From positions 74,844-138,843 of the forward strand of contig NZ_KE387026.1 in the NCBI RefSeq assembly GCF_000430045.1: 64,000 nt of DNA, in the 5' to 3' direction. Origin of the DNA: Calidithermus chliarophilus DSM 9957. Its GTDB lineage: Bacteria; Deinococcota; Deinococci; Deinococcales; Thermaceae. The notes under the pieces were generated by a model. It saw only the letters and a program-made list of their open reading frames with translations. It searched no databases and was not told where the DNA came from. A program made the translations under genes and the position numbers. Shown here in pieces: positions 1 through 64,000 of the stretch (positions within the stretch are counted from its first letter, which is position 1; every line of letters starts with the position of its first letter).

Positions 1-13
1 TTAGAATGGCACC

Positions 14-2485
14 GTGTTAGGTCTGCGGCCCGGTCTGCGAAGGCTCCTCCGAACCGCTCCCCGGCTGGTGGTGGCTCCCGCCGGGGTGGGGTTCGGGCAG
101 CAGGTGCTGGCGCTGTGGGCCCGCCGCAACAACCGCCGGATCGTGACCTCCCCGGCAGACCTCAGCCGCGAACCCTGCCTCTTCATCCCCCGAAGACGCC
201 GTGACCTGGAGTCCGTCCACCCCGGCTGCCCCGGCGAGGCCCTGTTCCTGCACGAAACCGACCTCATCTACACCAAGGCCGAGTGGCTAGGGGCTCTCGC
301 CACCGCCCGCGAAGGCTACGCCGAGGAAAGCTACCGCCTGAGCCAGGGCTGGCCCGAGGGCCTGCTGATCGCGGCCCAGCTCGCCAAGCGCCCCGACGTT
401 TTCTGCCTCCTCGAGCACCCCCTCACCCGCGCCCACCTGGGCCGCTTCCTCCCCCAGGACCTCCCGCGCGAGGCCCTGACCCGGCTGGCCTCGAGCCCCG
501 TCCTGGTCCCCGAGCTCTACGGCCTGCTCGAGCTCGAGGCCGAGCTCATCGCCGAACTCTACGACCGGGGCCTCCTCTACGCCGCCGACCAGGGCTACCG
601 CCTGCCCGCCCTGCTGCGCCGGCTCCTTTTCCGCCCCCTGTCGCCCGAGCGGGCGCTCGAGGTGGCCCAGATTTTGAGCTCGAGGCACCTCGAGCCCGCG
701 CTGGAAATTCTCGGCGAACACGGGCTATGGGAGGCGTACCTCGAGCGGATCGTCGAGACCTACATGCCGAGGACGGGACCACACGCCCTACAGGAGCACT
801 TGAACAGAGTCCCCCCGAACTATCGGTATCACGAAATCTTCCGATACCTCGTAGCCCTGGCACAACGCTCATCCGGCGATATAGAGCCTGCCATCGAGCA
901 GTTCGAAAAGCTGCTCGAGGCCGCCTCTCCCAAGTTCCAGCTATGGGTCATTAACGCTTTGGGGGTTGCCTACGGTATGCGGGGTGACTTCTCGAGATCG
1001 ATCGAGCTTCTTAGTGATGGGGTGAGTAAATCCACCCGTTCTCCGCTCCAGGGCCATCTCTTGCATAATCTTGGCATTGCCTTACTACACACCCACCGTT
1101 ACAGCGCCGGTGCTGAGTACCTAGCAAATGCCATTTCGATATACCGCGAGCTGGGAAACTCCACTGAGGAGTCCTCCAGCACCGAGAACCTGATAAATGC
1201 AAAAGTCTTTGCGGGTTACCCCCTACGGGCGTTAGGCGAATTCCAGCAATTGCGGCCTATTCACCAGAGCTCGATCATCCACGCCAACCTCGGCAGAATT
1301 CACCTGATGCTAGGGGAGCTCGACAAAGCCAAGGAGATTACCCTGAACGCCAGGAACAAGGCTCGAGAGATCGGCAACTCCCGCATGGAGAAGTATGCCG
1401 ACGTAATCCGCGCTCAGGTAGCCTACCTTGAGAACGATCTGATCCTGGCTCGCCAGTTGTCCGCCTCTGTCATTGAAACCTTTCCGGAAGCCAACGTACG
1501 GGGAGAGGCTCACTTAGTAATGAGTCAGGTTGAATTCCGGCGTGGGAACCGCAAGGCCGCCAAAGAGCACTTGGCTCGAGCCGCCAACATCACCTTCGGC
1601 TATAAGACCGAGGCCGTGCGCCAGGGGCTGAGCCCCCTCGAGCCCACCCTCGAGGAGGCCCGCGAGGCGGGGGCGATGTTCGACGTGGCGCAGTTGCTCA
1701 TGCTCAAAGGGGATCTGGAGTCGTTGCGGGAAGCCCTCAGCCTGTGCCAGCAGAACGGCTACGGGCTGCTCCTGAGGCACCCCTACTACAGCCACCACTG
1801 GCTGCCTTTGATCAAGGCCGACCCGTCGTGCTGGGCCGCCTTCCCGGTCACGGTCCAGACCTTCGGGGGGTTCAAGGTCTCCTTCCTGGGCAAGACGCTC
1901 ACCCTCGCCGACTTCCCGACCAAGAAGATCGCGGCCTTGCTGCTCGCCCTCGCCCTGCACGAGCGGCCGCAGAACCGGGAGGTGCTGGCCGAGCAGTTGT
2001 GGGGCGAGCTCAACAACCCGCTCGACTCGCTGCAGAATGCCGTCTCCAAGCTGCGGGGACTGCTCTTCCCCCAGCTCATCTGCTCGAGCAAGAGCCAGCT
2101 ATCCCTCAACTTCCCGGTCGTGCTCGACTACCGCGAGTTCGTCAAGCGGGCGAAAGCCTTCGTGGAAACCTCCGAGCCGGGGCTCGAGGACTTCATCCAG
2201 CGGCACAGCGAGCCCTGGCTCCCCGACCTGGCCGACCTCTTCCCCGTGGAGCGCTCCGAGGTCGAACGTTACCAGCACGAGTTGTGGACCCTGGTGGCCG
2301 AGCAGCAGGAGCAGGAGAACTCGCCCCTGGCGCTGGTGGCCTACCGCCACGCCCTCGCCCTCGACCCCTACTCCGAGCGCGCCTGGCAGGGGCTCATCGC
2401 GGCCTACGAACGCCTCGGCAACCCGGAGATGGCGGCCAAAGCGCGGCGCTGCATGGCCGAAGCCCTGCGCGAGCTGCGTGGCTGA
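14..2485 (+). CDS. Large transcriptional regulator: helical/TPR region followed by C-terminal winged-helix (OmpR/trans_reg_C-like) plus BTAD domain; no NTPase motif seen
   Basis: ORF bounded by in-frame TAG at 2-4, so the start is inside the window (GTG 14 or later). TPR-like repeats in residues ~250-520. C-terminal FGGFKVSFLGKTL...LLLALALHERPQNREVLAEQLWGE resembles SARP/AfsR winged HTH; the YRHALALDPYSERAWQGLIAAYERLG tail resembles BTAD. Domain order is reversed relative to classic SARPs. Confidence 0.6.
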   Translation: MLGLRPGLRRLLRTAPRLVVAPAGVGFGQQVLALWARRNNRRIVTSPADLSREPCLFIPRRRRDLESVHPGCPGEALFLHETDLIYTKAEWLGALATAREGYAEESYRLSQGWPEGLLIAAQLAKRPDVFCLLEHPLTRAHLGRFLPQDLPREALTRLASSPVLVPELYGLLELEAELIAELYDRGLLYAADQGYRLPALLRRLLFRPLSPERALEVAQILSSRHLEPALEILGEHGLWEAYLERIVETYMPRTGPHALQEHLNRVPPNYRYHEIFRYLVALAQRSSGDIEPAIEQFEKLLEAASPKFQLWVINALGVAYGMRGDFSRSIELLSDGVSKSTRSPLQGHLLHNLGIALLHTHRYSAGAEYLANAISIYRELGNSTEESSSTENLINAKVFAGYPLRALGEFQQLRPIHQSSIIHANLGRIHLMLGELDKAKEITLNARNKAREIGNSRMEKYADVIRAQVAYLENDLILARQLSASVIETFPEANVRGEAHLVMSQVEFRRGNRKAAKEHLARAANITFGYKTEAVRQGLSPLEPTLEEAREAGAMFDVAQLLMLKGDLESLREALSLCQQNGYGLLLRHPYYSHHWLPLIKADPSCWAAFPVTVQTFGGFKVSFLGKTLTLADFPTKKIAALLLALALHERPQNREVLAEQLWGELNNPLDSLQNAVSKLRGLLFPQLICSSKSQLSLNFPVVLDYREFVKRAKAFVETSEPGLEDFIQRHSEPWLPDLADLFPVERSEVERYQHELWTLVAEQQEQENSPLALVAYRHALALDPYSERAWQGLIAAYERLGNPEMAAKARRCMAEALRELRG

Positions 2486-2572
2486 GCGGTTTTGGTTTCA
2501 TTTTAGGCCCGGGCTATAGGCTCTAGTCGAGTAGCTCCGCGGATCGCTCGAGCTACCGCTTTCGGAGGAGCA

Positions 2573-2860
2573 ATGGCTTCGGACCAAGTGAACTTCGTGA
2601 TCTGCTTCGAGGATGCCGGTCAACCCTTCGAGATCCTGCTCTCCCCCAAGGAAGCGCCCCGGCTCTCCCGGGCGTTGTGCCGTGCCGAACAGCTGTGCGA
2701 ACAGATGGGCTGGCGATTGCTGCGCGTGGAGGACCGGCAGAGCGGCGAGGCGCTCGAGCCCTGCCCCCGGTGCCTGGAGGAAGAGGCCCGCGGCCGGGTG
2801 TGCACCTACTGCCAGGGCAACGCCTACGTCCCGACGCGGCCCGCCGAGCACGCGGCCTAG
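2573..2860 (+). CDS. Small Cys4 zinc-ribbon-like protein (hypothetical)
   Basis: 95 aa with CPRC...CTYC motif pair; GGAGG RBS 8 nt upstream (2557-2563); tail-to-tail with murJ with zero gap. Confidence 0.5.
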   Translation: MASDQVNFVICFEDAGQPFEILLSPKEAPRLSRALCRAEQLCEQMGWRLLRVEDRQSGEALEPCPRCLEEEARGRVCTYCQGNAYVPTRPAEHAA

Positions 2861-4339
2861 CTAGCGCAGCCGCAGCGGCAGGCGCAGCACCCGCGCGAAG
2901 ACCACGAAGGCCGTCAGCCCCACCAGCCCCCCCAGCGCCAGGGGGGGCAAGTTGTCGAGGAAGAGGGCGGGCGTGCCGAAGGGCCGGGCCGCCACGTAGG
3001 CCAGGAACCCGGCCGGGGCCGCCGCCGCCGCGACGCGCAGCAGGAGTTCCAGCAGCCAGCGCAGCGAGAGGATCGAGAGCCGCTCGAGCCGTACCCCGTA
3101 GGCCAGCAGCCCGACCAGGCCCGCGGCCGCCGTCGAGAGGTTGAGCCAGAACAGCCCCGCGTCGCGCAACAGCCAGTAGCCCAGGGTGTTGAGGCCGAAG
3201 ATGACCACCGACACCTGCACGGCCCGCCGGATCTCGTTGGCGGCGTAGAACGCCCGCAGCATGAGCTGGTTGACCCCCCACGGCAGCAGCGCGAGGCCGT
3301 AGGCCAGCAGCACCGCCACCGTGAACTCCCGCACCCGGGGGTCGAGGCCGCCGAAGGAGAAGATGGCGCCCACGATCCAGGGGGCCAGGGCCACCATCAT
3401 GGCCCCGGCGAAGCCCAGCAGCACGGCGAGGCGGGGGATGGAGCGCTCGAGCAGCCCCCGCATCCCCGCGTAGTCCTGGGCGGCGCCCATCTGGGTCAGG
3501 CGGGGGTAGAGGGCCATCGCGGGCGAGACGGCCAGGATGCCCAGGGCGGTCTGGAAGATCACCTCGGCGTTGATGAAGGCGGTCTGGGCCCCCACCGCGT
3601 AGCGGGTGAGGACGTTGGTGAGCACCAGGTTGAGGAACTGGCGCAGGCTGGTGGTGAAGGCGAAGGGCCCCATGCGCCACAGGGCGTCGCGGATGGCCGG
3701 GTGGCTCCTGAACTCCACCCCGAAGCCGCGGAGCGAGGGCAGCAGCACGGCCGCCTGGACCAAAGCGCCCAGGGTGTAGGACAGGGCCAGCGCGGTGGCG
3801 CTCCCCGGCCAGACCAGCATGACCGCGATGGACACCACGTTGAGCGCCAGCGGCGCGAAGGCCACCGCCCCGAAGCGCTCCTGCGACTGCAGGAAGGCCG
3901 AGAACAGCGCGGCCATCGAGATGAACAGCAGGAAGGGCATCACCAGCCGGATCTGGTAGACCAGGAGGTCGAAGTTGGGGCCCTGGGCGTAGGGGCTCGA
4001 GGCGTCCACCAGCCAGCCCGCGACGGCGGGGGCCAGCAGCAGCCCCGCGCCCAGCAGCAGCAGGTTCAGCGTCAGCAGCAGCGCGGCGAAGCGGCGCTTG
4101 AAGACCTCCCCCTCGCCGGCGGGGAGGCCGCTGAGCACGGGCACCAAGGCGTTGGTGACGGCCCCCTCGGCCACCAGCTCGCGGAAGAGGTTAGGGACGC
4201 GGGTGGCGATGTTGAAGGCGTCGGTGAGCAGGGGCGGGAAGAGGTTGTTGATGACGATCTGGCGCACCAGGCCCAGCACCCGGCTCGAGAAGGTGCCCAG
4301 CATGGTGATGGCGGCGTTGCGCAGGATTCGGCTCGACAA
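2861..4339 (-). CDS. murJ: Lipid II flippase MurJ/MviN
   Basis: N-terminus MSSRILRNAAITMLGTFSSRVLGLVRQIVINNLF is the canonical MurJ start; multi-TM, 492 aa. Confidence 0.9.
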   Translation of the reverse strand: MSSRILRNAAITMLGTFSSRVLGLVRQIVINNLFPPLLTDAFNIATRVPNLFRELVAEGAVTNALVPVLSGLPAGEGEVFKRRFAALLLTLNLLLLGAGLLLAPAVAGWLVDASSPYAQGPNFDLLVYQIRLVMPFLLFISMAALFSAFLQSQERFGAVAFAPLALNVVSIAVMLVWPGSATALALSYTLGALVQAAVLLPSLRGFGVEFRSHPAIRDALWRMGPFAFTTSLRQFLNLVLTNVLTRYAVGAQTAFINAEVIFQTALGILAVSPAMALYPRLTQMGAAQDYAGMRGLLERSIPRLAVLLGFAGAMMVALAPWIVGAIFSFGGLDPRVREFTVAVLLAYGLALLPWGVNQLMLRAFYAANEIRRAVQVSVVIFGLNTLGYWLLRDAGLFWLNLSTAAAGLVGLLAYGVRLERLSILSLRWLLELLLRVAAAAAPAGFLAYVAARPFGTPALFLDNLPPLALGGLVGLTAFVVFARVLRLPLRLR

Positions 4340-4402
4340 GGTAGCACCAACCCAAGCGGCTATTGTATGCCTTCCGGGGCACTTTGGCGCTACGGCCCGC
4401 CT

Positions 4403-7147
4403 TCAATTGTCCGACCAGCGGATCTTGCTGCCCGCCGGGCTCTTCTCCACCCGCAGCCGCGCGGGCAGGCGCTCGGCGAGGGCTTCGACGTGGGTGACCA
4501 CCCCCACCAGCCGGCCCTGGGTGGGGAGGGCCTCGAGCACGCCCGCAACCTGCTCGAGGGTCTCCACGTCGAGCGTGCCGAAGCCCTCGTCGAGGAAGAG
4601 CGCGCCCATGCGGCCTTTGGAGAGGTGTTCGGAGAGGGAGAGCGCCAGCGAGAGCGAGGCCAGGAAGCTCTCCCCGCCCGAGAGCGTGCGCACCGTGCGC
4701 ACCGACTCGGTCCAGCGGTCCTCCACGGCGTACTCGCTGTCCTCCAGGCGGAAGGCGTAGCGGCCTTGCGAGAGCTCGTTCATGAGCTCGCTGGCCCGCT
4801 GGAGCAGGCCCGACTGGTAGCGCTCGAGCAAGAAGTCCTGGAAGCGGTCGCCGCGCAGGTCGCGCTCCAGCCGCTCCCACACGTCCACCTCGCGCACCAG
4901 CTTGGCCTGCTGGCCCTCGAGCTCGCGCCGCTTCTGGAGCTGGGCCTCGGCGCGCTTGAGGTCGGCCTTGAGCCCCTCGGCCTTGCCGTGGGCGGCGCGG
5001 GCCGACTGGCGCAGGGTCTCCAGGGTCTCGCGCTGGAGGCGCAGCGCGGCCTCGTCCACGGGCTCGAGCCCCTTGAGCTCGTGTTCCAGGCGCTTGAGGC
5101 CCTCGGCGATGGCGATGCCCTCGCGCTGGTGCTCCTGGTGGCGCTGCTCGAGGGCGTGGCGCTCGGCGGGGCTCATGCGGGCGGCCTTCACGGCCTGGTG
5201 GTCGGCGAAGGCGGCCTCGGCCAGGAGCGAGAGCAGGCTGGCCTCGAGGCGCTCGAGGGCGCGGTGGCGCTCCTGGGCCACCTGGGTCTGGGCGGTGAGC
5301 TGGCGCTCGGCGTCGGAGCACTCCCTCTCCCGCTGCTGCAGCTCGGCGGCGAGGGCCTCGAGCTGGCGCTGGCGCTCCTGCAGCCGGGCGGCGTAGGCCG
5401 TCACCTCGAGGCCCCCCGTGGCGGCGCGGATCGCGGCGGCGAGCCCGGCCAGGCGGCGCTGGCGCTCCTGCTGGATGTCGGCGGCCTCGAGCCCGCCGGT
5501 GGCCTGGACGAGGGCCTCGAGCTGGCGCTGGAGGTCGTCGAGGTCCTGCTCCTGCTGGGCGAGGGCTTGCTGGGCCTGGGGGAGCTGTTCGCGCAGGGTC
5601 TTGAGCTGGCCCTGCTTGCCCTGGAAGTCCTCGCGCAGGCGCCGGAGGTTCTCCTCGGCCTCGCGCTCGGCCTGCTGGAGGCCCTGCAGGTTGAGCTCGA
5701 CCTCGGGGGGCAGTTGCGCCACCACCTGCGCGCACAGCGGGCAGGGCTCGCCCACGGCCAGCAGGTGGCGGTGGGCTTGGATGCCCGCTGCCCGCTCGGC
5801 GTCCTCGCGGCGCCGCCGGGCCTGCTCGTAGAGCTCGCGCGCGTCCTGGCCGAGCGTCTTGAGGGAGTCGAGCTCGAGGGTGAGGTCCCGGACCTGCTTG
5901 GTCTGGGCCTCCAGCGCCGACTGGGCCTGGGCGAAGCGGGATTGGGCCTGCTCAAGCAGCCGTTGCAGCCGCGCCCGCTCGCTCAGGCTGCGCTCGCCCT
6001 CGCGCAGGGCGTCGAGGCGGGCCTCGTCGAAGTCGAGGGGGTCGGGGTGGGACAGGCGCAGGTCGCCGCCGTAGCGCCGCAGCCGCTCGGACTGGTCCTT
6101 GAGCAGCGGGAGGCCGGCCAGCTCGAGCTTGACCTGCTCGAGCACGTTGCCGTCGTACTGCGCGCGCAGCCGCTCGACCTCGGCCCGGCTGCGCTCGAGG
6201 CCCTGCTGCAGGCGCACCAGGGCCCCCTGGGCGGTCTCGGCCTCGCGGCGGGCGGCCTCCACGCTCTCGACCTGCGGCCACACCCGCTCGGCCTGGTCGG
6301 CGCGCTCGAGCCGCTCGCGTAGGCGCGCCATCTCGGCCTGCTGGCCCTCCCAGTTGCGCTGGCGGCGGCGCAGCCCCTCGAGCTCGCTGAACTGCTCGTA
6401 GCGCTTGTGGGCCTCGGCCAAAGCCCGCTGGGCCTGCTCGGCCTCCCGGCTGAGCCGCGCCTCCTCGGCCTCGAGCCGCCCGATCTCGTCGCGCATGGCC
6501 TCCAGGCGGCCCTCCTCGGCCTCGGCGAGGCCCCGGAGCTCGCCGTCGATGAGGTTGAGCTTCTCCCGCGCCTCCTTGAGGTGCTCGCCCACCCGCTCGC
6601 GCATGTCGCGCAGGCGCTCGAGGCCGTAGAGCTTCATCAGCAGCTCGCGCCGCTCCTTGGGCACGCCGCGCAGGAAGAGGTCGAACTGCCCCTGCGGCAG
6701 CAGGATGGCCCGGGTGAAGGTGGTGAAGTCCATCCCCCCCAGCAGGCTCGTGACCTGGCTGTTGAGCGCGGCCACCTTCTCGGAGGCGGCGTGCATGCGC
6801 CAGTCGCCGCGCTCGAGGTACTCCAGGCGGCTCTGGTTCTCCTTGCCGATCACCCGCACCACGCGCCAGGTCTGGATCTGGCTCGAGGCGTCGGGGGAGG
6901 TGAACTCGAGCTCGATCTTGGCCTGCTCGGCCGCCGGGTGCCGCAGCGCGTCGTGGCCCTTGGCCCCCGCCCGGGGCGTCTCGCGGTAGAGCGCGAAGGT
7001 GATCGCGTCGAGCAGGGTGCTCTTCCCCGCCCCGGTGGGCCCGGTGATGGCGAAGAGCTCCACGTCGTCGAACTGGATCTCCTGGGGCTCGAGGTAGGGC
7101 CCGAAACCCTGCAGGCGCAGCTTGAGGGGCCTCATGAGGACCTCCAA
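4403..7147 (-). CDS. sbcC: DNA repair exonuclease SbcC (Rad50-like ATPase)
   Basis: N-terminal Walker A FAITGPTGAGKSTLLDAITFALY; long coiled-coil; C-terminal signature LSGGESFLASLSLALSLSE and D-loop LFLDEGFGTLD. Confidence 0.9.
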   Translation of the reverse strand: MEVLMRPLKLRLQGFGPYLEPQEIQFDDVELFAITGPTGAGKSTLLDAITFALYRETPRAGAKGHDALRHPAAEQAKIELEFTSPDASSQIQTWRVVRVIGKENQSRLEYLERGDWRMHAASEKVAALNSQVTSLLGGMDFTTFTRAILLPQGQFDLFLRGVPKERRELLMKLYGLERLRDMRERVGEHLKEAREKLNLIDGELRGLAEAEEGRLEAMRDEIGRLEAEEARLSREAEQAQRALAEAHKRYEQFSELEGLRRRQRNWEGQQAEMARLRERLERADQAERVWPQVESVEAARREAETAQGALVRLQQGLERSRAEVERLRAQYDGNVLEQVKLELAGLPLLKDQSERLRRYGGDLRLSHPDPLDFDEARLDALREGERSLSERARLQRLLEQAQSRFAQAQSALEAQTKQVRDLTLELDSLKTLGQDARELYEQARRRREDAERAAGIQAHRHLLAVGEPCPLCAQVVAQLPPEVELNLQGLQQAEREAEENLRRLREDFQGKQGQLKTLREQLPQAQQALAQQEQDLDDLQRQLEALVQATGGLEAADIQQERQRRLAGLAAAIRAATGGLEVTAYAARLQERQRQLEALAAELQQRERECSDAERQLTAQTQVAQERHRALERLEASLLSLLAEAAFADHQAVKAARMSPAERHALEQRHQEHQREGIAIAEGLKRLEHELKGLEPVDEAALRLQRETLETLRQSARAAHGKAEGLKADLKRAEAQLQKRRELEGQQAKLVREVDVWERLERDLRGDRFQDFLLERYQSGLLQRASELMNELSQGRYAFRLEDSEYAVEDRWTESVRTVRTLSGGESFLASLSLALSLSEHLSKGRMGALFLDEGFGTLDVETLEQVAGVLEALPTQGRLVGVVTHVEALAERLPARLRVEKSPAGSKIRWSDN

Positions 7148-7241
7148 GAGGTCTGCTCAACGCCGAACGCCGAACGCCGAACGCCAAGGCGTCTCGCGTT
7201 TAGCGTTTTGCGTCTGGCGTCTGGCGTACGACGCAGGGCCC
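7148..7241. repeat. Heptamer tandem tracts in inverted orientation (CGCCGAA x4 then GCGTYTG x6) between sbcD and sbcC
   Basis: Direct reading: acgccgaacgccgaacgccgaacgccaag followed by gcgtctcgcgtttagcgttttgcgtctggcgtctggcg; the same heptamer family recurs at 8470, 40945, 44775, 46340 and 55815. Confidence 0.7.
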
Positions 7242-8396
7242 TCATAGCCCCTCCCCCGCGTGGACTTCCTCGTAGACCTGCTGGAAAGCCCGCAGCAGGC
7301 TCTCTTCGGGCTCGGCGGCGTAGGTTTCGCGGGAGTACTCGGTGTAGGCCTCGAGCCAGTCCCACTCCTCCTGCACGGGCAGGGCTTTGCGGGGGCGCTC
7401 GAGCTCGGGGAGCTCGAAGACCACGTCGAGCAGGTGGGGGAAGCGGCGGAAGAGGTCCTCGCGCAGGCGGGGGTTGCCGCGGCCCTCGATGACGAGCTTG
7501 GCCCAGCCGGGGAAGGTGGCGAGCTCCTCGAGGCGGCGGTCGAGGTCTTCGACCTTGACCTTGAAGCTGCGCAGGGGCTTGCCCCAGCGCTCGTTGACCT
7601 GCGTGACCTTAGGCGGAACGCCGGGCTCGAGCTCGACGATCAGGGCCCCGCGCGGGGCGTTCTCCCCCTCGCCGAAGTCGAGCTGCACCAGCGAGCCCGG
7701 GTACCAGGCCACCGGGGCTTCCGCGACCTGCTGCTGGCGGTGGATGTGGCCCAGCGCCACGTAAGAGAGCTGCGAGGGGAAGGCCGACTTCTCGACGGCG
7801 TAGCTGTTGGTGCAGTGGAACTCGAACTCACCCCCGCCCAGGCGGCTGCCCTCGACGGTGAGGTGGGCGAGCATGAGGTTGACGCCGGAGTTGAGCTCGG
7901 TGGAGAGATTGGCGAAGACCCGCTTCATGCCCTCGGAGTAAGCACCCTTCCACAGCGTGCCGTCGCCCTCGAGCAGCATCTGGGCCTTGACCAGCCGCCG
8001 CTCGGAGAGGAAGGGCAGCATGGCCGCCCGTCCCCCCGCCATCTCGACCACGCCGCCCCGCCCGGCCAGCTTGACCTCGCCGCGCACGGTGGCCCCGGCG
8101 AGCGAGAGCAGGGGCGAGAGGGCCTCGAGGCGGTCCCTCGAGTCGTGGTTCCCGGCGATCACCAGCGCCGGGACCTTCATCTCCTGCAGGCGGTAGAAAA
8201 AGCTGAAGGCGGCCCCCTCGGCCTCGGTGGTCACCTGCGGCCGGTCGAAGAGGTCGCCCGAGACCAACACCAAGTCGATGCGCTCGGAACGGACGAGCCT
8301 GAGCAGCTCCTCGAGCGCCGCCGCGATCTCGGCCGTGCGCTCGGTGCCCTTGAGCAGTTTGCCCAGGTGCCAATCGGCGGTGTGCAGAATCCGCAT
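7242..8396 (-). CDS. sbcD: DNA repair exonuclease SbcD (Mre11-like phosphoesterase)
   Basis: MRILHTADWHLGK...LVSGDLFD metallophosphatase motifs. Confidence 0.9.
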   Translation of the reverse strand: MRILHTADWHLGKLLKGTERTAEIAAALEELLRLVRSERIDLVLVSGDLFDRPQVTTEAEGAAFSFFYRLQEMKVPALVIAGNHDSRDRLEALSPLLSLAGATVRGEVKLAGRGGVVEMAGGRAAMLPFLSERRLVKAQMLLEGDGTLWKGAYSEGMKRVFANLSTELNSGVNLMLAHLTVEGSRLGGGEFEFHCTNSYAVEKSAFPSQLSYVALGHIHRQQQVAEAPVAWYPGSLVQLDFGEGENAPRGALIVELEPGVPPKVTQVNERWGKPLRSFKVKVEDLDRRLEELATFPGWAKLVIEGRGNPRLREDLFRRFPHLLDVVFELPELERPRKALPVQEEWDWLEAYTEYSRETYAAEPEESLLRAFQQVYEEVHAGEGL

Positions 8397-8469
8397 TGCC
8401 GTATTAGGTTACTCCATACAGGCGTGGGCAGAAAGCTGGGGGCGATGCTTTTGGGGTGAACGCTGGGCG

Positions 8470-8672
8470 CGGGTTGTACGTCGTACGTCCTACGTCGTAC
8501 GCCAAACGCCAGACGCAAAACGCAAGACGCAAGACGCCAGACGCCCTTTGTTTACCCCCCTTAGCAAGGGGGGCAGGGGGGATAAACCCTCCCCGCGTGC
8601 GGGGAGGGAAGGGGTGGGGTTTACCACGAACTGACGGCTGATGGCTGACCGCTGACGGCTTACCGCTTCCCC
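8470..8672. repeat. Composite intergenic repeat, copy A (GTACGTC/ACGCMAG heptamers + TTAGCAAGGGGGG module with 10-bp perfect hairpin CCCTCCCCGC/GCGGGGAGGG + GCTGAC tract)
   Basis: Sequence seen directly; homologous composite copies at 46225-46420 (inverted) and 55775-55985. Confidence 0.75.
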
Positions 8673-9380
8673 TCACCAACACAGCGCTTCCGTATACGAC
8701 TCGAGCCCGAAGTGGTGGATCACCCGTTCGACCCGGCCCACCTTGCCGTCGAAGCCGAGGCCGTGGGCGAAGAGTTCGACGCCGGGGGTCAGGCAGGGTT
8801 GGAGGCCCTCGAGCCGGACTTTAGCCTGGTGGACGTAGTACTCGGCCAGCGGGACCTTCTCGGCGTAGACGGGCCAGGTCTCCTCGCCCACCCACACCAG
8901 GCCCTTGTTGTCCATGCGCCAGGTCTTGTTGAGGTTGACCATCAGCGCCTCGAGGGCCTGGTAGGCCAGCCCCTCCTGGCGGAGCCAGTTGGGCAGCACC
9001 ACGCTGCTCTCCACGTTGCCCACGCGCTCGCCCACCTCGGCCAGCAGGTCTTCGATGACCTCGGCGGCGCGCGCCCGGCCGTAGTGCTTGGCCTCGACGT
9101 TGCGCGAGAGCCCGCCGGTGCCCCCTACCAGCCGCAGCCGCCACAGGCCCTGGTCCTCGAGCACCGAGAGCACGCTCATGTAGAACTCGGGGCCGTACTC
9201 GAGGTCGAGCACCACCGGCTGGCCGGGCTCGGGCCTCGAGGCCGCGGGGCTGGCCTTCAGGATCATCTCGGCCACCGGGCGGCCGATGCGCGGCAGCACG
9301 ATGCGCCCGCTCAGGACCGGGCGGTAGTTGAGCAGCAGCGAGGAGGCGGGGAACTCTCGAGTGGGGCTGGGGAGTCGCAT
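8673..9380 (-). CDS. Hypothetical protein upstream of sbcDC (same strand)
   Basis: Start chosen at ATG 9380 (MRLPSPTREF...). No recognisable motifs. A perfect TATAAT -10 box lies at 9400-9405 on the coding (minus) strand. Confidence 0.45.
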   Translation of the reverse strand: MRLPSPTREFPASSLLLNYRPVLSGRIVLPRIGRPVAEMILKASPAASRPEPGQPVVLDLEYGPEFYMSVLSVLEDQGLWRLRLVGGTGGLSRNVEAKHYGRARAAEVIEDLLAEVGERVGNVESSVVLPNWLRQEGLAYQALEALMVNLNKTWRMDNKGLVWVGEETWPVYAEKVPLAEYYVHQAKVRLEGLQPCLTPGVELFAHGLGFDGKVGRVERVIHHFGLESYTEALCW

Positions 9381-9472
9381 AGGCCGTGAGGCAGCGCAAT
9401 TATACGCACCCGCAGCATAATCTACGCCGTGACTAAAGCATATCTGAAGAGCAGCCGGAATAAAACCGCCGC

Positions 9473-9502
9473 TTGACGGGAGCACGGGGGGCGGCGTACC
9501 CT
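9473..9502 (+). promoter_or_regulatory. Putative sigma-A promoter of the pyr operon (TTGACG -18- TACCCT)
   Basis: -35 at 9473-9478, -10 at 9497-9502, about 50 nt upstream of the leader peptide RBS. Confidence 0.45.
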
Positions 9503-9517
9503 GGACCAGACCTTTAA

Positions 9518-10165
<648 letters not shown>

Positions 10166-10170
10166 TCGCG

Positions 10171-11100
10171 ATGGAGCAGAGCACTGAAAAACCCAAACAC
10201 CTCCTCGACTTCCAGGGCTGGAGCCGGGCGCAGGTCGAAAGCCTCTTCGAGACCGCCCGCATGATGCAGGAGGTGCTCGAGCGCCCCGTGAAGAAGGTCC
10301 CGGCCCTCACCGGCTTCACCGTCGCCACCGTCTTCTTCGAGAGCTCCACCCGCACCCGACTCTCCTTCGAGCTCGCCGCGCGGCGCATGTCGGCCGACGT
10401 GCTGAGCTTCAGCGGCGCGACCTCCTCGATGGCCAAGGGCGAGAGCTACAAGGACACCCTGCTGACCCTCGACGCCATGGGCATCGACGCCTACGTGATC
10501 CGGGTGGACGCCGCCGGGGTGCCCCACCAGGCCGTGAAGTGGCTGGGTAAGCCCGTGATCAACGCGGGCGACGGCTGGCGGGCCCACCCCACCCAGGCCC
10601 TGCTCGACGCCTTCAGCCTGCTCGAGCGCCTGGGAACCCTCGAGGGCAAGAAAATCGCCATCGTGGGCGACATTCTGCACTCCCGCGTGGCCCGCTCCAA
10701 CGCCGAGCTGCTCCCCATGCTGGGCGCCGATGTCTGGCTGTGCGGCCCCGCGACCCTGCTGCCGGGCGAGTTGCCCAAGGCCCGCCTCACCACCGACCTG
10801 CGCGAGGCCCTGCAGGACGCCGACGCGGTGATGGCGCTGCGCCTGCAGAAGGAGCGCATGGACAAGGGCCTGCTGCCGAGCGAGCCCGAGTACATCGCCG
10901 GTTACCAGATCACCCGCGAGCGCCTGGGCTGGGCCAGACCCGACGCCCCCCTGCTGCACCCCGGCCCCATGAACCGCGACCTCGAGCTCGAGGGCACCCT
11001 GGCCGAGTCCGAGCGCAGCCTGGTCGAGCGGCAGGTCGCCAACGGGCAGGCGGTGCGGATGGCGGTGCTCTACCACCTTCTGGTGGGGAGAAGGGGCTGA
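10171..11100 (+). CDS. pyrB: Aspartate carbamoyltransferase catalytic subunit
   Basis: STRTRLSFELAARRMSADVLSF and HPTQALLDAF motifs; GGAG 8 nt upstream of ATG 10171 (alternative ATG at 10150). Confidence 0.9.
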   Translation: MEQSTEKPKHLLDFQGWSRAQVESLFETARMMQEVLERPVKKVPALTGFTVATVFFESSTRTRLSFELAARRMSADVLSFSGATSSMAKGESYKDTLLTLDAMGIDAYVIRVDAAGVPHQAVKWLGKPVINAGDGWRAHPTQALLDAFSLLERLGTLEGKKIAIVGDILHSRVARSNAELLPMLGADVWLCGPATLLPGELPKARLTTDLREALQDADAVMALRLQKERMDKGLLPSEPEYIAGYQITRERLGWARPDAPLLHPGPMNRDLELEGTLAESERSLVERQVANGQAVRMAVLYHLLVGRRG

Positions 11101-11102
11101 CG

Positions 11103-11165
11103 GCCGATAGCTCGTCGCCAGTAGCCGGAGAACCCTGTGCTATCGGCTATTAGCGATTCGCGCGC
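11103..11165. repeat. GATAGC-type hexamer/inverted-repeat intergenic element
   Basis: ccgatagctcg...gctatcggctattagcg; related tracts at 25530-25600, 55780-55810, 58956-59045 and 61585-61620. Confidence 0.5.
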
Positions 11166-11180
11166 GACGAAGGAGCGCTA

Positions 11181-12497
11181 ATGAAAGGTGAACTGCTCAT
11201 CAAGAATGTCCGGCTGCTGGACAGCCGGGGCGAACACGGCAAGGCCGACGTGCTGATCGGCGAGGGGAAGATCCTGGGGCTCGAGGGCGGCGACGCGGAG
11301 CGCGTGCTCGAGGCGGACGGGCTGGTGCTCACGCCGGGGCTGTGCGACCCCCACGCCCACCTGCGCGAGCCGGGGCAGGAGGTCAAGGAGGAGCTGGCGA
11401 CGGGCCTGCTGGCCGCGCTGCGCGGGGGCTACACCGACGTGGCGTCCATGCCCAACACCACGCCCCCGGTGGACACCCCCGAGGCGGTGATGGCGCTGGT
11501 CGAGAAGGCCCGCAACCTGGGCTACGCCCGGCTCTACCCGGCGGCAGCCCTCACCCAGGGCCAGGAGGGCAAGCTCCTCACCGAGGCCCGGCTGCTCAAG
11601 GAGGCCGGGGCCATCATGCTCACCGACGACGGGCGCACCAACGAGGACGCGGGCGTGCTGGCGCTGGGCCTGAGCTACGCGGCGAGCTGGGGCCTGGTGG
11701 TCTCGGTCCACGCCGAGGACGCGGGGTTGCGACGGGGCGGGGTGATGAACGAGGGCCCCCTCTCCTACCGGCTCGGCCTCCCCGGCAACCCGGCGGCGGC
11801 GGAGGCCGCCCGCATCGCCCGGGACCTCGAGATCGTCCGCTACGTGATGTCCCGTAGGGAGGGCCAACAGCCCTCGACCCTTCTGCACGTCCAGCACCTC
11901 TCGACCCGGCGGGGCCTCGAGCTCATCCGCCAGGCCAAGGCCGAAGGGCTGCCCGTGACCACCGAGGTCGGGCCGCACCACCTCACCCTCACCGACGCCG
12001 CCCTGGAAAGCCTCGATCCCGTCTACAAGGTCGCGCCCCCGCTGCGCACCCAGGGTGACGCCGAGGCGCTGATGGCGGGGCTGCTCGAGGGCACCATTGA
12101 CTGCATCGGCACCGACCACGCCCCCCATACCCTGGCCGAGAAGGAGCAGGATCTGCTGCGCGCCCCCTTCGGCATCGCCAACATCGAGGTGGCCTGGCCG
12201 CTGCTCTACACCGAGCTGGTGCTGGGGCGCGGCTTCCCGCTGCCCACGCTGCTCGAGCGCTTCACCGACGGCGCCCGCCGCGTGCTGAGCCTCCCCCCCG
12301 TCCGCCTCGAGGCCGGCGCCGAGGCCAGCCTGATGCTCTTCGACCCCCACAGCGAGCGGGCGGTAAACCCCGCCGAGTTCGCCTCCAAGGCCAAGTTCAG
12401 CCCCTGGGCGGGCTGGAAGCTGCAGGGCTGGCCGGTGATGACGCTGGTGGAAGGGCGCGTGGCCTGGGCGCACGAGCGCCTGGGCGTGGGGACTTGA
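11181..12497 (+). CDS. pyrC: Dihydroorotase
   Basis: [14 protein letters not shown]...[14 protein letters not shown] metal-binding HxH motif; 438 aa. Confidence 0.9.
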
Positions 12498-12563
12498 AGC
12501 CACGCGGCGTAGGCCAGGCGCAAAACGCGAGACGCCGGTGGTAGGGGCACCCCTGGGGGTGCC

Positions 12564-13640
12564 CTACCTCTTGACGATGAGGTCCTGGACGCGCTCGAGC
12601 CCCTCCCGCTCGAGGTAGGCCAGCAGCCCCCGGTTGATCCGGCGCGGCAGCATCGGGCCCTCGTAGATGAAGCCGGTGTAGACCTGCACCAGGCTGGCCC
12701 CGGCCCGCAGCCGCTCGAGCACGTCCTCGGCGGTGAAGATGCCGCCGACCGAGATCACGGGGATGCGCACCTTGAGCTCCTGGGTCAGGTACTTGAGCAC
12801 CTCGAGCGAGCGGGCCGCCAGCGGCCTCCCCGACAGCCCGCCGCTCTCGAGGGTGGCCGACCTGAGCCCCTCGCGGCCGACGGTGGTGTTGGTGGCGATC
12901 AGCCCGGCGACGGGGTAGCGGTCCACCAGTTCCAAAATCTCGTCAATTTGGGCCCAGGTGAGGTCGGGGGCGATCTTGAGCAGGACGGGCTTGGCCTGCG
13001 GCTGGGCCTTGGCGAAACCCCCCACCGCCGCCAGCAGTTCCTCCAGCCGCTCGCCCTCTTGCAGCGCCCGCAGGCCCGGGGTGTTGGGCGAGCTGACGTT
13101 GATGACGAAGTAGTCGCCGTAGGGCCAGAGCTTGCCCAGGCTCTGCAGGTAGTCCTGGGGGGCCTGCTCGAGCGGCGTCACCTTGGACTTGCCCAGGTTG
13201 ATCCCCAGCGGAGCCCTGAGCGAGCCCCCTTGCTGGGACAGCGCCGCCAGCCGCTGCGCCACCGCTTCGGCCCCCTCGTTGTTGAACCCCATGCGGTTGA
13301 TGAGGGCCTGGTCCTGGGGGAGGCGGAAGAGGCGGGGCTTGTCGTTGCCGGGCTGGGGCAGCGCGGTCACGCTGCCGATCTCCGCGAAGCCGAAGCCCAG
13401 CGCGGGCCAGACGGGCACGGCCCGGGCGTTCTTGTCGAGCCCGGCCGCCAGGCCGACGGGGTTGGGGAACCTCAGGCCCAGGCACTCGACCTCGAGCCGC
13501 CGGTCCCGCACCGCGCAGCAGGCCGAGATCAGGCCGAGCGCCGCCGGGCGCTGGCCGCTCCAGGCCAGCCACCGCATCACCCGGTCGTGAACGGCCTCGG
13601 GGTCCTGCCGGAAGAGCAAGGGTTTGACCAGCGAATACAC
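12564..13640 (-). CDS. pyrD: Dihydroorotate dehydrogenase (quinone), class 2
   Basis: MYSLVKPLLFRQDPEAVHD resembles the E. coli PyrD N-terminus; FMN barrel motifs (GFNNEG, KIAPDL). Confidence 0.85.
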   Translation of the reverse strand: MYSLVKPLLFRQDPEAVHDRVMRWLAWSGQRPAALGLISACCAVRDRRLEVECLGLRFPNPVGLAAGLDKNARAVPVWPALGFGFAEIGSVTALPQPGNDKPRLFRLPQDQALINRMGFNNEGAEAVAQRLAALSQQGGSLRAPLGINLGKSKVTPLEQAPQDYLQSLGKLWPYGDYFVINVSSPNTPGLRALQEGERLEELLAAVGGFAKAQPQAKPVLLKIAPDLTWAQIDEILELVDRYPVAGLIATNTTVGREGLRSATLESGGLSGRPLAARSLEVLKYLTQELKVRIPVISVGGIFTAEDVLERLRAGASLVQVYTGFIYEGPMLPRRINRGLLAYLEREGLERVQDLIVKR

Positions 13641-13661
13641 GCGGCCAGGATACCCTTCGGC

Positions 13662-14327
13662 TCAGGCGTTGGGCAAAGCCCGCACGCCCAGGTTGGCGAT
13701 CGCCCGGTGGTAGGTGGGCTCGAGGTCGCCGGGGTGGCTGACCCCGACGCGCAGGGTGCGCAGGTGCCCGTCCGAGAGGCCGTAGATCCAGCCGTGCACG
13801 GTCACCCGCTGGTCCCGGGCCCAGGCGTCCTGGATGATCGTGGTGCGGCAGACGTGCGCGACCTGCTCGATCACGTTGAGCTCGCACAACCGGTCGACCT
13901 GCTCGGCCTCACTCGGGAGCGCCAGCACCAGCTCGCGGTGCTTCTGGAATACGTCCTGCACGTGCCCCAGCCAGTTATCGACCAGGCCCAGGCGCATCCC
14001 CAGCAGCGCCGCCCGCACCCCGCCGCAGCCGTAGTGCCCGCACACGATGATGTGGCGCACCTTGAGCACGTCCACGGCGTACTGCATCACCGACAGGCAG
14101 TTGAGGTCGCTGTACACCACCACGTTGGCGACGTTGCGGTGCACGAAGAGCTCCCCGGGCAGCAGGCCGACGATCTCGTTGGCGGGGACCCGGCTGTCCG
14201 AGCAGCCGATCCAGAGGTACTCGGGGTTTTGTTGCCTCGAGAGCTTGAGGAAGAACTCCGGGTCCTGCTGCCGGATCTGCGCCGCCCAGCGGCGGTTGTT
14301 CTCGAACAGATAGTCGAGGGAGCCCAC
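13662..14327 (-). CDS. can: Beta-class carbonic anhydrase
   Basis: CSDSRV...HYGCGGV zinc ligand motifs. Confidence 0.85.
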   Translation of the reverse strand: MGSLDYLFENNRRWAAQIRQQDPEFFLKLSRQQNPEYLWIGCSDSRVPANEIVGLLPGELFVHRNVANVVVYSDLNCLSVMQYAVDVLKVRHIIVCGHYGCGGVRAALLGMRLGLVDNWLGHVQDVFQKHRELVLALPSEAEQVDRLCELNVIEQVAHVCRTTIIQDAWARDQRVTVHGWIYGLSDGHLRTLRVGVSHPGDLEPTYHRAIANLGVRALPNA

Positions 14328-14556
14328 GCGGCTATTTTAAGCTCCCGTCATAAGGAAGGGTGTCCCCGGGGATAAACCGGTCGAGGCTTGCCGGGGTTCT
14401 CCTCGTCCGTTTCCCAATTGGCGGGGTTGTTGAGGACGTGCTCGCAGGTAGTTGCAACCCGATCGGGCGCCGATGACGTTCGTCCGGGTCGTACCTCACT
14501 CAAACCAATAACATAGACCCTCCCCAAGAAGGGAGGGTCTGGCGGGGCCTCGAGCC

Positions 14557-16074
14557 CTACCGCACCTGCGGGAAGCCCAGGTCCACCTTGGAGGTGCTGG
14601 GGTCGGGCCAGCGGCTGGTGACCACCTTGGCGCGGGTGTAGAACTGCACGCCCTCGGGGCCGTACATGTGCAGGTCGCCGAAGAGGCTGGCCTTCCAGCC
14701 GCCGAAGCTGTAGTAGGCCACGGGGACGGGGATGGGCACGTTGATGCCCACCATGCCCGCCTCCACGTCGAACTGGAACTGGCGGGCCGCGCCGCCGTCG
14801 CGGGTGAAGATGGCGGTGCCGTTGCCGTAGGGGTGCTCGTTGACGAGCTTGAGGGCCTCCTCGTAGGTCTTGACCCGCACCACGCCCAGCACCGGGCCGA
14901 AGATCTCGTCGTCGTAGCACTTCATGCCCGGCTGCACGTTGTCGAGGAGCGAGGTGCCCAGGAAGAAGCCTTCACGCTGGCTCACCGCGTCCTGGCGGCC
15001 GTCCACCACCACCGTCGCGCCCTCCTTGGGGGCGTTCTCCACGTAGGAGGCCACCTTGTCGCGGTGCTCCTTGGAGATGAGGGGGCCCATCTCGTTGCCC
15101 TCCTCGAGCCCCGGCCCCACCTTGATCTTGGGCATGCGCTCCTTGATGGCCTCGATCAGGGGGTCGGCCACGTCGCCCACCGCCACCACGACCGAGATCG
15201 CCATGCAGCGCTCGCCCGCCGAGCCGTAGGCGGCCGAGACGGCGGCGTCGGCGGCCATGTTGACGTCGGCGTCGGGGAGCACGACCATGTGGTTCTTCGC
15301 CCCGCCCAGCGCCTGCACGCGCTTGCCGTTCTTGGTGCCGGTCTCGTAGATGTACTTGGCGATGGGGGTCGAGCCCACGAAGCTCACGGCCTTGACGTCG
15401 GGGTGCTCCAGGAGCCGGTCCACGGCCACTTTGTCCCCGTGCACCACGTTGAACACGCCGTCGGGCAGGCCCGCTTCCTTGAGCAACTCGGCGAGGTACA
15501 TGCTGGCCGAGGGGTCCTTCTCGGAGGGCTTGAGCACGAAGGTGTTGCCGCAGGCGATGGCGTTGGCGAACATCCACATCGGCACCATCGCGGGGAAGTT
15601 GAAGGGGGTGATGCCCGCCACCACGCCCAGGGGCTGGCGGATCTGGTACACGTCGATGCCGCGGCTAGCCTGTTCGGAGTAGCCGCCCTTGAGCAGGTTG
15701 GGGATGCCGCAGGCGAACTCGACGTTCTCCAGGCCGCGGGCCACCTCGCCCAGGGCGTCGGGGAGGGTCTTGCCGTGCTCGAGGGTGATGAGCTCGGCGA
15801 TCTTCTTGCGGTTGGCGTCGATGAGCTCGCGGAACTTGAACATGATCTCGGCGCGCCGCGAGAGGGGGGTTTGCCGCCAGCTCTTGAAGGCCTCCCGGGC
15901 AACGGCGACGGCGTGGTCCACCTCCTCCACGCTGGCGAAGTCCACGGCGGCCTGCTGGGCCCCGGTGGCCGGGTTCCACACCACCCCGCTGCGCCCGGAG
16001 TTCCCCTCCACGACTTTCCCGCCGATCCAATGCGACACGCGCTTGATGCCGACCTCAGGTTCTCTGACTGCCAT
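14557..16074 (-). CDS. mmsA: Methylmalonate/malonate-semialdehyde dehydrogenase (CoA-acylating)
   Basis: Aldehyde dehydrogenase family; N-terminus MAVREPEVGIKRVSHWIGGKVVEG; AGGAGG RBS immediately upstream of ATG 16074. Confidence 0.85.
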   Translation of the reverse strand: MAVREPEVGIKRVSHWIGGKVVEGNSGRSGVVWNPATGAQQAAVDFASVEEVDHAVAVAREAFKSWRQTPLSRRAEIMFKFRELIDANRKKIAELITLEHGKTLPDALGEVARGLENVEFACGIPNLLKGGYSEQASRGIDVYQIRQPLGVVAGITPFNFPAMVPMWMFANAIACGNTFVLKPSEKDPSASMYLAELLKEAGLPDGVFNVVHGDKVAVDRLLEHPDVKAVSFVGSTPIAKYIYETGTKNGKRVQALGGAKNHMVVLPDADVNMAADAAVSAAYGSAGERCMAISVVVAVGDVADPLIEAIKERMPKIKVGPGLEEGNEMGPLISKEHRDKVASYVENAPKEGATVVVDGRQDAVSQREGFFLGTSLLDNVQPGMKCYDDEIFGPVLGVVRVKTYEEALKLVNEHPYGNGTAIFTRDGGAARQFQFDVEAGMVGINVPIPVPVAYYSFGGWKASLFGDLHMYGPEGVQFYTRAKVVTSRWPDPSTSKVDLGFPQVR

Positions 16075-16163
16075 TTCGACCTCCTGGATGCTCAGGCTTG
16101 TGGGTGAAGGTAGGGTTGGTGGGTGCTCGAGTTGCCTCATGGTAGAACCCGGGGTGGGGCGGT

Positions 16164-16182
16164 GCAATGGACAATGTGTCTA
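16164..16182 (-). promoter_or_regulatory. Conserved operator-like motif GCAATGGACAatGTGTCTA upstream of mmsA
   Basis: Shares GCAATGGACA-N2-GTGT with the sites at 18389-18407 and 37112-37130; lies ~90 bp upstream of the mmsA start. Confidence 0.55.
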
Positions 16183-16235
16183 GACGAACGCCCGGCCGGC
16201 CGGCCGGGCGCTTTCTCACGGGACTGGATGCCCTC

Positions 16236-16363
16236 ATACCCGATTCGGTTAGTTCGTCCCCGAACGGCGGCGGGCTGAAAGGGCCGAAGGGAGGGCTCTG
16301 GGATTCAAAAAGATAGCCTCCGGGGCTCTTCGGATCGGATGATGATCTTTTTGAATCCGGTAT
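16236..16363 (-). mobile_element. MITE copy 1 (ATACCGG TIR family), reverse orientation, flanked by TCA/TCA
   Basis: TIRs TACCCGATTC...GAATCCGGTA; direct TCA on both sides; the right end overlaps the hemerythrin stop codon. Confidence 0.75.
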
Positions 16364-16794
16364 CAGGCCGCGCCGACGGGGGTACGGCCTCGCAATTGCA
16401 CGTCGATGTTGCAGATGTGCCCCACCAGCCAGTTTTTCAGCGTCCCGTGCAGTTCGCGCAGCATCTCGACGCTGGCCCCTCCGCGCGCTTTGTGCTGCTG
16501 GGTGAAGTCGGCGTAGAGCGCCAGGAAGCGGTCGTGCGCCTCCTTGTTCTTGCGGGCGATGGGGCAGCCCCGCAGCGTCATGCACAGCTCCTCGTAGGCG
16601 AAGTGGGTGTTGACGTAGCTCTCCAAGAACACCAAGAGGTTGTCCACCTCTTCGCGGTCCGCGGGGCTGCCGGGCGGGGTGGACTCGAGCAGGCGCTCGA
16701 GGCGGTTGACGTAGCCGACGAGGTTGCGGTGCTGCTCGTCGATGCGGGGTTCGCCGGTTTCATAGCTCGTGTTCCACTCGATCGCCATAGTCAC
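16363..16794 (-). CDS. Bacteriohemerythrin (hemerythrin HHE cation-binding domain protein)
   Basis: IDEQHRNLV...HFAYEE...HIC motifs typical of hemerythrin; 143 aa. Confidence 0.8.
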   Translation of the reverse strand: MTMAIEWNTSYETGEPRIDEQHRNLVGYVNRLERLLESTPPGSPADREEVDNLLVFLESYVNTHFAYEELCMTLRGCPIARKNKEAHDRFLALYADFTQQHKARGGASVEMLRELHGTLKNWLVGHICNIDVQLRGRTPVGAA

Positions 16795-16847
16795 GCTCCA
16801 ACGAGGCGAGTGTGACGAAAATACCGGGGAGGAATGTCCCCGGTAAT

Positions 16848-16966
16848 ACCAGGTTTGGGTGGATAGCCTCCGATCGGAGGCTATCCACCCCGACCGAAGG
16901 GAGTGCCCTGGGCTTCACAAAGATTTACCTCTGACGGATTTGAAGAGTATCTTTGTGAAGCCGGTA
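16848..16966 (+). mobile_element. MITE copy 2 (diverged; TACCAGG...CCGGTA), flanked by TAA/TAA; adjacent 24-bp mini-palindrome TACCGGGGAGGAATGTCCCCGGTA at 16822-16845
   Basis: Internal ttcacaaagat...atctttgtgaa inverted core, homologous to the ttcaaaaagat...atctttttgaa core of the other copies. Confidence 0.6.
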
Positions 16967-16996
16967 TAACGCCGTCCTGGAGGGTTGTCCGGCCGC

Positions 16997-18334
16997 TCAA
17001 TCGGCCGCTACGGGCGTCCCCAGCATCTGATCCACGAGCGCCAGGCCCTCCTCGATGACGCTGAGGCCGTGCTCGAGCTCCTCCTGGTTGATCACCAGGG
17101 GCGGGCAGACCCACAGCATGTTGAAGCGGCTGAAGGCGTAGACGTGCTTGGACTTGACGTGCCCCGCCAGCTTCTGCATCTCGGGGCTGGTGCCGTTGAA
17201 GGGGGCCAGGGGCTCCTTGGTGGCCTTGTCGCGCACGAGCTCGAGCACGCTAAACAGCCCCTTGTAGCGCACGTCGCCCACGCAGGCGTACTTGCGCTTC
17301 ATGGCCTCGAGGCGCTCGGCGAGGTAGCGCCCCTGCACCTCGGTGTTCTCGAAGAGGTGCTCCTCCTCGTAGACCGAGAGGTTGGCGACGGCGGCGGCGC
17401 AGCTCACCGGGTGGCCGCTGTAGGTCAGGCCGCCCCAGAGCATGTTCTTCTCGAAGTAGTCGGCGATTTCCTGGCTCACGATCACGGCGCCCAAAGGCAT
17501 GTAGCCGCTGGTGAGGCCCTTGGCGCAGGTCACGATGTCGGGCTTGACGCCGTAGTGCTGGGTGGAGAGCCACTTGCCGGTGCGCCCGAAGCCCGACATC
17601 ACCTCGTCGGTGATGAGCAGGATGCCGTACTTGTCGCACAGCGCCCGCAGCTTGGGGTAGTAGTCGTCGGGGGGGACCAAGAGCCCGTTGGAGCCGGTGA
17701 TGCCCTCCACCAGGATCGCCGCGATGGTGTGCGGGCCCTCCATCTGGATGACCTCTTCGATGTGGCTCACGCACTCGCGGCGGCAAGAGTCGGGGGTCTT
17801 GCCGAAGGGGCAGCGGTAGCAGTAGGGGTCGAAGACCCGCACGATACCGGGGATGCCCGGCTCCACCGGCCAGCGGCGGGGGTCGCCGGAGGCGGTCATG
17901 GAGCCCATGGTCGCGCCGTGGTAGGAGCGGTAGCGGGTGATGATCTTGTCGCGCCCGGTGAAGAGCCGGGCCATCTTCATGGCGTTCTCGTTGGCCTCGG
18001 CCCCGCCCAGCGTGAAGAAGCTCTTGGCGAGGCCCGTGACCTCGGCCAGCTTCTTGCCGAGCTTCCCGCGCGGCTCGGTGGCGAAGGAGGGCCCGGCGAA
18101 GCAGAGCTCATCGACCTGCTTCTTGATGGCCTCGAGCACCTTAGGGTGCTGGTGCCCCACGTTGATGTTGATGAGCTGCGAGCTGAAGTCGAGCCACTTG
18201 TTGCCGTCGCCGTCCCAGAACCAAACCCCCTGGGCGTGCGTCATGTGGATGGGGTTCGAGGTGCTCTGCACCGACCAGGAGAAGAGGGTGTAGTCGCGGT
18301 TCTCCTGGATGACTTCCGACGAGGGACGTTCCAT
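16997..18334 (-). CDS. Class-III (omega) aminotransferase, probable beta-alanine:pyruvate transaminase
   Basis: PLP aminotransferase class III fold (GHQHPKV, CAKGLTSGYMPLG lysine motif); genomic context with mmsA and pyd genes. Confidence 0.8.
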   Translation of the reverse strand: MERPSSEVIQENRDYTLFSWSVQSTSNPIHMTHAQGVWFWDGDGNKWLDFSSQLININVGHQHPKVLEAIKKQVDELCFAGPSFATEPRGKLGKKLAEVTGLAKSFFTLGGAEANENAMKMARLFTGRDKIITRYRSYHGATMGSMTASGDPRRWPVEPGIPGIVRVFDPYCYRCPFGKTPDSCRRECVSHIEEVIQMEGPHTIAAILVEGITGSNGLLVPPDDYYPKLRALCDKYGILLITDEVMSGFGRTGKWLSTQHYGVKPDIVTCAKGLTSGYMPLGAVIVSQEIADYFEKNMLWGGLTYSGHPVSCAAAVANLSVYEEEHLFENTEVQGRYLAERLEAMKRKYACVGDVRYKGLFSVLELVRDKATKEPLAPFNGTSPEMQKLAGHVKSKHVYAFSRFNMLWVCPPLVINQEELEHGLSVIEEGLALVDQMLGTPVAAD

Positions 18335-18388
18335 AAGGACCTCCTGTGCCTTTGTTCCCCCAATGGTAGTCCCGGGAGGCGAGGGGAC

Positions 18389-18407
18389 GCAATGGACAGT
18401 GTGTAAA
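18389..18407 (-). promoter_or_regulatory. Conserved operator-like motif GCAATGGACAgtGTGTAAA upstream of the aminotransferase
   Basis: ~60 bp upstream of the start at 18334; the same decamer as at 16164 and 37112. Confidence 0.55.
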
Positions 18408-18453
18408 AGCCGGGGTGCTTGCCCAGCGAAATTAGGAGGGCATATTATGTCTC

Positions 18454-18951
18454 ATGCAAAACGGCGAGCCCCTGATCCGCCACGTCCTGACGACCTGGGA
18501 GGTCCACAACGGCATCCACCTCGCCCTCTTCGACGCCATCTCCCCCGCCGGCTTCGAGGCCGTGCCGCTGAAGTCGCGGGGGCGCACGGTGCTCGAGCAG
18601 TTCAACCACACCGTCTCGGTGCGGCTGGGCTGGGTGCAGTACCACCGCACGGGCAAGTTCCCCAGCCGCCGCACCCTCGAGCTGCCCGAGAACGTGCGGG
18701 AAGGCATAGCGCGGTCGGGGGAAGAGGTGCGGGCCTTCCTCGAGCAAGCCCTGGGGGGCGAGGCCAAGGTGCGCAACTTCGAGGGCAACCCGGTGCGCTT
18801 CATGGGCTACCTCATCTCGCACGAGTCGCACCACCGGGGCTCCGTCGCCCTGGCCCTCAAGCAGGCGGGCCTGAAGCTGCCCGAGGAGGTGGCGATGCAG
18901 GGCTTGTGGGGCCGGTGGATGTGGAAGTCGGGCAGCGGCGGCCAGGGCTAG
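18454..18951 (+). CDS. DinB/YfiT-like (DinB_2) metal-dependent hydrolase family protein
   Basis: HNGIHLA...LISHESHHRG histidine triad spacing typical of DinB_2. Confidence 0.7.
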   Translation: MQNGEPLIRHVLTTWEVHNGIHLALFDAISPAGFEAVPLKSRGRTVLEQFNHTVSVRLGWVQYHRTGKFPSRRTLELPENVREGIARSGEEVRAFLEQALGGEAKVRNFEGNPVRFMGYLISHESHHRGSVALALKQAGLKLPEEVAMQGLWGRWMWKSGSGGQG

Positions 18952-18961
18952 CCGAAGCTGA

Positions 18962-19259
18962 GCTTTCTACTCCCGGCCTGGCTCAACCCGCCGGCGAAGC
19001 CAGATGATGAATACCGCATTGGGGTCGGGTAGATATACCACGTTGTAGGGAAACTTCTTCATCTGCACGCGCCGAATCCCCACCGGGTGGATCTCGGGCG
19101 CGGCTTCGGGGACAGGTGGATGCCCGCCAGAAGCTCCCGGAAAGCGGCGACGAACTTCTGTCCCAGTCCTGGCGAAAGGTTCCGGTAGTGTTCGGGGGCT
19201 TGGATGAACTCGAGCCGAGCCTCAGGATGAAAAACCTCAGCCGAGCCGTGACTCGGCAT
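18962..19259 (-). pseudogene. ParE/RelE-family toxin, frameshifted (N-terminus in one frame to ~19120, C-terminus in the -1 frame ending 18962)
   Basis: N-terminal part MPSHGSAEVFHPEARLEFIQAPEHYRNLSPGLGQKFVAAFRELLAGI. C-terminal part in another frame AAPEIHPVGIRRVQMKKFPYNVVYLPDPNAVFIIWLRRRVEPGRE. Both resemble ParE. Confidence 0.5.
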
Positions 19260-19461
19260 CGCGCAGGACTTCCTCGACCGGAATTCCCTTCGCCTTGCCG
19301 CTGCGAAGTTCTTCAGCCCGGCGGACCGCCACCTCGAGCCAAGCCCGCTCGTACTCCTCGGGGCTGAGGTCTTCCAAGCTGTCAAGCAGCCACCGGGCCA
19401 GGTCAGCACGGTCTTTGTAGTCCAAGTCCAGGGCCTGCTCGAGCACCTGCTCCTTGCTCAC
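19237..19461 (-). CDS. Addiction-module antitoxin (TIGR02574-like, RelE/ParE partner)
   Basis: MSKEQVLEQALDLDYKDRADLARWLLDSLEDLSPEEYERAWLEVAVRRAEELRSGKAKGIPVEEV matches the putative addiction module component family. Confidence 0.7.
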   Translation of the reverse strand: MSKEQVLEQALDLDYKDRADLARWLLDSLEDLSPEEYERAWLEVAVRRAEELRSGKAKGIPVEEVLRDAESRLG

Positions 19462-19472
19462 GGGTTTGTTTT

Positions 19473-19631
19473 ATACCGGATTCAAAAAGATAATCATCCG
19501 ATCCGAAGAGCCCGGAGGCTATCTTTTTGAATCCTAGAGCACACCCCTCCCTGACGGTCGGCGAAGAAAGCGTATCCCTTCGGTCGGGTTAGTCCGTCAC
19601 CGTTCGGTGACGAACTAACCGAATCTGGTAT
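19473..19631 (+). mobile_element. MITE copy 3, flanked by TTA/TTA
   Basis: TIRs ATACCGGATTC...GAATCTGGTAT; internal palindrome gattcaaaaagat...atctttttgaatc. Confidence 0.75.
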
Positions 19632-19641
19632 TACGCTACCC

Positions 19642-20352
19642 CTACCGCTTGAGCAGCTCGAGCGCCACCCACAGCCCCAGCCGGCGTTCGGTGCTGTCGA
19701 GGTCGCCCAGCATGCCCTGGAGCTGCTCGAGGCGGTAGTAGATGCTCTGCCGCCGCACCCCGAGCCGGCGTGCGGCCTCGGCGATGTTGAACTGCGAGGC
19801 GAGCAGGGCTTCGAGCGTGGAGAGCAGCGTCGAGCGCGGGCGGCTGGGCAGGGAGAGGATGGGCCCGAGCTGGCGCTGGAGGAAGCCCTGGCTGCGGCCG
19901 GTCTCGATCAGGGCGTCGAGAAGGGCCTGGAGCAGGGGCTCCTCGGCCTTGGGGCCGTGGGGGCGCAGGATGCGCTCGTGGGCGGCGCGGGTGAGGTCGG
20001 CGAAGCGCACCTCTGAGCGGAAGGCCAGGATGGGGAACTCGAGCAGCCGCGCGGTCTGCAAGAGCTCGGCGGGCACCTCCTGCATCCACTGGACGAGCTC
20101 GAGGGCCAGCCCGTGCGCCCCGGCCTGGGCCAGCGCGCGCAGGTAGGCGACCTGGGCCTCGGGCGTGGCGCGGGCGAGCTCGAGGCCCGTGCTCAGGATC
20201 AGCTCGCCCCCCGACAAAAAGCGCCAGGCGTCCATGACCTCCGCGACGTGGACCCAGGTGACGATCTGGTCGAGGCGGGAGTGGCCGGAGAGCAGTTCGG
20301 CCCCGGCGAAGGCGGGCAGCTCGAGGATCTGGCGCAGGGTGGGCAGGCTCAT
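19642..20352 (-). CDS. PucR/CdaR-family transcriptional regulator (short form)
   Basis: C-terminal FNIAEAARRLGVRRQSIYYRLEQLQ is a PucR-type HTH; start ATG 20352. Confidence 0.7.
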   Translation of the reverse strand: MSLPTLRQILELPAFAGAELLSGHSRLDQIVTWVHVAEVMDAWRFLSGGELILSTGLELARATPEAQVAYLRALAQAGAHGLALELVQWMQEVPAELLQTARLLEFPILAFRSEVRFADLTRAAHERILRPHGPKAEEPLLQALLDALIETGRSQGFLQRQLGPILSLPSRPRSTLLSTLEALLASQFNIAEAARRLGVRRQSIYYRLEQLQGMLGDLDSTERRLGLWVALELLKR

Positions 20353-20387
20353 GGTCGGGCGACACTCGAGTCTACGGCAAAGGGGGC

Positions 20388-22058
20388 TCAACCCCCCGCC
20401 AGCAGGCGGCGGCTCACCCGCCACAGCAGCTCGGGCAGGTGCTCGAAGGCGTAGGGCGCGTGCAGCCGCTCGGTGAACTGGTGGAAGTCGCGCCCCCAGG
20501 GGCCGATGTTGACGGCGGGAAGGCGCAGGGCACCTGCGAAGTCGAAGCGCCAGACGGGCCCGAAGGCCGGGGTGTTGGCCTGCATGGCCGCCACGCCCTC
20601 GGCGCTGTCGGCGCTGGCGAGGAAGCTCAGGTCGGAGATGCCGGTGAAGAAGGGGCGCACGCTGAAGCCCAGCCCGGTCTCCCGCGCCATGCGCCCGGCC
20701 TCCTCCTCCACCACCCGCCGCAGTAGCCGGTGGGCGGGGTCGGCGGGCTCGAGCGCGGCGATGGGGTAGTGCAGCGAGCCGAAGGCCAGCACCACCGCAG
20801 GGCCGGTCAGGCCGCTGTGGTCCCAGGCCCACTCGCACAGCCGGCGGCTGATCTGGGTGGGGGTCGCGCCGCCCTGGGCGAAGAGCTCGTCGCGGAGGGC
20901 GGCCAGGCGTTCGACGACCCCTTCCCCGCTATGTTCCCGTGCCGCCTGCAGCACCTCGGCGAAGGTGTACACCCCCACCTGCCAGACCGGCCCCGCAGGC
21001 AGCGGGTGGCCCAGGGCGGCGGCCCGCTCGAGCAAGACCCGCTGCCGCCGGGACCACTCCTCGAGCGCCCCCTCCACGGCCTCCTGCACCAGCCGCCGCC
21101 ACAGCTCGAGCACCTCGAGCGGGCTGCGCCGGGCCGAGAGCTGGTTGTAGACGCACCAGGCCCGGCCCGGCGTGGTCACGTCGTAGTGGGTCTTGAGGTC
21201 GAGGTGCTGCAGGCACACCGGGGGCGGGGCCACCTCGCCTTCGGCCTCGTCGGCCAGGTCGGGGTGGGCCTCGAGGCGGTAGGTGATGGCGGCGGCGAGG
21301 TAGGCGGCGCCCAGCCCGTCGAGCGGGTAGGCGGCGTGGGTCTCGCGCCCGATCACCAGCACGCTGGGCAGCAGCTTTCCCACGCTGCCCAGGTAGGCCG
21401 CACGGCCCAAGGTGCCGTCCCCCGCGTCGTTGGTGGCGTCGAGGTTGAGGGCGGCCACCAATTCCAGGCCCCCCTCCGCCAGCTCGCGCAGCCGCGCCGC
21501 CGCCGAGCGCATGCCGTGGGAGCTGTTCTCCTCGTCCGGGGTGGCGACGAGCAGGAGGTTGCCCACGCGCCCGGGGTCCTCGGCGTGCTCGAGCAGCACC
21601 GCCAACCCCGCCGCGATCCCGCTCTTCATGTCGAGCACGCCCCGGCCGGGGAGGAACTCGCCGCCGCTCAGGTCCTCCAGCGCCTTGCGGTCGCTCTCGG
21701 AGCGGGCGTTGGCCGCCAGCCACTCCCGCAGGCGCGGCAGCAGGGCCTCGGGGTCGCAGGCCCAGGGCTCGAGCTCTGTGTAGTTGGCGGTGCTCACCAC
21801 GTCGTAGTGCCCGGCCAGCACCACCGTCCGGGCGCCCGATCCGCGCACCAGGGCGAAGAGGTTGTAGCGCTCGCGAGGGTCGCCCTGGGTGCGCTCGAGC
21901 CAGAGGTCGTGGGGGCTGGCCTGGAAGTAGGGGTGCTTCGCCAGCAGGTCGCGCAGGAAAGGGGCGAAGTCGCGCTCGCCCGGGGTGTCGGTGACGCTGG
22001 GTTGCTGGACCAGGGCCAGGGTGAGGGAACGGGTTCGGTCGTGCCAGCGCGAAGGCAT
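20388..22058 (-). CDS. M20 family metallopeptidase (RocB-like)
   Basis: GHYDVVST, DMKSGIAAG, PDEENSSHG motifs of peptidase M20. Confidence 0.7.
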   Translation of the reverse strand: MPSRWHDRTRSLTLALVQQPSVTDTPGERDFAPFLRDLLAKHPYFQASPHDLWLERTQGDPRERYNLFALVRGSGARTVVLAGHYDVVSTANYTELEPWACDPEALLPRLREWLAANARSESDRKALEDLSGGEFLPGRGVLDMKSGIAAGLAVLLEHAEDPGRVGNLLLVATPDEENSSHGMRSAAARLRELAEGGLELVAALNLDATNDAGDGTLGRAAYLGSVGKLLPSVLVIGRETHAAYPLDGLGAAYLAAAITYRLEAHPDLADEAEGEVAPPPVCLQHLDLKTHYDVTTPGRAWCVYNQLSARRSPLEVLELWRRLVQEAVEGALEEWSRRQRVLLERAAALGHPLPAGPVWQVGVYTFAEVLQAAREHSGEGVVERLAALRDELFAQGGATPTQISRRLCEWAWDHSGLTGPAVVLAFGSLHYPIAALEPADPAHRLLRRVVEEEAGRMARETGLGFSVRPFFTGISDLSFLASADSAEGVAAMQANTPAFGPVWRFDFAGALRLPAVNIGPWGRDFHQFTERLHAPYAFEHLPELLWRVSRRLLAGG

Positions 22059-22086
22059 GGCGCTACGATACCCCGACGCAGGGGCG

Positions 22087-22419
22087 TCAGGGGCCGGCCT
22101 CGAGCCGCACCCTGACCCTCTGCCCCGCCTCGAGGCCCTCCGCCTTGCGAACCCGGTCTTTCAGCGGGAGGACGTACCGGCCGTCCTTAGGCCACAACGA
22201 GGTCTTCCACTCGGTCTTTCCCACGCGGACGTTCACGGGGATCATGCCCCAGCCGTAGGTCAAAAACCGCTCGGCGCCCTTGATGGCCTGGCTCTGCTCC
22301 TGGGGGACGGTGACGAAGTAGAAGGGGGCGGGGCCGCGCCACTCCCAAATCTCGCCGCTGAACTCCAGGCCCACCGGCTCACCCCCTCCCCCCGGCCTCA
22401 CCACGCCTCCTGCCGCCAC
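22087..22419 (-). CDS. DUF1905 domain protein
   Basis: EWRGPAPFYFVTVPQ...YGWGMIPVNVRVGKTEWKTSLWPKDGRYVLPLK matches DUF1905; start uncertain. Confidence 0.55.
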   Translation of the reverse strand: MAAGGVVRPGGGGEPVGLEFSGEIWEWRGPAPFYFVTVPQEQSQAIKGAERFLTYGWGMIPVNVRVGKTEWKTSLWPKDGRYVLPLKDRVRKAEGLEAGQRVRVRLEAGP

Positions 22420-22925
22420 ACGCCCCAGACCAGCTTTTCCTCCTCCTCCTCGCTCATCACGTAGCCCATCGCCTTGAGCGCCAGCTTGATCTGGCCGAAG
22501 TGATAACCCTCGTGCCAGAGCATGTGCTGGAGGAGCAGGAGGGGATGGTCGTAACTGGCGTGCTCGCCTTTCATGGGCTGGCCGCTGTGCAGGCGGTCTT
22601 TCACCGCTTCGCCGACGGCTCTAGCGCTGTGCTTCAGGGCCTCCTCGATGCGGCCGGGGTCGCGCTCGGGCAGCCGCTCCTCCCCCTCCCGGCGGAACAG
22701 CGAGGACAGGCTTCGGGCGAACTCGGGGGCGGTATGGGAGAGCCAGAAGAGCCGGGCCTGGTGGAGGTGGGAGAAGGTGAACGCGACGGAAGGGCTGCCC
22801 TCCATCGGCCGGGCGTCCATCCCGCCCTCCGGCAGCGCGTGGAGCAGGTTGAGCAGGATGGTGTTGCTGCGGTCCCACGAGTCCAGCAGGGCCTCGAGCA
22901 GGCCTGAGTCGGGCGCTTTTACCAT
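22398..22925 (-). CDS. DinB_2 family protein (second paralog)
   Basis: FSHLHQARLFW...LWHEGYHFGQ motifs. Confidence 0.7.
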   Translation of the reverse strand: MVKAPDSGLLEALLDSWDRSNTILLNLLHALPEGGMDARPMEGSPSVAFTFSHLHQARLFWLSHTAPEFARSLSSLFRREGEERLPERDPGRIEEALKHSARAVGEAVKDRLHSGQPMKGEHASYDHPLLLLQHMLWHEGYHFGQIKLALKAMGYVMSEEEEEKLVWGVWRQEAW

Positions 22926-23030
22926 GACGACCCCCTGTTCGCTTACGCAGTAAACGTAACAGGTATTACGATAGCAGCATATCCCGAGCCCCGCAACCCC
23001 TGGCGGCGCAGCGGCTTGGGAAGCTGGAAG

Positions 23031-24275
23031 CTAGCCCTGCTCGAGAATCCAGCGCAGGGTCTTGCTGGCGAGCCTGTCGAAAGCCCGCACGGCGAGCTCG
23101 AGGTGCTCCTCCTTGGTGTCCTCGATCTTGTTGTGGCTGATGCCGTAGAGGGACTGGGTGAACATCATCACGGTGGGGATGCCGGCGCGGGCCACCTCCG
23201 CCGCGTCGTGGAGGGGGCCGCTGGGCAGGCGGTGGGACACGCCCGCCACCTCGCGGATGGCCTCGTCGCAGAACTCGATGAGGGTGGGGTGGAAGGGGAT
23301 GGGCTCGATGTTCCAGATGCGGCTCCACTCCACGGTGCAGTTCTCCTCGCGGGCGAAGCGCTCGCTGGCCTCGCGGGCTTCGCGGTACATCTGGGCCAGC
23401 ACGCCCGCGTCGAGGTCGCGCTGGTCGAGGGTGCACTCGCAGCGCCCCACCACCGCCGTGACGATGCCGGGGAAGGTCTTGACCGAGCCCATCGTGCACA
23501 CCGCGTCGGGGTGCTTCATGGCGATGGGGCGGATCTCGAGGGCCAGCTTGGCCGCCGCCGCCAGCGCGTCGCGCCGCGCGGTCATGGGGGTGGAGCCGGA
23601 GTGGGCCTCCTGGCCGTGGAAGGTGATCTGGTGGCGCTCGACGCCCTTGGTGCCCAGCACCACGCCCAGCGGCAGCCCCAGCCTTTCCAGCACCGGGCCC
23701 TGCTCGATGTGCAGCTCGAGGTAGGCCGCCGCGTTCTGCTGCTCCTTCGCCGCCTCGGGGAAGCGCTCGATGTCCACGCCGCAGCGCCGCAGCGCGTCCT
23801 CCAGCCGCACCCCACCCTTGTCGGTGCGGCCCCGGTCGGCCTCGATGGTGTGGGTGCCGGCGAAGGCCGACGAGCCCAGCAGGCTGCGCCCGAAGCGGGC
23901 CCCCTCCTCGTCGGCCCAGTCCACCAGGCGCACGGTGACGGGGGGCCTGCCGCCGTACTCCGCGGCGATGCGGCGCAGCACCTCGAGGCCCGCCATCACG
24001 TTGAGGCAGCCGTCGAGCCAGCCGCCACCCGGCACGCTGTCGAGGTGCCCGCCCATCAGCAGGGCTTTCTCGCTCTCCCCGCGCAGCGTGACCCAGTTGT
24101 TGCCGGCGGCGTCCTGGTGGAACTCCACCGGCAATCCCTCGAGCTTGGAGCGGAACCACTCGCGGGCCTTGAGCCAGGTGTCGGTCCAGGCCACCCGCTG
24201 GGCCCCGTTCTCGTCGCCGGTGAGCGCGCGGAGTTCCTTGAGTTCGGCGATGGTGCGTTCGGGCTCGAGCATCAC
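23031..24275 (-). CDS. M20 amidase of the allantoate amidohydrolase / N-carbamoyl-amino-acid hydrolase family; probable beta-ureidopropionase (PydC-type)
   Basis: GGHLDSVPGGGWLDGCLNVMAGLEV...; context with dihydropyrimidinase, PreAT and cytosine deaminase. Confidence 0.75.
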   Translation of the reverse strand: MMLEPERTIAELKELRALTGDENGAQRVAWTDTWLKAREWFRSKLEGLPVEFHQDAAGNNWVTLRGESEKALLMGGHLDSVPGGGWLDGCLNVMAGLEVLRRIAAEYGGRPPVTVRLVDWADEEGARFGRSLLGSSAFAGTHTIEADRGRTDKGGVRLEDALRRCGVDIERFPEAAKEQQNAAAYLELHIEQGPVLERLGLPLGVVLGTKGVERHQITFHGQEAHSGSTPMTARRDALAAAAKLALEIRPIAMKHPDAVCTMGSVKTFPGIVTAVVGRCECTLDQRDLDAGVLAQMYREAREASERFAREENCTVEWSRIWNIEPIPFHPTLIEFCDEAIREVAGVSHRLPSGPLHDAAEVARAGIPTVMMFTQSLYGISHNKIEDTKEEHLELAVRAFDRLASKTLRWILEQG

Positions 24276-24285
24276 TCCTCCGAAA

Positions 24286-24320
24286 AAGGGGGGCGAACCT
24301 CGAGGTTCGCCCCTACGTTC
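24286..24320 (-). terminator. Intrinsic terminator-like hairpin (GGGGCGAACCTCGAGGTTCGCCCC + T5) directly upstream of the RBS of the 23031-24275 gene
   Basis: On the minus strand the stem is followed by CCTTTTTCGGAGGAGTGATG, so the hairpin plus T-run abuts the SD. Confidence 0.5.
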
Positions 24321-24360
24321 GCGGTTGGACTAGGGACGATCCTGGGGATCGTCCGCTGGC

Positions 24361-25446
24361 TTACTTGTAGTCGGCGGCCTTCTTGCCGGTGGCCTCTTCC
24401 CAGGGGCCGTAGTCGACGGCCTGGCGGGGCGGGTCCTTGGTGAGGATGCCCTGGTCGCGCAGCAGCTTGACCGAGGCCTGGAAGTCGGCAGGGGCCAGGA
24501 AGCCGGCCCAGCCCTTGGTGGTGGCCCCGGCGTTGTAGAGCTTGGCGATCTCGGCCATCTGCCAGGTCTGGTGGCCCTTGGCGTCGGCGCGGGAGCCCGA
24601 GCCCTTACAGGTGTTGCCGCAGAAGGGCAGCACGTACTTCTCCACCGTCTCGGCCTGGTTCTTCACCGCCCAGTCCCAGCCCTGCAGCGAGGCGCGGATC
24701 AGCCGGGCGGCGACCTGGCGGCCGGTGAGCCCCGAGCCCTTGAAGTTGCGCTCGTTGAGCACGCGCTCGGTGGTGAAGATGAGGTCCTCGAGCAGGTTGA
24801 TGCCCTCGTCGGCGAGCTTGAACACGTCCACCTTGCTCTCGTCGTAGCCCAGCCCCGCGATCTGGTTGACCTCGTTGTAGGTCATGGCCGAGACCAGTTG
24901 CACCTTGTCCGGGAAGACCAGCGAGGGGTCGAAGGGGTAGCTCACCGCCTTGACGTCGGGGTTGGCGGCGCGGGGGTCGAGGGAGGAGGTGAGGCCGCAC
25001 TTGCGGAACAGCGCCACCGCCGGGTACTCGTTGCCCGAGGGCCACACGCCCACGCTCTTGCCCTTGAGGTCCTTGCACAGGTCCTTGATGCCCGTGGACT
25101 TCAGCGCCACCAGCGTGAAGCCCGAGCGCTGGAAGATCTGGGCCAGGTGCACCACGGGGATGCCGCGCTCACGCGCGACGAGCAGGTCGGCGATCCAGGT
25201 GGTGCCGAAGTCGGCGGCGCCCGACTGCACGACCTGGATGGGCGACTGGTCGCCCGCGGGCAACAGGGTCACGTCGAGGCCCTGGGCGCGGAAGAAACCC
25301 CGCTCCTTCGCCACGAAGAAGCCGGCGAACTGCGCCTGGGGGAACCACTTGAGCTGCAGGTTGACCTTGATCAGGTTCTGCTGGGCCGTGCCCAGCGACG
25401 CCGTCGCCATTGCCAGCACTGCCAATACAACCGTCCACTTCCTCAT
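24361..25446 (-). CDS. ABC transporter substrate-binding protein, NMT1/THI5-like (NitT/TauT family)
   Basis: Signal peptide then KWFPQAQFAGFFVAKERGFF. Confidence 0.8.
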   Translation of the reverse strand: MRKWTVVLAVLAMATASLGTAQQNLIKVNLQLKWFPQAQFAGFFVAKERGFFRAQGLDVTLLPAGDQSPIQVVQSGAADFGTTWIADLLVARERGIPVVHLAQIFQRSGFTLVALKSTGIKDLCKDLKGKSVGVWPSGNEYPAVALFRKCGLTSSLDPRAANPDVKAVSYPFDPSLVFPDKVQLVSAMTYNEVNQIAGLGYDESKVDVFKLADEGINLLEDLIFTTERVLNERNFKGSGLTGRQVAARLIRASLQGWDWAVKNQAETVEKYVLPFCGNTCKGSGSRADAKGHQTWQMAEIAKLYNAGATTKGWAGFLAPADFQASVKLLRDQGILTKDPPRQAVDYGPWEEATGKKAADYK

Positions 25447-25524
25447 CCTCTGACCTCCTGCACGAACTGCACGACGATAGTGGCCTCAAAAACCCCGAAA
25501 TAACCTGCTCCTCCGAGATTCACC

Positions 25525-25600
25525 TCCTGGATTGCCGATGGCTTACAGCCGATAGCTTATAGCTAAAAAACCCCTCGCGCTATTGGCTAGCGGCTAGCGG
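25525..25600. repeat. GATAGC/GCTAGCGG hexamer-tract element
   Basis: gccgatggcttacagccgatagcttatagct...ggctagcggctagcgg. Confidence 0.5.
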
Positions 25601-25607
25601 CCACGAG

Positions 25608-26597
25608 CTACTCCCTGAACGAGACGTGCCAGCCGGTGAGCCGGCGCTCGAGCCAGGCCACCAGGCCGTACCAGGCGATGCCGATGACCGAGGCCACGAT
25701 GATGGCCGACCACACGATGTCGAAGCCGAAGCGCCCGGCCTCGATCTGGATGCGGAAGCCCAGCCCCTGCCCGTTGGCACCGAAGAACTCGCCCACGATG
25801 GAGCCGATCATGGCCAGGGTGGTGCCGAGCTTGAGGGCGTTGAAGATGAAGGGCAGGGCGTTGGGGACGCGCAGCCAGCGGTACTGCTGGGCCTCGCCCG
25901 CCGCGTAGGAGCGCATGAGGTCGAGGGAGAGCGGGCTGACCTCGGTGAGGCCGCGGAAGGTGTTGACCACCACCGGGAAGAACACCGTGATGGCGACGAT
26001 GGCGGCCTTGGAGGGCCACTCCAGCCCCATCATCTTCACCAGCACCGGGGCCAGCGCCACGATGGGGATGCTCGAGAAGGCGGTGGCGTAGGGCAAGAAG
26101 CCGCGCTCGAGGAACACGAAGCGGCTCACCAGCAGCGCGGTCGCCACGCCCAGGCCGCAGCCGACGAGGTAGCCGGTGAAGGCCTCGAGCACCACCGTCT
26201 GGTAGGCGTCCTGCAACAGCACGTCGCGCACGGCCCACAGCGTGGCGAAGACCCGCGTGGGCGTGGGGATCAGGCCCGCGGGCACCTGGTACGCCCGCAG
26301 CAGGGCCTCGACCGTCAGGAGCACCAGGGCCAGGGTGAGCCCGGCCGGGATGAAGCCGACGAGCGGGCCGGTGCGGACGGCGGCGAGGAAGTTGGCGACC
26401 CGGGCCACCCCGTAAGCCGCCGCCGCGAAGCCCGCCAGGATCAGCAGCTTCTGGCCCGTCCCCGCGAGGTCGCTGCGGTCCCACCAGCTCCAGATGAACA
26501 GCGCCAGCAGGGCGAAGCCCAGCCCCACCGCCGCGACGCCGAGCCAGGGCAGGGGGCGGGCCGCGGGCGACGGGCGCCCCACCTTCAGCGCTTCCAC
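25608..26597 (-). CDS. ABC transporter permease (NitT/TauT family)
   Basis: BPD_transp_1 topology; GTG start ~26597 chosen (the ORF-track N-terminal extension overlaps the upstream permease). Confidence 0.7.
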   Translation of the reverse strand: MEALKVGRPSPAARPLPWLGVAAVGLGFALLALFIWSWWDRSDLAGTGQKLLILAGFAAAAYGVARVANFLAAVRTGPLVGFIPAGLTLALVLLTVEALLRAYQVPAGLIPTPTRVFATLWAVRDVLLQDAYQTVVLEAFTGYLVGCGLGVATALLVSRFVFLERGFLPYATAFSSIPIVALAPVLVKMMGLEWPSKAAIVAITVFFPVVVNTFRGLTEVSPLSLDLMRSYAAGEAQQYRWLRVPNALPFIFNALKLGTTLAMIGSIVGEFFGANGQGLGFRIQIEAGRFGFDIVWSAIIVASVIGIAWYGLVAWLERRLTGWHVSFRE

Positions 26598-27448
26598 GGC
26601 GTCACCACCTTCTCGAGCCACCCCACCAGCGCCACCAGCAAGATGCCCAGCACCGCCGAGGCGATCATGATGACCCAGGTCGCCACCACGTCGGAGGCGC
26701 GGGAGTTCTCGGCGAGCATCTTGCCGATGCCCTGGAAGCTGATGGTGGAGATCTCGGCCACGATGGCCCCGATCAGGGCGGCGGTCATCGCCACCTTGAA
26801 GGCGGTGAAGAGGTAGGGCAGCGAGGCCGGGAAGCGCAGCTTGAGGTAGGTCTGCCAACTGCTGGCGTTGTAGGTCTTCATCAGGTCGAGGGAGAGCGGG
26901 TCGGGGCTGCGCAGGCCCTTAGCCACGCCGATGGCGATGGGGAAAAAGGCGATGTAGGCCGCGATGATGGCCTTGGGGATCCAGCCCTGCACCCCGTACT
27001 GGCCCAACAGCACCACCAGCATGGGCGCGATGGCGATGATGGGCACGGTCTGCGAGGCCACGATCCACGGCAGCAGCGAGCGCTCGAAGGCCCTCGAGGC
27101 CACGATCCCGATGGCGAAGAAGAACCCCACCACCGCCGCCAGGGCCAGCCCCACCAGGGTCTCGAGCGCCGTCACCGCCGCGTTGCGCGGGATGGCGTTG
27201 GGCGAGCCCAGCGGGAAGAGCAGGTTGGCGAAGCCGGTCCACAGCTGCTGCGGCGAGGGCAGCACGGGGCTGCGCAGTTGGGTGGCGCACTCCAGCGCCG
27301 AGCCGCACGGCAGCGCCGCGCCGCTGTCGAGCGCCCGCTGGGCCACCGGGACGTTGGCGAGGAGCATCAGCGGGTAGTACAGCGCCGCGATGACCAGGGC
27401 CACTGCGAGCATGGGGACGAGGTTGGGCGAGCGCAGGCGGGAGAGCAT
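26585..27448 (-). CDS. ABC transporter permease
   Basis: Multi-TM permease with EAA-like loop. Confidence 0.75.
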   Translation of the reverse strand: MLSRLRSPNLVPMLAVALVIAALYYPLMLLANVPVAQRALDSGAALPCGSALECATQLRSPVLPSPQQLWTGFANLLFPLGSPNAIPRNAAVTALETLVGLALAAVVGFFFAIGIVASRAFERSLLPWIVASQTVPIIAIAPMLVVLLGQYGVQGWIPKAIIAAYIAFFPIAIGVAKGLRSPDPLSLDLMKTYNASSWQTYLKLRFPASLPYLFTAFKVAMTAALIGAIVAEISTISFQGIGKMLAENSRASDVVATWVIMIASAVLGILLVALVGWLEKVVTPWKR

Positions 27449-27454
27449 AGGGCC

Positions 27455-28438
27455 TTATTTCACCCCGCTGGGGATGGCGCTGACGAAGCCGGCGAGCGAG
27501 GCGCTGTCGAGCAGGCCGGCGGCCTGGAGCTGCTGGGCCATCTTCTGCAGCTTGGCGGTGTTGACGTAGCCGAGCCCGTTCTTCTGGGTGTCGGGCGTGA
27601 CCATGATCTTCCTGATCTGCTCGAGGCCCGCGAGCTCGAAGGGGATGTCGAGGTTGGGGTTGTACTTCGCCAGGATCTTCCCGGCCTCCTGCGGGTTGTC
27701 CAGCGCGTAGCGGAAACCCTTGTAGCGGGCCTGGACGAACTTCCTGACCTCGCCCGGGTACTTCTTCAGCACGTCCTCGGTGGTGAAGAGCACGTTCTCC
27801 GGCCAGTCCACGCCGAAGTCCTTGTAGCTGTAGACGTAGTACTTCTCCTTCGCCTGCTTCTGCGCCACCATGACCTCGTTGTAGATCATGGCTGAGGCGA
27901 AGGGGTACTGCTTGGCGAGCCAGCCGCCCAGCGTGGCGGGGTCGCCCTGCTGGTTGACGACCTGCAACTGCTTCTCCCAGCCCTTGCCCACCACGGCCTT
28001 GATGGGCTTGTCGTAGCCGATCCAGGTCGCGAAGGTGCCCTTGATGTCGGCGGGCTTGGCGATGGGCTGCCAGGAGAGGATGCGCATGGCCGACTCCTGG
28101 AAGTCGGCGGCCACGATCACCAGCGGCAGCTTCTGCTTCTGGCGGGCCTCGAGCAGGTTGTAGGGGTAGTCGATGCCCAGCACCAGCTTGCCCGCCTTGG
28201 CCTCGGCCATCACCCGGTCGATGGGCGAGAGCCCGGGGCCGCCCGGCACCACCGTCACGTCCAGGCCCGCCTCCTTGTAGAAGCCCTTGTCCACGGCCAC
28301 GGGGTCGCCGATGGACTCGGCGTGGATGAACCACGACTCGATGATGGTGGCCTTGGTCAGGTTGCCCTGGGCCGTGCCCAAAAGCCCCCCCGCCAGTAGC
28401 CCCGATGCCAGCACCGCGAATGCCGCCGTCTTCCTCAT
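27455..28438 (-). CDS. Second ABC substrate-binding protein, NMT1-like
   Basis: Signal peptide then ESWFIHAESIGDPVAVDKGFYKEAGLDV. Confidence 0.8.
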   Translation of the reverse strand: MRKTAAFAVLASGLLAGGLLGTAQGNLTKATIIESWFIHAESIGDPVAVDKGFYKEAGLDVTVVPGGPGLSPIDRVMAEAKAGKLVLGIDYPYNLLEARQKQKLPLVIVAADFQESAMRILSWQPIAKPADIKGTFATWIGYDKPIKAVVGKGWEKQLQVVNQQGDPATLGGWLAKQYPFASAMIYNEVMVAQKQAKEKYYVYSYKDFGVDWPENVLFTTEDVLKKYPGEVRKFVQARYKGFRYALDNPQEAGKILAKYNPNLDIPFELAGLEQIRKIMVTPDTQKNGLGYVNTAKLQKMAQQLQAAGLLDSASLAGFVSAIPSGVK

Positions 28439-28472
28439 GCCGACCTCCTCCTAAATAAGCCCATAAGCTGCT

Positions 28473-29276
28473 TCAACCCTTCCTGGTCATCTCGAGGTGC
28501 CATCCCACGAAGCGCCGCTCGAGCGCCGTGAGCACCCCCAGCAAGAGCCAGCCCACCACCGTGCAGAACACCGCTGCCAGGAAGACCCGCGCGGTGTTGC
28601 CCACGTAGCGCGAGTCGAGGATCATGAACCCCAAACCCTGAAAAGCCCCGAACAGCTCGCCCACGATGGCCCCGTTCACCGCCGCCATCGCCGCCCCCTT
28701 GAGGCTGGTGAAGATGATGGGCAGCGCGAAGGGCAGCTTCAGGTAGCGCACCCGCTGCACGAAGCTCGCGCTGTAGGAGGTGAGCAGCTCCTCCTTGGTC
28801 GCGTCGGTGGAGACCATCCCCTTGTGCACGAAGTAGACCAGCGCGAAGAAGGCGTACAGCGCCGCGATCGCCACCTTCGAGCCGATGCCGCCCACCCCTA
28901 GCCACACCACCACCAGGCTCGCCAGCGCCACGAAGGGGATGGAGTTGAGCGTGGAGACGGCGCGGAAGATGAAGTCCTCGAGCCACTCCGGCAGCACGAT
29001 CAAGAGCAGCGCGGCCAGGTGCGCGACCAGGGCGCCCAGCAGGAAGCCCAGCACGATCTCCTGCGTGGTGATCCAGGCGTGCGCGAGCACCAGGGCCGGG
29101 GTCTTGAGGAACTCCTCGAGGATGCGCGAGGGCCCGGGCAGGAGGAAGGGCGAGTTGTACAGCCGCGCCCCTACTTCCCACAGGCTCAGGGCCACCACGG
29201 CGAACACCAGCCAGCGCACGCCCTCGTTCTTCCACAGAGGGGGAGCGTTGCGGGGGGGATGTACGACCCTGGCCAT
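28473..29276 (-). CDS. ABC transporter permease (third permease)
   Basis: Multi-TM, 267 aa. Confidence 0.75.
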   Translation of the reverse strand: MARVVHPPRNAPPLWKNEGVRWLVFAVVALSLWEVGARLYNSPFLLPGPSRILEEFLKTPALVLAHAWITTQEIVLGFLLGALVAHLAALLLIVLPEWLEDFIFRAVSTLNSIPFVALASLVVVWLGVGGIGSKVAIAALYAFFALVYFVHKGMVSTDATKEELLTSYSASFVQRVRYLKLPFALPIIFTSLKGAAMAAVNGAIVGELFGAFQGLGFMILDSRYVGNTARVFLAAVFCTVVGWLLLGVLTALERRFVGWHLEMTRKG

Positions 29277-29279
29277 GCC

Positions 29280-30557
29280 TCACCTCAGGAACCGGACCGC
29301 CTCGCCCTGCACGTAGGAGACCTCGGGCCGGGTCTCGGCCACCACCTTGCCGCGCTTGAGCACGTAGCGGCGCATGGGCAGGGTGCGCAGCGCGTCGTCC
29401 TCGGTGGGGACCGGCCAGACCACCAGGTCGGCGGGGTTACCCACCGCGACGGCGTGCCCCTCCAGGCCCTCCCCGCCCCGCACCAGCCGGTTGTGCCAGA
29501 TGGCAGCGGGACGAGAGGTGAGCATGGGGAAAAGCTGCTCGCGGTCCTCGCGCCCCGACATCAGCCCGTAGTGCAGCAGCACGAAGGCGGTGTGCAGGGG
29601 GTCGCCCTTGCCCATGGGGTACCAGGGGTCCATCACCGAGTCGTGCCCGGCGGCCACGTTGACCCCGGCGGCCAGCAGCTCCTTGACCCGCGTGAGGCCG
29701 CGCCGGATGGGGTAGTGGTCGAAGCGCCCCTGCAGCACGGCGTTGTCGGGCGGGTTACAGATGACGTGCAGCCCGGCCCGCCGCACGTTGCCGATGATCT
29801 TGTCGGCGTAGGCGTTGTTGTAGGAGTGCATGGCGGTGGTGTGCGAGGCCGCCACCCGGCCCGACAGCCTCAGGCGCAGCGTCTCGGCCGCCATGGTCTC
29901 GAGGAAGCGGGAGTGGTCGTCGTCGGTCTCGTCGCAGTGGATGTCGACGGGCAAGCCGGTCTCGTGGGCGAGCGAGAGCGCGAACTTCACGTTCTGCACG
30001 CCGTACTCGCGGGTGATCTCGTAGTGCGGGATCCCCCCGATCACGTCGGCGCCGAGCTCGAGGGCCTGCCGCACCAGCGCGTCGCCGCCCTCGAAGGAGA
30101 ACATCCCCAACTGCGGGAAGGCCACGATCTGGACGTCGATGAGCCCGGCCACCTCGGCCTTGATCTCGAGCAGGGCCTTGAGCGCGGTGAGGCTGGGGTC
30201 GCACACGTCGACGTGGGTGCGGATGTGGGTGACGCCGTGGGCCACGAACCACGGCAGCGCCTTGAGCACCCGCGCGCGCACGTCCTCGCGGCTGAGCCGC
30301 TTGACCCGCTCGGCCCAGATGGCGATGCCCTCCCACAGCGAGCCCGAGCGGTTGGGCCGGGGGTCGCCCTCGGTGAGGATGGCGTCGAGGTGGATGTGGA
30401 TCTCGTAGAAGCTGGGGCTCACCAGGTTGCCCTCGGCCGAGATCTCCTCCCCCCCGCGCAGGCCGGCCTCGAGCGCGGCGATGCGCCCGCCCTCGAGGCC
30501 GATGTCCACCAGCCCCTCGCGGCCGGTGAGGCGTGCGTCCTTGATGACGAGGTCCAT
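29280..30557 (-). CDS. codA: Cytosine deaminase-like amidohydrolase
   Basis: SPSFYEIHIHLDAILTEGDPRPNRSGSLWEGIAIWAERV...VTHIRTHVDV closely parallels E. coli CodA motifs. Confidence 0.75.
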   Translation of the reverse strand: MDLVIKDARLTGREGLVDIGLEGGRIAALEAGLRGGEEISAEGNLVSPSFYEIHIHLDAILTEGDPRPNRSGSLWEGIAIWAERVKRLSREDVRARVLKALPWFVAHGVTHIRTHVDVCDPSLTALKALLEIKAEVAGLIDVQIVAFPQLGMFSFEGGDALVRQALELGADVIGGIPHYEITREYGVQNVKFALSLAHETGLPVDIHCDETDDDHSRFLETMAAETLRLRLSGRVAASHTTAMHSYNNAYADKIIGNVRRAGLHVICNPPDNAVLQGRFDHYPIRRGLTRVKELLAAGVNVAAGHDSVMDPWYPMGKGDPLHTAFVLLHYGLMSGREDREQLFPMLTSRPAAIWHNRLVRGGEGLEGHAVAVGNPADLVVWPVPTEDDALRTLPMRRYVLKRGKVVAETRPEVSYVQGEAVRFLR

Positions 30558-30559
30558 GC

Positions 30560-31381
30560 CTACTCCTGCACGTCAAAGCCGTGCCCCTTGCGCAAGGCCT
30601 CGCGCACCTGGGTGGCGATCTCGAAGAAGCGGGTGGTCTCGCGGGTCTCGAAGTTGCGCGGCTGCGGCAGGTCCACCGGGATCACGGTCTCGATCTTGCC
30701 GGGGCGCGGGGTCATGACCACGATGCGCGTGGAGAGGAACACCGCCTCGGGGATGGAGTGGGTGACGAAGATGATGGTCTTGCCGGTCTCGCGCCACAGC
30801 CGCAAGAGCTCGAGGTTGAGGTTCTCCCGCGTGATCTCGTCGAGCGCGCCGAAGGGCTCGTCCATGAACAGGAGCTGCGGGTCGAAGGCCAGCGCGCGGG
30901 CGATGCTCACCCGCTGCTGCATCCCGCCCGAGAGCTGCCAGGGGTAGTGGCGGGCGAACTTCTCCAGCCCCACCAGCGCCAGCATGCGCTCGGCGCGGGG
31001 TTTGTGCTCGGCCTTGGGCACGCCCATCACCTCCAGCGGCAGCATCACGTTCTGCAGCACGGTGCGCCACTCCATGAGGGTAGGGGCCTGGAAGACGTAG
31101 CCGTAGGCCCGGCTCTTGCGCGCCTCCTCCGGGGTCTTGCCGCCGACGCGGATGCTGCCGGAGGTGGGCTGGATCAGGTCGGCCAGCAGGCGCAGCAGGG
31201 TGGTCTTGCCGCAGCCCGAGGGCCCGATGAGCGAGATGAACTCGCCCGCGGCGATCTCGAGGCTCGCGTTCTGCAGAGCCACGGTGCCGGTGGGGAACAC
31301 CATCGAGACGTCCTTCACCGACACCAGACTGGCGGCGCTGGGGGTTGGGTGGGGGTTGGTCTGGGATTGGGTCACAGGCAC
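30560..31381 (-). CDS. ABC transporter ATP-binding protein (NitT/TauT family)
   Basis: GPSGCGKTT Walker A, LSGGMQQRVSIARAL signature, Walker B. Confidence 0.85.
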   Translation of the reverse strand: MPVTQSQTNPHPTPSAASLVSVKDVSMVFPTGTVALQNASLEIAAGEFISLIGPSGCGKTTLLRLLADLIQPTSGSIRVGGKTPEEARKSRAYGYVFQAPTLMEWRTVLQNVMLPLEVMGVPKAEHKPRAERMLALVGLEKFARHYPWQLSGGMQQRVSIARALAFDPQLLFMDEPFGALDEITRENLNLELLRLWRETGKTIIFVTHSIPEAVFLSTRIVVMTPRPGKIETVIPVDLPQPRNFETRETTRFFEIATQVREALRKGHGFDVQE

Positions 31382-31397
31382 CTCTGAGGTTTGGCGT

Positions 31398-32030
31398 TTA
31401 CTCTACCCCCCCGCCGGTCAGCGCCGCGGCCACGCCTAACCCGATGTACACGCTGCCGGTGACGTACTTCTGCCTCGCCACGAAGCGCGGGTTGCGGCGG
31501 AACCAGGAGCCCAGGCTGCCGGCCAGCAGGGCGTATGAGCCGTCGGAGAGCACGGCCATCAAGGCGAACAGGCCGCCCAACAGCAGGATCTGCACCGCCA
31601 CGCTGCCGTGGGCAGGGTCCACGAACTGCGGCAGGAAGGCGAAGGTGAAAAAGGCCATCTTGGGGTTGAGCAGGTTGACCACGTAGCCCTGCGCGAAGAT
31701 GCGGCCCAAGCTCTCGCGCTTCGGCTCGACCACCCCCGCCTCGCCCCCGGACGTCAGTTGCCGCACCCCCAGGTACACCAGATAGGCCGCCCCCGCCCAC
31801 TTCACCAGGTTGAAGGCCAGGGCGCTGGCCAACAGCAGGGCGGTGAGGCCCAAAGCCGCCGCCAGGGTGTAGGTGAGGGCCGCCAGGTTGACGCCCAGCA
31901 CCGAGGCGAGGCCCGCTGAGCGCCCCTGCGAGAGGCTGCGGGTCACGATGTAGAGCACCGCCGGGCCGGGCACCAGCAGGATAGCCAGGCTGGCGGCGAA
32001 GAACAGGGCGAGCTTCTCGGGCGCGATCAC
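31398..32030 (-). CDS. LysE/RhtB family amino-acid exporter
   Basis: FFAASLAILLVPGPAVLYIVTRSLSQGRSAG N-terminus typical of the LysE family. Confidence 0.8.
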   Translation of the reverse strand: MIAPEKLALFFAASLAILLVPGPAVLYIVTRSLSQGRSAGLASVLGVNLAALTYTLAAALGLTALLLASALAFNLVKWAGAAYLVYLGVRQLTSGGEAGVVEPKRESLGRIFAQGYVVNLLNPKMAFFTFAFLPQFVDPAHGSVAVQILLLGGLFALMAVLSDGSYALLAGSLGSWFRRNPRFVARQKYVTGSVYIGLGVAAALTGGGVE

Positions 32031-32121
32031 GCCATCACCTCACCTGCGCTACCGCGCGGCCACCGCTGCGGTCAGTGAGGATGCTTCGGGTGTTCATAGC
32101 CACCTGCCTTTGGGTCAAGGC

Positions 32122-32277
32122 CTACCTTTTCCGGGCCCGGGCCGCCCCGATAGCCATAAATGCCGCCCCGACGGCCAGGAACGCCGCCCCGGAACTCCGC
32201 TGGTCGCTGAGCGAGATCGCACCGACCGCCATAAGGATTAGACCTGCCAGGAAAAATAACTGGGACGGCTTCATATA
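32122..32277 (-). CDS. Speculative 51-aa two-helix membrane peptide immediately downstream of pydB
   Basis: ATG 10 nt after the pydB stop; MKPSQLFFLAGLILMAVGAISLSDQRSSGAAFLAVGAAFMAIGAARARKR; not in the ORF track (below length cutoff); no clear SD. Confidence 0.25.
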   Translation of the reverse strand, partial: YMKPSQLFFLAGLILMAVGAISLSDQRSSGAAFLAVGAAFMAIGAARARKR

Positions 32278-32281
32278 TGCC

Positions 32282-33661
32282 TCAGAAGTACATCGGCTCG
32301 CGCCGCAGGAGTTTGCCGCGCCCCTTCTCGCCCACGAAAGCCCCGTCGCGCACCTGCACCTTGCCGCGCACCGTCACCACGCTGGGACGCCCGTCGATCT
32401 CGAAGCCCTCGAAGCCGTTGTAGTCGTTGTTCACGTGCTGGGTGCGGGCCGAGATGGTGCCGCGGTAGCTGGGGTCGTAGACCACCAGGTCGGCGTCGGA
32501 GCCCACCGCGATGGTGCCCTTGCGGGGGAAGAGCCCGAAGAGTTTGGCGGCCTTGGTGCTGGCGGCGTCCACGAAGCGGTGGAGGTCGAGGTGGCCCCGG
32601 CTCACGCCGTAGGTGTAGAGCAGGTTCACCCGGTCCTCGATGGCGGGGATGCCGTTGGGGATGGCGGTGAAGGCGTCCTTGCCCAGCATCTTCTGCTCGG
32701 TGTCGAAGGGGCAGTGGTCGGTGCCCACGGTGTCGATGAAGCCCTGGGCCAGCGCGTCCCACAAGGCCTTCTGGTTGCGCTTGTCGCGCAGGGGCGGCGA
32801 CATGATGTACTTCATGGCCTCCACCCCGCCCCGCTCGGCGTAGGTCTTGTCCAACAGGAAGTGCGGGATCACCGACTCGATGTAGATGGGCACGCCGCGC
32901 GCCTTGGCCGCCATGGCCGCCTCGAGCGCGGGCTTGCAGGAGAGGTGCACCACGTAACCGGTGGCGCCGGTGGCCTCGAGGAAGGTGGCGAAACGGTTCG
33001 TCCCCTCGGCCTCCACGGACTCGGGACGGCTGGGCTCGTGCCACTCGGGGCCGGTCTTGCCCTCGGCCAGCAGGCTCTGCTGCAAGCGCCCCACCAGTTC
33101 GGCGTTCTCGCAGTGCGCGGTGACGATGACGCCCAGCTCCTTCGCCAGCCTCATCGTCTGGTACATCTCCCCGTCGTCCACGCCGAAGAAGTTCTTGTAC
33201 GACAGGAAGATCTTGAAGGAGTTGATCCCGTCGGCCACGATCTCGCGGAGCTGGGCCTCGGTCTTGTCGTCGAACTTCGTCACCGACATGTGGAAGGTGT
33301 AGTCGCAGGCGCTGTTGCCCTCGGCCCGGCTCTTCCACAGGTGGTAGCCCTCGAGCGCGTCGTCACCCCGCGAGGGGCAGCACATCTCGATGTAGGTGGT
33401 CGTACCCCCCACCAGCGCGGCGATGCTGCCGGTCTCGTGGGTGTCCTTGGCGAAGGTCGCCATGAAGGGCAGGTAGATGTGCACGTGGGGGTCGATGAAG
33501 CCGGGAAAGACGTACTTGCCCGTCGCGTCGATGACCTCGGTGCCGGGGGGGGCCTCGAGGCCCCGCCCGATGCGGGTGATGGTCTCGTCCTCGACGTAGA
33601 TGTCGGCTTTGTAGCGTGAGTCTGCGGTGACGATTTCGCCGTTTTTGATGAGTAGAGGCAT
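32282..33661 (-). CDS. pydB: Dihydropyrimidinase (D-hydantoinase)
   Basis: MPLLIKNGEIVTAD...PGFIDPHVHIYLPF; cyclic amidohydrolase family; start ATG 33661. Confidence 0.85.
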   Translation of the reverse strand: MPLLIKNGEIVTADSRYKADIYVEDETITRIGRGLEAPPGTEVIDATGKYVFPGFIDPHVHIYLPFMATFAKDTHETGSIAALVGGTTTYIEMCCPSRGDDALEGYHLWKSRAEGNSACDYTFHMSVTKFDDKTEAQLREIVADGINSFKIFLSYKNFFGVDDGEMYQTMRLAKELGVIVTAHCENAELVGRLQQSLLAEGKTGPEWHEPSRPESVEAEGTNRFATFLEATGATGYVVHLSCKPALEAAMAAKARGVPIYIESVIPHFLLDKTYAERGGVEAMKYIMSPPLRDKRNQKALWDALAQGFIDTVGTDHCPFDTEQKMLGKDAFTAIPNGIPAIEDRVNLLYTYGVSRGHLDLHRFVDAASTKAAKLFGLFPRKGTIAVGSDADLVVYDPSYRGTISARTQHVNNDYNGFEGFEIDGRPSVVTVRGKVQVRDGAFVGEKGRGKLLRREPMYF

Positions 33662-33700
33662 ACGGGTGAAAAGGTGAAAAGGTGAAAAGGTAAAAAGCAC
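33662..33700. repeat. GGTGAAAAG x3 tandem octamer tract (left arm of the inverted repeat flanking the four-helix-bundle gene)
   Basis: ggtgaaaaggtgaaaaggtgaaaaggtaaaaag; inverted partner at 34150-34200; similar hairpin at 35610-35683. Confidence 0.65.
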
Positions 33701-33746
33701 GCGTTCGCTACCCTGTCACCTTCCGACCTTTGACCTCCTTTCGATG

Positions 33747-34139
33747 CTATTCCTTTGCCCTATGGCCATCCCGTTGCTCGCGTACCGAAGTTTGAAGCCT
33801 GCTGATCAGCCTGGAAACCTCCTCGGCCTGTTTGAGCAGCTTGTCGAAGGCAGGCGGCTCGAGGTAGCCCACGTCGAGTGCAACGTAGAGTTGCGACCTC
33901 AATTCGGCACAGGACGCCTTCGCGACGTTCAGAAACCGATGAAGCTCGGCTCGTCCCCCACGTTCGAAGCCCTCTGCGATATTGGACATCACCGAAACGG
34001 CCGCTCGCTGAGCCTGGCCGCTCAGGGCGTAGTCTTTCGAAAAGGCTGCTTGCCTGGTGGCTACGTACACGGCTCTGGTCAGCTCCCTCGCCTTTTGCCA
34101 GACGAATAAGTCCTCGAATCGCTCAACCTTCTTCGACAT
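33747..34139 (-). CDS. Four-helix-bundle protein (TIGR02436 family, formerly 23S rRNA intervening-sequence protein)
   Basis: FEDLFVWQKARELTRAVY...SGQAQRAAVSVMSNIAEGFERGG...FLNVAKASCAELRSQLYVALDVGYL matches the family consensus. Confidence 0.75.
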   Translation of the reverse strand: MSKKVERFEDLFVWQKARELTRAVYVATRQAAFSKDYALSGQAQRAAVSVMSNIAEGFERGGRAELHRFLNVAKASCAELRSQLYVALDVGYLEPPAFDKLLKQAEEVSRLISRLQTSVREQRDGHRAKE

Positions 34140-34195
34140 TTCCTGCGTTCTTCACCTTTGCCCTTTTTGACTTTTCACCTTTTTACCTTCTTCAC

Positions 34196-35581
34196 CTAGT
34201 GAATGTCGATCCCAACCTCTTTGCGGTACCGCTCCATGGCCTCCCAGTCCGAGCCCACCTCCGGGCGGGCCTTGGTGAGCTGGTCCCAGGTGACGCTGGC
34301 GCGGCCCGAGGGCACCTCGACCATCTCGATGCAGCCTTCCACCGGGCAGACGTTGTGGCACAGCCGGCAGCCCACGCAGTCCTCCTCGCGCACCACCGGC
34401 TGCGGGCGCGAGCCCACGGCCTCGAGCTTGCCGTTGGAGCGCACGTCGTAGCTGTAGGGCTGCACCAGGTTCCCGTTCGCGTCCACCAGGTCGATGCACT
34501 GGTGGGCGGTGTCGTTGCAGGCCACGTAGCAGAGGTTGCACTTGATGCACTTGTCGGGGTCGATGCGGGCGACGGCGCGGAAGGCGAGGTCGAAGTCCTT
34601 GAAGTCGGAGATGCGGTGCAGGCTCTTGCCCACCACCTCGTCCACGCTCTTGAAGCCCTTGGAGTCCATCCAGTTGGAAAGCCCGTCGCAGAGGTCCTCG
34701 ATGATGCGGTAGCCGTAGTGCATCACGGCGGTGCACACCTGCAGGCTGCTGGCCCCCAGCAGCAAGAACTCGGCGGCGTCCTTCCAGGTGCTGATGCCGC
34801 CCATGCCCGAGATGGGCAGCCCCGAGCGGCGCACCACCTCGTCGGTGCCCAGGGCCGAGAGCATGTTGAGCGCGATGGGCTTGACCGCCGGGCCCGCGTA
34901 GCCCCCGTGCCCGCCCTTTCCGCCGATGTTGGGGGTGATCTCGAGCGTATCCAAGTCCACGGCCACGATGGAGTTGATGGTATTGATGAGGCTGAGCGCG
35001 TTGGCCCCGGCGTTCACGGCGGCGCGGGCCGGGTAGACGATGTTGGTGATGTTGGGCGTGAGCTTGACGATCACGGGGATCTTGGCCACGTCCATCACCC
35101 ACCGCGTGATCTGCTCGCAGTACTCCGGCACCTGCCCTACCGCGCTGCCCATGCCGCGCTCGCTCATGCCGTGCGGGCAGCCGTAGTTGAGCTCGATGCC
35201 GTCGGCGCCGGTGTCCTCGATCTTGAGGACGATGTCGCGCCAGGCCTCGGGCGTGGACTCCACCATGGCCGAAACGATCACCGCGCGGTCGGGCCAGTGG
35301 CGCTTGACGTCGCGGATCTCCCGGAGGTTGACCTCCAAGGGCCGGTCGGAGATGAGCTCGACGTTGTTGATGGCGAGCATCTTCTGCCCGCCGTAGTGCC
35401 ACGCGCCGTAGCGGTTGGACACGTTGAGCACCGGCGCCCCGATGGTCTTCCACACCGCCCCGCCCCAGCCGTACTCGAAGGCCTTGTGGATCTGCGCCCC
35501 CGAGTTCGTCGGCGGCGCCGAGGCCAGCCAGAAGGGGTTGGGGGACCGGATTCCCGCGAAATTGATGCGAAGGTCAGCCAT
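34196..35581 (-). CDS. preA: NAD-dependent dihydropyrimidine dehydrogenase subunit PreA (DHOD-like domain + 2x[4Fe-4S])
   Basis: MADLRINFAGIRSPNPFWLASAPP...ELNYGCPHG...CIKCNLCYVACND; GGAG RBS 7 nt upstream of ATG 35581. Confidence 0.85.
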   Translation of the reverse strand: MADLRINFAGIRSPNPFWLASAPPTNSGAQIHKAFEYGWGGAVWKTIGAPVLNVSNRYGAWHYGGQKMLAINNVELISDRPLEVNLREIRDVKRHWPDRAVIVSAMVESTPEAWRDIVLKIEDTGADGIELNYGCPHGMSERGMGSAVGQVPEYCEQITRWVMDVAKIPVIVKLTPNITNIVYPARAAVNAGANALSLINTINSIVAVDLDTLEITPNIGGKGGHGGYAGPAVKPIALNMLSALGTDEVVRRSGLPISGMGGISTWKDAAEFLLLGASSLQVCTAVMHYGYRIIEDLCDGLSNWMDSKGFKSVDEVVGKSLHRISDFKDFDLAFRAVARIDPDKCIKCNLCYVACNDTAHQCIDLVDANGNLVQPYSYDVRSNGKLEAVGSRPQPVVREEDCVGCRLCHNVCPVEGCIEMVEVPSGRASVTWDQLTKARPEVGSDWEAMERYRKEVGIDIH

Positions 35582-35609
35582 AAATGCTCCTTTCAGGGAA
35601 GGTGAAAAG

Positions 35610-35683
35610 TGGAAAAGGTAAAAGGTCAAAAGTAAAGTCCAGGTCTTTAACTTTTCACCCTTTACCCTTTTGACCTTTTCACC
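35610..35683. repeat. Imperfect ~32-bp-arm inverted repeat (GGTGAAAAG-type) between preT and preA
   Basis: ggtgaaaagtggaaaaggtaaaaggtcaaaag ...loop... cttttcaccctttacccttttgaccttttcacc. Confidence 0.65.
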
Positions 35684-37021
35684 TCAATCATCCGCCGCCG
35701 CGCGAAGCGGCACCAGCTTGCGGTGGATGGCGAAGGCCGCGAGCTTGCCGTCCTCCACCGCCATCACCGTCGAGGCCGAGCCCTTCGCCCGCACGCAGTC
35801 GCCGCCCGCGTACACGCCGGAGAGGCTGGTCTCGAAGTCGTCGTTGACCTTGATGTAGCCCTTCTCGGTCTGCAGCCCCAGCATCTGCGCCAGCGCGGGT
35901 TTCTCCTGCCCGATGGCCTTGACCACCTGGTCGGCGGGGAGCACGAACTCCGAGCCGGGGACGGGCCGCGGCGCCGGGCGGCCCGAGGCGTCCGGGGCGC
36001 CGAGCTCCATCCGCACGCACTCGAGCCCCGTCACCTTCCCGCCCTCGACGATCACGCGCACCGGCTGGGTGAGGAAGCGGAACTCGATGCCCTCCTTCTT
36101 GGCGAACTCGTACTCGTGGGGATAGGCGGTCATCTCGGCGTCGGTGCGGCGGTAGACCATGGTCACGCGCTCGGCGCCCAGCCGCTTGGCGACGGTGGCG
36201 CAGTCGATGGCGGTGTTGCCCGCACCGATCACCGCCACGTTGCGGCCCACCTCGAGGCCCTGCGGGTTCATCTTGCTGGCCTCGATGTAGCTCAGGCCGT
36301 CGACGATGTGCTCCTCACCGGGGATGCCCAGCGCAGGCACCGCGCCCAGCCCCACGCTCAGGAAGACCGCGTCGTACTCGCGGCGGATCTGCTCGAAGGA
36401 GAGGTTGGCTCCCAGCTCCATGCCGGTCTTCACCTCCACCCCCAGCCGCTTGACCATCTCCACCTCGGCCAGCGCCACCTCCACCGGCTCGCGCAGCACG
36501 ATGATGCCGTAGGTCGAGAGCCCCCCGGGCAGCTCGCGCTTCTCGAAGACCGTCACGCTGTGCCCCAGCTTGGCGAGCTCCCCCGCGCAGGTGAGCCCCG
36601 CCGGGCCCGCGCCGATCACCGCGACCTTCTTGCCGGTGGGGGGCCCTGCCTTGAACACGTCGATGCCCCGGCTGTACACGTAGTCGGTGGCGTAGCGCTG
36701 CAGGCGCCCGATCATGATGGGCTTCTCCTCGGCGTTGAGCACGCACGCGCCTTCGCACAGCTCCTGCACCGGGCACACCCGGGCGCACGTCGCGCCCATG
36801 AGGTTGGCCTCGAGGATGGTGCGGGCCGAGCCCACCACGTTCTCGGTGGCGATCTTCTTGATGAACTTGGGGATGTCGATGTGGGTGGGGCAGGCGTGGG
36901 TACAGGGCGCGTCGTAGCAGTAGAGGCAGCGGTTGGCCTCCACCACCGCTTCATGGTCGGTGAGCGGCGGGTAGTACTCCGCCAACACCTCCTCAGGCCG
37001 GATAATCTGGCGATCGTTCAC
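35684..37021 (-). CDS. preT: Dihydropyrimidine dehydrogenase subunit PreT (glutamate-synthase small-subunit-like NAD(P)H oxidoreductase)
   Basis: CLYCYDAPCTHACPTHIDIPKFI...VAVIGAGPAGLTCAGELAKLGHSVTVFEKRELPGG. Confidence 0.85.
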   Translation of the reverse strand: MNDRQIIRPEEVLAEYYPPLTDHEAVVEANRCLYCYDAPCTHACPTHIDIPKFIKKIATENVVGSARTILEANLMGATCARVCPVQELCEGACVLNAEEKPIMIGRLQRYATDYVYSRGIDVFKAGPPTGKKVAVIGAGPAGLTCAGELAKLGHSVTVFEKRELPGGLSTYGIIVLREPVEVALAEVEMVKRLGVEVKTGMELGANLSFEQIRREYDAVFLSVGLGAVPALGIPGEEHIVDGLSYIEASKMNPQGLEVGRNVAVIGAGNTAIDCATVAKRLGAERVTMVYRRTDAEMTAYPHEYEFAKKEGIEFRFLTQPVRVIVEGGKVTGLECVRMELGAPDASGRPAPRPVPGSEFVLPADQVVKAIGQEKPALAQMLGLQTEKGYIKVNDDFETSLSGVYAGGDCVRAKGSASTVMAVEDGKLAAFAIHRKLVPLRAAADD

Positions 37022-37111
37022 GTCTGGCCTCCTGCGGGGCCGTTGGCCCCAGATCCTGCAAAGCTAAAGGGTTCGGTTTGTGCTAAGGCTAGGGCTTCTC
37101 GAGCGGCACAC

Positions 37112-37130
37112 GCAATGGACAAAGTGTCCA
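37112..37130 (-). promoter_or_regulatory. Conserved operator-like motif GCAATGGACAaaGTGTCCA (contains perfect palindrome TGGACA-aag-TGTCCA) upstream of preT
   Basis: ~95 bp upstream of the preT start at 37021; the decamer GCAATGGACA is shared with the sites at 16164 and 18389. Confidence 0.6.
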
Positions 37131-37425
37131 AAAACCGTGGGCGAGGGCAGCCAACCCCCACGCGGGTGCAAGTTTTCTCGCCCTGCCGCCAAGGCCTGTG
37201 AGCCGCAGCGCCTCTCTCCCATGCAAACCGCCACACGACCTCCTGTGTGAATAATCACCAAGAAGGTTCGAGCCCTCGCGGGAGCTGATTTAACCCTTGG
37301 CTCTATGCTTCTACTTCGCGCCGAAGGCTGTCAAGAGCGGCGCTGCATAACTTTGCGCCGAAGTTCACGTGCCCTGGGTGCATAGGTCTCAACTTTTCTC
37401 AGGCAAGGCGGGTATAGTTCGGCCT

Positions 37426-37911
37426 ATGAGGCGTTTTCTTCTCTCCGTCGCCCTGGGCGGCCTGTTGGCCGCGTGCAGCAGCGCACCACTGTCCATCGCC
37501 ATCACCGCCGAGCCCGTCAACGTCAGCCTGATCTCGGACGGGGCCATCTACTTCCAGAAAGCCGGGCAGGTGCAGAAGCCGCCGGTGGGGGTCAAGGAGA
37601 TCGGCCTCGAGGGGACGGCGAAGTTCACCGGCCAGGGGGTTCTGCACTTCTACGCGACCGACCAGGAGCCCAACTGCGCCAGCAGCGGGGGCTTCTTCCG
37701 CTGCAGCAGCTTCGACGCAGCCACGATGGACGACCTGGGCACGCTCGACTTCAGCAAGAACAGCACCTCCCCCTTGAAGTGGTCGGGAGCTCACCTGACC
37801 AGCGGCGTCAACAACCAGACCCTCTACATCGGGGTCAAGCTGGAGAGCCTGGGCCTCACCAGCGGCACGCTGAGCTTCGAAAACCTCGTCGCCAAGGTGG
37901 TGCTGTTCTGA
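37426..37911 (+). CDS. Lipoprotein, hypothetical
   Basis: MRRFLLSVALGGLLAACSS signal peptide with lipobox LAAC; 161 aa; no recognisable domain. Confidence 0.55.
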   Translation: MRRFLLSVALGGLLAACSSAPLSIAITAEPVNVSLISDGAIYFQKAGQVQKPPVGVKEIGLEGTAKFTGQGVLHFYATDQEPNCASSGGFFRCSSFDAATMDDLGTLDFSKNSTSPLKWSGAHLTSGVNNQTLYIGVKLESLGLTSGTLSFENLVAKVVLF

Positions 37912-38121
37912 TGTACCAGACCCTCGAGGGCGCCGTGCTGCAGGCCCAGGCCGTGAGCATCCACGGGGCCGTGTTCTACGACGTGGTGCTCCAGACCGGC
38001 GAGGGCGCCGTGCGCGTGCGCTTCCAGGACACCTTCCTCTCCCCCGCCCCGCAGGCCGGGGAGCGGCTGCGGCTCGAGCTCATCCTGGGCAACGTCCACC
38101 GCGTCGAACGCCTGGGCTGAA
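37912..38121 (+). CDS. Small hypothetical protein (69 aa) translationally coupled to the lipoprotein gene (TGATG)
   Basis: MYQTLEGAVLQAQAVSIHGAVFYDVVLQTGEGAVRVRFQDTF...; codon usage consistent with the genome. Confidence 0.4.
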
Positions 38122-38350
38122 GGCCGGGGCCATCCAGCGAACGGGGCGGGTGCGTATATCCTGGTAGCCCTCCCTCCCTTTTCCGGCCGGTGCGTCGTGA
38201 GGGCGTTCACCATATTTGATAAAGCAACGCTCAAGTTCCCTAAGTGTGGCCTCTGACCCTATTGACGGGGAGGGGGGTTGTAGAATCCGAATAAGTCGTT
38301 CTTTCCCGCCGTGGAGCGACGGTTTGGTAGGCGGGACATGGAGGAAGAGA

Positions 38351-40728
<2,378 letters not shown>

Positions 40729-40729
<1 letters not shown>

Positions 40730-40864
40730 TACCGGATTCAAAAAGATAATCATCCGAACCAAAGAGCCCCGGAGGCCATCTTTTTGGACCCCAGAGCGCA
40801 CCCCTCCCTGACGGTCGGCGAAGCAAGCGTCACCCTTCGGTGACGAACTAACCGAATCGGGTAT
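40729..40864 (+). mobile_element. MITE copy 4 (shorter), flanked by TAA/TAA; the left TAA is the lon stop codon
   Basis: ATACCGGATTCAAAAAGAT...GAATCGGGTAT. Confidence 0.75.
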
Positions 40865-40883
40865 AAGTCTCCCGAACAAAAAC

Positions 40884-40912
40884 AGCGGCCCCGGTATTGA
40901 ACCGGGGCTTTG
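40884..40912 (+). terminator. Intrinsic terminator for lon (GCCCCGGT-attgaa-CCGGGGC + TTTGCCTTT)
   Basis: GC stem followed by a T-rich tract. Confidence 0.55.
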
Positions 40913-40921
40913 CCTTTGCGA

Positions 40922-40985
40922 GTAGGGGCAGGCACGAGACCTGCCCCTACAGCGTCTTGCGTCTTGCGTTTTGCGTTTGGCTCGA
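40922..40985. repeat. Hairpin GGGGCAGG-cacgagac-CTGCCCC + TACA + GCGTCTT heptamer tract (composite repeat, partial copy)
   Basis: The same hairpin + heptamer module is at 44757-44795. Confidence 0.6.
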
Positions 40986-40987
40986 CG

Positions 40988-42508
40988 TCACTTCTTGATG
41001 CTCACCAGCTCGCTCAGGATGCTGTCCAGCGAGCCCACGTTGATGCGCTCGATCTTCTCCGAGATGCGCTCCAACACCTCCAGCTCCTTCAGGCGCAGGG
41101 CGATGGGGTTGTCCTCCATCACCTTGGCGGTGTTGAGCATGCTGCGGGTGGCGGCGGTCTCCTCGCGGCGGCGGATCACGTTGGCCTGCGCGGCCTTCTC
41201 GGCCTCCACCACCCGCGAGAGGATGGCCTTGATCTCGCCGGGCAGGATGATGTCCTTCACGCCCACGCTATCGACCTCGAGGCCGTAGCCCTCGGTCTTG
41301 CGGGCGATGTAGGCGGCCACCTCGCGGTCGATGAGGCCCTTGTCCTCCAGCAGCTCGTCGAGGGTGCGGGTGCCCACGGCGGCGCGCAGGCCGAACTGCA
41401 GCTCCTTGTAGAGGTAGCCCTCCACGTCGGCGAGCTTGGCCTTGGCGGCCACGGCGTCGGTGACCTTGTAGCCGGCGGTGAGGTTGAGGCGCAGGGGCAC
41501 CTTGTCCTTGGTGAGGATCTCCTGGCCCGAGACCTCGAGGGTCTGCAGGCGGGTGTCGAGCACCTCGGTCTTGAGGGCGCGGCCGAAGACCCACCAGGCG
41601 TGCAGGCCGGGGCCCAGGGTCTCGCGGAAGGCGCCATCCACGTAGAGCAGGCCCACGTGCTGCGCGGGCACCTCGCGCACGTGCAGGTGCTTGAGGGTGA
41701 GGTGGGCCACCTCGGGCAGGCCGCTCACCAGCTCGGCGGCGAGCGCGGGGCTGAGCTTGAAGTGCTCGAGGGTGTCGAGCACCTCCACCTCCACGCCCTT
41801 CCAGAACAGCTTGCGGCTAGCGGGGGGCAGCACGGCGATCACCTTGCCCTTGTGGCGCACCAGGGCCACCTGGGCGGCGCCGAGCTGCACCGACTCGCAG
41901 TACTGGGCCACGAAGCCGGGGTGGCGCTCGAGCAGCACGTCCTCGAGGGGCAGGTTGGGCACGGGCTGGGTGCGGTCGTAGGTGTGCACGGTGATCTTGC
42001 GCTCGTAGACCCAGAAGCCGTAGGTGCCGGGCTCGAGGGGGCGCACGAAGTTGCCGCGGTCGTAGAGCAGGCCGATCTGCGACTCGGCGACCTGCACCAT
42101 CTGCAGGCCCGCCAGGCTCTTGTCCTTGAGCAGCTTGGCGTGCTCGGCGGGGAGCTCGAAGCCGGCCTCGAGGTCGAACACCTGCGCCTCGACCTCCACG
42201 AAGCCCTTCCAGAAGGCGCGGAGCTGGTTGGGGCCGACGGTGATCCAGCCCTGGCCCAGCCGCACCAGCGCCGCCTGGGCGGGGCCGGTCTTGACCACGG
42301 TGAAGTGCTCGGCCAGCACGTCGGGGCGGGCCTTGAGGAGGAACTCGAGGTTGGGAATAGTGGCCTCGGGCTCGCTCAGGTCGTACTTCTGCACGCTCCA
42401 GCCCTGGCCCAGCAGGCGGTGCAGGCCGGGCATGAGCACCGCGCGGAAGTCGCCCCAGCGGGAGAGCAGGCCGCGCTCGTGCTGCTTGATACGTAGGCTC
42501 TTGAACAT
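40988..42508 (-). CDS. SPFH/band-7 (stomatin/flotillin-like) domain protein with ~280-aa N-terminal region containing two extra SPFH-N-like repeats; no TM segment
   Basis: C-terminal VKDIILPGEIKAILSRVVEAEKAAQANVIRRREETAATRS is a typical SPFH tail; GLLYVDGAFRETLGPGLHAWWVF plus two similar N-terminal segments (IGLLYDRGNFVRPLEPGTYGFWVY; RGLLSRWGDFRAVLMPGLHRLL). Confidence 0.65.
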   Translation of the reverse strand: MFKSLRIKQHERGLLSRWGDFRAVLMPGLHRLLGQGWSVQKYDLSEPEATIPNLEFLLKARPDVLAEHFTVVKTGPAQAALVRLGQGWITVGPNQLRAFWKGFVEVEAQVFDLEAGFELPAEHAKLLKDKSLAGLQMVQVAESQIGLLYDRGNFVRPLEPGTYGFWVYERKITVHTYDRTQPVPNLPLEDVLLERHPGFVAQYCESVQLGAAQVALVRHKGKVIAVLPPASRKLFWKGVEVEVLDTLEHFKLSPALAAELVSGLPEVAHLTLKHLHVREVPAQHVGLLYVDGAFRETLGPGLHAWWVFGRALKTEVLDTRLQTLEVSGQEILTKDKVPLRLNLTAGYKVTDAVAAKAKLADVEGYLYKELQFGLRAAVGTRTLDELLEDKGLIDREVAAYIARKTEGYGLEVDSVGVKDIILPGEIKAILSRVVEAEKAAQANVIRRREETAATRSMLNTAKVMEDNPIALRLKELEVLERISEKIERINVGSLDSILSELVSIKK

Positions 42509-42509
42509 C

Positions 42510-43017
42510 GGAGTTCACCTCCTCCTTCGGGCGCGTGCCTCCCCAAGGTCGCAGGCACGCAGGATATTCGCACGGGATTGCTCCCGGTTGGGGCAGAAAA
42601 GGCCCTGCCTGGGACTCCCACAGCTACGGAGCGGGCGAAAGGACGAGCGCTCGTCCTTGGCAGCGTTTGCAGCAGGCCGGATTAAGGGCTCGGGGCGGCC
42701 TCGAGCTTCGCCCGAAGGCTCGGCCCGGAGGCTCTCCTCCGCCCAGATGCGGTGTTCCCGCAGGCCGCACCGCGCGTGGCGAACCAGGCGCGGATCTGGC
42801 CGGGGGAAGACGCGCACTCGGGCGCTGCTGTCCCACGCTCGCCGGGTCGTTCGCTGCTGCCCCCTAGGGGCGAGCCCTTCGGGAGCCGGGAGCGACCCAT
42901 GCAGGGTTTGTGCTGCGCCTCGCGGCGCGGTGAAGGATTTGAACCTTCTCGGCTTTCGCCTTTACCCAAAAGACACCTTTTCAGGGTGTTTGACCCACTC
43001 CGATTACGAGTCGGAAG
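42510..43017 (-). other. ~500-nt GC-rich non-coding region between the tRNA-like genes and the SPFH gene; contains a tRNA 3-prime-half-like fragment (GAAGGTTCAAATCCTTC-ACCGCGC) at 42915-42945; candidate structured RNA or element scar
   Basis: No credible ORF on either strand; several GC hairpins; no RNase P P4 motif (GGAAAGUCCGG) and no tmRNA tag frame seen. Confidence 0.3.
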
Positions 43018-43088
43018 GTCAGGATGCGGGATTCGAACCCGCGACTGCCGGAGTGAGCTCCGGTGCTCTGCCACTGAGCTAATCCTGT
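43018..43088 (-). tRNA. tRNA-like gene #1 (degenerate: 1-72 mismatch, 6-nt anticodon loop GCTCAC, no CCA)
   Basis: ACAGGAT-TA-GCTCAGTGGCAGAGC-A-CCGGA/GCTCAC/TCCGG-CAGTC-GCGGGTTCGAATCCCGC-ATCCTGA; D- and T-arms are canonical, the anticodon arm is not. Confidence 0.4.
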
Positions 43089-43160
43089 GGTGCACGATGT
43101 GGGATTCGAACCCACGCCCTCGCCCTGCACGGGCGCGCTCTGCCGCTGAGCTAATCGCGC
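43088..43160 (-). tRNA. tRNA-like gene #2 with encoded CCA; anticodon arm folds as 5-bp stem + 5-nt loop GUGCA (possible Cys-GCA-like) rather than a canonical 7-nt loop
   Basis: GCGCGAT-TA-GCTCAGCGGCAGAGC-G-CGCCC/GTGCA/GGGCG-AGGGC-GTGGGTTCGAATCCCAC-ATCGTGC-A-CCA; acceptor pairs 7/7. Confidence 0.5.
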
Positions 43161-43290
43161 GGCGGTACGTCCGGCTGCTTTCGGCGGTACACCCTCCGCG
43201 AAGCGCGGGGGCGCCAGCCAGGCCTGCAGAGCCTGGGCCTTTGCCTCCAGGAACCCGACTTTCCCGGCGTCTTAGCAGACGCAAGAACAG

Positions 43291-43319
43291 ATGGTAGCAT
43301 TCGAATGCTACTTTAGCAA
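43291..43319 (-). promoter_or_regulatory. Putative promoter for the tRNA-like genes (TTGCTA -17- TACCAT) whose spacer is a perfect 18-bp palindrome GTAGCATTCGAATGCTAC (43294-43311)
   Basis: Read on the minus strand; the palindrome exactly fills the -35/-10 spacer. Confidence 0.45.
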
Positions 43320-43427
43320 GCCCCCCAGAACTGGGATAATCAGGGCCATGGGTCGCGTCATCGCTTTCGTGGTTATTACGGCACTGGTCCTGATCGCCTG
43401 GTTCGCGCTGCTGCACCGCTACGGGGG

Positions 43428-44309
43428 CTAAAACTTCGCCAACAGCCGCCGCGCGTACAGCGGCGCGTAAAAATAGGCGGCCGAGCCGAACCCGGTGAGC
43501 GCGTAGCCGCCGGGGATTTCCTTGAGGTAGTCCCGGTCGAGGCGGTAGCGAACGCTGCTCCAGCTCGAGCGCCACTCCGGCCGGTACCCCAGCAGTTGCT
43601 CGGCGCCCGAGAGCAGCCACTCGACCTCCTGCGGCCGGATCTGGTGGGGCGAATAGCGGTCCTGGTGCGGCAGGTAGCTCCCGCCCAGGCTGTGCCCGGC
43701 CACGTAGACGCCGTAGGAGCGGGCCTGCTTGAAGTGCTCGTGGGTGATGAGCACCGAGCCCGGCGTGAAGCGCCCCCCGAGCCCGGCCAGGTGGGCCCCG
43801 CTGGCCCCGCCGGCATAGACCAGCACCTCGCCCGTGAGGTTCCGCCCGTCCTCGAGCCACAGCGTGCTCCCCTCGAGGCGCTCCACGCTGGCCCACACGA
43901 TGTCCAGGCCCTCGGCCAGGCGGTGCAGGAGCGGGGTGGACTCGAGCCAGCCCGCGCTCTGCAGGTACAGGCCCTCCTCGAGCCACTTGTGGGGGATGCC
44001 GCGCCCCTCGAGCCGCGCCTGCCACGCCTCGCGGTCGGGCCTAGGCACCGGGCGCAGGATGCCCCGGCGCACGGGAGTGAAGCGGGGGTAGAAGCCCCAG
44101 AGGGCCTCGAGGGCCTCCTCGGCCTCGGGGGCGACCGCTCCGCGCTTGCCCCGCACCGGGTTGAGCAGGGGATCGGGCACCCGGCTCGCGTCGCCCAGCT
44201 CCCGGCTGACCACCCGCACCCGGTGCCCCGCCTCGTGCAGGAGCCGGGCCGCGGTCAGGCCCGCGATGCCCGCGCCCAACACCACGATCCCGGCGTCCGG
44301 CTGGCTCAC
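43428..44309 (-). CDS. FAD-dependent oxidoreductase (short, amine-oxidase/ThiO-like fold)
   Basis: GIVVLGAGIAGLTAARLL dinucleotide-binding motif; 293 aa. Confidence 0.6.
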   Translation of the reverse strand: MSQPDAGIVVLGAGIAGLTAARLLHEAGHRVRVVSRELGDASRVPDPLLNPVRGKRGAVAPEAEEALEALWGFYPRFTPVRRGILRPVPRPDREAWQARLEGRGIPHKWLEEGLYLQSAGWLESTPLLHRLAEGLDIVWASVERLEGSTLWLEDGRNLTGEVLVYAGGASGAHLAGLGGRFTPGSVLITHEHFKQARSYGVYVAGHSLGGSYLPHQDRYSPHQIRPQEVEWLLSGAEQLLGYRPEWRSSWSSVRYRLDRDYLKEIPGGYALTGFGSAAYFYAPLYARRLLAKF

Positions 44310-44321
44310 GGCTGCGACGGC

Positions 44322-44681
44322 TCAGGCCTGTTTAGGGTAGAAGACGTAAACGGCGTCTTCCTTGCGGCAAAGGTCGCGGCTGGCGAGGAGCTCGAGCGTC
44401 TGCCGGGCTTGCTCCAGCGGCATCCCCACCGTCTGGGCAAGCTGCTCGGCGGTGATCTTCCCCCCCTTGCGCCAGGCGACCTGCATCGCCACGCGCTCGC
44501 GCGCGGCGGGACCCATGCCCCCGAGGTCGAGCCGGAAGTTCCACCTCAGGGTCAGCCAGCCCGCCAGGAGGGCGAGGAGGCTCGAGACGGTAAAACTCGG
44601 GAGGTTCCAGCGAAAGGTGGCCAGGCTCATGGCGAAAATCGCCGCCCCAACAAGCCCGGCGATGAGGAAACGCGGTTGCAT
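44322..44681 (-). CDS. Small membrane protein (2 TM + soluble tail), hypothetical
   Basis: MQPRFLIAGLVGAAIFAMSLATFRWNLPSFTVSSLLALLAGWLTL; start ATG 44681 chosen. Confidence 0.45.
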   Translation of the reverse strand: MQPRFLIAGLVGAAIFAMSLATFRWNLPSFTVSSLLALLAGWLTLRWNFRLDLGGMGPAARERVAMQVAWRKGGKITAEQLAQTVGMPLEQARQTLELLASRDLCRKEDAVYVFYPKQA

Positions 44682-44756
44682 GGGTTCAACATACCGCCAG
44701 GAGGCCCCTAAGGCTAGGGGAAAAAGGGCAGGCGCTAGGGGGAAAAGGGCAGGCAC

Positions 44757-44795
44757 GGGGGCCTGCCCCTACAAGGTTTTGCGTCTGGTGTTCGA
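44757..44795. repeat. Hairpin GGGCAGGCAC-ggggg-CCTGCCCC + TACA + heptamer stub (composite repeat, partial copy)
   Basis: Matches the 40922-40985 module. Confidence 0.6.
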
Positions 44796-44796
44796 C

Positions 44797-46137
<1,341 letters not shown>

Positions 46138-46224
46138 GTAAACCTCAGGGGCTTGCCGGAGGGATTCCGGGGCCGCGAAAAAGGAGCGGCAGGGCCGCCA
46201 ACGTTCTCAAGTGTAGCAAAGCGA

Positions 46225-46420
46225 TGAGCTTTAAGCTGTCAGCCCTCAGCCGTCACCTATCAGCTCGTGGCCCGTGGTGAAACCCCTCCCGTGGGGAGGG
46301 TTTATCCCCCCTAACCCCCCTTGCTAAGGAGGGGAACATGGCGTTTGGCGTTTGGCGTTTGGCGTTTGGCGTCTTGCGTCTTGCGTCTTGCGTTTGGCTA
46401 TCAGCTATCGACCATCGACA
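46225..46420. repeat. Composite intergenic repeat, copy B (inverted relative to copy A): GTCAGC tract, GGGAGGG hairpin, CCCCTTGCTAAGG, GGCGTTT x4 + GCGTCTT x3 heptamers, CTATCAGC tract
   Basis: Direct sequence comparison with 8470-8672 and 55775-55985. Confidence 0.75.
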
Positions 46421-46554
46421 CCCCAAATGTGCTCGCTCGGGCATTCACCCGGAGACAAATCCGGTATGAAAAACGAATGCGAGCCAATTCATGCCTAGTG
46501 CCCTGCCGTCTTCCCGGCGTTGCCCTCGGCTTCTGCAGGGGTGCTGAGTAGGGT

Positions 46555-47499
46555 ATGGAGCGCGAACCTCCGGCCCGCTCGAGCCTCCCCCACCCCAGGC
46601 GGGGCGCCGCTTGGCTGGCGCGGCAGGGGGCCAAAGACCGCGCCGCGCTGCTGGTGATGCTCGCACCCTACCTGATCGGGACCGCCGTGCTCGTGGTGGT
46701 GCCTGCGCTGCTGTCGCTGGTCATCGCCTTCACCCGCTACGACGCGCTGGGGGCTCCGGTGTGGGTGGGGCTGGACAACTTCCGGGCCCTGGGGGAGGAC
46801 TCGCTGTTCTGGACGGCGGTGCGGAACTCGCTGGTGTTCGTGCTGCTGGCGGTGCCCCTGCGCGTCCTGGGGGCGCTCGCGCTGGCGCTGCTGCTGCAGA
46901 GGCCGGGGCGCGGGGTCGGGCTCTTCCGCATGGCGGTGTTCTTTCCCACCGTCGTCCCCGACGTAGCCTACGCCCTGATCTGGCTGTGGATCTTCAACCC
47001 CGTCTACGGGCCGCTCAACCTGGCGCTCGAGGCTTTGGGCCTGCCCGTCTCGCCGTGGCTGGCCGAGGGCAGCACGGCGCTGCTCGCCATCGTGATCATG
47101 GCGGCTTTCCAGATCGGCGAGGGCTTCGTGGTGCTGCTGGCCGGGCTGCAGAACGTGCCCGAGGAGTACTACCAGTCGGCGGCGCTGGACGGCGCCCGGC
47201 GCTGGCAGCAGTTCCGCTTCATCACCCTCCCGCTGCTGGCCCCCTGGCTGCTGCTGCTGACGCTGCGCGACGTCATCCTGAGCGCGCAGAACACCTTCAC
47301 GCCCGCGTTCTTGATGACGGGGGGCGGGCCCTACTACGCCACGCTCTTTCTTCCCCTCCGCATGTACCAGGAAGCTTTCGACTCCTTCCGCTTCGGCACG
47401 GCCGCCGCGATGATGCTGCTTTTGCTGCTGGGCGTGGGGCTGTTGCTGCTGCTGGTCTACCGCGTGGTGCGGGGCTGGGGGTACAGCGATGAGCAGTGA
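46555..47499 (+). CDS. Sugar ABC transporter permease (MalF/UgpA-like)
   Basis: LLVMLAPYLIGTAVLVVVPALLSLVIAFTRYD and EAA-loop region; 314 aa. Confidence 0.8.
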   Translation: MEREPPARSSLPHPRRGAAWLARQGAKDRAALLVMLAPYLIGTAVLVVVPALLSLVIAFTRYDALGAPVWVGLDNFRALGEDSLFWTAVRNSLVFVLLAVPLRVLGALALALLLQRPGRGVGLFRMAVFFPTVVPDVAYALIWLWIFNPVYGPLNLALEALGLPVSPWLAEGSTALLAIVIMAAFQIGEGFVVLLAGLQNVPEEYYQSAALDGARRWQQFRFITLPLLAPWLLLLTLRDVILSAQNTFTPAFLMTGGGPYYATLFLPLRMYQEAFDSFRFGTAAAMMLLLLLGVGLLLLLVYRVVRGWGYSDEQ

Positions 47500-48370
47500 G
47501 CAGCACCGGGCTTTGCGCGGGCTGGCTCGAGCGCTGCGCTTCCTGCTGCGGCTGGCGGTGGCCGGGCTGTTCCTGCTGCCGTTGTGGTGGGTGCTGGTGG
47601 CCTCCCTGCGGCCCCTGGGGCTGCCGCCCTCCCCCACCCTCGAGTGGCTCCCCGACCTCGAGGGCTGGCGCAACTACGCGCGGCTGTTCGAGACAGTCCC
47701 CCTCGCCAACCAGCTCCGCAACTCGCTGTTCGTGGAGCTGTTCGCGGTGCCCCTGACCGTGCTCACCGCCTCCTGGGCGGGCTTCGCCATGGCCCTCTCG
47801 AGGCCCCCCCTGCAGCGGCGGCTGGTGATCCTGGCGGTGCTGCTGATGATGGTGCCCACCACCGCACTGTGGCTCACGCGCTTCCTGCTGTTCAAGAACC
47901 TCGGCCTCATCGACACCCCCTGGGCCCTGATCCTGCCCGCCGTGGCCGGGACCAGTTCCTTCTACGTGCTGCTGTACTTCTGGACCTTCCGCCGCCTGCC
48001 GCGGGAGATGCTCGAGGCCGCCCGCCTCGACGGGGCCGGGGCGTTCACCCTCTGGGCCCGCGTGGCCATGCCGCTGGCGCGGCCCACGAGCCTCACCGTG
48101 GCCGTCCTGGCCTTCGGCTACTACTGGAGCGACCTCACCTCTCCCCTGCTCTACCTGCGCTCGGAGGCCAACTACACCCTCCCGGTGGGCCTGCAGGTGC
48201 TCCAGCAGATGGACTCCACCAACTGGTCGCTGCTGATGGCGGCGGCAGTGGTTATGCTGTTGCCTGTCCTGTTGCTGTTTTTGATCCTTCAGCGCTTTTT
48301 GGGCTTCGACGGGCAGCTCTTCCGTGACTGGACGGCACGGCTGGGCGGGAGCAGCAAGGGCCCATACTGA
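47489..48370 (+). CDS. Sugar ABC transporter permease (MalG/UgpE-like)
   Basis: EAARLDGAGAFTLWARVAMPLARP EAA motif. Confidence 0.8.
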   Translation: MSSEQHRALRGLARALRFLLRLAVAGLFLLPLWWVLVASLRPLGLPPSPTLEWLPDLEGWRNYARLFETVPLANQLRNSLFVELFAVPLTVLTASWAGFAMALSRPPLQRRLVILAVLLMMVPTTALWLTRFLLFKNLGLIDTPWALILPAVAGTSSFYVLLYFWTFRRLPREMLEAARLDGAGAFTLWARVAMPLARPTSLTVAVLAFGYYWSDLTSPLLYLRSEANYTLPVGLQVLQQMDSTNWSLLMAAAVVMLLPVLLLFLILQRFLGFDGQLFRDWTARLGGSSKGPY

Positions 48371-48384
48371 TCAGGAGGAAAGCG

Positions 48385-49677
48385 ATGCTGCGGAAACTGC
48401 TCTACATCGGCCTGGTGTTGGTCGCGGGGGGGTTGCTGGTACGGGGGGTGGGGGGGCAGGCCACCGCCCAGCAGGCCGCGCCCAGCGGGAGCTTCACTTT
48501 CATGATCTTCGGCGAGCCCGCCGAGAAGGAAGCCTACGACAAGCTGATAGCCGCATTCTCCCAGCGCTACCCCCAGGTCAAGGTCGAGGTCCTCTACATC
48601 CCCAGCCAGACCTCCTACCGCACCCGCCTTGCCGCCGACCTCGCCGCCGGCACCCCCGCCGACGTGTTCTTGCTCAACTACCGCCGCTACGCCCAGTTCG
48701 CCGCGCGGGGCGTCCTCGAGCCCCTCGACGCCTACGTGGCCCAGAGCAAGGTGATCAAGCTCGCCGACTTCTACCCCGAGGCGGTGCAGCCGTTCTACTA
48801 CAACAAGCGGTTGATGGGCATCCCGCAGAACCTCTCGAGCCTGGTGGTCTACTACAACAAGAACCTCTTCGACAAGGCCAAAGTGCCCTACCCCAAGCCG
48901 GGCTGGACCTGGAACGACTTCCTCCAGACCGCCAAGGCCCTCACCAAGGACACCGACGGCGACGGCACCCCCGACCAGTTCGGCCTGGGCACCGAGGCCA
49001 GCATCTTCCGCGTGGCCCCTTTCATCTGGCAGAACCGGGGCGACTTGGTGGACGACCCCGAGAACCCCAAGCGGCTCACCCTCGACGCCCCCGCCACCAA
49101 GGAGGCCCTGCAGTGGTTCATGGACCTGCAGGTGAAGCACAAGGTGGTGCCCAACAAGCTGCTGGAAAAGGCCCGCCCCAGCGAGGACCGCTTCCTCGAC
49201 GGCACGCTGGCGATGTTCCTCAACAGCCGCCGCGGCGTGCCCACCTACCGCGACATCAAGGACTTCGACTGGGATGTGGCCCCGCTGCCCCGGGGCAAGG
49301 AGCAGGCCGGCATCCTCCACGCCGACGCCTTCTTCATGGCCGCCGCCAGCCGCAACAAGCCCGCGGCCTGGGCCTTCATCGAGTTCGCCAACTCGAGGGA
49401 GGGCCAGACCATCCTGGCCCAGTCCGGTCGCACCGTCCCCTCGCTCAAGAGCGTGGCCCAGTCGCCCGCCTTCCTCGACCCCAACAACAAGCCCCGCAAC
49501 AGCCGGGTCTTCCTCGACACCATCCCCTACATCCGGGCGGTCCCCCTGATGGAGACCTGGGCCGACATCGAGACGTTGGTCTCGGAGGACCTCGAGCGCG
49601 CCTTCCACGGGGACGTGTCGCTGGAGGAGGCCATCCGGACCGCGACCAACCGCACCCAGCGGTTCTTTCCCAAGTAG
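48385..49677 (+). CDS. Sugar ABC transporter substrate-binding protein (family 1 extracellular solute-binding protein)
   Basis: Signal peptide; SBP_bac_1-like; 430 aa. Confidence 0.8.
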   Translation: MLRKLLYIGLVLVAGGLLVRGVGGQATAQQAAPSGSFTFMIFGEPAEKEAYDKLIAAFSQRYPQVKVEVLYIPSQTSYRTRLAADLAAGTPADVFLLNYRRYAQFAARGVLEPLDAYVAQSKVIKLADFYPEAVQPFYYNKRLMGIPQNLSSLVVYYNKNLFDKAKVPYPKPGWTWNDFLQTAKALTKDTDGDGTPDQFGLGTEASIFRVAPFIWQNRGDLVDDPENPKRLTLDAPATKEALQWFMDLQVKHKVVPNKLLEKARPSEDRFLDGTLAMFLNSRRGVPTYRDIKDFDWDVAPLPRGKEQAGILHADAFFMAAASRNKPAAWAFIEFANSREGQTILAQSGRTVPSLKSVAQSPAFLDPNNKPRNSRVFLDTIPYIRAVPLMETWADIETLVSEDLERAFHGDVSLEEAIRTATNRTQRFFPK

Positions 49678-49693
49678 TCCCCCAAAAGCAACC

Positions 49694-49915
49694 GCCCTGG
49701 TTATACCGGATTCAAAAAGATAGTCATCCGATCCGAAGAGCCCCGGAGGCTATCTTTTTGAACCCCAGAGCACACCCCTCCCTGACGGTCGGCGAAGAAA
49801 GCGTCTCCCTTCCAAGGGGCGCTACCGCCCTCCGCCACGCGGATAACTTCGGTCGGCCGCCCCGCCAAGGCGGGGCGGCGTCACCCTTCGGTGACGAACT
49901 AACCGAATCGGGTAT
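49694..49915 (+). mobile_element. MITE copy 5 (longest, ~70-bp internal insertion), flanked by TTA/TTA
   Basis: ATACCGGATTCAAAAAGATAGTCATCCGATCCGAAGAGCC...GACGAACTAACCGAATCGGGTAT. Confidence 0.75.
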
Positions 49916-49955
49916 TACCCGGGGCGGCCGTGCGGGGCGCTTGTAGGAACTGCCC

Positions 49956-50336
49956 TCACTGCTTCTTTCCGTCGATGAAGACCTCGAGGCTGTCGGCGCG
50001 GCCGGGCTTGACCCGGATCACGAGCTCGAGGGCGTCGTTGCGGTAGGCCAGGACGATCCAGTCCTCGGGGTCGAGGCCCTGCACCGTCGTGCCCAGGCCC
50101 AACAACACCTGCCGCAGGATCGGGACCAGGGCGTCGGCCTTGCGGGCGTCGCCGGTGTTCCTCGAGGCGATCACCAGCCCGACGCCCGGGACGTACTGCC
50201 AGCTCCCTTCGCCGCCCTCGAGCACCCCGTTGATCGCCCCTACCAGCGCCGACCGGCTGCGGTTGATCTGTTGCAGGTCGAAGGCAAAAGCAGTGCCCAG
50301 CACGACCATCAGGCACAGCAATCCACGCTTGATCAT
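49956..50336 (-). CDS. Exported hypothetical protein (signal peptide)
   Basis: MIKRGLLCLMVVLGTAFAF...; 126 aa; no recognisable domain. Confidence 0.45.
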   Translation of the reverse strand: MIKRGLLCLMVVLGTAFAFDLQQINRSRSALVGAINGVLEGGEGSWQYVPGVGLVIASRNTGDARKADALVPILRQVLLGLGTTVQGLDPEDWIVLAYRNDALELVIRVKPGRADSLEVFIDGKKQ

Positions 50337-50618
50337 CTCCCTATGCTCCTTTGCGGCTTCTAAAGCCTATCTAAATCGTAACCGCTGGCAGGCACGACGA
50401 GGGTTCAGAGACAGCCACCCTCAGCCCAACGACTTATGCTGTGTCGGCTACCGCCTTTCGCGGCAACTTGGTGATCTGCGCCTGCGTGCTCGAGCAGGAA
50501 GCTGACGAGCACGCGGCCCTGGCGCACGGAATCCCGGTGCCCACGGCCTGAGCGGGGAGCAACCCCGCCACAACGAGCGAACCGGGGCATGGCGACCCCG
50601 GTTTTTCACGCCCTGTAC

Positions 50619-50695
50619 TGGTGCGCCCGGCAGGACTCGAACCTGCGACCTAAGGTTTAGGAAACCTTCGCTCTATCCGGCTGAGCTACGAGCGC
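50619..50695 (-). tRNA. tRNA-Arg (anticodon CCT)
   Basis: GCGCTCG-TA-GCTCAGCCGGATAGAGC-G-AAGGT/TTCCTAA/ACCTT-AGGTC-GCAGGTTCGAGTCCTGC-CGGGCGC-A-CCA; canonical cloverleaf, 7-nt anticodon loop with U33, A37. Confidence 0.9.
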
Positions 50696-50746
50696 ACGAA
50701 AACGCGCTTGCAGATTGTAGCACAACCGGGCGGGAGGGCTCGAGGC

Positions 50747-50807
50747 TTGACACCCGGTTTTAGGTATGCCTAAACTATTAGCAGATATTTGGGTAGGCGT
50801 ACCTAAA
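50747..50807 (+). promoter_or_regulatory. Promoter (TTGACA 50747-50752) overlapped by two DtxR/MntR-type operator boxes TTAGGTATGCCTAAA (50760-50774) and TTTAGGTACGCCTA (inverted, 50793-50807)
   Basis: The boxes resemble the TTAGGTTAGGCTAACCTAA consensus of the DtxR/IdeR/MntR family; located upstream of the small-membrane-protein/mntR/mntABCD operon. Confidence 0.55.
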
Positions 50808-50820
50808 TACGGAGGTCATC

Positions 50821-51111
50821 ATGTGGATGAGCCTTGCGATTGCAGGGATGCTGTACGCGCTGGGGGCGGTGCTCTTCGGGCACTTCGAGACCAAGACCCC
50901 GCCGGCCCGGCGCTTGAGGAAGCTGGTGGTGTTCTTCGGCGTCACCGCGCTGCTGGCGGCGTGGGTGGGGGATTGGGCGTTGGTCTGGGTTTTGGGGATG
51001 ATGGGGGCGGGCCTGGGGTTCCACTTCACCTGGTGCAGGCTCAACCGGATCCACCCGCTCAGCGCCGAGCCTAAGGAGCGGTACTACCGCCTGAGGGGGT
51101 GGAGCCTGTGA
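50821..51111 (+). CDS. Small 3-TM membrane protein, first gene of the mnt operon
   Basis: GGAGG RBS 6 nt upstream; MWMSLAIAGMLYALGAVLFGHFETK...; stop overlaps the mntR start. Confidence 0.55.
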   Translation: MWMSLAIAGMLYALGAVLFGHFETKTPPARRLRKLVVFFGVTALLAAWVGDWALVWVLGMMGAGLGFHFTWCRLNRIHPLSAEPKERYYRLRGWSL

Positions 51112-51812
51112 ACACGTCGCTGTCCCGCCCCGTGCTGAGCGAGGCGCAGGAGGACTACCTCAAGCAGATCCTGTTGCTGGGCAGCGCGCCGGAGGGCTCG
51201 AGCCTCGAGCACACCACCGCCGTCTCGACGCAGGAGCTCGCCGACCGCATGGAGGTCAAGCCCGCGTCGGTGACGGGGATGCTCAAGAAGCTGGCCGAGC
51301 TCGCGCTGGTGGAGTACGAAGCCTACAAGGGCGTGCGGCTCACGGAGGCGGGGTACAAGGTGGCGCTGGAGGTGCTGCGCCACCACCGCCTTCTGGAGAC
51401 CTACCTGCACCAGGCGCTGGGCTACGGCTGGGAGGAGGTGCACGCCGAGGCCGAGCGCCTGGAGCACCACATCTCCGAGGCCTTCGAGAAGCGCATCGCC
51501 GAGTGGCTGGGGCACCCCTCCCACGACCCCCACGGCGACCCCATCCCCACCGCCGAGCTCCACCTGCCCGAGGGCGTGCCCACGCGCCGGCTGGCGGCGC
51601 TCGAGGCCGGCGAGCGGGGTCTCGTGGCGCGGGTCGGCAGCCAGGACCAGGACGCGCTCAACCTCTTCGCGCACCTGGGGCTGCGGCCCGGGGCCCAGGT
51701 GGAGGTGCTCGAGCACATGCCCGAGGGGGTGCGGGTGCGGGCGGCGGGGGAACGCTACCTGCTGCCCGTGGCCCTGACCCAGATCGTGTGGGTCGCGGAG
51801 GTGGGGGGATGA
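51099..51812 (+). CDS. mntR: DtxR-family manganese-dependent transcriptional regulator with C-terminal FeoA/SH3-like domain
   Basis: [12 protein letters not shown]...[45 protein letters not shown] is the DtxR N-terminal HTH/dimerisation region; GTG start at 51099 or 51108. Confidence 0.85.
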
Positions 51813-52753
51813 AGGCGCTGCACCTCTGGGCGCTGGCCCTCGTCCTGCTGCTGAGCGCCTGCCAGGTCCAGGACTTCGCCCTGCGGCCCATCGACGGCGA
51901 CCGCCCGGTGCGGGCCGTGGCCACCGCCAACTTCGTCACCGACCTCGTGCAGCAGATCGGCGGGGAGCGGGTGCAGGTCACGGGCCTGATGGGCCCTGGC
52001 GTGGACCCCCACCTCTACAAGGCCTCGGCCGGGGACGTGCGCAAGCTCACCCAGGCCGACGTGGTGTTCTACAGCGGGCTGTTCCTCGAGGGCAAGATGG
52101 TCGAGCTCTTCGAGAAGATGCCCAAGGCCATCGCCATCACCGACGCCATCCCCCACGAGCTGCTCATCGCGCCGGAAGGCGGCTTCGAGGGCACCTACAC
52201 CTACGACCCCCACGTCTGGTTCGACGTGAGCCTGTGGGCCCACACCGCCGAGGCCGTGCGGGACGGGCTCTCCAAGGTGGACCCGGCAGGCGCCGGCTAC
52301 TACGCCGAACGCACCCGGCAGTACCAGGCCCGGCTGCAAGAGCTCGACGCCTGGGTCAAGCAGGAGATCGGGCGCATCCCCCCCGCGCAGCGGGTGATGG
52401 TGACCGCGCACGACGCCTTCGGCTACTTCGGGCGGCGCTACGGGCTCGAGGTGCGCGGCCTGCAGGGCGTCTCGACCGTGGCCGAGACCGGCACCCGCGA
52501 CGTGCAGGAGCTCGCGGCCTTCCTGGCCGAGCGCGGCATCCGGGCCATCTTCGTCGAGTCGAGCGTGCCCCGGCGCTCGGTGGAGGCCGTGGTGGCGGCG
52601 GTGCGGGCCCGGGGCAAGGAGCTGCGCATCGGCGGCGAGCTCTTCTCCGACGCGGCCGGCGACCCCGGCACCCCCGAAGGCACCTACGTCGGCATGGTCG
52701 AACACAACGTCAGAACCATCGTTTCGGCTCTGCTCGGAGGCGAACACCCATGA
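51809..52753 (+). CDS. mntA: Metal ABC transporter substrate-binding lipoprotein (TroA/ZnuA/MntA family)
   Basis: LLLSAC lipobox; [23 protein letters not shown] motifs; ATGA overlap with mntR. Confidence 0.85.
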
Positions 52754-53526
52754 TCAAGTCCAGCATCAACGAACAAGCTTCGGCCCTTCCCCGGCGGGCG
52801 GCGCCCCTCGAGGTGCGCGACCTCACCGTGGCCTACCACGAGAAGCCCGTGCTGTGGGACGTGGATCTCTCCATCCCCGAAGGCCAGCTCTGCGCCATCG
52901 TCGGGCCCAACGGCGCGGGCAAGAGCACCCTGATCAAGGCCGTGCTGGGGCTCATCCCCAAGGCCTCGGGCACCGTGCAGTTCTTTGGGCAGCCGCTCGA
53001 GGCCGCCCGGCGCCGCATCGGCTACGTGCCCCAGCGCTCCTCCGTGGACTGGGACTTCCCCACCAACGCCCTGGACGTGGTGCTGATGGGGCTCTACGGG
53101 CGGCTGGGCTGGTTCCGCCGGCCCGGCAAGGCCGAGCGCGAGGCCGCTATGCACGCGCTCGAGCAGGTCGGGCTCACCGCCTTCGCCCACCGCCAGATCG
53201 CCCAGCTCTCGGGCGGCCAGCAGCAGCGGGTCTTCCTGGCCCGCGCCCTGGCCCAGGCCTCCGACCTCTACTTCATGGACGAGCCCTTCGCCGGGGTGGA
53301 CGCGGTCACCGAGGCCGCCATCCTGCAGGTGATGCGCGAGCTGAAGAAGCAGGGCAAGACCGTGGTGGTGGTGCACCATGACCTCGAGACGGTGCGCGAC
53401 TACTTCGACCACCTCACCCTGCTCAACGTGCAGGTCATCGCCAGCGGGCCGCTCGAGCAGACCTTCACGCCCGAGAACCTCAAGGCCACCTACGGCGAGC
53501 GCATGAGCGTGGGCGTGGGGAGGTGA
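52750..53526 (+). CDS. mntB: Metal ABC transporter ATP-binding protein
   Basis: [10 protein letters not shown] Walker [16 protein letters not shown] signature. Confidence 0.85.
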
Positions 53527-53530
53527 GGCC

Positions 53531-54688
53531 GTGGACCTCCTCGCCGGCATCTTCACCGACTACACCCTGCGCAACGTAGCGCTGGGCGCGGCACTGCTGG
53601 GCCTGGTGGGCGGGGTGCTGGGCAGCTTCGCCACGTTGCGCCGCCAGAGCCTGCTGGGCGACGTGCTGGCCCACGCCGCGCTCCCCGGCATCTGCTTGGC
53701 CTTCCTCCTCACCGGGACCAAGGCCCCGCTGATCCTGCTGCTGGGCGCGGGCCTGGCGGGCTGGCTGGCCTCACTGTTGATGCTCGCCATCCTGCGCAGC
53801 ACCCGCCTGCCCGAGGACAGCACCCTGGGCGTGATCCTCAGCGGCTTCTTCGGCTTCGGCATCGGCCTCCTGACCTTCATCCAGCACAGCGGCGACAGCG
53901 ACCAGGCCGGTCTCGACAAGTTCATCTTCGGGCAGGCCGCCACCGTCGTGGGCGAGGACGTGCTGACCATGGCCGTTCTGGGCGGCGTCGCGCTCTTGCT
54001 GGTGGGCCTGCTGTACAAGGAGTTCAAGCTGCTCACCTTCGACCCCGCCTTCGCCTCGAGCCTGGGCCTCCCCGTGCGCGGCCTGGGCACGCTGCTGACC
54101 TCGCTGACGGTGATCGCGGTGATGATCGGGCTGCAGACCGTGGGCGTGGTGCTGATGGCCGCCATGCTCATCGCCCCGGCCGCCGCCGCGCGGCAGTGGA
54201 CCAACCGCCTGAGCACCATGGTCTGGCTCTCCGCGGCCTTCGGCGTCCTGTCGGGCGTGCTGGGCGCGGTGATCTCGGCCACGCGCGAGAACCTGCCCAC
54301 CGGCCCGCTGGTCGTGCTCACCGCCAGCCTCATCACCCTCTTCTCGCTGCTGCTGGCCCCCGAGCGCGGGCTGGTGTGGGACTGGCGGCGCACCCGCAAC
54401 AACCGCCGCCGCATCCGCCTCGAGCGCCTGCTGCTCGACGCCCACGTGCTCTACAACCACGCCGAGCTCACCCCCGAGAGCCTGGCCCAGCGCCGCCGCG
54501 CCGCCCCGGCCAGGGCCAAGGAGGAGCTCGAGGAGCTCGCCGCCCGGGGCTGGGTGACCGGGCGCGGGGAGCGCTGGGAGCTCACCGAGCAGGGCCACGC
54601 CGAGGCCCACCGCCTCGAGCAGGCCATGCGGGTGCTGCCCAAGGCCCTGAACCCGCGCGCCGAAGGCGGCGCAGGAGGTGCCGCGTGA
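53531..54688 (+). CDS. mntC: Metal ABC transporter permease (ABC-3) with ~110-aa C-terminal soluble extension
   Basis: ABC-3 TM core, then NNRRRIRLERLLLDAHVLYNHAELTPESLAQ...ARGWVTGRGERWELTEQG resembling a winged-helix/DtxR-N-like module. Confidence 0.8.
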   Translation: MDLLAGIFTDYTLRNVALGAALLGLVGGVLGSFATLRRQSLLGDVLAHAALPGICLAFLLTGTKAPLILLLGAGLAGWLASLLMLAILRSTRLPEDSTLGVILSGFFGFGIGLLTFIQHSGDSDQAGLDKFIFGQAATVVGEDVLTMAVLGGVALLLVGLLYKEFKLLTFDPAFASSLGLPVRGLGTLLTSLTVIAVMIGLQTVGVVLMAAMLIAPAAAARQWTNRLSTMVWLSAAFGVLSGVLGAVISATRENLPTGPLVVLTASLITLFSLLLAPERGLVWDWRRTRNNRRRIRLERLLLDAHVLYNHAELTPESLAQRRRAAPARAKEELEELAARGWVTGRGERWELTEQGHAEAHRLEQAMRVLPKALNPRAEGGAGGAA

Positions 54689-55770
54689 GCTCCGACTTCG
54701 TCATCGTCCTCACCGCCATCTTCGTCTCCACCGCCTCGGCGCTGCTGGGCAGCTTCCTGGTGCTGCGCCGTATGGCCCTGATGGCCGACGCCATCTCGCA
54801 CGCGGTGCTCCCCGGCATCGTGCTGGCCTTCTGGGTCTCCGGGGGCGAGCGGGCCACGGCCCCGGCGCTGCTGGGCGCCGCCGCAGCCGGGCTGCTCACC
54901 GTGACGCTGGTGGAGTGGCTCACCCGTACCGGGCGCATCAAGAACGACGCGGCCATCGGGCTGGTCTTCCCCGCCCTCTTCAGCCTCGGGGTGCTGGCGG
55001 TGTCGCTGTACTTCCGCAACGTCCACCTCGACCTCGACGCGGTGCTCTACGGCGAGATCGCCTACGCCCCCTTCAACACCCTCGAGGCCTTCGGCCTCAA
55101 CCTGGGGCCGGAGTCGCTGTGGATCATGGGCGGCCTGACCCTCGTCAACCTGCTGTTCGTGCTGCTGTTCTACAAGGAGCTCAAGCTCTCGACCTTCGAC
55201 GCAGGGCTGGCGGCGGCCCTGGGCTTCCTGCCCGCCGTGCTGCACTACGCCCTGATGAGCCTGGTCTCGCTCACCGCCGTGGGCGCGTTCCAGTCGGTGG
55301 GGGCCATCCTGATCGTGGCCTTCCTGATCATCCCCCCCGCCACTGCCTACCTCCTCACCCAGCGCCTGCCGGTGATGATCGCCCTGGCGGTGCTGGTGGG
55401 GGCGGTCTCGAGCGTGCTGGGCTACGTGCTCGCCATCCTGCTCGACGCCTCCATCGCCGGGATGATGGCCACTGTGGCCGGGCTGCTCTTCGGGCTGGCC
55501 TGGCTGTTCTCGCCCGTGGGCGGGGTGCTCACCGCCCGCAACCGCCGCGAGCGCCAGCGCCGCGAGTTCGCCGCCCGCCTGCTGCTGGCCCACCTGGCCC
55601 ACCACGACCGGCCCGTCCCGGCGCGGGAGGTGCTCGAGGAGTTCGGCTGGAGCCCCGCCTTCCTGGCCCAGGCCCAGCAGTGGGCCCAGCGCGAAGGGCT
55701 CCTCGCGGGCGACCCCAACGGGCTGCGGCTGACGGCTCGAGGCGCAGCTTTGGCGGGGGAAAGGCCGTAG
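54685..55770 (+). CDS. mntD: Second metal ABC transporter permease (ABC-3), also with C-terminal soluble extension
   Basis: GTGA overlap with mntC; AGGAGG RBS; tail RNRRERQRREFAARLLLAHLAHHDRPVPAREVLEEFGWSPAFLAQAQQWAQREGLL. Confidence 0.8.
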   Translation: MSSDFVIVLTAIFVSTASALLGSFLVLRRMALMADAISHAVLPGIVLAFWVSGGERATAPALLGAAAAGLLTVTLVEWLTRTGRIKNDAAIGLVFPALFSLGVLAVSLYFRNVHLDLDAVLYGEIAYAPFNTLEAFGLNLGPESLWIMGGLTLVNLLFVLLFYKELKLSTFDAGLAAALGFLPAVLHYALMSLVSLTAVGAFQSVGAILIVAFLIIPPATAYLLTQRLPVMIALAVLVGAVSSVLGYVLAILLDASIAGMMATVAGLLFGLAWLFSPVGGVLTARNRRERQRREFAARLLLAHLAHHDRPVPAREVLEEFGWSPAFLAQAQQWAQREGLLAGDPNGLRLTARGAALAGERP

Positions 55771-55774
55771 GGGG

Positions 55775-55985
55775 GGTCGATAGTCGATAGCTGATAGCCG
55801 ATAGCCGGGCGCGGGTCGTACGGCGTACGTCCTACGCAAAACGCAAGATGCAAGACGCAAGACGCCCCTTCTCCACCCCCCTTAGCAAGGGGGGCCGGGG
55901 GGATACCCCCTCCCCGCGCGCGGGGAGGGGTTTCTTCTACACCACAGGCCCCTACCTTTCGCTGACGGCTTACAGCTTATCGCTT
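55775..55985. repeat. Composite intergenic repeat, copy C (GATAGC tract, ACGCAAG heptamers, TTAGCAAGGGGGG + CCCTCCCCGCGCGCGGGGAGGG hairpin, GCTGAC tract)
   Basis: Same order and orientation as copy A at 8470-8672. Confidence 0.75.
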
Positions 55986-55995
55986 CCCGCTCTCC

Positions 55996-56688
55996 CTACC
56001 GTGCCTGCACGCTGATGCGGTTCCCTGCTGCGTCTACCGCGATGATCGTCGCGGAGCGAACGGGGACTTCGACGTAGAAAGGGACCTCCTTACCCTTGGG
56101 CAGGGAGAGGGTGTTGTAGAGGGTCTTGCCGCCCTGCTGGTACTGCACGACCACCTTGTCCACGCCGGTGTCGTCCAGGGCGCGGCCGGTGATGCGGATG
56201 CCCTTGTTGACCGGGGTGCGCTCGACGATGGGCTCCTGGTTTTCCGAGCCGGGCGGGGGGGCGACGGTGCGGGTGGTGTACTCGACGATAGGCTCGGTGC
56301 GCTCGAGGCGGATCTGCGGCTGCCGGGCGTCGAGCACCAGGGGCAGCCTCATCTCCCGGCTCCGGCCGCTGAGGTCGGTGGCGGTGATGGTCAGCTCGAC
56401 CTGGCCCGACTGCGGGGTGTTGACGATGAAGCTGAACTGGTAGAGCTTGTCGCCGCGCTCCTTCTCCGGCAGTAGCTCGGTCTCCTTCTGAATGTTGCTC
56501 TTGACCCGCACGCTGCCGAGGCCGGTGTCGTCCATGGCGTAGCCCACCACCCGGACCTTGCGGTCTTTGAACACCCCGCCCTGCGGCTGGACCACCGACA
56601 GCAGGGGTGAGAGGGTGTCGTTGCTTCGCACGCAGGAGGTCAACGCGAACAAAAAGAGAATGGAGAGGAGCCAACGCATCCTCTCCAT
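55996..56688 (-). CDS. Lipoprotein with two tandem ~90-aa repeat domains (each carrying a DDTG motif)
   Basis: LFALTSC lipobox; VVGYAMDDTGLGSVRV and ITGRALDDTGVDKVVV repeat anchors. Confidence 0.55.
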   Translation of the reverse strand: MERMRWLLSILFLFALTSCVRSNDTLSPLLSVVQPQGGVFKDRKVRVVGYAMDDTGLGSVRVKSNIQKETELLPEKERGDKLYQFSFIVNTPQSGQVELTITATDLSGRSREMRLPLVLDARQPQIRLERTEPIVEYTTRTVAPPPGSENQEPIVERTPVNKGIRITGRALDDTGVDKVVVQYQQGGKTLYNTLSLPKGKEVPFYVEVPVRSATIIAVDAAGNRISVQAR

Positions 56689-56703
56689 CCTAACAACCCC
56701 GGG

Positions 56704-57186
56704 TTAGAAGTACAGGCGCGGGCCCAGGTTGATGCCCAGGCCGAACGCCGAGTTACCGCCCGCGAAGGTGAAGCCCGGCACCACCTCGGTGAGCAGGCTG
56801 AACTTCCCGGCCACGGGGAACTCGAGGCCCAGGATGCCGCGAACCTGGAACGCCGTGGCGCTAGTGCCGCTGGTAGCAACCACCACCAGGCCACCGCCCA
56901 GACCAGCGTAGAGGTTAGGGCCCTGCAGCGTGAAAGGCAGCAGCACGTCAGTGGTAAGGCCAAAGAGGGTAGCGGCGGTCCCGCCCGCATTCCCCACCGC
57001 AACAGTAGCACCGCCCCGCAGGGTCAGCGGCCCTAGGAGGTTCTCCATGCCGGCTTGAAGCCCCAGGCTCATGCCGAAGGCGGGCGTGACGGAGATCTGA
57101 CCGGAAACCGCCTCGCCGAATACCCGCCCCTGAGCAAAGGCACCGGTGAGCACAAAAACGACCATCAGAACGAGGAGTTTCTTCAT
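56704..57186 (-). CDS. Small glycine-rich outer-membrane beta-barrel-like protein (paralog 1)
   Basis: Signal peptide MKKLLVLMVVFVLTGAFAQG; alternating hydrophobic Gly-rich strands; C-terminal aromatic LYF; GGAGG RBS. Confidence 0.55.
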   Translation of the reverse strand: MKKLLVLMVVFVLTGAFAQGRVFGEAVSGQISVTPAFGMSLGLQAGMENLLGPLTLRGGATVAVGNAGGTAATLFGLTTDVLLPFTLQGPNLYAGLGGGLVVVATSGTSATAFQVRGILGLEFPVAGKFSLLTEVVPGFTFAGGNSAFGLGINLGPRLYF

Positions 57187-57303
57187 ATTCGTTCCTCCGG
57201 TCCAGAGTATATACAGAAAACGCGGAAAATCGTCAAGTCGGGAGGTCAAAATTAGTGATGGCAAGGGCCAAACTGCGCCCTTGCCATCTCGGCTAAGTGG
57301 GTT

Positions 57304-57759
57304 TTAGCGGAAGATCACGCCGACCCGGGTGCCGTAGCCGAAGCCCACGCCGCCCCCGCCCGCGAGGACGATGCTGGCACCAAGCTGCCCTTCCCCGTAG
57401 AAGCTGAAGGTGGTGCCGGCCAGGCGGTACTCAACCCCCAGCAGCGCGTGGGGGAAGATGTAGAACCCGCCGGTGGAAAGGAAGGCCCAGAAACCTGCTC
57501 CAACGCCTGCTCCATAGTACCAGCTCAGCTCGTTGCCCCCACCGACCGGGATCGGCATCTCGGCGAGGATGAAGTCGGCCGAGGCACCCAGGCCGGCGAA
57601 GGAGATGCCACCGCCGAAGCGCAGGCTGTTGCTCTGGTACTGGATGCCCAGCCACTCGGGGATCCCCGAGTAGACGCCGAAGCCGTCCGACTGGGCAAAG
57701 CCGAGGGAGCTAAGAACGAAGAGCATCGCCGATACTGCAAGAATTTTGATCTTTTTCAC
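57304..57759 (-). CDS. Small glycine-rich outer-membrane beta-barrel-like protein (paralog 2)
   Basis: GTG start with AGGAGG RBS; signal peptide VKKIKILAVSAMLFVLSSLGFAQ; C-terminal GVIFR. Confidence 0.55.
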   Translation of the reverse strand: MKKIKILAVSAMLFVLSSLGFAQSDGFGVYSGIPEWLGIQYQSNSLRFGGGISFAGLGASADFILAEMPIPVGGGNELSWYYGAGVGAGFWAFLSTGGFYIFPHALLGVEYRLAGTTFSFYGEGQLGASIVLAGGGGVGFGYGTRVGVIFR

Positions 57760-57812
57760 GCTGTCACCTCCTGATCCCGAGTCTAACACGTGAGCGTTAC
57801 GCAAGCGTTAGT

Positions 57813-58955
57813 TCAGGTGGTGTAGAGCGCGTTGATCTTGACGTAACCTTCGGTCAGGTCGCACCCCCAGGCCATCGCCTGGGCGTCGCCCGCGCCGAGA
57901 TCGGCCTCTACGAGCACTTCCTCGGCTTTCATGCTCTCGGAGGCCTGGCGGCGGTCGAAGGGCAGGGCGGCCCCGGCGTAGAGCGGCATCCCCTGGAGCT
58001 TGATGTGGACGTGGGAGGGGTCGAACTTCGCCCCCGAGCGGCCCAGCGCCATCATGACGCGGCCCCAGTTGGGGTCGTTGCCGTAGACCGCGCTCTTCCA
58101 CAGCGGGCTGGCGGCGACGGTGCGGGCGGCCTCGCGGGCCTCGTCCTCGCTGCGGGCGCCCGTCACCCGCACGGTGATGAGCTTGGTGGCGCCCTCCCCG
58201 TCGCGGGCGATCTGGCGGGCCAGGGAGACGCAGACCGACTCCACGGCCTGCCAGAAGGCTAACGGGTCGGTCTCCCCGGCCGCGCCGTTGGCGAGGATCA
58301 CGGCCATGTCGTTAGTGGAGGTGTCGTTGTCCACGGTGACCTGGTTGAAGCTGTGGTCCACCACGCGCTTCCAGCCGCGGCGCAGTTCCTCCTGCGGCAC
58401 GGCGGCGTCGGTGAAGACGAAGCCGAACATGGTCGCCATGTTGGGGTGGATCATGCCGCTGCCCTTGGCGACCCCCACCACCCGGGCGCCGCCGGGCAGC
58501 GTGGCCTCGGCGGTCTTCATCACCAGGTCGGTGGTGAGGATGGCCTGGGCGAAGGGGGTGAGCAGGGGGCCCAGTTGCACGTTAGGCAGCGCCGCCTCGA
58601 CCTTCTCCACCGGCAGCGGCACCCCGATGACCCCGGTGGAGGCGGTCAGCACGGCCTCCGGCGCGATACCCAGCCGCGCGGCGGCCAGTTCGGCCATGCG
58701 GCGGTCGGCCCGTACCCCGGCCTCGCCGGTGGCGCAGTTGGCGTTTCCGGCGTTGACCACGACGGCCTGTAAGGACCCCCCGGCCTCGCGCAATTCGCGC
58801 CCGCGCAGCACGCAGGGGGCGGCGGCCTGGTTCAACGTGCCCACGAAGGCCCACGAGCACGGAACCCCCGAGGCCACCAAGCTCAGGTCGGGCTTGCCGG
58901 AGGGCTTGATGTTGGCCGGGGTGGCCCCGGCACGGAAGCCGATGGGTAATTTCAT
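57813..58955 (-). CDS. argJ: Bifunctional glutamate N-acetyltransferase / amino-acid acetyltransferase
   Basis: [11 protein letters not shown]...ATGEAG...[17 protein letters not shown] autoproteolytic Thr region. Confidence 0.85.
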
Positions 58956-59045
58956 AGTCGATAGCTTATAGCCGATAGCCGGTAGCCAAAAGCCAGAGCG
59001 AAGAAATCCTTACTACCGACCATTGACCATCGACTAGCGACGCTC
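58956..59045. repeat. GATAGC hexamer-tract element between argJ and argC
   Basis: catagtcgatagcttatagccgatagccggtagcc...ccgaccattgaccatcgactagcgacg. Confidence 0.55.
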
Positions 59046-59052
59046 CGAACGC

Positions 59053-60021
59053 TCAATCCCCGTGGTACTCGTAGGCGTGCGCCCCCTCGAGCCCCAGCAT
59101 CAGGTCGAGGTTCTGCACCGCCGCGCCCGAGGCGCCCTTGCCCAGGTTGTCGAAGCGGGCGATGAGCAGGGCCTGCTCGCGCTCGGGGTTGGCGTAGACG
59201 AACAGCTCCATGCGGTTGGTGCCGTTGAGGGTCTGGGGGTCGAGCACGGGGTTGTGGGCGCCGTAGGTCTCCAGCGGCATCACCGTCACGAAGCGCTGGG
59301 CACGGTAGTGCTCGGCCAGGGCCGCGTGGAGCTCGGCGGCCGTGACCGGCCTGGGCAGGGCCCACAAGTGCACCGGGATCACGATCAGCATGCCCTGGGC
59401 GAAGCGCCCGACCGCCGGGGTGAAGATGGGCGGTCGCGCGAGGCGGGAGTAGCGGGTCATCTCGGGCACGTGCTTGTGGGTGAGCTCGAGGCCGTAGGCG
59501 CGGTAGTCGCCGGCCAGGCGGTGCTCCCCCCGGCCCTCCATGGCCTCGATGAGCTGCCGCCCGCCCCCGCTGTAGCCCGAGGTGCCCTGCACCGAGGCTG
59601 GGAAGGCCTCAGGCAGGAGCCCGGCGTCTACGAGCGGGCGCAGCAGGCCGATGGCCCCGGTGGGGTAGCAGCCGGGGTTGGAAACGAAGCGGGCCCGGCG
59701 GATCTGCTCGGCCTGGCCGGGGCCGAGCTCGGGGAAGCCGTAGACCCAGCCCTCGGCCACGCGGTGCGCCGAACTGGCGTCGAGGATACGGGTGCCGGGG
59801 TTCTCCACCAGGCCCACCGCCGCCTTGGCCACGTCGTCGTGCAGGCAGAGGATGGCCACGTCGGCCGCGTTGAGCAGGCGCTTGCGCTCGGACTCGTCCT
59901 TGCGCTTGGCGGGGTCGATGGAGAGGAGCTCGAGGTCGGTGCGCCCCAGCAGCCGCCCCCGGATCTGCAGGCCGGTGGTCCCGGCCTCGCCGTCGATGAA
60001 GACCTTGGGCTTTCTCATCAA
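59053..60021 (-). CDS. argC: N-acetyl-gamma-glutamyl-phosphate reductase (short, uncommon form)
   Basis: [20 protein letters not shown] Rossmann start; ~320 aa like ArgC type 2. Confidence 0.8.
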
Positions 60022-60024
60022 TGT

Positions 60025-60570
60025 TTACCAGGACAGCGCGAGGGGCGTGTCAGGAAAAGCCAGGGGAGCTACCGGCTCGGCGGGGTCGTGATCCAAACGG
60101 GACAGGTAACGGCTGCCCTTGGGCTGGCGGTAGACCTCGACCCGGTAGGCCTCAGGGTTTACGATCCAGACCTCGGGGATGCCTGCCTTCGCGTACACGG
60201 CCAGCTTTTTGCGGTCGTCCTCGAGGGTGGTTACGGCGACCTCGAGCACGAGGTACACGTCCTGAGCCTGGGGGTGTTCATGGCGATAATCGGCCACTCG
60301 GATCAGGGCCAGGTCGGGCTGAGGCATGGAGTGCTGGCCCAAACGGAGGGGGTTCTGGGTGCTAACCAGGGCCCTGCCCCGGAAATTCTCGTAGAGCGCG
60401 TCCTGAAACTTGCGTACCAGCGTGGCGTGAAGCGGTCCTATGGCCGGCATCTCGTAGACGACTCCCTCGATGAGTTCATAGCGTTTGTCCGGCGGCAAGT
60501 TCAGGCGGTAGAAGTCTTCCACCGTCAATTTGTAGCGACGGGATGGAGTCTGAGGCTCACGTACCGCCAT
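60025..60570 (-). CDS. Uma2-family endonuclease (DUF820, restriction-endonuclease-like fold)
   Basis: YELIEGVVYEMPAIGPLHATLV...DLALIRVAD...YLVLEVAVTT...YAKAGIPEVWIVNPE matches the Uma2 pattern. Confidence 0.75.
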   Translation of the reverse strand: MAVREPQTPSRRYKLTVEDFYRLNLPPDKRYELIEGVVYEMPAIGPLHATLVRKFQDALYENFRGRALVSTQNPLRLGQHSMPQPDLALIRVADYRHEHPQAQDVYLVLEVAVTTLEDDRKKLAVYAKAGIPEVWIVNPEAYRVEVYRQPKGSRYLSRLDHDPAEPVAPLAFPDTPLALSW

Positions 60571-60587
60571 GGGCTCAGTCTACCCCC

Positions 60588-61529
60588 TCAGCCTAGGAGG
60601 TGGTACAGCAGCGCCTTCTGGGCGTGCAGGCGGTTCTCGGCCTGGTCGAAGACCCGGCTCTTGGGGTGCAGGGTGGCCTCCTCCACGACCTCCTCGCCGT
60701 AGTGGGCGGGCAGGCAGTGCAGGAAGATGCCGTCCGGGGCGATGAGCTCGAGCATGGCCGGGGTCACCTGGAAGCCGGCGAAGTCCTTGATCTTGCGGCG
60801 CTGGCTGGCCTCCTGCTCCTGGCCCATGCTCACCCACACGTCGGTGTAGAGCACCTGCGCGCCCTCGGCGGCCTCGAGGGGGTCGTTGGTGAGGGTGACG
60901 TCGGCGCCGCGCTGCAGGGCGTCGAGGAGGATGACGGCGTTGGGCTCGTAGCCGCGCGGGGTGGCGATGGTGAGCTTGGCCCCCGAGAGCACCGCGCACT
61001 GGATGTGGGCGTTGGCCATGTTGTTGCCGTCGCCGATGTAGGCCACGCGCAGGCCCCGGGTGTCGGGGAAGGACTCCTCGATGGTCTGGTAGTCGGCCAT
61101 GAGCTGCACGGGGTGGAGCAGGTCGGAGAGGCCGTTGATGACGGGCTTGCGCGAATAGCGGGCGAGCTCCTCGAGCGTCGAGTGCAGGTAGACCCGCGCC
61201 ATGATGCCCTCCACCCAGCGCTCGAGGTTGAGCGCGATGTCGCGCACGGGCTCGCGCGTGCCCAGCCCGATCTCGGCGTTGGTGAGGTTGACGGCGTGCC
61301 CGCCGAGGTGGTTCATGGCTACCTCGAAGGTGGTGCGGGTGCGTAAGGAGGGCTTCTCGAAGATCATCGCCAGGGTCTGGCCCTCGAGGGGGCGCTGGCC
61401 CTTGAACTCGCCACGCTTCATGGCGTGGGCGGTGTCGAGCACCGCGCGGTATTCCTGGGGCGAGAGGTCGAGGTTGGAGAGGAAGTCGCGGCCTTTCAAG
61501 CTCTGCACGGGTTTGAGGGTTTCAACCAC
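60588..61529 (-). CDS. argF: Ornithine carbamoyltransferase
   Basis: STRTRTTFEVAM, HPVQLMADY, HCLPAHYGEE motifs; GTG start ~61529 chosen. Confidence 0.85.
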   Translation of the reverse strand: MVETLKPVQSLKGRDFLSNLDLSPQEYRAVLDTAHAMKRGEFKGQRPLEGQTLAMIFEKPSLRTRTTFEVAMNHLGGHAVNLTNAEIGLGTREPVRDIALNLERWVEGIMARVYLHSTLEELARYSRKPVINGLSDLLHPVQLMADYQTIEESFPDTRGLRVAYIGDGNNMANAHIQCAVLSGAKLTIATPRGYEPNAVILLDALQRGADVTLTNDPLEAAEGAQVLYTDVWVSMGQEQEASQRRKIKDFAGFQVTPAMLELIAPDGIFLHCLPAHYGEEVVEEATLHPKSRVFDQAENRLHAQKALLYHLLG

Positions 61530-61584
61530 AGGGTGCCTCCGGGGTGAACGCACACTTATGCGTCCAGAGAGCACGATTATACAA

Positions 61585-61620
61585 GCGATGGCCGATAGCC
61601 GATAGCTCGACAGCCGGACG
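61585..61620. repeat. GATAGC hexamer tract
   Basis: gatggccgatagccgatagctcgacagccgg. Confidence 0.5.
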
Positions 61621-61661
61621 CGAAACGCCGGCGGCTGCTCCCCGTGCTGCTCGAGCCCTGC

Positions 61662-63608
<1,947 letters not shown>

Positions 63609-63692
63609 AGGGCGTAGCCGGCGGCTACGAGAGCCTAGTGTACACCCGTTGCCCCGGGACAAGCGGCCGTGCGCTCACCCTAGGAAGCGGCG

Positions 63693-64000
63693 CTAGCGGA
63701 GGACCTCGAGCACGCTGTAGAGCCCGTCGCTGAGGGAGAGCTCGAGGTGGCCCCCGCCCGGCACGGCGTCCCGCGCGAACACCGCCCGGCCGCCCCGGAG
63801 CCCGGCCGAGAGGGTGGTGCGCCGGCCGTCTTCGGCGACGTGCACCAGAAGGGCGTGGGGGTAGTCTCGGTGGTTCCAGCTCAGCTCGAGGCGCTCAGGG
63901 GTGCGCTCGAGGGCCGCGCCCGTCGCCGGCACGCCGGCTTGCGGCCGGACCGGGGCCTCGCGGCGCAGGCGCACCTCCCCGCGCTCGAGCACCTCCACCG
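63693..64000 (-). CDS. C-terminal part of a protein whose gene continues beyond the window end
   Basis: Open minus-strand frame running to position 64000; product unknown. Confidence 0.3.
   Translation of the reverse strand, partial: VEVLERGEVRLRREAPVRPQAGVPATGAALERTPERLELSWNHRDYPHALLVHVAEDGRRTTLSAGLRGGRAVFARDAVPGGGHLELSLSDGLYSVLEVLR

What the first reader, a model, noticed from the sequence alone, without database searches (positions are those of the whole stretch)
7148..61620. Multi-module dispersed intergenic repeat family (heptamer tracts + TTAGCAAGGGGGG hairpin module + GATAGC hexamer tracts)
At least three full composite copies (8470-8672, 46225-46420 inverted, 55775-55985) share the same module order. 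First come tandem heptamers (ACGCAAG/ACGCCAG/GTACGTC). Then TTAGCAAGGGGGG(C/A)GGGGGGATA, then a perfect 9-10-bp GC hairpin CCCTCCCCGCG..CGGGGAGGG, then GCTGAC/GATAGC short-period tracts. Partial copies sit at 7148-7241, 11103-11165, 25525-25600, 40922-40985, 44757-44795, 43261-43330, 58956-59045 and 61585-61620. They mark nearly every long intergenic spacer. They may act as bidirectional terminators or insulators, or as recombination or nucleoid-protein sites. The architecture does not match CRISPR, REP/BIME or the classic Deinococcus SNR descriptions I know.
Basis: seen in the sequence. Interest (0 to 1): 0.6.

Follow-up and report, generated by a model that had tools for sequence, protein, structure and literature searches.

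The report
Palindromic mini-element inside tandem heptamer arrays
The intergenic spacers of this Calidithermus chromosome carry a real repeat family: fast-changing arrays of 7-base tandem repeats around a small GC-rich palindrome. That palindrome is nearly identical in cyanobacteria, candidate-phyla bacteria and other phyla and behaves like a tiny mobile element, so it is more than ordinary spacer DNA, but no host function is shown.

Summary
Three roughly 200-bp composite copies share one module order: a phased heptamer array, a C6-TTAGCAA-G6-NN(N)-G6ATA core, usually a second GC hairpin, then a second heptamer array. Seven of the eight listed partial copies hold arrays of the same unit families; 43261-43330 is doubtful. 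All tracts have period 7, including the "GATAGC hexamers".

The window is Calidithermus chliarophilus housekeeping chromosome, with no IS, phage or RAYT genes. The same composite occurs at other loci in C. roseus, Meiothermus taiwanensis and metagenomes.

The core is found with near-identical sequence in Spirulina (again inside heptamer arrays), Anaerolineales, Aminicenantes and Patescibacteria. In Patescibacteria it sits in frame inside a gene whose closest homologs lack it. Sister cores with other triloops occur in phage contigs.

Between orthologous loci the arrays change by whole units while the core stays fixed. The hairpins show no compensatory changes, and Rfam has no match. In 10 of 13 copies the element lies just downstream of a co-oriented gene.

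Best reading: a REP/BIME-, STRR- and SDR-like selfish palindromic mini-element nested in microsatellite arrays, with possible 3'-end effects on transcripts. The mobilising enzyme and the reason for period 7 are unknown. This is a new variant of a known kind.

The parts
8468..8551 (+). Composite 1, left phased heptamer array (GTACGTC-type then ACGCAAG-type units, about 11 units)
8555..8584 (+). Composite 1 core: C6 (8555-8560), TTAGCAA (8561-8567), G6 (8568-8573), CA, G6 (8576-8581), ATA
8587..8608 (+). Composite 1 hairpin 2, CCCTCCCCGC-GT-GCGGGGAGGG, followed by a G-rich AAGGGGTGGGG
8628..8673 (+). Composite 1 right heptamer array (CTGACGG-type). It abuts the stop codon of the minus-strand gene 8673-9569
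46331..46420 (-). Composite 2 left array (GATAGC-type then ACGCAAG/ACGCCAA units; 8.6 copies by TRF)
46303..46334 (-). Composite 2 core (CCCCTCC-TTAGCAA-G6-TTA-G6-ATA)
46283..46300 (-). Composite 2 hairpin 2 (CCCTCCC-CAC-GGGAGGG, shorter stem)
46224..46266 (-). Composite 2 right array (GCTGAYR-type). The whole copy lies between divergent gene starts (MiaB-like 44797-46137, minus strand; ABC permease 46555-47499, plus strand)
55771..55870 (+). Composite 3 left array, 13 units in one phase. It starts directly after the stop codon (55768-55770) of a co-oriented gene
55876..55905 (+). Composite 3 core (C6-TTAGCAA-G6-CC-G6-ATA)
55907..55930 (+). Composite 3 hairpin 2 (10 pairs) followed by TTTCTTCT; scores as terminator-like
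55961..55995 (+). Composite 3 right array (GCTGACG/GCTTACA units). The orthologous C. roseus copy has a MITE inserted here
7151..7239 (.). Inverted pair of ACGCC-type heptamer arrays in the sbcD-sbcC spacer, with no core. Folds as a long hairpin (z = -4.35). The unit number differs in an ortholog (6 versus 9)
11103..11165 (.). Short inverted GATAGC-type arrays (weak; fold z = -0.5)
25525..25612 (.). GATAGC/GCTAGC-type arrays, partly inverted
40922..40985 (-). Core B hairpin GTAGGGGCAGG..CCTGCCCCTAC (z = -6.4) plus an ACGCAAG-type array, directly downstream of the Band_7 gene (minus strand)
44745..44796 (-). Core B hairpin plus array remnant downstream of the MiaB-like gene. The ortholog L025 carries the TTAGCAA core at this site
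58953..59045 (.). GATAGC-type array with an inverted partner (fold z = -3.1)
61585..61620 (+). GATAGC-type array, about 4 units

Best explanation
The elements are non-coding, non-autonomous repetitive DNA built from two layers.

Layer 1 is a GC-rich palindromic mini-element of about 30-45 nt. Its full form is ATCCCCCC-N7-10-CCCCCCTT-NNN-AAGGGGGG-N2-3-GGGGGGAT. Here the triloop is AGC and the outer left arm is degenerate. It is mobile in trans and has spread across phyla.

Layer 2 is phased arrays of degenerate tandem heptamers, comparable to cyanobacterial STRR. These expand, contract and reshuffle by whole-unit slippage or unequal exchange.

In Thermaceae the two layers, plus a second GC hairpin, form a composite of about 200 bp with a fixed module order. 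That composite has been copied to many spacers as a unit. Alternatively it has been homogenised between spacers by recombination through the arrays.

Copies are tolerated mainly just after stop codons and are co-transcribed as 3' UTRs. There the hairpins may attenuate transcription or stabilise 3' ends as a side effect.

Shown: family membership, period-7 specificity, cross-phylum identity of the core, one insertion event, turnover of arrays against a constant core, and absence of covariation. Inferred: the mobility mechanism (perhaps a hairpin-recognising enzyme acting on single-stranded DNA), unit-wise copying of the composite, and any effect on transcripts.
For: The composite has the same module order and the same junction units at non-orthologous loci in three species of two genera and in metagenomes.

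The core is identical over 22-31 nt in Spirulina, Anaerolineales, Aminicenantes and Patescibacteria, and in contigs of GC 35-64%. A variant lies on a Leptolyngbya plasmid. Sister cores with the same stem and other TTNNNAA loops occur in about 15 viral contigs.

Insertion event: in Patescibacteria L013 the core lies in frame in a 348-aa ORF. The closest homologs (72-81% identity) lack exactly this segment. At DNA level this is a 45-nt net insertion, with the core flanked by a 6-bp direct repeat CGCGCC. A variant core sits at the same codon position in another homolog.

In Spirulina the core interrupts an ACCAATN array that continues on both sides.

Orthologous comparisons:
- Copy 3 versus C. 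roseus: core, hairpin 2 and right flank are almost identical, and the left array is reshuffled.
- sbcD-sbcC array: 6 versus 9 units, or replaced, or absent.
- Copy 1 is absent or degenerate in four relatives.
- Downstream of the MiaB-like gene, a TTAGCAA core in L025 corresponds to core B in the window.

There are no compensatory changes in either hairpin and no Rfam family match. The window has no transposase or phage genes.
Against: No clean empty site with target duplication was found for the whole 200-bp composite. Orthologous spacers always held some array remnant.

No mobilising gene was identified, and genome-wide copy number could not be measured.

Only 15 exact hits were found in 241 million metagenome records, so the TTAGCAA subfamily is not highly proliferative outside Thermaceae.

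The orientation bias of 10 of 13 copies and the constancy of the core among orthologs could instead reflect selection for a host function.

The single 6-bp direct repeat could be a chance match.
Confidence: 0.55

Rival explanations
1. The composites are selected 3'-end modules. The array is a spacer or protein-binding leader, and the GC hairpins act as intrinsic terminators (bidirectional for the palindromic hairpin 2) or as 3'-exonuclease blocks that stabilise the upstream mRNA, as REP/BIME do in E. coli.
For: In 10 of 13 composites, and at both core-B sites, the element lies directly after the stop codon of a co-oriented gene. Hairpin 2 of copy 3 plus its T-rich tail passes a terminator scan. 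Core and hairpin 2 are conserved between orthologs while the arrays drift.
Against: Copy 2 and L038 lie between divergent starts, and copy 1 is antisense to both neighbours. One array pair sits inside the sbcD-sbcC operon. Four composites lack hairpin 2. The T-runs are mostly 3 nt. A separate canonical terminator exists at 40887-40909, next to one element. This reading does not explain the core inside a Patescibacteria ORF or in phage contigs.
Confidence: 0.22
2. The arrays and palindromes are DNA-level binding or structure-forming sites, for example for a nucleoid protein, gyrase or a recombinase, or as G-quadruplex or cruciform formers. They would organise the chromosome or promote recombination.
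For: The G6-NN-G6 core and GGGGAGGGAAGGGGTGGGG fit G-quadruplex motifs. Inverted arrays fold strongly. Composite 2 lies at the edge of a 2.9-kb difference between the window and ortholog L025. The stem is conserved while the triloop varies, which suggests recognition by a protein.
Against: No binding protein or regular genomic spacing was identified. The array units differ completely between phyla. Nothing here tests binding.
Confidence: 0.12
3. The composites are genes for small structured RNAs.
For: Local hairpins are stable.
Against: The hairpins show 0 compensatory pairs and do not exceed the shuffle controls. There is no Rfam match even at E<10. The global folds of the three copies are inconsistent, with z-scores of -2.9, -1.4 and +0.4. 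No promoter-like sites lie at the elements.
Confidence: 0.04
4. They are degenerate pieces of an IS, prophage att site or CRISPR array local to this segment.
For: None found.
Against: No transposase, integrase or phage genes were found in about 50 ORFs. The family is present on many other contigs and species. There is no repeat-spacer regularity.
Confidence: 0.01

Closest known systems
Cyanobacterial STRR (short tandemly repeated repetitive heptanucleotides; Mazel et al. 1990, cited from memory) and the heptameric SSR excess in Nostoc and Xanthomonas (PMC4692102)
   Same: Tandem heptamers occur in several unit families. They are intergenic and dispersed, often in inverted pairs, and vary in length and sequence between close relatives. 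Their function is unknown.
   Different: The host is Deinococcota (Thermaceae). The units are GC-rich (ACGCAAG, GTACGTC, CGATAGC, CTGACGG). The arrays are ordered into a fixed multi-type series and coupled to a palindromic core.
Small dispersed repeats SDR1-8 of Nostocaceae (Elhai et al. 2008, PMC2527708; not held in the library, so details are from memory and from PMC5861425 and PMC4390886)
   Same: Very small (tens of nt) hairpin-forming repeats. They appear mobile, insert precisely and nest in other repeats.
   Different: SDRs were reported as confined to Nostocaceae (PMC5861425). This core is shared by at least five phyla. Sequence identity to any SDR could not be checked.
REP/BIME elements of Enterobacteria and Pseudomonas, mobilised by RAYT (Y1 HUH) transposases
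   Same: GC-rich imperfect palindromes in extragenic DNA, combined with other short motifs into mosaic units. They are frequent at gene 3' ends and inside operons and can affect mRNA stability and termination.
   Different: The TTAGCAA core has no GTAG head (core B does begin with GTAG). No RAYT gene is seen. Tandem heptamer arrays are not part of BIMEs. REP sequences are lineage-specific, whereas this core is cross-phylum.
Rickettsia palindromic elements (RPE; PMC10969869)
   Same: A palindromic selfish element that can insert in frame into protein-coding genes and be translated.
   Different: RPEs are about 150 bp and restricted to Rickettsia. Here the insert is about 36-45 nt, and only one coding insertion, plus variants at the same loop, was seen.
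Deinococcus radiodurans small non-coding repeats (SNR/SRE; Makarova et al. 2001, from memory)
   Same: Mosaic intergenic repeats of 60-215 bp in the same phylum.
   Different: This could not be compared at sequence level. To my knowledge, neither heptamer arrays nor this core are described for SNRs.

Membership tests
STRR-type tandem heptamer arrays | Head-to-tail repeats with a 7-nt period | tested here: met
   Lag-specific test: 8 tracts at lag 7, 0 at lags 4-6 and 9-12. TRF reports period 7. The left arm holds a single 7-nt phase across up to 13 units.
STRR-type tandem heptamer arrays | Dispersed in non-coding DNA at many loci, variable between relatives | tested here: met
   11 spacers in the window. 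Unit number and content differ at orthologous loci.
STRR-type tandem heptamer arrays | Cyanobacterial host and the published unit sequences | tested here: not met
   The host is Calidithermus chliarophilus and the units are different. The Spirulina copies use ACCAATN and CAGTCAC units.
Small mobile palindromic elements (SDR/REP-like) | Presence/absence at an otherwise conserved site | tested here: met
   In the Patescibacteria ORF, a 45-nt insertion is absent from homologs of 72-81% identity. Core A in L025 corresponds to core B in the window at the MiaB-like 3' site. Copy 1 is absent in four relatives.
Small mobile palindromic elements (SDR/REP-like) | Target-site duplication or a defined insertion site | tested here: inconclusive
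   One 6-bp direct repeat, CGCGCC, was found. The Spirulina core is flanked on both sides by the same heptamer family. No clean case exists for the 200-bp composite.
REP/RAYT | Conserved GTAG head on the palindrome | tested here: not met
   The TTAGCAA core has no GTAG. Only core B reads GTAGGGGCAGG...CCTGCCCCTAC.
REP/RAYT | A RAYT (Y1 transposase) gene in the genome, flanked by the repeats | not testable with these tools
   None among the window ORFs.
MITE | Terminal inverted repeats, TSD, and a related autonomous IS | tested here: inconclusive
   The full core has ATCCCCCC...GGGGGGAT termini. No related IS was found. In contrast, the unrelated 130-bp family in the window is a classical MITE.
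Intrinsic terminator | GC hairpin followed by a T-run, located at the 3' end of a co-oriented gene | tested here: inconclusive
   Copy 3 passes the scan. 10 of 13 copies are co-oriented with the upstream gene. However, T-runs are mostly 3 nt, four copies lack hairpin 2, and two copies lie between divergent genes.
Structured RNA family (Rfam) | Match to a covariance model, or covariation supporting the helices | tested here: not met
   Only tRNAs reach gathering score. The best hits at E<10 are spurious miRNA models. Compensatory pairs: 0.
CRISPR | Identical repeats of 28-37 nt, regularly spaced by unique spacers | tested here: not met
   No such array appears in the TRF or repeat output. The repeats are 7-nt units in tandem.
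Deinococcus SNR/SRE | Sequence similarity to SNR1-9 | not tested

The most novel reading that the evidence does not exclude
The C6TT-NNN-AAG6-NN-G6AT palindrome may be the cis site of an undescribed DNA transaction that both moves the palindrome between phyla and seeds or targets short tandem-repeat arrays. One candidate is hairpin-directed nicking with slipped resynthesis.

The arrays next to the core have period 7 in Thermaceae and Spirulina. In phage contigs they have periods 4, 6 and 9, for example (TTTC)5, (GTTC)n, CTCCGG x2 and AATCCTGTT x3.

A second observation may be related. Avd-like four-helix-bundle genes (TIGR02436/PF05635) are bracketed by inverted heptamer or octamer arrays in all six loci examined, from at least five phyla.

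If the two are connected, this would give a mechanistic handle on why prokaryotic heptamer microsatellites (STRR) exist, which PMC4692102 describes as uncharacterised.
Probability: 0.18. Interest if true: 0.8.

Novelty: new variant of a known kind. Interest (0 to 1): 0.6.

Why it matters
Heptamer microsatellites are over-represented in several bacterial lineages without any accepted explanation. Very small mobile palindromes are poorly understood because no enzyme has been tied to them.

Here one exact core links Thermaceae, cyanobacteria, candidate-phyla bacteria and phage contigs, and it recurs next to tandem arrays. That makes two things directly testable: phylogenetic profiling to find the responsible enzyme, and strain comparison to measure array dynamics.

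There is also a practical consequence. These elements break short-read assemblies. Logan contigs L001-L003 end at window position 40953, inside an array, and L032 ends inside a core. They also create spurious or altered ORFs.

Tried and rejected
- Rfam at gathering threshold and at E<10 gave nothing relevant.
- Whole-composite RNA folds are inconsistent between the three copies, so a single conserved long-range structure was rejected.
- The covariation test on hairpins 1 and 2 was uninformative or negative.
- The exact core was not found in viral contigs. Only the generalised pattern hit them, and about 7 of its 31 hits are poly-C/poly-G artefacts.
- A literature search for the core string returned only unrelated primers.
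- The Elhai 2008 SDR paper is not held in the library, so identity with a named SDR could not be checked.
- Searches for heptamer repeats in Meiothermus found nothing.
- Orthologous-site comparisons for composites 1 and 2 did not give a clean empty site. Every relative had some array remnant, in one case inverted.
- The difference between strain-level contig L032 and copy 3 in the left array lies within 110 nt of a contig end inside the repeat. I did not treat it as reliable.
- The site at 43261-43330 was rejected as a family member.
- Possible terminal inverted repeats of the whole composite (GGGGTCGAT ... ATCGCTTCCCC) were seen by eye only and were not established.

Full report
**Observation**

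The 15-mer CCTTAGCAAGGGGGG occurs three times exactly, against none in 100 dinucleotide-preserving shuffles.

All short-period tracts have a 7-nt period. Requiring 18 of 21 matches at a given lag gives 8 tracts at lag 7, one at lag 8 and none at lags 4-6 or 9-12. At looser thresholds, lags 6, 9 and 12 appear, as expected from codon periodicity, but lag 7 remains in excess. TRF reports the same arrays. The "GATAGC/GCTGAC hexamers" are heptamers (CGATAGC, CTGACGG).

When the left arm is written in 7-nt register from the core, it is one continuous phased array with a conserved order of unit types: [YGATAGC]n, CGGGCGC, GGGTCGT, [ACGTCNT]n, [ACGCAAG]n, ACGCCYT, then a short linker and the core. The right arm is also phased: [CCACGAG]n followed by [CTGACGG]n.

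The core has four parts:
- an 8-bp stem with a triloop (CCCCCCTT-AGC-AAGGGGGG);
- two or three variable bases;
- a second G6;
- ATA.

Most copies then have a second GC hairpin, CCCTCCCCGC..GCGGGGAGGG.

**Partial copies**

Five of the listed partial sites are arrays without a core, mostly arranged as inverted pairs. The pairs at 7148-7241 and 58953-59047 fold into long hairpins, with z-scores of -4.35 and -3.1. The pairs at 11101-11170 and 25525-25612 do not stand out.

Two sites (40922-40985 and 44745-44796) combine an ACGCAAG-type array with a different hairpin, GTAGGGGCAGG..CCTGCCCCTAC, which I call "core B". It occurs twice in the window against 0.04 expected by chance and folds with z = -6.4.

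The site at 43261-43330 is not convincing as a family member.

About 11 of roughly two dozen real spacers carry period-7 arrays. "Nearly every long spacer" is therefore too strong.

**Where it comes from**

SbcD of the window is 100% identical to the Calidithermus chliarophilus protein. Locus L008 from C. roseus is syntenic with window 51849-59366 at 86-88% identity.

Pfam and NCBIfam scans of about 50 ORFs show ordinary chromosomal genes: SbcCD, MurJ, pyrimidine and arginine metabolism, Lon, ABC transporters. No transposase, integrase, RAYT or phage genes were found. The family is therefore not debris of an IS or prophage.

**Distribution**

By then it had hits in:
- six contigs of C. roseus;
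- Meiothermus taiwanensis;
- a Spirulina MAG (three contigs);
- an Anaerolineales MAG;
- a Patescibacteria MAG;
- an Aminicenantes MAG (two contigs).

The metagenome scan gave 15 stretches. These were Thermaceae-like contigs with the full composite, the same Spirulina, Anaerolineales and Patescibacteria types, and solitary cores in contigs of 35%, 54% and 64% GC.

In all Thermaceae copies the module order is the same, including the junction units. The roughly 200-bp composite is therefore one family, not a series of independent coincidences.

In Spirulina the same core sits inside heptamer arrays of a different unit family. That family (ACCAATN) continues on both sides of the core in direct orientation.

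In Aminicenantes and Spirulina the core has an intact outer arm, giving a two-tier palindrome: ATCCCCCC-N7-10-CCCCCC-TTAGCAA-GGGGGG-N3-GGGGGGAT. A Leptolyngbya plasmid carries a variant with the loop TTTGCAA and a second hairpin.

The generalised pattern finds sister cores in about 15 viral contigs. Their loops are TTCCCAA, TTGGTAA, TTAGTAA, TTATCAA and similar, so the stem is conserved and the triloop is free. The exact TTAGCAA subfamily is absent from viral contigs.

**Evidence for mobility**

In Patescibacteria locus L013 the core lies in frame within a 348-aa ORF. That ORF has more than 1,000 homologs. The closest ones, at 72-81% identity, lack exactly this segment (...LMLDGANIPPTPLAKGGIGALKD... 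versus ...LMLE--RGG--D...).

At DNA level this is a 45-nt net insertion, and the core is bracketed by a 6-bp direct repeat, CGCGCC. Another homolog (L024) has a variant core with the loop TTTAATAA at the same codon position. Further homologs have other inserts in this loop.

Comparisons among Calidithermus relatives show the following:
- Composite 1, upstream of sbcD, is absent or reduced to array remnants in four orthologous loci.
- Downstream of the MiaB-like gene, ortholog L025 (88% identity) carries a full left array and the TTAGCAA core where the window has a short array remnant and core B, between shared flanks.
- Upstream of the same gene, L025 has four heptamers in the opposite orientation instead of composite 2.

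I did not find a clean empty site for the whole composite.

**Dynamics**

Copy 3 is orthologous in C. roseus. Its core, hairpin 2 and right flank are almost identical there, but the left array is reshuffled unit by unit.

The sbcD-sbcC array has 6 units on one arm in the window and 9 in L021. It is short in C. timidus, replaced by CCACGAG-type units in L020, and absent in a Meiothermus ortholog with a 20-bp spacer.

**What it is not**

Neither hairpin shows a single compensatory change, and pairing does not exceed the shuffle controls. Rfam has no match. Whole-element folds disagree between copies. A structured-RNA gene is therefore unlikely. The conserved stem with a free triloop fits recognition of a DNA or RNA hairpin by a protein.

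**Position relative to genes**

In 10 of 13 Thermaceae composites the gene on the 5' side of the core is co-oriented with it. The array begins within a few bases of that gene's stop codon. Both core-B sites follow the same rule.

For copy 3 the upstream gene was missed by my first gene call. Codon-position statistics and the substitution pattern against C. roseus (72, 25 and 17 mismatches by position) place its stop codon at 55768-55770, directly before the array.

Hairpin 2 of copy 3 plus TTTCTTCT passes a terminator scan.

Against a dedicated terminator role:
- two copies lie between divergent starts;
- copy 1 is antisense to both neighbours;
- one array pair is inside an operon;
- four copies lack hairpin 2;
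- T-runs are short.

With n = 13 the orientation bias is only marginal (one-sided binomial, about 0.05). It could equally reflect strand-specific insertion.

**Interpretation**

The best-supported reading is a selfish, non-autonomous palindromic mini-element nested in rapidly evolving heptamer microsatellite arrays. In Thermaceae it has been amplified as a composite of about 200 bp, and effects on 3' ends of transcripts are a plausible by-product.

It works like REP/BIME mosaics. It resembles cyanobacterial STRR arrays with embedded small dispersed repeats. It fails the sequence-level membership criteria that could be tested for each of these families.

The mobilising activity, the reason for the 7-nt period, and the cause of the core-array association remain unexplained.

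**Comparison with the literature**

Heptameric repeats are reported as over-represented in several bacteria and as essentially uncharacterised (PMC4692102). SDR5 is described as a precisely inserting repeat module found only in Nostocaceae (PMC5861425, PMC4390886). RPEs are the precedent for in-frame palindromic insertions (PMC10969869). I found no paper containing the core sequence and none on heptamer arrays in Meiothermus or Calidithermus. The Elhai 2008 paper itself could not be read.

**Side leads**

First, a plasmid search showed that Caballeronia sp. M1242 has arrays of more than 300 bp of AAACGCC, AAACGCA and GAACGCT at 20 places. This is the same ACGC-centred unit family as here.

Second, Patescibacteria loci and a 35%-GC contig that carry the core also contain period-7 tracts.

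Third, the window ORF 33747-34139 is a TIGR02436/PF05635 four-helix-bundle (Avd-like) protein, bracketed by inverted (GGTGAAAA)n arrays. Homologs of about 70% identity from Chthonomonas, Hydrogenedentes, an actinobacterium, Desulfomonile and a Thermaceae MAG are all bracketed by short-period arrays. These are mostly GGACTGA/GGGATGA heptamers upstream, with their inverse downstream. The link to the finding is architectural only.

Noticed in passing
window 16236-16366, 16842-16976, 19471-19634, 40729-40864, 49704-~49925; L008 3410-3540, L017 2325-2452, L018 5772-5891: A second, unrelated dispersed family: a classical MITE of about 130 bp (one copy about 220 bp) with terminal inverted repeats TACCGGATTC...GAATCYGGTA. 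In C. roseus a copy is inserted, with TA/TTA duplication, into the right heptamer array of the ortholog of composite 3. That site is empty in the window.
   Followed up: partly
window 33665-34197 (ORF 33747-34139, minus strand); loci L042, L044-L046, L049, L051: A TIGR02436/PF05635 four-helix-bundle (Avd-like, '23S rRNA IVS') gene sits between the dihydropyrimidinase-like and DPD genes, bracketed by inverted (GGTGAAAA)n arrays. Homologs of about 70% identity in at least five phyla are likewise bracketed by tandem heptamers (GGACTGA/GGGATGA), often inverted downstream. It looks like a cassette carried between array arms.
   Followed up: partly
window 35595-35686: An 'empty' inverted pair of the same AAGGTGA-type arrays between two genes of the pyrimidine-degradation operon. 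It folds into a stem of about 40 bp (z = -5.8).
   Followed up: partly
L041 (Caballeronia sp. M1242 replicon NZ_CP071130.1, 20 places): Arrays of more than 300 bp of AAACGCC, AAACGCA and GAACGCT heptamers in a betaproteobacterium. This is the same ACGC-centred unit family as the Calidithermus arrays (91.5% identity over 47 nt).
   Followed up: partly
window 46221-49131 versus L025: Ortholog L025 (88% identity) jumps from window 46220 to 49132. It therefore lacks the two ABC permease genes and most of the binding-protein gene. Composite 2 lies exactly at this breakpoint.
   Followed up: partly
L013/L023 (Patescibacteria), L034 (GC 35%): Loci that carry the core, or orthologs of them, also contain clean period-7 tracts (CAATTTT, AAATCCC, CTTACTT, GTTTCAT, TTAATTC). 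Some lie inside called genes.
   Followed up: no
protein alignment A2, columns 201-240 (P0125, P0137, P0145, P0167): The same surface loop of the Patescibacteria nucleotidyltransferase-like protein carries different inserts in different homologs. One reads ...LDSRLRGNDKK..., which looks like the translation of another widespread palindromic repeat. The loop may be a hotspot or a permissive site for mini-element insertion.
   Followed up: no
window 40953; L001-L004 and L032: Short-read (Logan/JGI) contigs of the same species end inside these repeats: at 40953 in the ACGCAAG array, and inside the core of composite 3. The elements break assemblies.
   Followed up: no
window 44713-44754: A tandem 21-nt duplication (GCTAGGGGAAAAAGGGCAGGC x2) lies next to core B. 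Its GCCTGCCCT part is shared with ortholog L025.
   Followed up: no
L055, L065, L073, L084, L072, L056 (viral contigs): Sister cores in phage contigs are followed directly by other short tandem repeats: (TTTC)5, (GTTC)n, CTCCGG x2, and AATCCTGTT x3 on both sides.
   Followed up: no

Follow-up and report, generated by a model that had tools for sequence, protein, structure and literature searches.

Comparison with Known Pyrimidine Systems

Known bacterial clusters for reductive pyrimidine degradation (Pyd clusters) comprise PydA1/A2, PydB, PydC, PydD and MSDH (PMC7332683). The Brevibacillus agri-type clusters (Yin et al. 2019), as summarized in PMC7332683, contain PydA1/A2, PydB, PydC, PydD and either MSDH or PydE, and have the same enzymes and the same reaction order as the locus described here, which occupies positions 14557-37021 on the minus strand of the 64,000-nucleotide stretch of DNA analysed (the window). 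Relative to that summary, the window adds two importer modules dependent on substrate-binding proteins (SBPs), a cytosine-type deaminase and unrelated inserted genes, and its beta-ureidopropionase candidate is of the M20 type. PreT/PreA of Escherichia coli show the same two-subunit architecture, and the window PreA passes its model at the equivalog level; however, E. coli preTA lies outside any catabolic cluster, unlike the window preT-preA pair, and the physiological role of the E. coli proteins is stated as unknown (PMC7332683). In E. coli codBA, uptake is coupled genetically to a CodA-type deaminase, as in the window, but through an NCS1 permease, whereas the window has a NitT/TauT-type ABC importer with a ThiY-like SBP, and the window deaminase carries a Ser in place of Asp314. 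The Klebsiella pneumoniae protein Kpn00632 (PDB 4r7w, 4r85, 4r88; Hitchcock et al. 2014, as cited in PMC6186785) is, according to that source, a CodA homologue with a Ser at the 314 site, like the window protein; its genomic setting differs. The best sequence and fold matches of both window SBPs were found in the formylaminopyrimidine importer ThiXYZ (ThiY) and the C. difficile thiamin SBP. The nearest solved folds, 3ix1 and 4nmy, are aminopyrimidine (FAMP) and thiamin binders. These proteins share with the window SBPs the NMT1/THI5-like fold and the ABC family, and the ThiY-type and thiamin ligands hold a pyrimidine ring. The window SBPs are, in contrast, only about 20% identical to them and have pyrimidine catabolic enzymes as conserved neighbours, and the thiamine-salvage genes tenA, thiD and ylmB were not found in the cluster.

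The locus is chromosomal and belongs to a species of Calidithermus (Thermaceae), a hot-spring bacterium; the cluster proteins were 96-97% identical to their C. roseus counterparts. Third-position GC analysis, Pfam and NCBIfam recovered every gene listed in the original prediction, in the same order and on the same strand, and the coordinates it gave for the two ends coincide with the stop of mmsA and the start of preT. Three starts in the mechanical ORF list were too long and were corrected (preA ATG 35580, dihydropyrimidinase ATG 33661, mmsA ATG 16074). A degraded toxin-antitoxin pair, a plus-strand DinB gene, a 50-aa membrane ORF and the regulatory elements had been absent from the original prediction. 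The core order is kept in C. roseus, three Meiothermus genomes, Deinococcus peraridilitoris, bacterium HR40 and alphaproteobacterial MAGs. In D. peraridilitoris it reads preT-preA-DHP-ATPase-perm-perm-SBP-M20-PucR-AT-Aldedh, and bacterium HR40 follows this order as far as M20. The conserved core order rules out a chance juxtaposition of these genes. Curated cut-offs were passed by PreA, the dihydropyrimidinase, the cytosine deaminase, the carbamoylase-family amidase, the aminotransferase subfamily and MMSDH, and the substrate assignments are based on homology and gene neighbourhood. On these grounds, the locus likely encodes the import of free pyrimidine bases and the Pyd-pathway reactions that degrade them reductively to acyl-CoA.

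The Transporter Genes and the CodA-Type Deaminase

The transporter genes, all on the minus strand, begin with a single ABC ATPase gene of the type found in pyd clusters (30560..31381), the product of which showed BLASTP identities of 83% to HR40, 74% to the Deinococcus pyd ATPase and 46-50% to the ATPases of a stand-alone cassette. About 35 genomes, from Armatimonadota, Rokubacteria and further groups, carry this four-gene cassette, CodA-permease-SBP-ATPase, without adjoining pyrimidine genes. The window holds an ATPase-less copy of it, CodA-permA-SBP1, directly after the pyd ATPase gene. The permease permA (28473..29276) was 58-59% identical to the stand-alone cassette permeases versus 30-35% to permB and permC (BLASTP), and the NMT1/ThiY-like binding protein SBP1 (27455..28438, Pfam NMT1) was 56-61% identical to cassette SBPs by BLASTP, and 54-62% identical to its orthologues in the wider set of cassette genomes. 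The remaining genes are of pyd type and were compared with the pyd clusters of Deinococcus and HR40. They are permB (26585..27448; 65-66% identity to the first permease there), permC (25608..26597, gene call in L001; 59-64% to the second pyd permease), which overlaps permB by 13 nt, and the gene of the NMT1/ThiY-like SBP2 (24361..25446; 70-72% to its orthologues in both), after which comes a terminator-like hairpin (24290-24313). The two SBPs were only 31% identical to each other. Their AlphaFold models reached a pLDDT of 88 (SBP1; top fold matches 3ix1, 4nmy) and 89 (SBP2; 4nmy, 3ix1). Deinococcus and bacterium HR40 have a simpler set, made of the ATPase, permB, permC and SBP2. The fused order with one ATPase gene was seen in C. 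roseus, M. granaticius, two Meiothermus MAGs and four alphaproteobacterial MAG contigs, and two Rokubacteria MAGs have both transporter types side by side, each with its own ATPase. This distribution shows that the transporter genes have two origins: an ancestral pyd importer composed of the ATPase, permB, permC and SBP2, and the CodA cassette that was spliced into it.

The first gene of the inserted cassette (29280..30557) encodes a CodA-type cytosine/5-methylcytosine deaminase (NF005748, 454 bits vs 438) which aligned with the E. coli CodA structures at E = 1e-114. All metal and catalytic residues were kept, and of the CodA active-site residues only position 314 differs, where Ser307 of the window protein aligns with E. 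coli Asp314. A Ser was found at this site in all 43 of the cassette-linked CodA proteins. The Klebsiella 5-methylcytosine deaminase carries a Ser at the same place, and the site governs 5-methylcytosine acceptance (PMC6186785). By this comparison, the Ser of the cassette-linked proteins is the predicted 5-methylcytosine-deaminase state. The original prediction of a route from cytosine and uracil to acyl-CoA with uptake fits every family assignment and the synteny across two phyla, but because of the Ser a flux from 5-methylcytosine and thymine to propionyl-CoA appears as likely as one from cytosine and uracil to acetyl-CoA. The window CodA scores slightly higher with E. coli CodA (388 bits) than with the Klebsiella enzyme (340 bits), and the 5-methylcytosine case is therefore a single-site argument from the Ser.

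It is unlikely that the cassette acts on another amino-heterocycle (isoguanine, creatinine, an s-triazine or a thiamine-type aminopyrimidine) and is incidental in the pyd cluster. E. coli CodA also deaminates isoguanine, AtzC-type triazine hydrolases were the next CodA relatives (E = 1e-43), the closest solved relatives of both SBPs bind FAMP or thiamin, and the stand-alone cassettes have no pyrimidine genes beside them, all of which would suit such a role. The near-complete active site and the E-value to E. coli CodA argue instead for a cytosine-type deaminase, as does the NCBIfam cytosine-deaminase cut-off that it passes. Moreover, in two phyla the cassette has become fixed at a single position within the pyd cluster, where its uracil or thymine product is the substrate of the next enzyme.

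The original prediction had described one importer with two SBPs and three permeases. The gene counts were correct, but the set is a chimera: two translocator modules alongside only one ATPase gene. A single importer made of the three permeases and both SBPs, or the use of both SBPs by permB/permC with permA redundant, seems quite improbable. The transporter genes are tightly packed, with gaps of 2-34 nt and one ATPase gene, and two SBPs per translocator have a precedent, as HisJ and ArgT share HisQMP; yet ABC importers have two transmembrane subunits, the pair permA and SBP1 occurs with its own ATPase and without any other permease in the stand-alone cassettes, and Deinococcus, HR40 and the contigs L074, L075 and L078 have permB, permC and SBP2 as a complete set that lacks permA. 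Genome comparisons back the earlier idea that the two binding proteins reflect two substrates, since SBP1 and permA travel with CodA, and SBP2, permB and permC with preT-preA-dihydropyrimidinase. We propose two modules, in which a permA homodimer with SBP1 would take up cytosine or 5-methylcytosine, and a permB/permC heterodimer with SBP2 would take up uracil or thymine. Judging from the gene content, one ATPase would drive both translocators; permA could instead be served by an unlinked ATPase elsewhere in the genome.

Catabolic Enzymes

The catabolic genes also lie on the minus strand. The PreT/PydA1-like subunit of dihydropyrimidine dehydrogenase, with FAD/NAD(P)H and Fe-S domains (35684..37021; Pfam Fer4_20 and Pyr_redox_2), shares 37% identity with PreT of E. 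coli, compared with 66-67% for its orthologues in Deinococcus and HR40. At the end of the beta-2 strand of its NAD(P)H fold it shows a YRR motif, which we take to be typical of NADPH-using GltD-type enzymes; E. coli PreT has AREE there. The Pyd-pathway enzymes studied to date use NADPH (PMC7332683). The preT-preA pair was correctly recognized, but the label "NAD-dependent" given to it is a database name only, and the motif and the published enzymes point to NADPH. The FMN and Fe-S domain subunit PreA/PydA2 (34196..35580) scored 667 bits against a cut-off of 335 (NF006183), and the dihydropyrimidinase PydB (32282..33661) 528 bits against 393 (TIGR02033). The M20 carbamoylase-family amidase (23031..24275; TIGR01879, 293 bits vs 204), a candidate beta-ureidopropionase (PydC), has N-carbamoyl-L-amino-acid hydrolase, N-carbamoyl-beta-alanine amidohydrolase and yeast beta-alanine synthase as PDB neighbours. 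A class-III aminotransferase (16997..18334; NF004718, 540 bits vs 472) is the presumed beta-alanine/beta-aminoisobutyrate transaminase (PydD-like), and its best PDB match was the taurine:2-oxoglutarate aminotransferase 6jix (E = 3e-117). The families of the amidase and the aminotransferase are of broad specificity, and the pathway substrates of both are putative. The last gene, mmsA (14557..16074), encodes a CoA-acylating malonate/methylmalonate-semialdehyde dehydrogenase (TIGR01722, 757 bits vs 448) and is followed by a terminator-like hairpin at 14515-14540.

The name of TIGR02033, "D-hydantoinase", the N-carbamoyl-L-amino-acid hydrolase that is the best solved relative of the amidase, and the study as hydantoinases of dihydropyrimidinases adjoining ABC transporter genes (PMC3546935) could be taken to indicate a hydantoin-utilisation (hyu) cluster, the D-hydantoinase and carbamoylase of which would convert 5-substituted hydantoins or N-carbamoyl amino acids, and not pyrimidines. 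We regard this as very unlikely: preT/preA, the beta-alanine-type aminotransferase gene and mmsA, which have no role in hydantoin conversion, are conserved in the cluster across several genera, and family searches found neither a hydantoin racemase nor an NCS1 hydantoin permease in the cluster. For 5-substituted hydantoins, a D-hydantoinase and an M20 carbamoylase of L- or beta-specificity would also be mismatched in their stereochemistry. A purine or allantoin catabolic cluster, suggested by the PucR-family regulator and by matches of the two hydrolases to allantoate amidohydrolase and allantoinase models, is extremely improbable, since these matches fall below the curated cut-offs (336 bits vs 399 for the M20 amidase with the allantoate amidohydrolase subfamily model, 245 bits vs 358 for the dihydropyrimidinase with the allantoinase models) whereas the dihydropyrimidinase and carbamoylase-family models pass, and family searches of the cluster found no xanthine dehydrogenase, uricase or ureidoglycolate genes.

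Regulatory Elements

An 18-nt operator-like motif matched the 64 kb at three places versus 0.07 expected, all of them on the minus strand and upstream of pathway genes. The first, GACACTTTGTCCATTGCG (37111..37128), lies 90 nt upstream of preT, overlaps a -35-like TTGCGT and is conserved in L014 and L015. The second (18388..18405), 54 nt upstream of the aminotransferase gene, is conserved in L014, L016 and L063, and the third (16163..16180) lies 89 nt upstream of mmsA, the promoter region of which aligns with that of the aminotransferase gene. The motif common to these three genes supports co-regulation, the absence of which the original prediction had named as a refuting finding. A short PucR-family regulator of 236 aa (19642..20352, minus strand; PucR and HTH_30 domains), the gene of which is conserved in L007, L014, L016 and L063, where it separates the amidase gene from the aminotransferase gene, is the putative regulator that binds the motif.

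A conserved leader RNA element resembling a PyrR-binding loop was located at 37258..37300 on the minus strand, with an invariant core at 37265-37296. A TTGACA promoter-like box is found upstream of it; a hairpin that sequesters the SD follows downstream, as does a possible leader ORF. The core had one match in the window and precedes preT in 23 sequences; the element was found upstream of preT in L014, L015, L016, L063 and 18 metagenome contigs. In the core, 25 of the 31 positions were invariant, and the lower-stem pair 6-38 appeared as GU, AU, CG and GC. With the PyrR attenuators (RF00515) it shares the CNGNGA hexaloop, the UAA-type 5' bulge, the AG(C)UC/GG(G)CU upper stem and a terminator that comes after the hairpin. 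It differs by an additional base pair and a C bulge, and by its place before a catabolic and uptake operon and not a biosynthetic one. Because the binding hairpin overlaps the base of the terminator, there is no room for a separate antiterminator. Despite its likeness to the Rfam PyrR consensus, the Rfam search returned no family for it, RF00515 included. A pyrR gene also lies in the window, as does a pyr leader that matches RF00515 weakly (49 bits, under the gathering score of 54). We propose that the lower stem of the leader hairpin competes with the downstream "off" hairpin, and that expression of the cluster is probably coordinated via the operator-like motif and the leader hairpin.

Inserted and Accessory Features

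An inserted element on the minus strand (33665..34195) contains a four-helix-bundle gene (ORF 33747-34139; PF05635/TIGR02436 in Pfam and NCBIfam) between two inverted arms made of purine repeats (34151-34195 and 33665-33697; inverted repeats I9 and I12). It is missing from L014, L015, L016 and L063; L073 has an element of this type at the preT-preA junction. In the window, this junction holds an intergenic hairpin (35581..35683, minus strand) made of the 8-nt purine repeats GGTGAAAAG and their complement, with a folding energy of -37.9 kcal/mol (z = -6.3; none of 200 shuffles was as stable), which is also present in C. roseus. The small hydrophobic ORF of 50 aa (32122..32274, minus strand) has a homologue after the dihydropyrimidinase gene in L015. 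The accessory LysE/RhtB-family exporter (31398..32030, minus strand; Pfam LysE) is missing from L014 and L016; it is less clear-cut as an insertion because it occupies the same position in the Meiothermus-like metagenome contigs L074, L075 and L078.

The accessory block 20388..22925 (minus strand, Pfam assignments) comprises DinB (22398-22925), DUF1905 (22087-22419) and a 556-aa M20-like protein (M20-556; 20388-22058). The block is missing from L016, L063 and L007, and M20-556 also from L014. The degraded toxin-antitoxin pair lies at 19059-19461 and the plus-strand DinB gene at 18454-18951. The bacteriohemerythrin gene (16363..16794, minus strand; NCBIfam) is an accessory insertion with MITE-like repeats on both sides, missing from L016, L063 and L007. 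A lineage-specific insertion is also seen in DinB2. The four-helix-bundle, DinB, DUF1905, M20-556, toxin-antitoxin and hemerythrin genes are lineage-specific insertions and account for approximately one-third of the 22 kb. The view of the whole 22 kb as one pathway supercluster thus holds for the core and not for this third.

Proposed Pathway

Under the reductive pyrimidine route that we favour, CodA would, by its family assignment, convert cytosine to uracil or 5-methylcytosine to thymine. The split dihydropyrimidine dehydrogenase would then reduce uracil or thymine, probably with NADPH, the ring would be opened by the dihydropyrimidinase, and the M20 amidase would release beta-alanine or beta-aminoisobutyrate with NH3 and CO2. 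The class-III aminotransferase would form malonate or methylmalonate semialdehyde, from which MmsA would produce acetyl- or propionyl-CoA. This pathway is already known; what appears to be new in the Calidithermus locus is the presence of two importers, apparently with one shared ATPase, and of an unreported RNA element before the cluster.

Gene Content and Predicted Pathway

The window has a GC content of about 68% and its mechanical ORF list was crowded with spurious frames; true coding frames were picked by third-position GC, one per stretch. Between positions 14557 and 37021 the minus strand carried nearly all of the real genes. Families were assigned with Pfam and NCBIfam, and three gene starts were corrected. 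In the order of transcription, the cluster started with a PreT-like Fe-S flavoprotein (Fer4_20 and Pyr_redox_2), PreA (NF006183, 667 bits versus a cut-off of 335), a four-helix-bundle protein (PF05635) and the dihydropyrimidinase PydB (TIGR02033, 528 bits versus 393). These were followed by LysE and a TauB-like ABC ATPase (both by Pfam/NCBIfam), a cytosine deaminase (NCBIfam, 454 bits versus 438), a permease, an NMT1 binding protein, two further permeases and a second NMT1 binding protein. An M20 carbamoylase-family amidase came next (TIGR01879, 293 bits versus 204), then DinB, DUF1905, a 556-aa M20-like protein, a 236-aa PucR-family regulator and an antitoxin with a frameshifted ParE/RelE-like toxin. 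A second DinB gene, on the plus strand, separated this toxin–antitoxin remnant from a class-III aminotransferase (NF004718, 540 bits versus 472). A bacteriohemerythrin gene, again on the minus strand, stood between the aminotransferase gene and mmsA, the last gene of the cluster, encoding a methylmalonate-semialdehyde dehydrogenase (MMSDH; TIGR01722, 757 bits versus 448). The gene list and gene order of the original prediction were thus right gene for gene.

Both the FMN/Fe-S and the FAD/NAD(P)H/Fe-S subunits of the dihydropyrimidine dehydrogenase were present. The solved relatives of the M20 amidase include N-carbamoyl-beta-alanine amidohydrolase and yeast beta-alanine synthase, and the enzyme is a predicted beta-ureidopropionase (PydC) with a substrate that sequence alone cannot settle. 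PydD and the malonic-semialdehyde dehydrogenase were assigned at the family level only (class-III aminotransferase and MMSDH, respectively), the former being a candidate beta-alanine aminotransferase with an amino-donor specificity predicted from its family. The known reductive pyrimidine degradation (Pyd) pathway consists of the same conserved set, PydA1/A2, PydB, PydC, PydD and MSDH (PMC7332683); the enzymology of the cluster is the already-known, textbook Pyd pathway. Dihydropyrimidinase genes beside ABC transporter genes have been noted earlier, without characterisation (PMC3546935).

Three other readings of the gene content were rejected. Purine catabolism would call for matches that stayed below their cut-offs (allantoinase 245 bits versus 358, allantoate amidohydrolase 336 versus 399). 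For hydantoin utilisation (hyu), the Pfam and NCBIfam scan found no hydantoin racemase, NCS1 hydantoin permease or D-carbamoylase among the cluster genes. Thiamine salvage was dismissed, as tenA, thiD and ylmB were not found in the cluster. Degradation of cytosine and uracil with uptake, as originally proposed, is supported by the families and by synteny, with refinements on the cofactor, on the number of transporters and on inserted genes.

The first refinement concerns the label “NAD-dependent”, which goes back to how the E. coli enzyme is named. The PreT-like subunit shares 37% identity with PreT of E. coli, and the end of the second strand (beta-2) of its dinucleotide fold reads VYRR versus VAREE in the E. 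coli protein. YRR at this place is typical of NADPH-using GltD-type proteins. Because of this motif, and because the Pyd-pathway enzymes examined to date are NADPH-dependent (PMC7332683), NADPH is a better guess for the cofactor than NADH.

The de novo pyrimidine biosynthesis genes (9500-14327) directly adjoin the catabolic cluster. They comprise the pyr leader (terminator at approximately 9590-9610), pyrR (9596-10165), pyrB and pyrC on the plus strand; the minus strand carries pyrD and a beta-carbonic anhydrase gene, just downstream of mmsA.

Core Genes and Insertions

Related loci were gathered by exact-protein look-ups, a genome scan with an alignment of SBP1 (the first binding protein) and a metagenome scan, and the window proteins were placed on them by tblastn. 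The source is a Calidithermus species, and its binding proteins share 96-97% identity with their C. roseus counterparts. Deinococcus peraridilitoris showed one compact run, preT-preA-dihydropyrimidinase-ATPase-permease-permease-binding protein-M20-PucR-aminotransferase-aldehyde dehydrogenase. This order was kept in bacterium HR40 as far as M20, and in Meiothermus granaticius and a Meiothermus MAG the cluster closed with M20-PucR-aminotransferase-mmsA. In the compared clusters of these relatives, tblastn found none of the four-helix-bundle gene, the 556-aa M20-like gene, the toxin–antitoxin pair, the plus-strand DinB and the hemerythrin gene. The DinB/DUF1905 pair was common only to the window and C. 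roseus among the compared relatives, and the M20-like protein, DinB and DUF1905 were missing from most related clusters. Judged by this synteny, the four-helix-bundle, 556-aa M20-like, toxin–antitoxin, DinB, DUF1905 and hemerythrin genes are insertions in the lineage of the window and stand outside the pathway. LysE was absent from the C. roseus and M. granaticius clusters; three Meiothermus-like metagenome contigs carried it where the window does, and because of this recurrence a functional link to the pathway, for example the export of beta-amino acids, is possible. A 50-aa hydrophobic ORF (MKPSQLFFLAGLILMAVGAISL...; 32122-32274, minus strand) directly followed the dihydropyrimidinase gene; in the Meiothermus MAG L015, a homologue occupies the equivalent place.

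The junction between preA and the dihydropyrimidinase gene was a hot spot of insertion across the relatives. It was filled by the four-helix-bundle gene in the window (33662-34195), by a 601-nt ORF-bearing insert in C. roseus (L014, 5067-5668) and by a 1187-nt insert with ORFs in the Meiothermus MAG L063 (4195-5382). M. granaticius had 227 nt at this junction (L016, 5264-5491) and the remaining relatives 16-56 nt only. The four-helix-bundle gene itself (33665-34195, “23S rRNA intervening sequence protein” family) was flanked by long inverted arms of 8-nt purine repeats (GGTGAAAAG). An “empty” purine-repeat hairpin (-37.9 kcal/mol, z = -6.3) occupied the preT-preA spacer at 35581-35683, and in metagenome contig L073 (~1430-1950) the same spacer held a homologous four-helix-bundle gene with analogous arms. 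The gene and its arms look like a mobile stem-loop cassette, reminiscent of the ORF-bearing intervening sequences in 23S rRNA.

MITE/REP-like palindromic repeats were located at 16236-16363, 16843-16902, 19473-19634, 40732-40769 and 49706-49743, with four copies of the core CCGGATTCAAAAAGAT...GAAGAGCCC dispersed in the window. Two inverted copies bracketed the segment with the hemerythrin gene, the aminotransferase gene, DinB and the toxin–antitoxin remnant. In this remnant (18970-19461, minus strand), an intact “Unstab_antitox” gene (19237-19461) was followed by the frameshift-split ParE/RelE-like toxin gene.

Two Importers and a Single ATPase Gene

All parts of a NitT/TauT-family transporter were present by best Pfam and NCBIfam matches: a TauB/SsuB-like ATPase, BPD_transp_1 permeases and NMT1/SsuA-like binding proteins. 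The original prediction had counted them as one importer. The two binding proteins, SBP1 and SBP2, were only 31% identical. SBP2 and the permeases permB and permC were orthologues of the single binding protein and two permeases of Deinococcus and HR40 (58-72% identity, BLASTP), and the ATPase was 74-83% identical to this pyd type versus 46-50% to the cassette type. SBP1, the remaining permease permA and CodA, the deaminase, were orthologues (56-61%) of a self-contained cassette of deaminase, permease, binding protein and ATPase, found in approximately 35 genomes of Armatimonadota, Rokubacteria/Methylomirabilota, “Fervidifonticultor” and others. No pyd genes were seen near the stand-alone cassettes where neighbouring genes were examined. 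By these sequence identities, the transporter genes have two origins.

The cassette of the window was without its own ATPase gene and had the pyd ATPase gene on one side and permB on the other, at junctions of 2 and 6 nt. There was one ATPase gene, of the pyd type, for three permease genes, and the cassette ATPase was gone from all fused loci. The identical fused order, each time with one ATPase gene, was found in C. roseus, M. granaticius and two Meiothermus MAGs. Four Alphaproteobacteria/Geminicoccaceae-binned contigs also showed the fused order (70-82% identity), as did the Deinococcus MAG fragment L023, in which the ATPase-CodA-permA-SBP1 segment alone was visible. This shared order with a single ATPase gene implies one fusion event, then spread between phyla. 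Two Rokubacteria MAGs carried a pyd-like transporter set directly upstream of a complete cassette, with two separate ATPases, an arrangement which is plausible as the precursor state of the fusion.

Over the whole cluster, four Alphaproteobacteria/Geminicoccaceae-binned MAG contigs (L021, L022, L024 and L025) and bacterium HR40 (L009) showed 58-83% protein identity to Thermaceae, the CodA cassette being present in some of them and absent in others. With the MAG contigs taken as binned, this identity indicates that the pyd cluster moved between phyla.

We propose that two translocators would assemble on one ATPase: a permA homodimer served by SBP1, and a permB/permC heterodimer served by SBP2. 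From the gene count we infer that the ATPase is shared by both. Elsewhere, ATPases of the MsiK type are known to serve several permease sets. As a case of two ABC importers with different origins and a single ATPase gene, the locus is clean and testable, and the evolutionary intermediates are seen: stand-alone cassettes, the cassette beside another transporter, each with its own ATPase, and the fused form, in which one ATPase is left.

Substrates of the Deaminase and the Binding Proteins

The window deaminase matched the solved E. coli CodA structures with E = 1e-114. All of the metal and catalytic residues (E. coli His61, His63, His214, Asp313, Gln156, Glu217 and His246) were kept, and the same was true of all 43 related proteins where aligned, with the exception of L056, which has Tyr at His61. 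Ser307 of the window protein aligned with E. coli Asp314, and the top PDB match was the engineered D314S mutant. Ser occupied this position in 43/43 of the CodA homologues linked to an SBP1-type transporter. In PMC6186785, with reference to Hitchcock et al. 2014, Asp314 is described as rendering CodA essentially unable to deaminate 5-methylcytosine, and its replacement by Ala as giving CodA this activity; the Klebsiella 5-methylcytosine deaminase described there has Ser at the Asp314 site, as does the window deaminase. Because of this Ser, the window deaminase is predicted to accept both cytosine and 5-methylcytosine. Their deamination would supply uracil and thymine to the pathway, the end products of which would be acetyl-CoA and propionyl-CoA. 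MMSDH-family enzymes handle both semialdehydes.

The AlphaFold models of SBP1 and SBP2 were confident (pLDDT 88 and 89, respectively) and showed a periplasmic-binding fold, with the first 21-24 residues hydrophobic and disordered, as in a signal peptide. The nearest solved folds of both were the formylaminopyrimidine binder ThiY and a thiamin-bound binding protein. The modelled folds are compatible with pyrimidine-ring ligands; at approximately 20% identity, with no solved uracil- or cytosine-binding relative, a base cannot be assigned to each protein. An experimentally characterised NMT1/ThiY-type importer for free pyrimidine bases was not found in the searchable full-text literature. As thermostable candidates, the deaminase and both binding proteins might be used in nucleobase sensing or in 5-fluorocytosine prodrug work.

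An Operator-Like Motif and Co-Regulation

The motif GACAC-N-TTGTCCATTGCG occurred exactly three times in 64 kb, for 0.07 expected. The copies lay on the minus strand, upstream of preT (37111-37128), of the aminotransferase gene (18388-18405) and of mmsA (16163-16180), on the coding strand and 54-107 nt before the gene. Every copy overlapped a -35-like hexamer, with TAGCCT or TACCAT 17-18 nt later. C. roseus, M. granaticius and two Meiothermus MAGs have kept the motif in front of preT, the aminotransferase gene or both. GGACA half-sites were observed upstream of the Deinococcus aminotransferase gene (L007). In the relatives, mmsA directly follows the aminotransferase gene; in the window, the hemerythrin gene and MITE-like repeats lie in between, and a copy of the aminotransferase promoter region stands in front of mmsA. 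On the question of whether the genes are regulated together, which the original prediction had raised, the shared motif answers in favour: co-regulation of the cluster is supported.

The PucR-family regulator matched PF07905 (E = 8e-34) at its N-terminus and, at its C-terminus, PF13556 (HTH_30, E = 8e-15); it is short, at 236 aa, the central domain being absent. We infer that this protein acts at the operator-like site.

Consensus scans for sigma-70 promoters and terminators were overall no better than in shuffled sequence, and the evidence for terminators is limited to individual hairpins at gene ends. One terminator-like hairpin (24290-24313, minus strand; GGGGCGAACC...GGTTCGCCCC and then a T-run) was located inside the operon, directly after the SBP2 gene, and may give an excess of binding-protein transcript over the downstream genes.

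A Conserved Leader Element Upstream of preT

An element with a 31-nt core, GGTTAARTCRGCTCCNGNGAGGGCNCGRACC, was located upstream of preT (37258-37300, minus strand) and was preceded by a TTGACA-17-TATATT promoter. A divergent 180-aa ORF (37369-37911, plus strand) with a lipoprotein-like signal sequence (...LLAACSS) had no Pfam or NCBIfam match; C. roseus (44%) and contig L076 (89%) have kept it in this place. An exact-pattern metagenome scan found the leader core in 18 contigs. A preT homologue started 50-170 nt downstream of the element in 14 of the 18, and in the other four the contig ended within approximately 340 nt of it. Together with five genome copies, 23 sequences were obtained (L014, L015, L016, L063, the window and the contigs L069-L086), of which the 15 distinct ones were aligned. 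The core was invariant at 25 of 31 positions and the flanks were unalignable. Directly beyond the invariant lower stem, one pair was seen as GU, AU, CG and GC. Pair 16-31 was mostly G.A, and its proposed pairing was unsupported. Thermodynamics supported neither the hairpin alone (z = -0.07) nor the second terminator-like hairpin of the window (z = +0.24); the case for the hairpin rests on conservation and covariation.

By inspection, the preT leader has in common with the Rfam PyrR consensus (RF00515) the CNGNGA hexaloop, the UAA 5' bulge and the AG(C)UC/GG(G)CU upper stem, and just the two N positions of the hexaloop varied among the 15 sequences. The window encodes PyrR (257 bits versus 138, NCBIfam), and the pyrR leader showed a PyrR-loop-like hairpin and a terminator, scoring 49 bits with RF00515, just under the gathering score of 54. 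On the preT leader region (36950-37450), neither RF00515 nor any other Rfam model gave a match at E <= 10, and Rfam at gathering thresholds found three tRNAs only in the window. When five preT leaders were used to build a covariance model, its score on the leader of pyrR was non-significant (8.6 bits, E = 1.7, rank 10). Because each model misses the other leader, membership of the preT leader in the PyrR family is unproven.

Downstream of the element, most Meiothermus sequences showed an intrinsic terminator, and contigs L072 and L082 an SD-sequestering hairpin. In Calidithermus, the SD of a possible leader ORF was sequestered by a hairpin (z = -3.0), and a further terminator-like hairpin was present. 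In all three platform types, AACCN is both the 3' strand of the lower stem of the element and the 5' base of the “off” hairpin. Because of this shared strand, stabilisation of the element should make the base of the “off” hairpin unavailable and turn expression on. This logic is opposite to that of canonical PyrR attenuation. On this hypothesis, a PyrR or PyrR-like protein would bind the leader when pyrimidine nucleotides are plentiful and switch the operon on (salvage first, burn surplus), and at the same time it would turn off pyr biosynthesis from the adjacent operon. It is possible, but in our opinion rather doubtful, that the locus combines such a reversed PyrR-like ON switch with an undescribed ABC uptake cassette (CodA(Ser314)-permease-binding protein) for cytosine and 5-methylcytosine, powered by a borrowed ATPase.

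The 5-methylcytosine-permissive Ser is shared by an entire clade of CodA enzymes linked to transporters, which points to environmental 5-methylcytosine and thymine as a nutrient stream. A reversed switch would suit a catabolic operon, and with the leader element PyrR-type control at the RNA level would reach beyond biosynthesis into catabolism, perhaps with its logic inverted.

Follow-up and report, generated by a model that had tools for sequence, protein, structure and literature searches.

The window considered here, that is, the whole 64-kb stretch of Calidithermus chliarophilus DNA analysed, carries on its minus strand a set of genes for reductive pyrimidine and β-alanine catabolism. The gene mmsA (14557-16074), which encodes a CoA-acylating (methyl)malonate-semialdehyde dehydrogenase (MMSDH; TIGR01722, 757 bits), forms a single-gene unit closed by a terminator at 14515-14540. 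A class-III aminotransferase gene (16997-18334; PF00202, PRK06062), whose product is probably a β-alanine aminotransferase, has its own terminator at 16822-16845. The pyd operon starts at 32282-37021 with preT (35684-37021), preA (34196-35629), a 23S-IVP gene (33747-34139) and the dihydropyrimidinase gene (32282-33700). The remaining catabolic cluster (23031-32030) includes genes for LysE, an ABC transporter with NMT1-type binding proteins, cytosine deaminase (29280-30557) and an M20 carbamoylase (23031-24275), the last of which has a strong terminator ahead of it (24290-24313). A short PucR-family regulator of 236 amino acids, referred to here as PucRs, is encoded at 19642-20352, also on the minus strand.

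Three of these genes share an upstream sequence element. The motif GCAATGGACA-N2-GTGT occurs three times in the 64 kb, where 0.16 occurrences would be expected even with two mismatches allowed, and none of 100 shuffled sequences contained three copies. Exact matches to GCAATGGACANNGTGT lie on the plus strand at 16164-16179, 18389-18404 and 37112-37127, and the window holds no further copy with two or fewer mismatches. A weight matrix trained on 21 sites, all from other genomes, recovered exactly these three sites in the window, scoring 22-27 bits, with the next best at 9.4. The same matrix revealed no operator within the catabolic stretch 23031-32030 and none in the window ahead of the carbamoylase-PucRs unit, giving no sign of autoregulation.

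Read in the orientation of the genes, the element consists of a palindrome, T(G/T)GACA-N3-TGTCCA, followed without a gap by TTGC(A/G)N, the hexamer of a predicted -35 element, and, after a spacer of 17-18 nt, by a -10 element, TACCAT or TAGCCT. Operator 1, at mmsA (TCTAGACACATTGTCCA; 16168-16184, minus strand; 22.2 bits), adjoins a predicted promoter (16139-16167, minus strand) composed of -35 TTGCAC (16162-16167), a 17-nt spacer and -10 TACCAT (16139-16144). Operator 2, at the aminotransferase gene (CTTTTACACACTGTCCA; 18393-18409, minus strand; 25.4 bits), adjoins a predicted promoter (18363-18392, minus strand) with -35 TTGCGT (18387-18392), an 18-nt spacer and -10 TACCAT (18363-18368). Operator 3, which heads the pyd operon (TTTGGACACTTTGTCCA; 37116-37132, minus strand; 27.4 bits), contains the 15-bp palindrome 37116-37130 and adjoins promoter P2 of preT (37086-37115, minus strand), predicted by sequence reading as -35 TTGCGT (37110-37115), an 18-nt spacer and -10 TAGCCT (37086-37091). 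The -35 hexamers match only three or four of the six positions of TTGACA and were missed by a consensus promoter scan, and the palindrome is centred at -43/-44 relative to the start predicted from the -10 element. A DinB-family gene (18454-18951, plus strand) shares the divergent intergenic region that holds the site at 18393-18407. A RutR-box-type operator was rejected as a description of the element, the half-sites here being TGGACA/TGTCCA with a 3-nt spacer.

These observations refine a preliminary description of the DNA. Its gene identities (mmsA, class-III aminotransferase, PreT) were upheld by profile matches, and the motif that it saw as shared by the three genes is present as three exact copies against 0.16 expected. 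Its placement of all three genes on one strand was correct; that strand is the minus one, so the motif as first written runs antisense to its functional direction. The distance of 55-100 bp that it gave is corrected, the motif edge lying 89, 54 and 90 nt from the start codons of mmsA, the aminotransferase gene and preT. A perfect palindrome does exist at preT, where TGGACAaagTGTCCA occupies 37116-37130 rather than the wider span 37112-37130 given earlier; the equivalent sites 16168-16182 and 18393-18407 have one and two mismatches. The GCAA part of the motif drops out of the operator, as it complements TTGC, with which the -35 hexamer opens.

Residues 8-128 of PucRs match the PucR N-terminal domain (PF07905, E = 2.5e-34, 118 bits versus a cut-off of 33.5) and residues 176-232 match the helix-turn-helix domain HTH_30 (PF13556, E = 4e-15). 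The ~45 residues between them gave no further Pfam match, leaving PucRs without a central GGDEF-like domain. [quoted passage not shown] An AlphaFold2 model of PucRs has a pLDDT of 80, and a fold search matched it weakly to two PucR-type regulators, BAD_0249 and a C-terminal fragment of Rv2242. Among solved structures, neither a full-length PucR-family protein nor a DNA complex was found. Orthologues with 60-93% identity are encoded in Thermaceae, Deinococcus, Acidobacteriota and Actinomycetota, and their recognition helix, VRRQ(S/T)xYYRL, hardly varies. Full-length PucR paralogues have related GACA/TGTC-type palindromes upstream.

Sixty-four comparison loci were collected by searching for PucRs, which partly builds the co-occurrence of operator and PucRs into the set. 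The gene order preT-preA-DHP-(ABC)-carbamoylase-PucRs-[operator]-AT-mmsA is found in Thermaceae, Deinococcus and Acidobacteriota, and the order PucRs-[operator]-AT-ALDH in Actinomycetota. All 31 loci in which the aminotransferase gene comes after PucRs have one operator between the two genes, always in the same register. Operator, TTGC and TACCAT are also kept in all three Meiothermus genomes in which the aminotransferase gene is unlinked (M. ruber, sp. BPIJ01 and QL-1), the latter two of which also encode PucRs (P0037 and P0070); the operator travels with the target gene and not with the regulator gene. Conservation of the preT site covers three Calidithermus species and, beyond the genus, two Acidobacteria. 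Upstream of preT in the three Calidithermus species, operator, -35 and -10 stand as conserved islands amid diverged sequence, the operator of C. timidus and C. roseus being flanked by variable DNA, and the operator-promoter architecture at preT of the Acidobacteria L012 and L016 is the same as here. The mmsA operator is present in C. roseus (L001, position 19927), after a hemerythrin gene. The preT operator is missing from Meiothermus sensu stricto (L017, L024, L211) and from the Acidobacteria L013 and L054, though PucRs ends the pyd operon in each, and Deinococcus sites near preT have no recognisable -35 element adjoining them. Across about 1.2 Mb, no site of at least 19 bits fell outside promoter regions or in coding sequence. 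In 44 of the 49 sites of this strength the palindrome runs right up to TTG, and the same number show the full register of gapless TTG-N3, a 17/18-nt spacer and TAnnnT.

The preliminary description had proposed a common regulator site for one metabolic route, a reading that conservation, register and linkage to PucRs support at the level of sequence. Both checks that it named, on random genomic placement and on recurrence upstream of orthologous operons in relatives, came out in its favour. The window contains three sites, those of at least 19 bits in about 1.2 Mb are all at promoters, and the orthologous operons carry the motif in three phyla. Of the regulators that it named, the PucR-like protein stands as the only one conserved beside the operator, while the RutR/GntR type has no gene in the cluster. 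No other regulator gene was found in the cluster, either here or in one actinobacterial locus, and the ORFs scanned from 11181 to 42508 gave no TetR_N match. Full-text literature searches agreed with its statement that no such regulon had been described.

The motif is thus probably the PucRs operator, from which PucRs most likely activates the three promoters at about -43/-44. Comparison of ~70 related loci lends good support to the 15-bp palindrome as a conserved PucRs docking site; from linkage and conservation we infer that PucRs binds this inverted repeat upstream of its targets. A PucRs dimer, an oligomeric state that is presumed, would read T(G/T)GACA-N3-TGTCC(A/G) with the invariant core ACA-N4-TGTC; the nearly invariant recognition helix matches this invariant core, which supports the pairing of protein and operator. 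The palindrome always adjoins a weak -35 hexamer (TTGCGT, TTGCAC or TTGAAT), which puts its centre ~43-44 bp ahead of the predicted start of transcription. At class II activator promoters, the activator site is centred near -41.5 and abuts or overlaps a suboptimal -35 element. In a similar manner, PucRs would most likely activate sigma-A RNA polymerase, and the match of the -35 hexamers to only three or four of six consensus positions is as expected of activator-dependent promoters. The predicted targets are the genes for β-alanine aminotransferase and MmsA, which would convert malonate semialdehyde to acetyl-CoA, and the preT-preA-dihydropyrimidinase (pyd) operon; β-alanine, or a pyrimidine catabolite that precedes it, is likely to act as the inducer. 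Characterised PucR-family proteins recognize inverted repeats of 17-24 bp and are activators, except for the dual regulator PucR of Bacillus subtilis, and GabR of Corynebacterium glutamicum activates an aminotransferase and aldehyde-dehydrogenase operon (PMC7652997).

It is less probable, though the likeliest of the alternatives, that PucRs is a repressor acting at the same site, where it would cover the DNA just ahead of and touching the -35 element (and T-tract) and block RNA polymerase until freed by the inducer. The operator touches the -35 element in every case, the promoters retain the key TTG and TAnnnT bases and so might fire unaided, B. subtilis PucR is able to repress (PMC7652997), and the known pyd regulator of Pseudomonas putida, PydR, acts by repression (Hidese 2012, cited in PMC7332683). 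However, overlap of the site with the -35 hexamer, spacer, -10 or start is never seen, the -35 hexamers are weak, and all characterised members of the family but one are activators (PMC7652997). The gap from the site to the -35 element is zero in 44 of 44 promoters from three phyla; repressor sites can usually bear shifts, which activator-polymerase contacts cannot.

A different, unlinked regulator, such as a RutR/PydR-like TetR protein, a GntR protein or a global nitrogen regulator, might bind the palindrome while PucRs has its targets elsewhere. The choice of loci by PucRs biases the co-occurrence in favour of PucRs, and some PucRs-bearing genomes lack an operator near PucRs or preT. This reading is nevertheless improbable: the cluster contains no TetR- or GntR-type gene, the RutR box (TTGACCA-N2-TGGTCAA) differs from the operator in half-site and spacing, and PucRs is the sole regulator conserved beside the operator in three phyla, with the related palindromes ahead of its full-length paralogues pointing the same way. 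The notion that no regulator is involved, and that the element is duplicated promoter DNA (the mmsA and aminotransferase promoters, …CCCGGGnnCTACCAT…, look like mutual duplicates), an RNA hairpin (37116-37130 could fold as one of 6 bp) or an extended -35 element for an alternative sigma factor, has very little probability, as spacers and flanks have diverged between three phyla that all keep the palindrome, the left-half departures TTTACA, TTGACA and TAGACA are uncompensated in the right half and so do not describe a conserved RNA or DNA hairpin, and all of the 21 sites have the same ACA in the left half-site, a constancy that contact of a sigma factor with the -35 element would leave unexplained.

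Among the closest known counterparts of PucRs is GabR, the activator of gabTDP in C. glutamicum, a PucR-family protein with a C-terminal HTH, no GGDEF-like domain and a local role in the control of class-III ω-aminotransferase and semialdehyde-dehydrogenase genes (PMC7652997). GabR activates from inverted repeats that immediately precede the promoter and responds to the amino acid used as substrate, as is predicted for PucRs; it differs in its size (55.8 kDa versus 236 amino acids), its octameric state, its two 21-bp repeats, the divergent orientation of its gene from the target and its effector, GABA (PMC7652997). PucRs, in contrast, has a single 15-bp palindrome at the -35 element, a gene downstream of pyd and a regulon that would reach pyrimidine reduction. 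B. subtilis PucR, PutR and AdeR share PF07905, a PucR-type HTH, a role in nitrogen-compound catabolism and, mostly, activation, and PutR and AdeR bind inverted repeats of 17 and 24 bp (PMC7652997). Unlike PucRs, the three have full length and include a central GGDEF-like domain, they serve purine, proline and alanine pathways, and the PucR box is not palindromic. As proposed for PucRs, P. putida PydR controls pyrimidine catabolic genes including that for dihydropyrimidine dehydrogenase (Hidese 2012, as cited in PMC7332683), and Escherichia coli RutR is a pyrimidine catabolic regulator (PMC4325133). Both differ from PucRs in being TetR-family, uracil-released repressors with another operator. 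BauR of Pseudomonas aeruginosa, a LysR-type protein, is a β-alanine-responsive activator of a β-alanine aminotransferase gene. The Lrp-type BarR of Sulfolobus acidocaldarius has the same function (PMC4977709). The protein families and operators of BarR and BauR are unrelated to those of PucRs, making them analogues by function alone.

The control region of preT contains a second element, a PyrR-box-like leader hairpin (37265-37295, minus strand) that lies upstream of operator 3 and outside it. The hairpin has a loop of the form CNGNGA, closed by a UCC/GG(G) stem, and an AA-rich bulge on its 5' side when compared with the consensus and alignment of Rfam RF00515. The covariance model gave no match at E ≤ 10 in positions 36900-37500 of the window or in positions 150-450 of locus L064, and matched the true pyr leader at 9507-9608 with 49 bits (E = 5e-6). 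An alignment of seven hairpin sequences shows 97% pairing and two compensatory pairs, a result that was not significant in a shuffle control. We tentatively raise the possibility, itself rather doubtful, of a two-layer pyrimidine-breakdown circuit of PucRs and a PyrR hairpin in Calidithermus and other Thermaceae, which would be new to the literature. The first layer would be a minimal, horizontally mobile cassette of PucR and operator-promoter, common to Deinococcota, Acidobacteriota and Actinomycetota, in which PucRs would sense the pathway product β-alanine and switch on the aminotransferase gene, mmsA and the pyd operon. In the second, the 3' strand of the PyrR-type hairpin of the pyd operon would double as the first part of a terminator's 5' arm, such that PyrR bound to UMP or UTP would be an anti-terminator, the reverse of its classic role. 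If true, one RNA-binding protein would couple the repression of pyrimidine synthesis to the induction of pyrimidine degradation.

The regulon is new but mechanistically ordinary, and current ideas are not overturned by it. Identity is very high between phyla, which suggests that the aminotransferase gene spread along with its regulator and operator-promoter, and the cassette could become a β-alanine-type biosensor. Few operators are known for the PucR family, and a thermostable two-domain member with a sharp 15-bp operator at a constant distance from the -35 element would be a handy model for DNA reading and RNA polymerase contact. For a widespread, unstudied minimal (~236-amino-acid) branch of the PucR family, the analysis proposes which DNA is bound, which genes form the regulon and which class of effector is plausible, and it provides the first regulatory model of reductive pyrimidine and β-alanine catabolism in Deinococcota.

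There are exactly three copies of the motif GCAATGGACANNGTGT in the 64-kb window, on the + strand at 16164, 18389 and 37112. Tolerance of up to two mismatches yields nothing further in the window (0.16 expected), and three copies arose in none of 100 dinucleotide-preserving shuffles. The relaxed palindrome TGGACA-N3-TGTCCA, again with up to two mismatches, has non-coding matches in the window at these three places only. Genes were called by third-position G+C, together with a reading of the motif flanks. As the preliminary description had proposed, the copies precede mmsA (14557-16074; TIGR01722, 757 bits), a class-III aminotransferase gene (AT; 16997-18334) and preT (35684-37021), and are here termed operators 1 (16168-16184), 2 (18393-18409) and 3 (37116-37132). 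That description correctly placed the three genes on one strand; this is the minus strand, and its motif was therefore written in antisense. In gene orientation the element reads T(G/T)(G/T)ACAC-NN-TGTCCA-TTGC(A/G)N.

The TTGC that follows the palindrome with zero gap opens a −35-like hexamer (TTGCAC at mmsA, TTGCGT at AT and preT), and −10 elements follow after 17 nt at mmsA (TACCAT), 18 nt at AT (TACCAT) and 18 nt at preT (TAGCCT). If transcription starts ~7 nt downstream of the predicted −10, the palindrome would be centered at about −43/−44. The three promoters escaped a strict consensus promoter scan owing to weak −35 and −10 elements; the −35 agrees with TTGACA at just 3-4 of 6 positions. 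Terminator-like hairpins stand behind mmsA (14515-14540) and AT (16822-16845), and the two genes therefore form separate single-gene units here, each with its own operator. The mmsA promoter in the window resembles a copy of the AT promoter, and a hemerythrin gene and a dispersed repeat stand between the two genes. An RNA hairpin or terminator was rejected as an explanation of the palindrome because changes in its left half are not compensated; an Rfam search of the entire window found nothing at the motif.

The catabolic cluster continues downstream from preT, all on the minus strand, with preA and genes for a 23S-rRNA intervening-sequence (IVP) protein, dihydropyrimidinase (DHP), LysE, an ABC transporter with NMT1-type binding proteins, cytosine deaminase, M20 carbamoylase, a DinB-family protein, an M20-like ORF and PucRs (19642-20352, −). 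No TetR, GntR or other regulator gene besides that for PucRs is present in this cluster. PucRs is a short PucR-family protein whose 236 amino acids hold a PucR N-terminal domain (PF07905, 2.5e-34) and a PucR-type HTH (PF13556, 4e-15). In its AlphaFold2 model (pLDDT 80) the N-terminal domain is α/β and the C-terminal half helical; a fold search with the N-terminal half gave weak matches only, to HPr-kinase N-terminal and DRTGG regulatory domains, and a PDB sequence search with the PucRs profile gave no significant relative. A strong intrinsic terminator (24290-24313, −; 10-bp G+C-rich stem and T-run) lies ~15 nt before the carbamoylase start, so the carbamoylase-PucRs genes are probably transcribed apart from the preT-driven operon. 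No operator was found before these genes; a candidate before PucRs itself, TAGACTCGAGTGTCG at ~20355-20370, was rejected because its half-site spacing is off by one and its matrix score sub-threshold.

The M20-like ORF (20388-22058, −), between the DinB gene of the cluster and PucRs, has no counterpart in 64 related loci, including Calidithermus roseus, and looks like an insertion into the carbamoylase-PucRs unit that is specific to this lineage. Between PucRs and the AT operator (18454-19461) are an antitoxin-like gene (PF09720; 19237-19461, −), a dispersed-repeat copy, a DinB gene (18454-18951, +) and, by the look of the sequence, a putative frameshifted toxin remnant; in C. roseus the operator starts ~10 nt past the PucRs stop codon (L001). 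The dispersed repeat (~130-160 nt, 82-98% identity; 16233-16380, +; 19473-19634, −; 40712-40873, −; partial copies at 16843-16902 and 22930-22975) is always intergenic, contains internal hairpins, resembles a miniature transposable element and gave no hit in Rfam. One copy separates the hemerythrin gene from the mmsA operator, and another stands right behind the PucRs stop codon. Octamer arrays, GTGAAAAG/CTTTTCAC, occupy short gaps around the IVP gene (PF05635, 33747-34139) inside the preT-preA-DHP (pyd) operon, at 33655-33703, 34151-34189 and 35599-35683, and recur in two comparison loci (L211 3367-3750; L019 2038-2388). In one Meiothermus genome the PF05635 gene occupies another gap (preT/preA), a hint that this gene is mobile.

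Orthologues of PucRs with 60-93% identity are found in Thermaceae, Deinococcus, Acidobacteriota and Actinomycetota, and their HTH recognition helix, VRRQ(S/T)xYYRL, is almost invariant. The comparison set consisted of 64 PucRs-orthologue loci with 10-kb flanks, one genome per species, picked via PucRs, on which the window's proteins were placed by tblastn. Gene order is preT-preA-DHP-(ABC)-carbamoylase-PucRs-AT-mmsA in Deinococcota and Acidobacteriota; in Actinomycetota it is PucRs-AT-ALDH (aldehyde dehydrogenase), beside a Liv-type amino-acid ABC transporter and with no further regulator at the locus. AT identity between phyla is 83-96%, which suggests horizontal spread. Among these loci, chosen through PucRs, all 31 with AT after PucRs carry a single palindrome in the PucRs-AT intergenic region, in constant register with TTG(C/A)NN and a TACCAT-like −10, and typically 55-75 nt (up to ~140 nt in Deinococcus) from the start codon. 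The operator, for which the preliminary description had suggested footprinting in relatives, does precede orthologous genes there. Eight more loci have the same element, followed by ALDH or a gene truncated by the contig end.

From 21 foreign sites a weight matrix was derived for the operator alone, without TTG; its ACA and TGTC cores are invariant, which the near-invariant recognition helix fits. In the window it independently picks out the same three sites, with scores of 27.4, 25.4 and 22.2 bits against 9.4 for the runner-up position. Run on ~1.2 Mb of loci plus the window, the matrix gave 49 sites of at least 19 bits, none within coding sequence; TTG, a 17/18-nt spacer and TAnnnT are present at 44 of them, and the remaining five lie upstream of preT in Deinococcus. 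Weaker matches (13-18 bits) in five actinobacterial loci were dismissed as coincidence, being antisense inside conserved coding sequence, read as a Liv-type ABC ATPase. A metagenome-wide scan for ACACNNTGTCCATTGC likewise returned chance matches of a 14-nt pattern: among the 79 matches listed and scored, none lay beside homologues of cluster genes and none had a correctly spaced −10. Full-length (~510-aa) PucR paralogues of Actinomycetota (L065-L077), with a different HTH (LGVHRHTLRHR), have a related motif, (A)CATGG(A/C)CA-NN-TTGTCA, 30-100 nt upstream of their own PucR-like start (e.g., L068 9382-9427, L070 9929-9943, L072 ~9935), which suggests that GACA/TGTC-type half-sites are common in that branch.

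The operator also stays with its target gene AT where this is unlinked from PucRs. PucRs closes the pyd cluster in many Meiothermus species, with unrelated genes behind it, and in M. ruber, Meiothermus sp. BPIJ01 and Meiothermus sp. QL-1 the unlinked AT lies between genes for a trypsin-like protease and a 4-α-glucanotransferase. In all three the AT keeps an operator scoring 21-26 bits, with TTGC behind it and TACCAT/TAACAT after a 17-nt spacer, as expected of a trans-acting regulon; BPIJ01 and QL-1 also encode PucRs (P0037, P0070). A separate mmsA operator is common to the window and C. roseus (L001, 19927); where AT and mmsA adjoin, a single operator serves both. At preT, C. timidus and C. 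roseus have the identical perfect palindrome, −35 and −10, which form conserved islands amid diverged sequence in the three-species Calidithermus alignment. In the Acidobacteria L012 and L016, preT is preceded by TGGACAC-TNT-GCCCA-TTGTGA, with TAAGAT after a 17-nt spacer. No preT operator was found in Meiothermus L017, L024 and L211, Acidobacteria L013 and L054, or the more distant PreT loci L212 and L213. In Deinococcus, strong operators scoring 22-26 bits lie 190-340 nt before preT without an adjoining recognizable −35/−10 (L051 139-155; L055 324-340; L061 321-337 and 472-488; L064 205-221), and a separate TTGAC-N17-TACAAT promoter and leader hairpin stand between these operators and preT.

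This hairpin, GGUUAAAUCAGCUCCCGCGAGGGCUCGAACC in the window (37265-37295, −; ~135 nt upstream of operator 3), is kept upstream of preT in Calidithermus, Meiothermus and Deinococcus (L017 448-471, L024 375-398, L051 277-300, L055 463-486, L061 594-617, L064 ~347, L209, L210, L211). It shares a CNGNGA loop, a UCC/GG closing stem and a 5′ AA-rich bulge with the PyrR-binding hairpin, and has a GGUU/AACC lower stem; it does not match Rfam RF00515, and covariation among seven sequences is limited. The Meiothermus leader has an intrinsic terminator whose 5′ arm overlaps the 3′ strand of the hairpin; protein bound there would thus favor read-through, the opposite of classic PyrR logic. PyrR-box-like antitermination at preT may be considered a lead, not a finding. 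Pyrimidine biosynthesis genes adjoin the catabolic cluster in the window. Their attenuator region (9465-9610, +) comprises a TTGACG-N17-TACCCT promoter, PyrR box AGUCCCGUGAGGCU, a leader ORF and a terminator, followed by pyrR (9596-10165), pyrB (10150-11100) and pyrC (11181-12497), with pyrD on the minus strand (12564-13640). This attenuator is genuine and of the Thermus type; it matches RF00515 (9507-9608) at 49 bits, just below the gathering score of 54, and was therefore missed by the default Rfam scan.

We infer that PucRs binds the operators and activates transcription. Weak −35 hexamers, the fixed register and family precedent argue for activation, and the failure of the consensus scan is an indication of activator dependence. 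From an operator abutting the −35, PucRs would contact RNA polymerase rather than occlude it, and the invariant operator to −35 distance in three phyla suggests such protein-protein contact. Repression by PucRs from the same operator, the main rival, appears doubtful given this constant distance and the characterized PucR-family proteins, which recognize inverted repeats of 17-24 bp and act as activators, except the dual-function Bacillus subtilis PucR (PMC7652997). An unlinked regulator binding the operator is unlikely, as the operators are linked to PucRs in a cluster without a TetR/GntR gene, and a reading without any regulator is very improbable. For activation by PucRs, a parallel is offered by Corynebacterium glutamicum GabR, a GABA-responsive activator of an aminotransferase and semialdehyde-dehydrogenase operon (PMC7652997) analogous to the AT/dehydrogenase targets here. 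By analogy, the effector would most likely be the AT substrate β-alanine, which is a guess; the Actinomycetota ALDH has only ~42% identity to MmsA, and the amino acid may therefore differ in that phylum.

Full-text literature searches found no account of a PucR-type protein controlling β-alanine or reductive pyrimidine catabolism, and, in agreement with the preliminary description for Thermus and Meiothermus, no such regulon in Thermaceae or Deinococcus. The pathway regulators PydR and RutR belong to the TetR family and BauR to the LysR family. The archaeal BarR belongs to the Lrp family (PMC4977709). All four come from protein families other than that of PucRs, which would therefore be a newly described local PucR-family regulator with a palindromic operator, noteworthy for its minimal 236-aa architecture and for an operator-promoter cassette common to three phyla.

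Follow-up and report, generated by a model that had tools for sequence, protein, structure and literature searches.

A MITE Family with 3-bp TNA Target Duplications in Meiothermus and Calidithermus and Its Probable IS630-Type Partner

The Stowaway MITEs of plants are mobilised by mariner-like (Osmar) transposases, and this mobilisation has been shown experimentally. The Correia element of Neisseria duplicates TA on insertion. The canonical duplication of the IS630/Tc1-mariner elements is likewise TA and not TNA (PMC8533490), and TAA, TAAA and TATA target variants are known in the Fot and Sailor elements (PMC7386202, PMC8533490). In Deinococcus geothermalis, the IS5/ISL2 element ISDge6 always duplicates TCA (PMC7674623). 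The small noncoding repeats (SNRs) of Deinococcus radiodurans are mosaic, modular, short intergenic repeats that occur in hundreds of copies (PMC1978522). In the literature, no report of Correia, RUP, ERIC or Nezha elements from Thermaceae was found, and the searches on Meiothermus or Thermus MITEs, on the repeat sequence itself, and on IS630 combined with TNA returned nothing relevant. A repeat family that was noticed in a window of 64 kb (the whole stretch of DNA that was analysed), which comes from a Calidithermus species close to C. terrae, was compared with these systems.

Copies of the element in the window and in related genomes

The window holds exactly five copies of the element (120-211 bp), each of which is located between genes (Table 1). 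The element bounds were counted as TACC...GGTA, and the ends were TACCSGATTC...GAATCYGGTA, which form 10-bp terminal inverted repeats. The same T-N-A triplet was found on both sides of each copy (5/5). With three mismatches or fewer, the left end (18 nt) had seven matches in the window and the right end (22 nt) had four, and the chance expectation was 0.00 for both. A profile search of the window based on 34 copies gave the same five copies and none further; the segment 22930-22975 was considered as a sixth copy and was unsupported by this search. All five copies claimed in the preliminary description were present; its coordinates included one base of the duplication, and the start of copy 5 (49694) was placed 10 nt too far to the left.

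The internal palindrome in the same description was also real. The element had two hairpin modules, namely, module A with a 15-bp stem (GGATTCAAAAAGATA/TATCTTTTTGAATCC, the palindrome itself) and module B with a stem of about 15 bp adjoining the opposite end. Both hairpins of copy 2 were rebuilt via compensatory changes, and copy 5 contained additional hairpin-rich internal sequence. The element is without an ORF and rich in hairpins, and its complete copies are mostly 120-211 bp in length (range 120-292). The TACC/GGTA termini were invariant across 51 aligned copies. Neither an IS630-type nor an IS5-type transposase was present in the window.

Table 1. Positions of the MITE copies, neighbouring features and the unoccupied target in the window
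Feature	Position	Strand	Details
MITE copy 1	16237..16362	-	126 bp; TCA at 16234-16236 and 16363-16365
Hemerythrin gene	16363..16788	-	Pfam PF01814; 96% identity to C. terrae bacteriohemerythrin
MITE copy 2	16847..16966	-	120 bp, divergent subfamily; TAA at 16844-16846 and 16967-16969
MITE copy 3	19474..19630	+	157 bp; TTA at 19471-19473 and 19631-19633
lon gene	38351..40729	+	Pfam Lon_C, LON_substr_bdg, AAA; homologues found
MITE copy 4	40730..40863	+	134 bp; TAA at 40727-40729 and 40864-40866
Bidirectional terminator-like hairpin	40887..40909		Downstream of copy 4
MITE copy 5	49704..49914	+	211 bp; TTA at 49701-49703 and 49915-49917
Unoccupied TAA target	55970..55972		Orthologous site of C. 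roseus holds a 126-bp copy, TAA/TAA

Two copies were located exactly on stop codons, as had been described. On the minus strand, the TGA stop of the hemerythrin gene coincides with the right-hand TCA of copy 1 (16363-16365), and the lon stop codon coincides with the left-hand TAA of copy 4 (40727-40729). Copy 4 was inserted between the lon stop and the lon terminator, and the position of the hairpin at 40887-40909 implies that the copy is transcribed within the lon 3' UTR. At the empty site of the relative L220, the same terminator-like hairpin lies directly 3' of the lon stop. In L221-L223, both Lon and the spacing of the genes were the same as in L220; the spacing was compared in all of them, and the site sequence was read in L220. 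Upstream of hemerythrin, copy 2 was located between the stop of an aminotransferase gene and a hairpin that resembles a terminator and has a T-run. Copy 3 lay 8 nt past the stop of a gene for a PucR-family regulator and 10 nt upstream of the GTG (19461) that starts an antitoxin-like ORF. Copy 5 was between convergent genes, and no stop codon was present at its target. A composite transposon of the form MITE-hemerythrin-MITE was ruled out by the separate duplication of each copy and by the difference between the outer flanks.

At least 94 unique complete copies were found across Meiothermus, Calidithermus and hot-spring metagenomes. Approximately half of the rows listed by the genome scan were chance matches in low-GC genomes, and the loci below 55% G+C were set aside together with L013, a chance match above 55%. 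Identical 3-bp flanks occurred in 72 of the 94 copies (about 2% identical expected by chance), and TNA was on both sides in 82/94. None of the 94 copies was inside a predicted gene; in the first copy set, 45/45 were intergenic (p = 1.5e-26 relative to all TNA sites). The presence or absence of the MITE varied among relatives. A scan of viral contigs returned nothing. The element is short, non-coding, bounded by terminal inverted repeats and present in many copies, and it was confirmed as a non-autonomous DNA transposon (MITE). The family is specific to Meiothermus and Calidithermus, where it is abundant. Its novelty, which had been proposed earlier, agrees with the searches of Rfam and the literature, where no matching family and no published description were found.

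Empty and filled sites and the use of stop codons as targets

The preliminary description proposed insertion polymorphism between strains as a check, and the empty sites corresponding to copies 1, 2 and 4 were indeed found to carry a single TNA. The site of copy 1 was empty in C. terrae (L224) and L227, with a single TGA. The site of copy 2 was empty in L227, with a single TTA, and the orthologue of this copy was present in C. terrae. The site of copy 4 was empty in L220, whose Lon is 99% identical. With the unoccupied window target in Table 1, a single TNA was compared with a duplicated TNA at four independent loci, and this comparison proves that the element transposes and duplicates 3 bp in doing so. 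The T-N-A duplications claimed earlier were observed for all five window copies, at these four loci and in 70 of the 72 copies with identical flanks. Since C. terrae also has copy 2, this copy is old; the absence of copies 1 and 4 from close relatives shows that these two are recent. A TA duplication, in which the element would be CC...GG or would have variable extra bases, was rejected because the TGA empty sites contain no TA; moreover, this reading needs different ends for near-identical IS copies.

Stop codons qualify as targets since TAA and TGA, taken on either strand, are the only ones that are T-N-A triplets. Because the stop is restored by the duplication, the protein does not change. 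Exact placement on a TAA or TGA stop occurred in 14/94 copies against 8.1% expected (p = 0.019) and in 10/45 copies of the first set (p = 0.0017), where the statistic rests on the gene calls of a simple codon-usage caller. The excess was modest, at about 1.8 to 3 fold. Landing on a stop codon is real for the two window copies, but the earlier statement that the copies sit repeatedly on stop codons overstates what is a modest excess in the whole family. Such an excess is expected from a TNA target together with selection against insertions in genes.

Candidate transposase and alternative explanations

The finished plasmid NZ_CP021131.1 of M. taiwanensis WR-220, which also carries the MITE, contains five copies of a 1106-bp IS that are 99.8-100% identical. 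Their ends were TACCAAATCT.../...AGTTGGTA, and their flanks were TAA/TAA, TAA/TAA, TTA/TTA, TAA/TAA and ATA/ATA, which corresponds to a 3-bp duplication on 5/5. The transposase belongs to the IS630 family according to NCBIfam NF033545 (scores of 144.7 and 149.7 bits, with the cut-off at 100), it contains the Pfam domains HTH_23/29/33 and DDE_3, and its two ORFs are joined by a -1 frameshift site. Four relatives in this clade (transposase identities of 81%, 66%, 57% and 47%) were likewise bounded by TACC...GGTA and flanked by TNA, with TTA/TTA among the flanks and, in a distant member, TCA/TCA. The junction TNA/TACC...GGTA/TNA of five distinct IS630-family elements is that of the MITE. Some metagenomic IS contigs had unequal flanks (TAA/TTA, TTA/TGA), which may reflect chimeric assembly.

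The similarity of the IS630-type ends to those of the MITE was limited to TACC and an R-R-N-T-Y-Y pattern, with 8-9/18 positions identical, and none of the IS elements examined was bounded by the complete MITE repeat of 10 bp (TACCSGATTC). The MITE duplicates 3 bp instead of the canonical TA of IS630, and the IS630 clade departs from the canonical duplication in the same way. A transposase of this IS630-family clade is probably the mobiliser of the MITE, and we infer this partnership as part of the best explanation.

In the proposed mechanism, a DDE transposase acting in trans makes a cut in T-N-A that is staggered by 3 nt, and the triplet is duplicated on repair, as the empty and filled sites show. 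The inserted element then sits between the stop codon and the terminator, presumably as part of the 3' UTR. The copies that survive are all intergenic, most of them at the 3' ends of genes. The mobilising enzyme would be a Tc1/mariner-like member of the IS630-family clade with HTH and DDE_3 domains, and its relation to the MITE may resemble that between Stowaway and mariner-like elements, which have little beyond the terminal bases and the target in common. The complete scenario is put forward tentatively, with a likelihood slightly below even: an undescribed IS630-family clade, cutting T-N-A with a 3-nt stagger, may have spawned a Stowaway-like family of Thermaceae MITEs, whose hairpins would be maintained by compensatory change and loop flipping and which would land on stop codons with the protein unaltered.

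The preliminary description derived the copies from an IS5-family element (IS1031/IS427-like) on the basis of the TNA duplication, and this attribution was not upheld. The corresponding explanation, in which the MITE originated from an element of the IS5 family and is mobilised by it (IS1031/IS427/ISL2 type, for which 3-bp TNA duplications are classical), is considered unlikely. The TNA duplication fits this family, and Meiothermus does have IS5-family elements with TNA-type flanks. However, the Meiothermus IS5 elements examined (NF033580) ended in GAGC.../...GCAGGCTC and not in TACC, no IS5-type element with MITE ends was found in approximately 1.4 Mb of MITE-bearing Thermaceae sequence, and the TNA/TACC junction was reproduced by the five IS630-family elements instead. 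The TNA duplication does not discriminate IS5, because the IS630 clade makes the same one; a 3-bp TNA duplication is thus unsafe as a diagnostic of the IS5 family. The TIR of ISDge6, AGACCtGCTGCGAAAcaAGG, matches the A-end of the MITE at 10/18 positions with a 1-nt offset (PMC7674623, PMC9456066). This is about as good as the match of the IS630-type ends, so end similarity alone cannot settle the family.

Candidate parents were sought as pairs of terminal repeats 450-3000 bp apart. Three pairs had matching flanks, namely, L149, which encloses an ordinary aminotransferase gene, L187 (585 bp) and L204 (2644 bp). A fourth pair, L168, with unequal flanks (TAA/TTA), enclosed an integrase fragment and no DDE transposase. 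Different ends led to the rejection of the M. taiwanensis IS5-family transposase and its homologues as parents, and an IS4/IS701-like two-ORF element of plasmid NZ_CP021131.1 with the ends CAGACTTGACCG was also rejected. An all-against-all comparison of ORFs for repeated transposases gave only syntenic genes and ABC ATPases.

The elements might instead be kept mainly for a structural signalling role in RNA or DNA, for example, in stabilising the 3' UTR, in termination or as regulatory hairpins, with transposition as merely their historical origin. The pairing of hairpin B was kept by compensatory changes at 12/15 pairs, with 91% of cells paired; these values, obtained for a structure specified by hand since the automatic RNAalifold consensus was incomplete, were reached by 0/500 shuffles. 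The RNA fold of copy 2 was -68.6 kcal/mol (z = -10.8 relative to shuffled controls), and copies 1, 2 and 4 are probably transcribed, given their location between a stop codon and a hairpin that resembles a terminator. However, the B hairpins of copies 1 and 4 had decayed and these two copies folded unremarkably (z = -1.5 and -1.1), and close relatives differ in the presence or absence of the MITE. The orientation of the copies to neighbouring genes was unbiased (36 vs 29), which favours selfish DNA over a strand-specific RNA function. Among the mismatches of hairpin B on the aligned strand, C-A (31) exceeded G-T (14); hence, RNA selection on this strand is unsupported. Furthermore, events at the DNA level can produce both the maintenance of the palindrome and the flipping of the loop (TTCG to its complement), and no Rfam family matches the element. 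A primary role as structural signals is therefore judged improbable. That the repeats are immobile, being REP-like palindromes spread otherwise or chance similarities, can be dismissed with near certainty, because only their intergenic and palindromic nature counts for it, while the seven and four end matches, the precise boundaries with duplicated triplets and above all the four pairs of empty and filled sites refute it.

The results provide a well-documented MITE family, proven by empty and filled sites, in a phylum where none appears to have been described. The copies can serve to mark recent changes in the genomes of Meiothermus and Calidithermus, and the TNA target gives a simple mechanistic reason for exact placement on stop codons at no protein cost. 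If the link to IS630 is true, the partner would be a Tc1/mariner-like transposase that is thermophilic and follows an altered target rule, which would be of some interest for the mechanism of transposases and for genetic tools in thermophiles.

Comparison with known systems

The bacterial MITEs Correia, RUP, ERIC and Nezha (the last from cyanobacteria) resemble the present family in length (100-200 bp), inverted repeats, stable hairpins and intergenic location. They are also similar in co-transcription with neighbours and in polymorphism of empty and filled sites, as used for Nezha (PMC3184786), whereas their sequence, host phylum and target differ. The SNRs belong to the phylum of the MITE and were compared by description only; TNA duplications are absent from the SNR description in that source (PMC1978522).

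The IS1031 and ISL2 groups of IS5 and the Tourist MITEs of PIF/Harbinger make 3-bp TNA or TWA duplications like those of the MITE. The IS5 termini are AGACC or GAGC, whereas those of the MITE are TACC, and the likeness to the ISDge6 TIR is partial. Stowaway elements are, like the MITE, short, hairpin-forming and non-autonomous, with little beyond the terminal bases and the target shared with their partner; they differ in being eukaryotic, in duplicating TA and in that their mobilisation has been shown by experiment, whereas that of the MITE by an IS630-type transposase is proposed. A further close system is the 1106-bp IS with its relatives, which shares with the MITE the TACC...GGTA termini, the 3-bp T-N-A target, the host lineage and a plasmid with MITE copies. 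Unlike the MITE, this IS carries a transposase, and beyond TACC only the purine and pyrimidine classes match over the next six bases. Its clade is itself atypical with respect to textbook IS630/Tc1-mariner elements in that 3 bp, instead of TA, are duplicated.

Copies in the window and target duplication

The shared window element, as read from the five stretches, started with TACCGGATTCAAAAAGAT and ended with CGAATCKGGTA, and its bounds were counted as TACC...GGTA. Copies 1 and 2 were the reverse complement of this element on the + strand. The end motifs gave 7 and 4 window matches with at most 3 mismatches (0.00 expected in shuffles), and a profile HMM trained on 34 copies of the family recovered exactly copies 1–5. 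The five copies of the preliminary description were thus recovered, and its coordinates held within one base except for the start of copy 5, which was 10 nt off.

Locations of the MITE copies and related features (L-numbers are public comparison loci)
Feature	Location	Strand	Remarks
MITE copy 1	window 16237–16362	-	flanks TCA/TCA
MITE copy 2	window 16847–16966	-	flanks TAA/TAA
MITE copy 3	window 19474–19630	+	flanks TTA/TTA
MITE copy 4	window 40730–40863	+	flanks TAA/TAA
MITE copy 5	window 49704–49914	+	flanks TTA/TTA
Hemerythrin ORF	window 16363–16794	-	Pfam
lon	window 38216–40729	+	Pfam
Three tRNA genes	window 43018–43160, 50622–50695	-	Rfam
Heptamer arrays	window 7188–7237, 8462–8608, 40952–40982, 46283–46424, 55771–55929, 58954–58996, 61581–61609; L061 2735–2815
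67-bp mini-elements	L027 5151–5217; L061 148–214
IS5-family (NF033580) elements	L098 39240–40100; L202 1–800		ends ...GCAGGCTC
IS relative	L230		transposase 81% identical; TTA-TACCAAATCTCAG...CTGGTA-TTA
IS relative	L234		transposase 66% identical; TAA-TACCAAATTGCGG...TTGGTA-TTA
IS relative	L238		transposase 57% identical; TTA-TACCAATTCTGAG...GTCGGTA-TGA
IS relative	L239/L240		transposase 47% identical; 78% GC host; TCA-TACCAATCGCAAG...GATTGGTA-TCA

The left-end scan of species-representative genomes gave at least 97 loci. About half were genuine, all in Thermaceae (Meiothermus taiwanensis, M. hypogaeus, M. rufus, several MAGs and Calidithermus roseus), and the remainder were chance matches in low-GC genomes. 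The right-end scan of metagenomes added 120 loci, and at least 94 unique complete copies were obtained from both scans. The 3-bp flanks were identical in 72 of the 94 listed copies (TTA 27, TAA 21, TGA 17, TCA 5, others 2), and T-N-A occurred on both sides in 82, whereas two triplets would agree by chance in ~2% at this base composition.

The proposed T-N-A duplication was further borne out by filled and empty sites, being directly visible in four orthologous comparisons. The filled site of C. roseus read gctgTAA[126-bp element]TAAgccg, whereas the window had a single TAA (55970–55972). At the site of copy 4, the window read aggggcgTAA[copy 4]TAAgtctcccgaac, whereas locus L220, with a 99% identical Lon, read aggggcgTGAgtctcctgaac without an element; L221–L223 had the same Lon and, at the level of gene spacing, the same arrangement as L220. 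C. terrae, with a 96% identical hemerythrin, lacked copy 1 (ggccTGAggcc) and carried the orthologue of copy 2, and locus L227 lacked both (single TGA and single TTA). These comparisons place the window organism near C. terrae within Calidithermus. Copy 2 was old, and copies 1 and 4 were recent. A duplication of TA was ruled out because the empty TGA sites contained no TA.

Full-text searches revealed no account of MITEs for Meiothermus, Calidithermus or Thermus; neither the repeat sequence nor IS630 elements with TNA targets were mentioned in the texts retrieved, and the Rfam search gave no match. In line with the novelty proposed earlier, the family is real and apparently undescribed. Within the phylum, it is most nearly paralleled by the small noncoding repeats of D. 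radiodurans, which are mosaic (PMC1978522).

Modular hairpin structure

The anatomy was derived from an alignment of 51 copies of 120–135 bp, in which the TACC/GGTA termini were invariant. Module A had a conserved 15-bp stem (GGATTCAAAAAGATA/TATCTTTTTGAATCC) with a variable loop of ~30 nt, and was followed by the conserved linker TAGAGCACTCCCTTCGGTCGGG and by module B, whose ~15-bp stem (GGTTAGTTCGYCRCC/GGYGRCGAACTAACC) adjoined the other end. With the structure specified by hand, 94.9% of cells were paired; in helix B, both sides had changed at 12 of 15 pairs, and none of 500 shuffles reached the observed values. The B loop read either TTCG or its complement CGAA. In columns 121–125 of alignment A1, the two mutually reverse-complementary versions of this loop appeared as CCG-TTCG-G (for example L130, L134, L100) and CCG-AACG-G (for example L128, L136), which looks like a flip-flop inversion of the palindrome centre.

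The 67-bp mini-elements consisted of module A alone (TACCGGATTCAAAAAGATA...TATCTTTTTGAATCCGGTA), each with its own TNA duplication, so that the 126-bp MITE may have arisen when two hairpin modules fused. Other size variants were 156 bp and roughly 195 bp, and copies 3–5 belonged to a subfamily with an extended linker. The folding of copy 2 had z = -10.8; the B hairpins of copies 1 and 4 were decayed (fold z = -1.5 and -1.1).

Stop codons and genomic location

The hemerythrin stop TGA (TCA at 16363–16365) and the lon stop TAA (40727–40729) each formed one half of the duplicated triplets of copies 1 and 4, as the preliminary description had stated. Only these 2 of 5 window copies were on stop codons; copy 3 was 8 nt beyond a stop, and the nearest stop to copy 5 was 38 nt away. 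Genes were called with a simple codon-usage caller trained on the MITE loci, which recovered the Pfam-supported genes of the window. None of the 94 listed copies was inside a predicted gene, and the first set was entirely intergenic (45/45, p = 1.5e-26 vs all TNA sites). The insertion site coincided exactly with a predicted stop codon (TAA or TGA) in 14 of the 94, where uniform insertion across the TNA sites of intergenic regions and stop codons would give 8.1% (p = 0.019), and in 10 of 45 in the first set (p = 0.0017). The claim of repeated insertion on stop codons was genuine as an excess but modest in size. A T-N-A triplet always reads TAA or TGA on one of its strands, and the association is accounted for by this target rule combined with the removal of harmful insertions by selection; the stop is restored by the 3-bp duplication. 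Convergent intergenic regions were over-represented (31 of 77 vs 18% of all intergenic regions), and orientation relative to the neighbouring gene was random (36 vs 29).

Copy 4 was situated between the lon stop and the lon terminator (40887–40909), which directly followed the stop at the empty site of L220; copies 1 and 2 were likewise upstream of terminator-like hairpins. An antitoxin-like ORF (PF09720, Unstab_antitox; 19237–19470, - strand) started 3–12 nt from copy 3, so that its promoter or 5' UTR is within or beyond this copy.

Several neighbouring features were also observed. In the window, as in C. terrae, the hemerythrin gene was situated between an aminotransferase gene and an aldehyde dehydrogenase gene; a Thermaceae MAG lacked it at the syntenic position (L061 2708–2835), and in L227 it was located behind a LacI-type regulator. 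Of the SPFH/Band 7 gene 3' of lon (40988–42508), L220 retained only a short 3' remnant (3890–4000), either a deletion or an assembly gap. Two of the three tRNA genes were adjacent, between the Band 7 gene and an FAD-oxidoreductase-like gene. Many gene boundaries of this genome and its relatives carried intergenic repeats of another class, made up of degenerate heptamers in tandem (GCGTCTT/GCGTTTG, CGTACGT, GATAGCC), which often adjoined a CCCCCCTTAGCAAGGGGGG-type hairpin.

Candidate transposase source

The finished plasmid of M. taiwanensis WR-220 carried MITE copies and five copies of a 1106-bp IS (99.8–100% identical) with the ends TACCAAATCTCCCTCGAGGTGACAC and, as reverse complement, TACCAACTCTACGACGAGGTGACAC. 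Their flanks were TAA/TAA, TAA/TAA, TTA/TTA, TAA/TAA and ATA/ATA. Two ORFs (HTH_23/29/33 and DDE_3) were joined by a -1 frameshift at GGAAAAAGGGGGG, and the fused transposase reached 144.7 bits against the NCBIfam model of the IS630 family, NF033545 (cut-off 100). Relatives of this IS had the same junction, so that the terminus, duplication length and target consensus of the MITE are common to a whole IS630-family clade. Unequal flanks (TAA/TTA, TTA/TGA) were seen in the metagenomic IS630-type copies L232, L234 and L238, and may stem either from recombination among the copies or from a chimeric assembly, the IS being multicopy.

An IS5-family (IS1031/IS427-like) origin had been proposed initially. 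ISDge6 of Deinococcus geothermalis (IS5/ISL2) offers a lead, as it duplicates TCA and its TIR, when shifted by 1 nt, agrees with the MITE A-end in 10 of 18 positions (PMC7674623, PMC9456066), but its terminus is unlike that of the MITE. The IS5-family elements examined in Meiothermus (NCBIfam NF033580), which add a further TNA-associated type of IS to these genomes and have flanks TTA/TAA or TAG, were rejected as parent because of their GAGC.../...GCAGGCTC ends. The IS5 attribution is probably wrong, given the TNA-TACC junction of the IS630 clade. No MITE-type end pairs surrounded a transposase in ~1.4 Mb of MITE-bearing sequence, and no autonomous IS with TACCSGATTC ends was found among the MITE-bearing loci and IS630 relatives examined. 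On the evidence of these junctions, mobilisation by an IS630-type transposase of the TNA-TACC clade is the likely mechanism.

Duplications of 3 bp are also made by the eukaryotic Zator superfamily, which is related to bacterial TP36. The canonical duplication of IS630-Tc1-mariner elements is TA, with TATA, TAA and TAAA as known variants (PMC8533490, PMC7386202). The proposed relationship between the MITE and the IS630-type elements resembles that between Stowaway MITEs and mariner-like elements.
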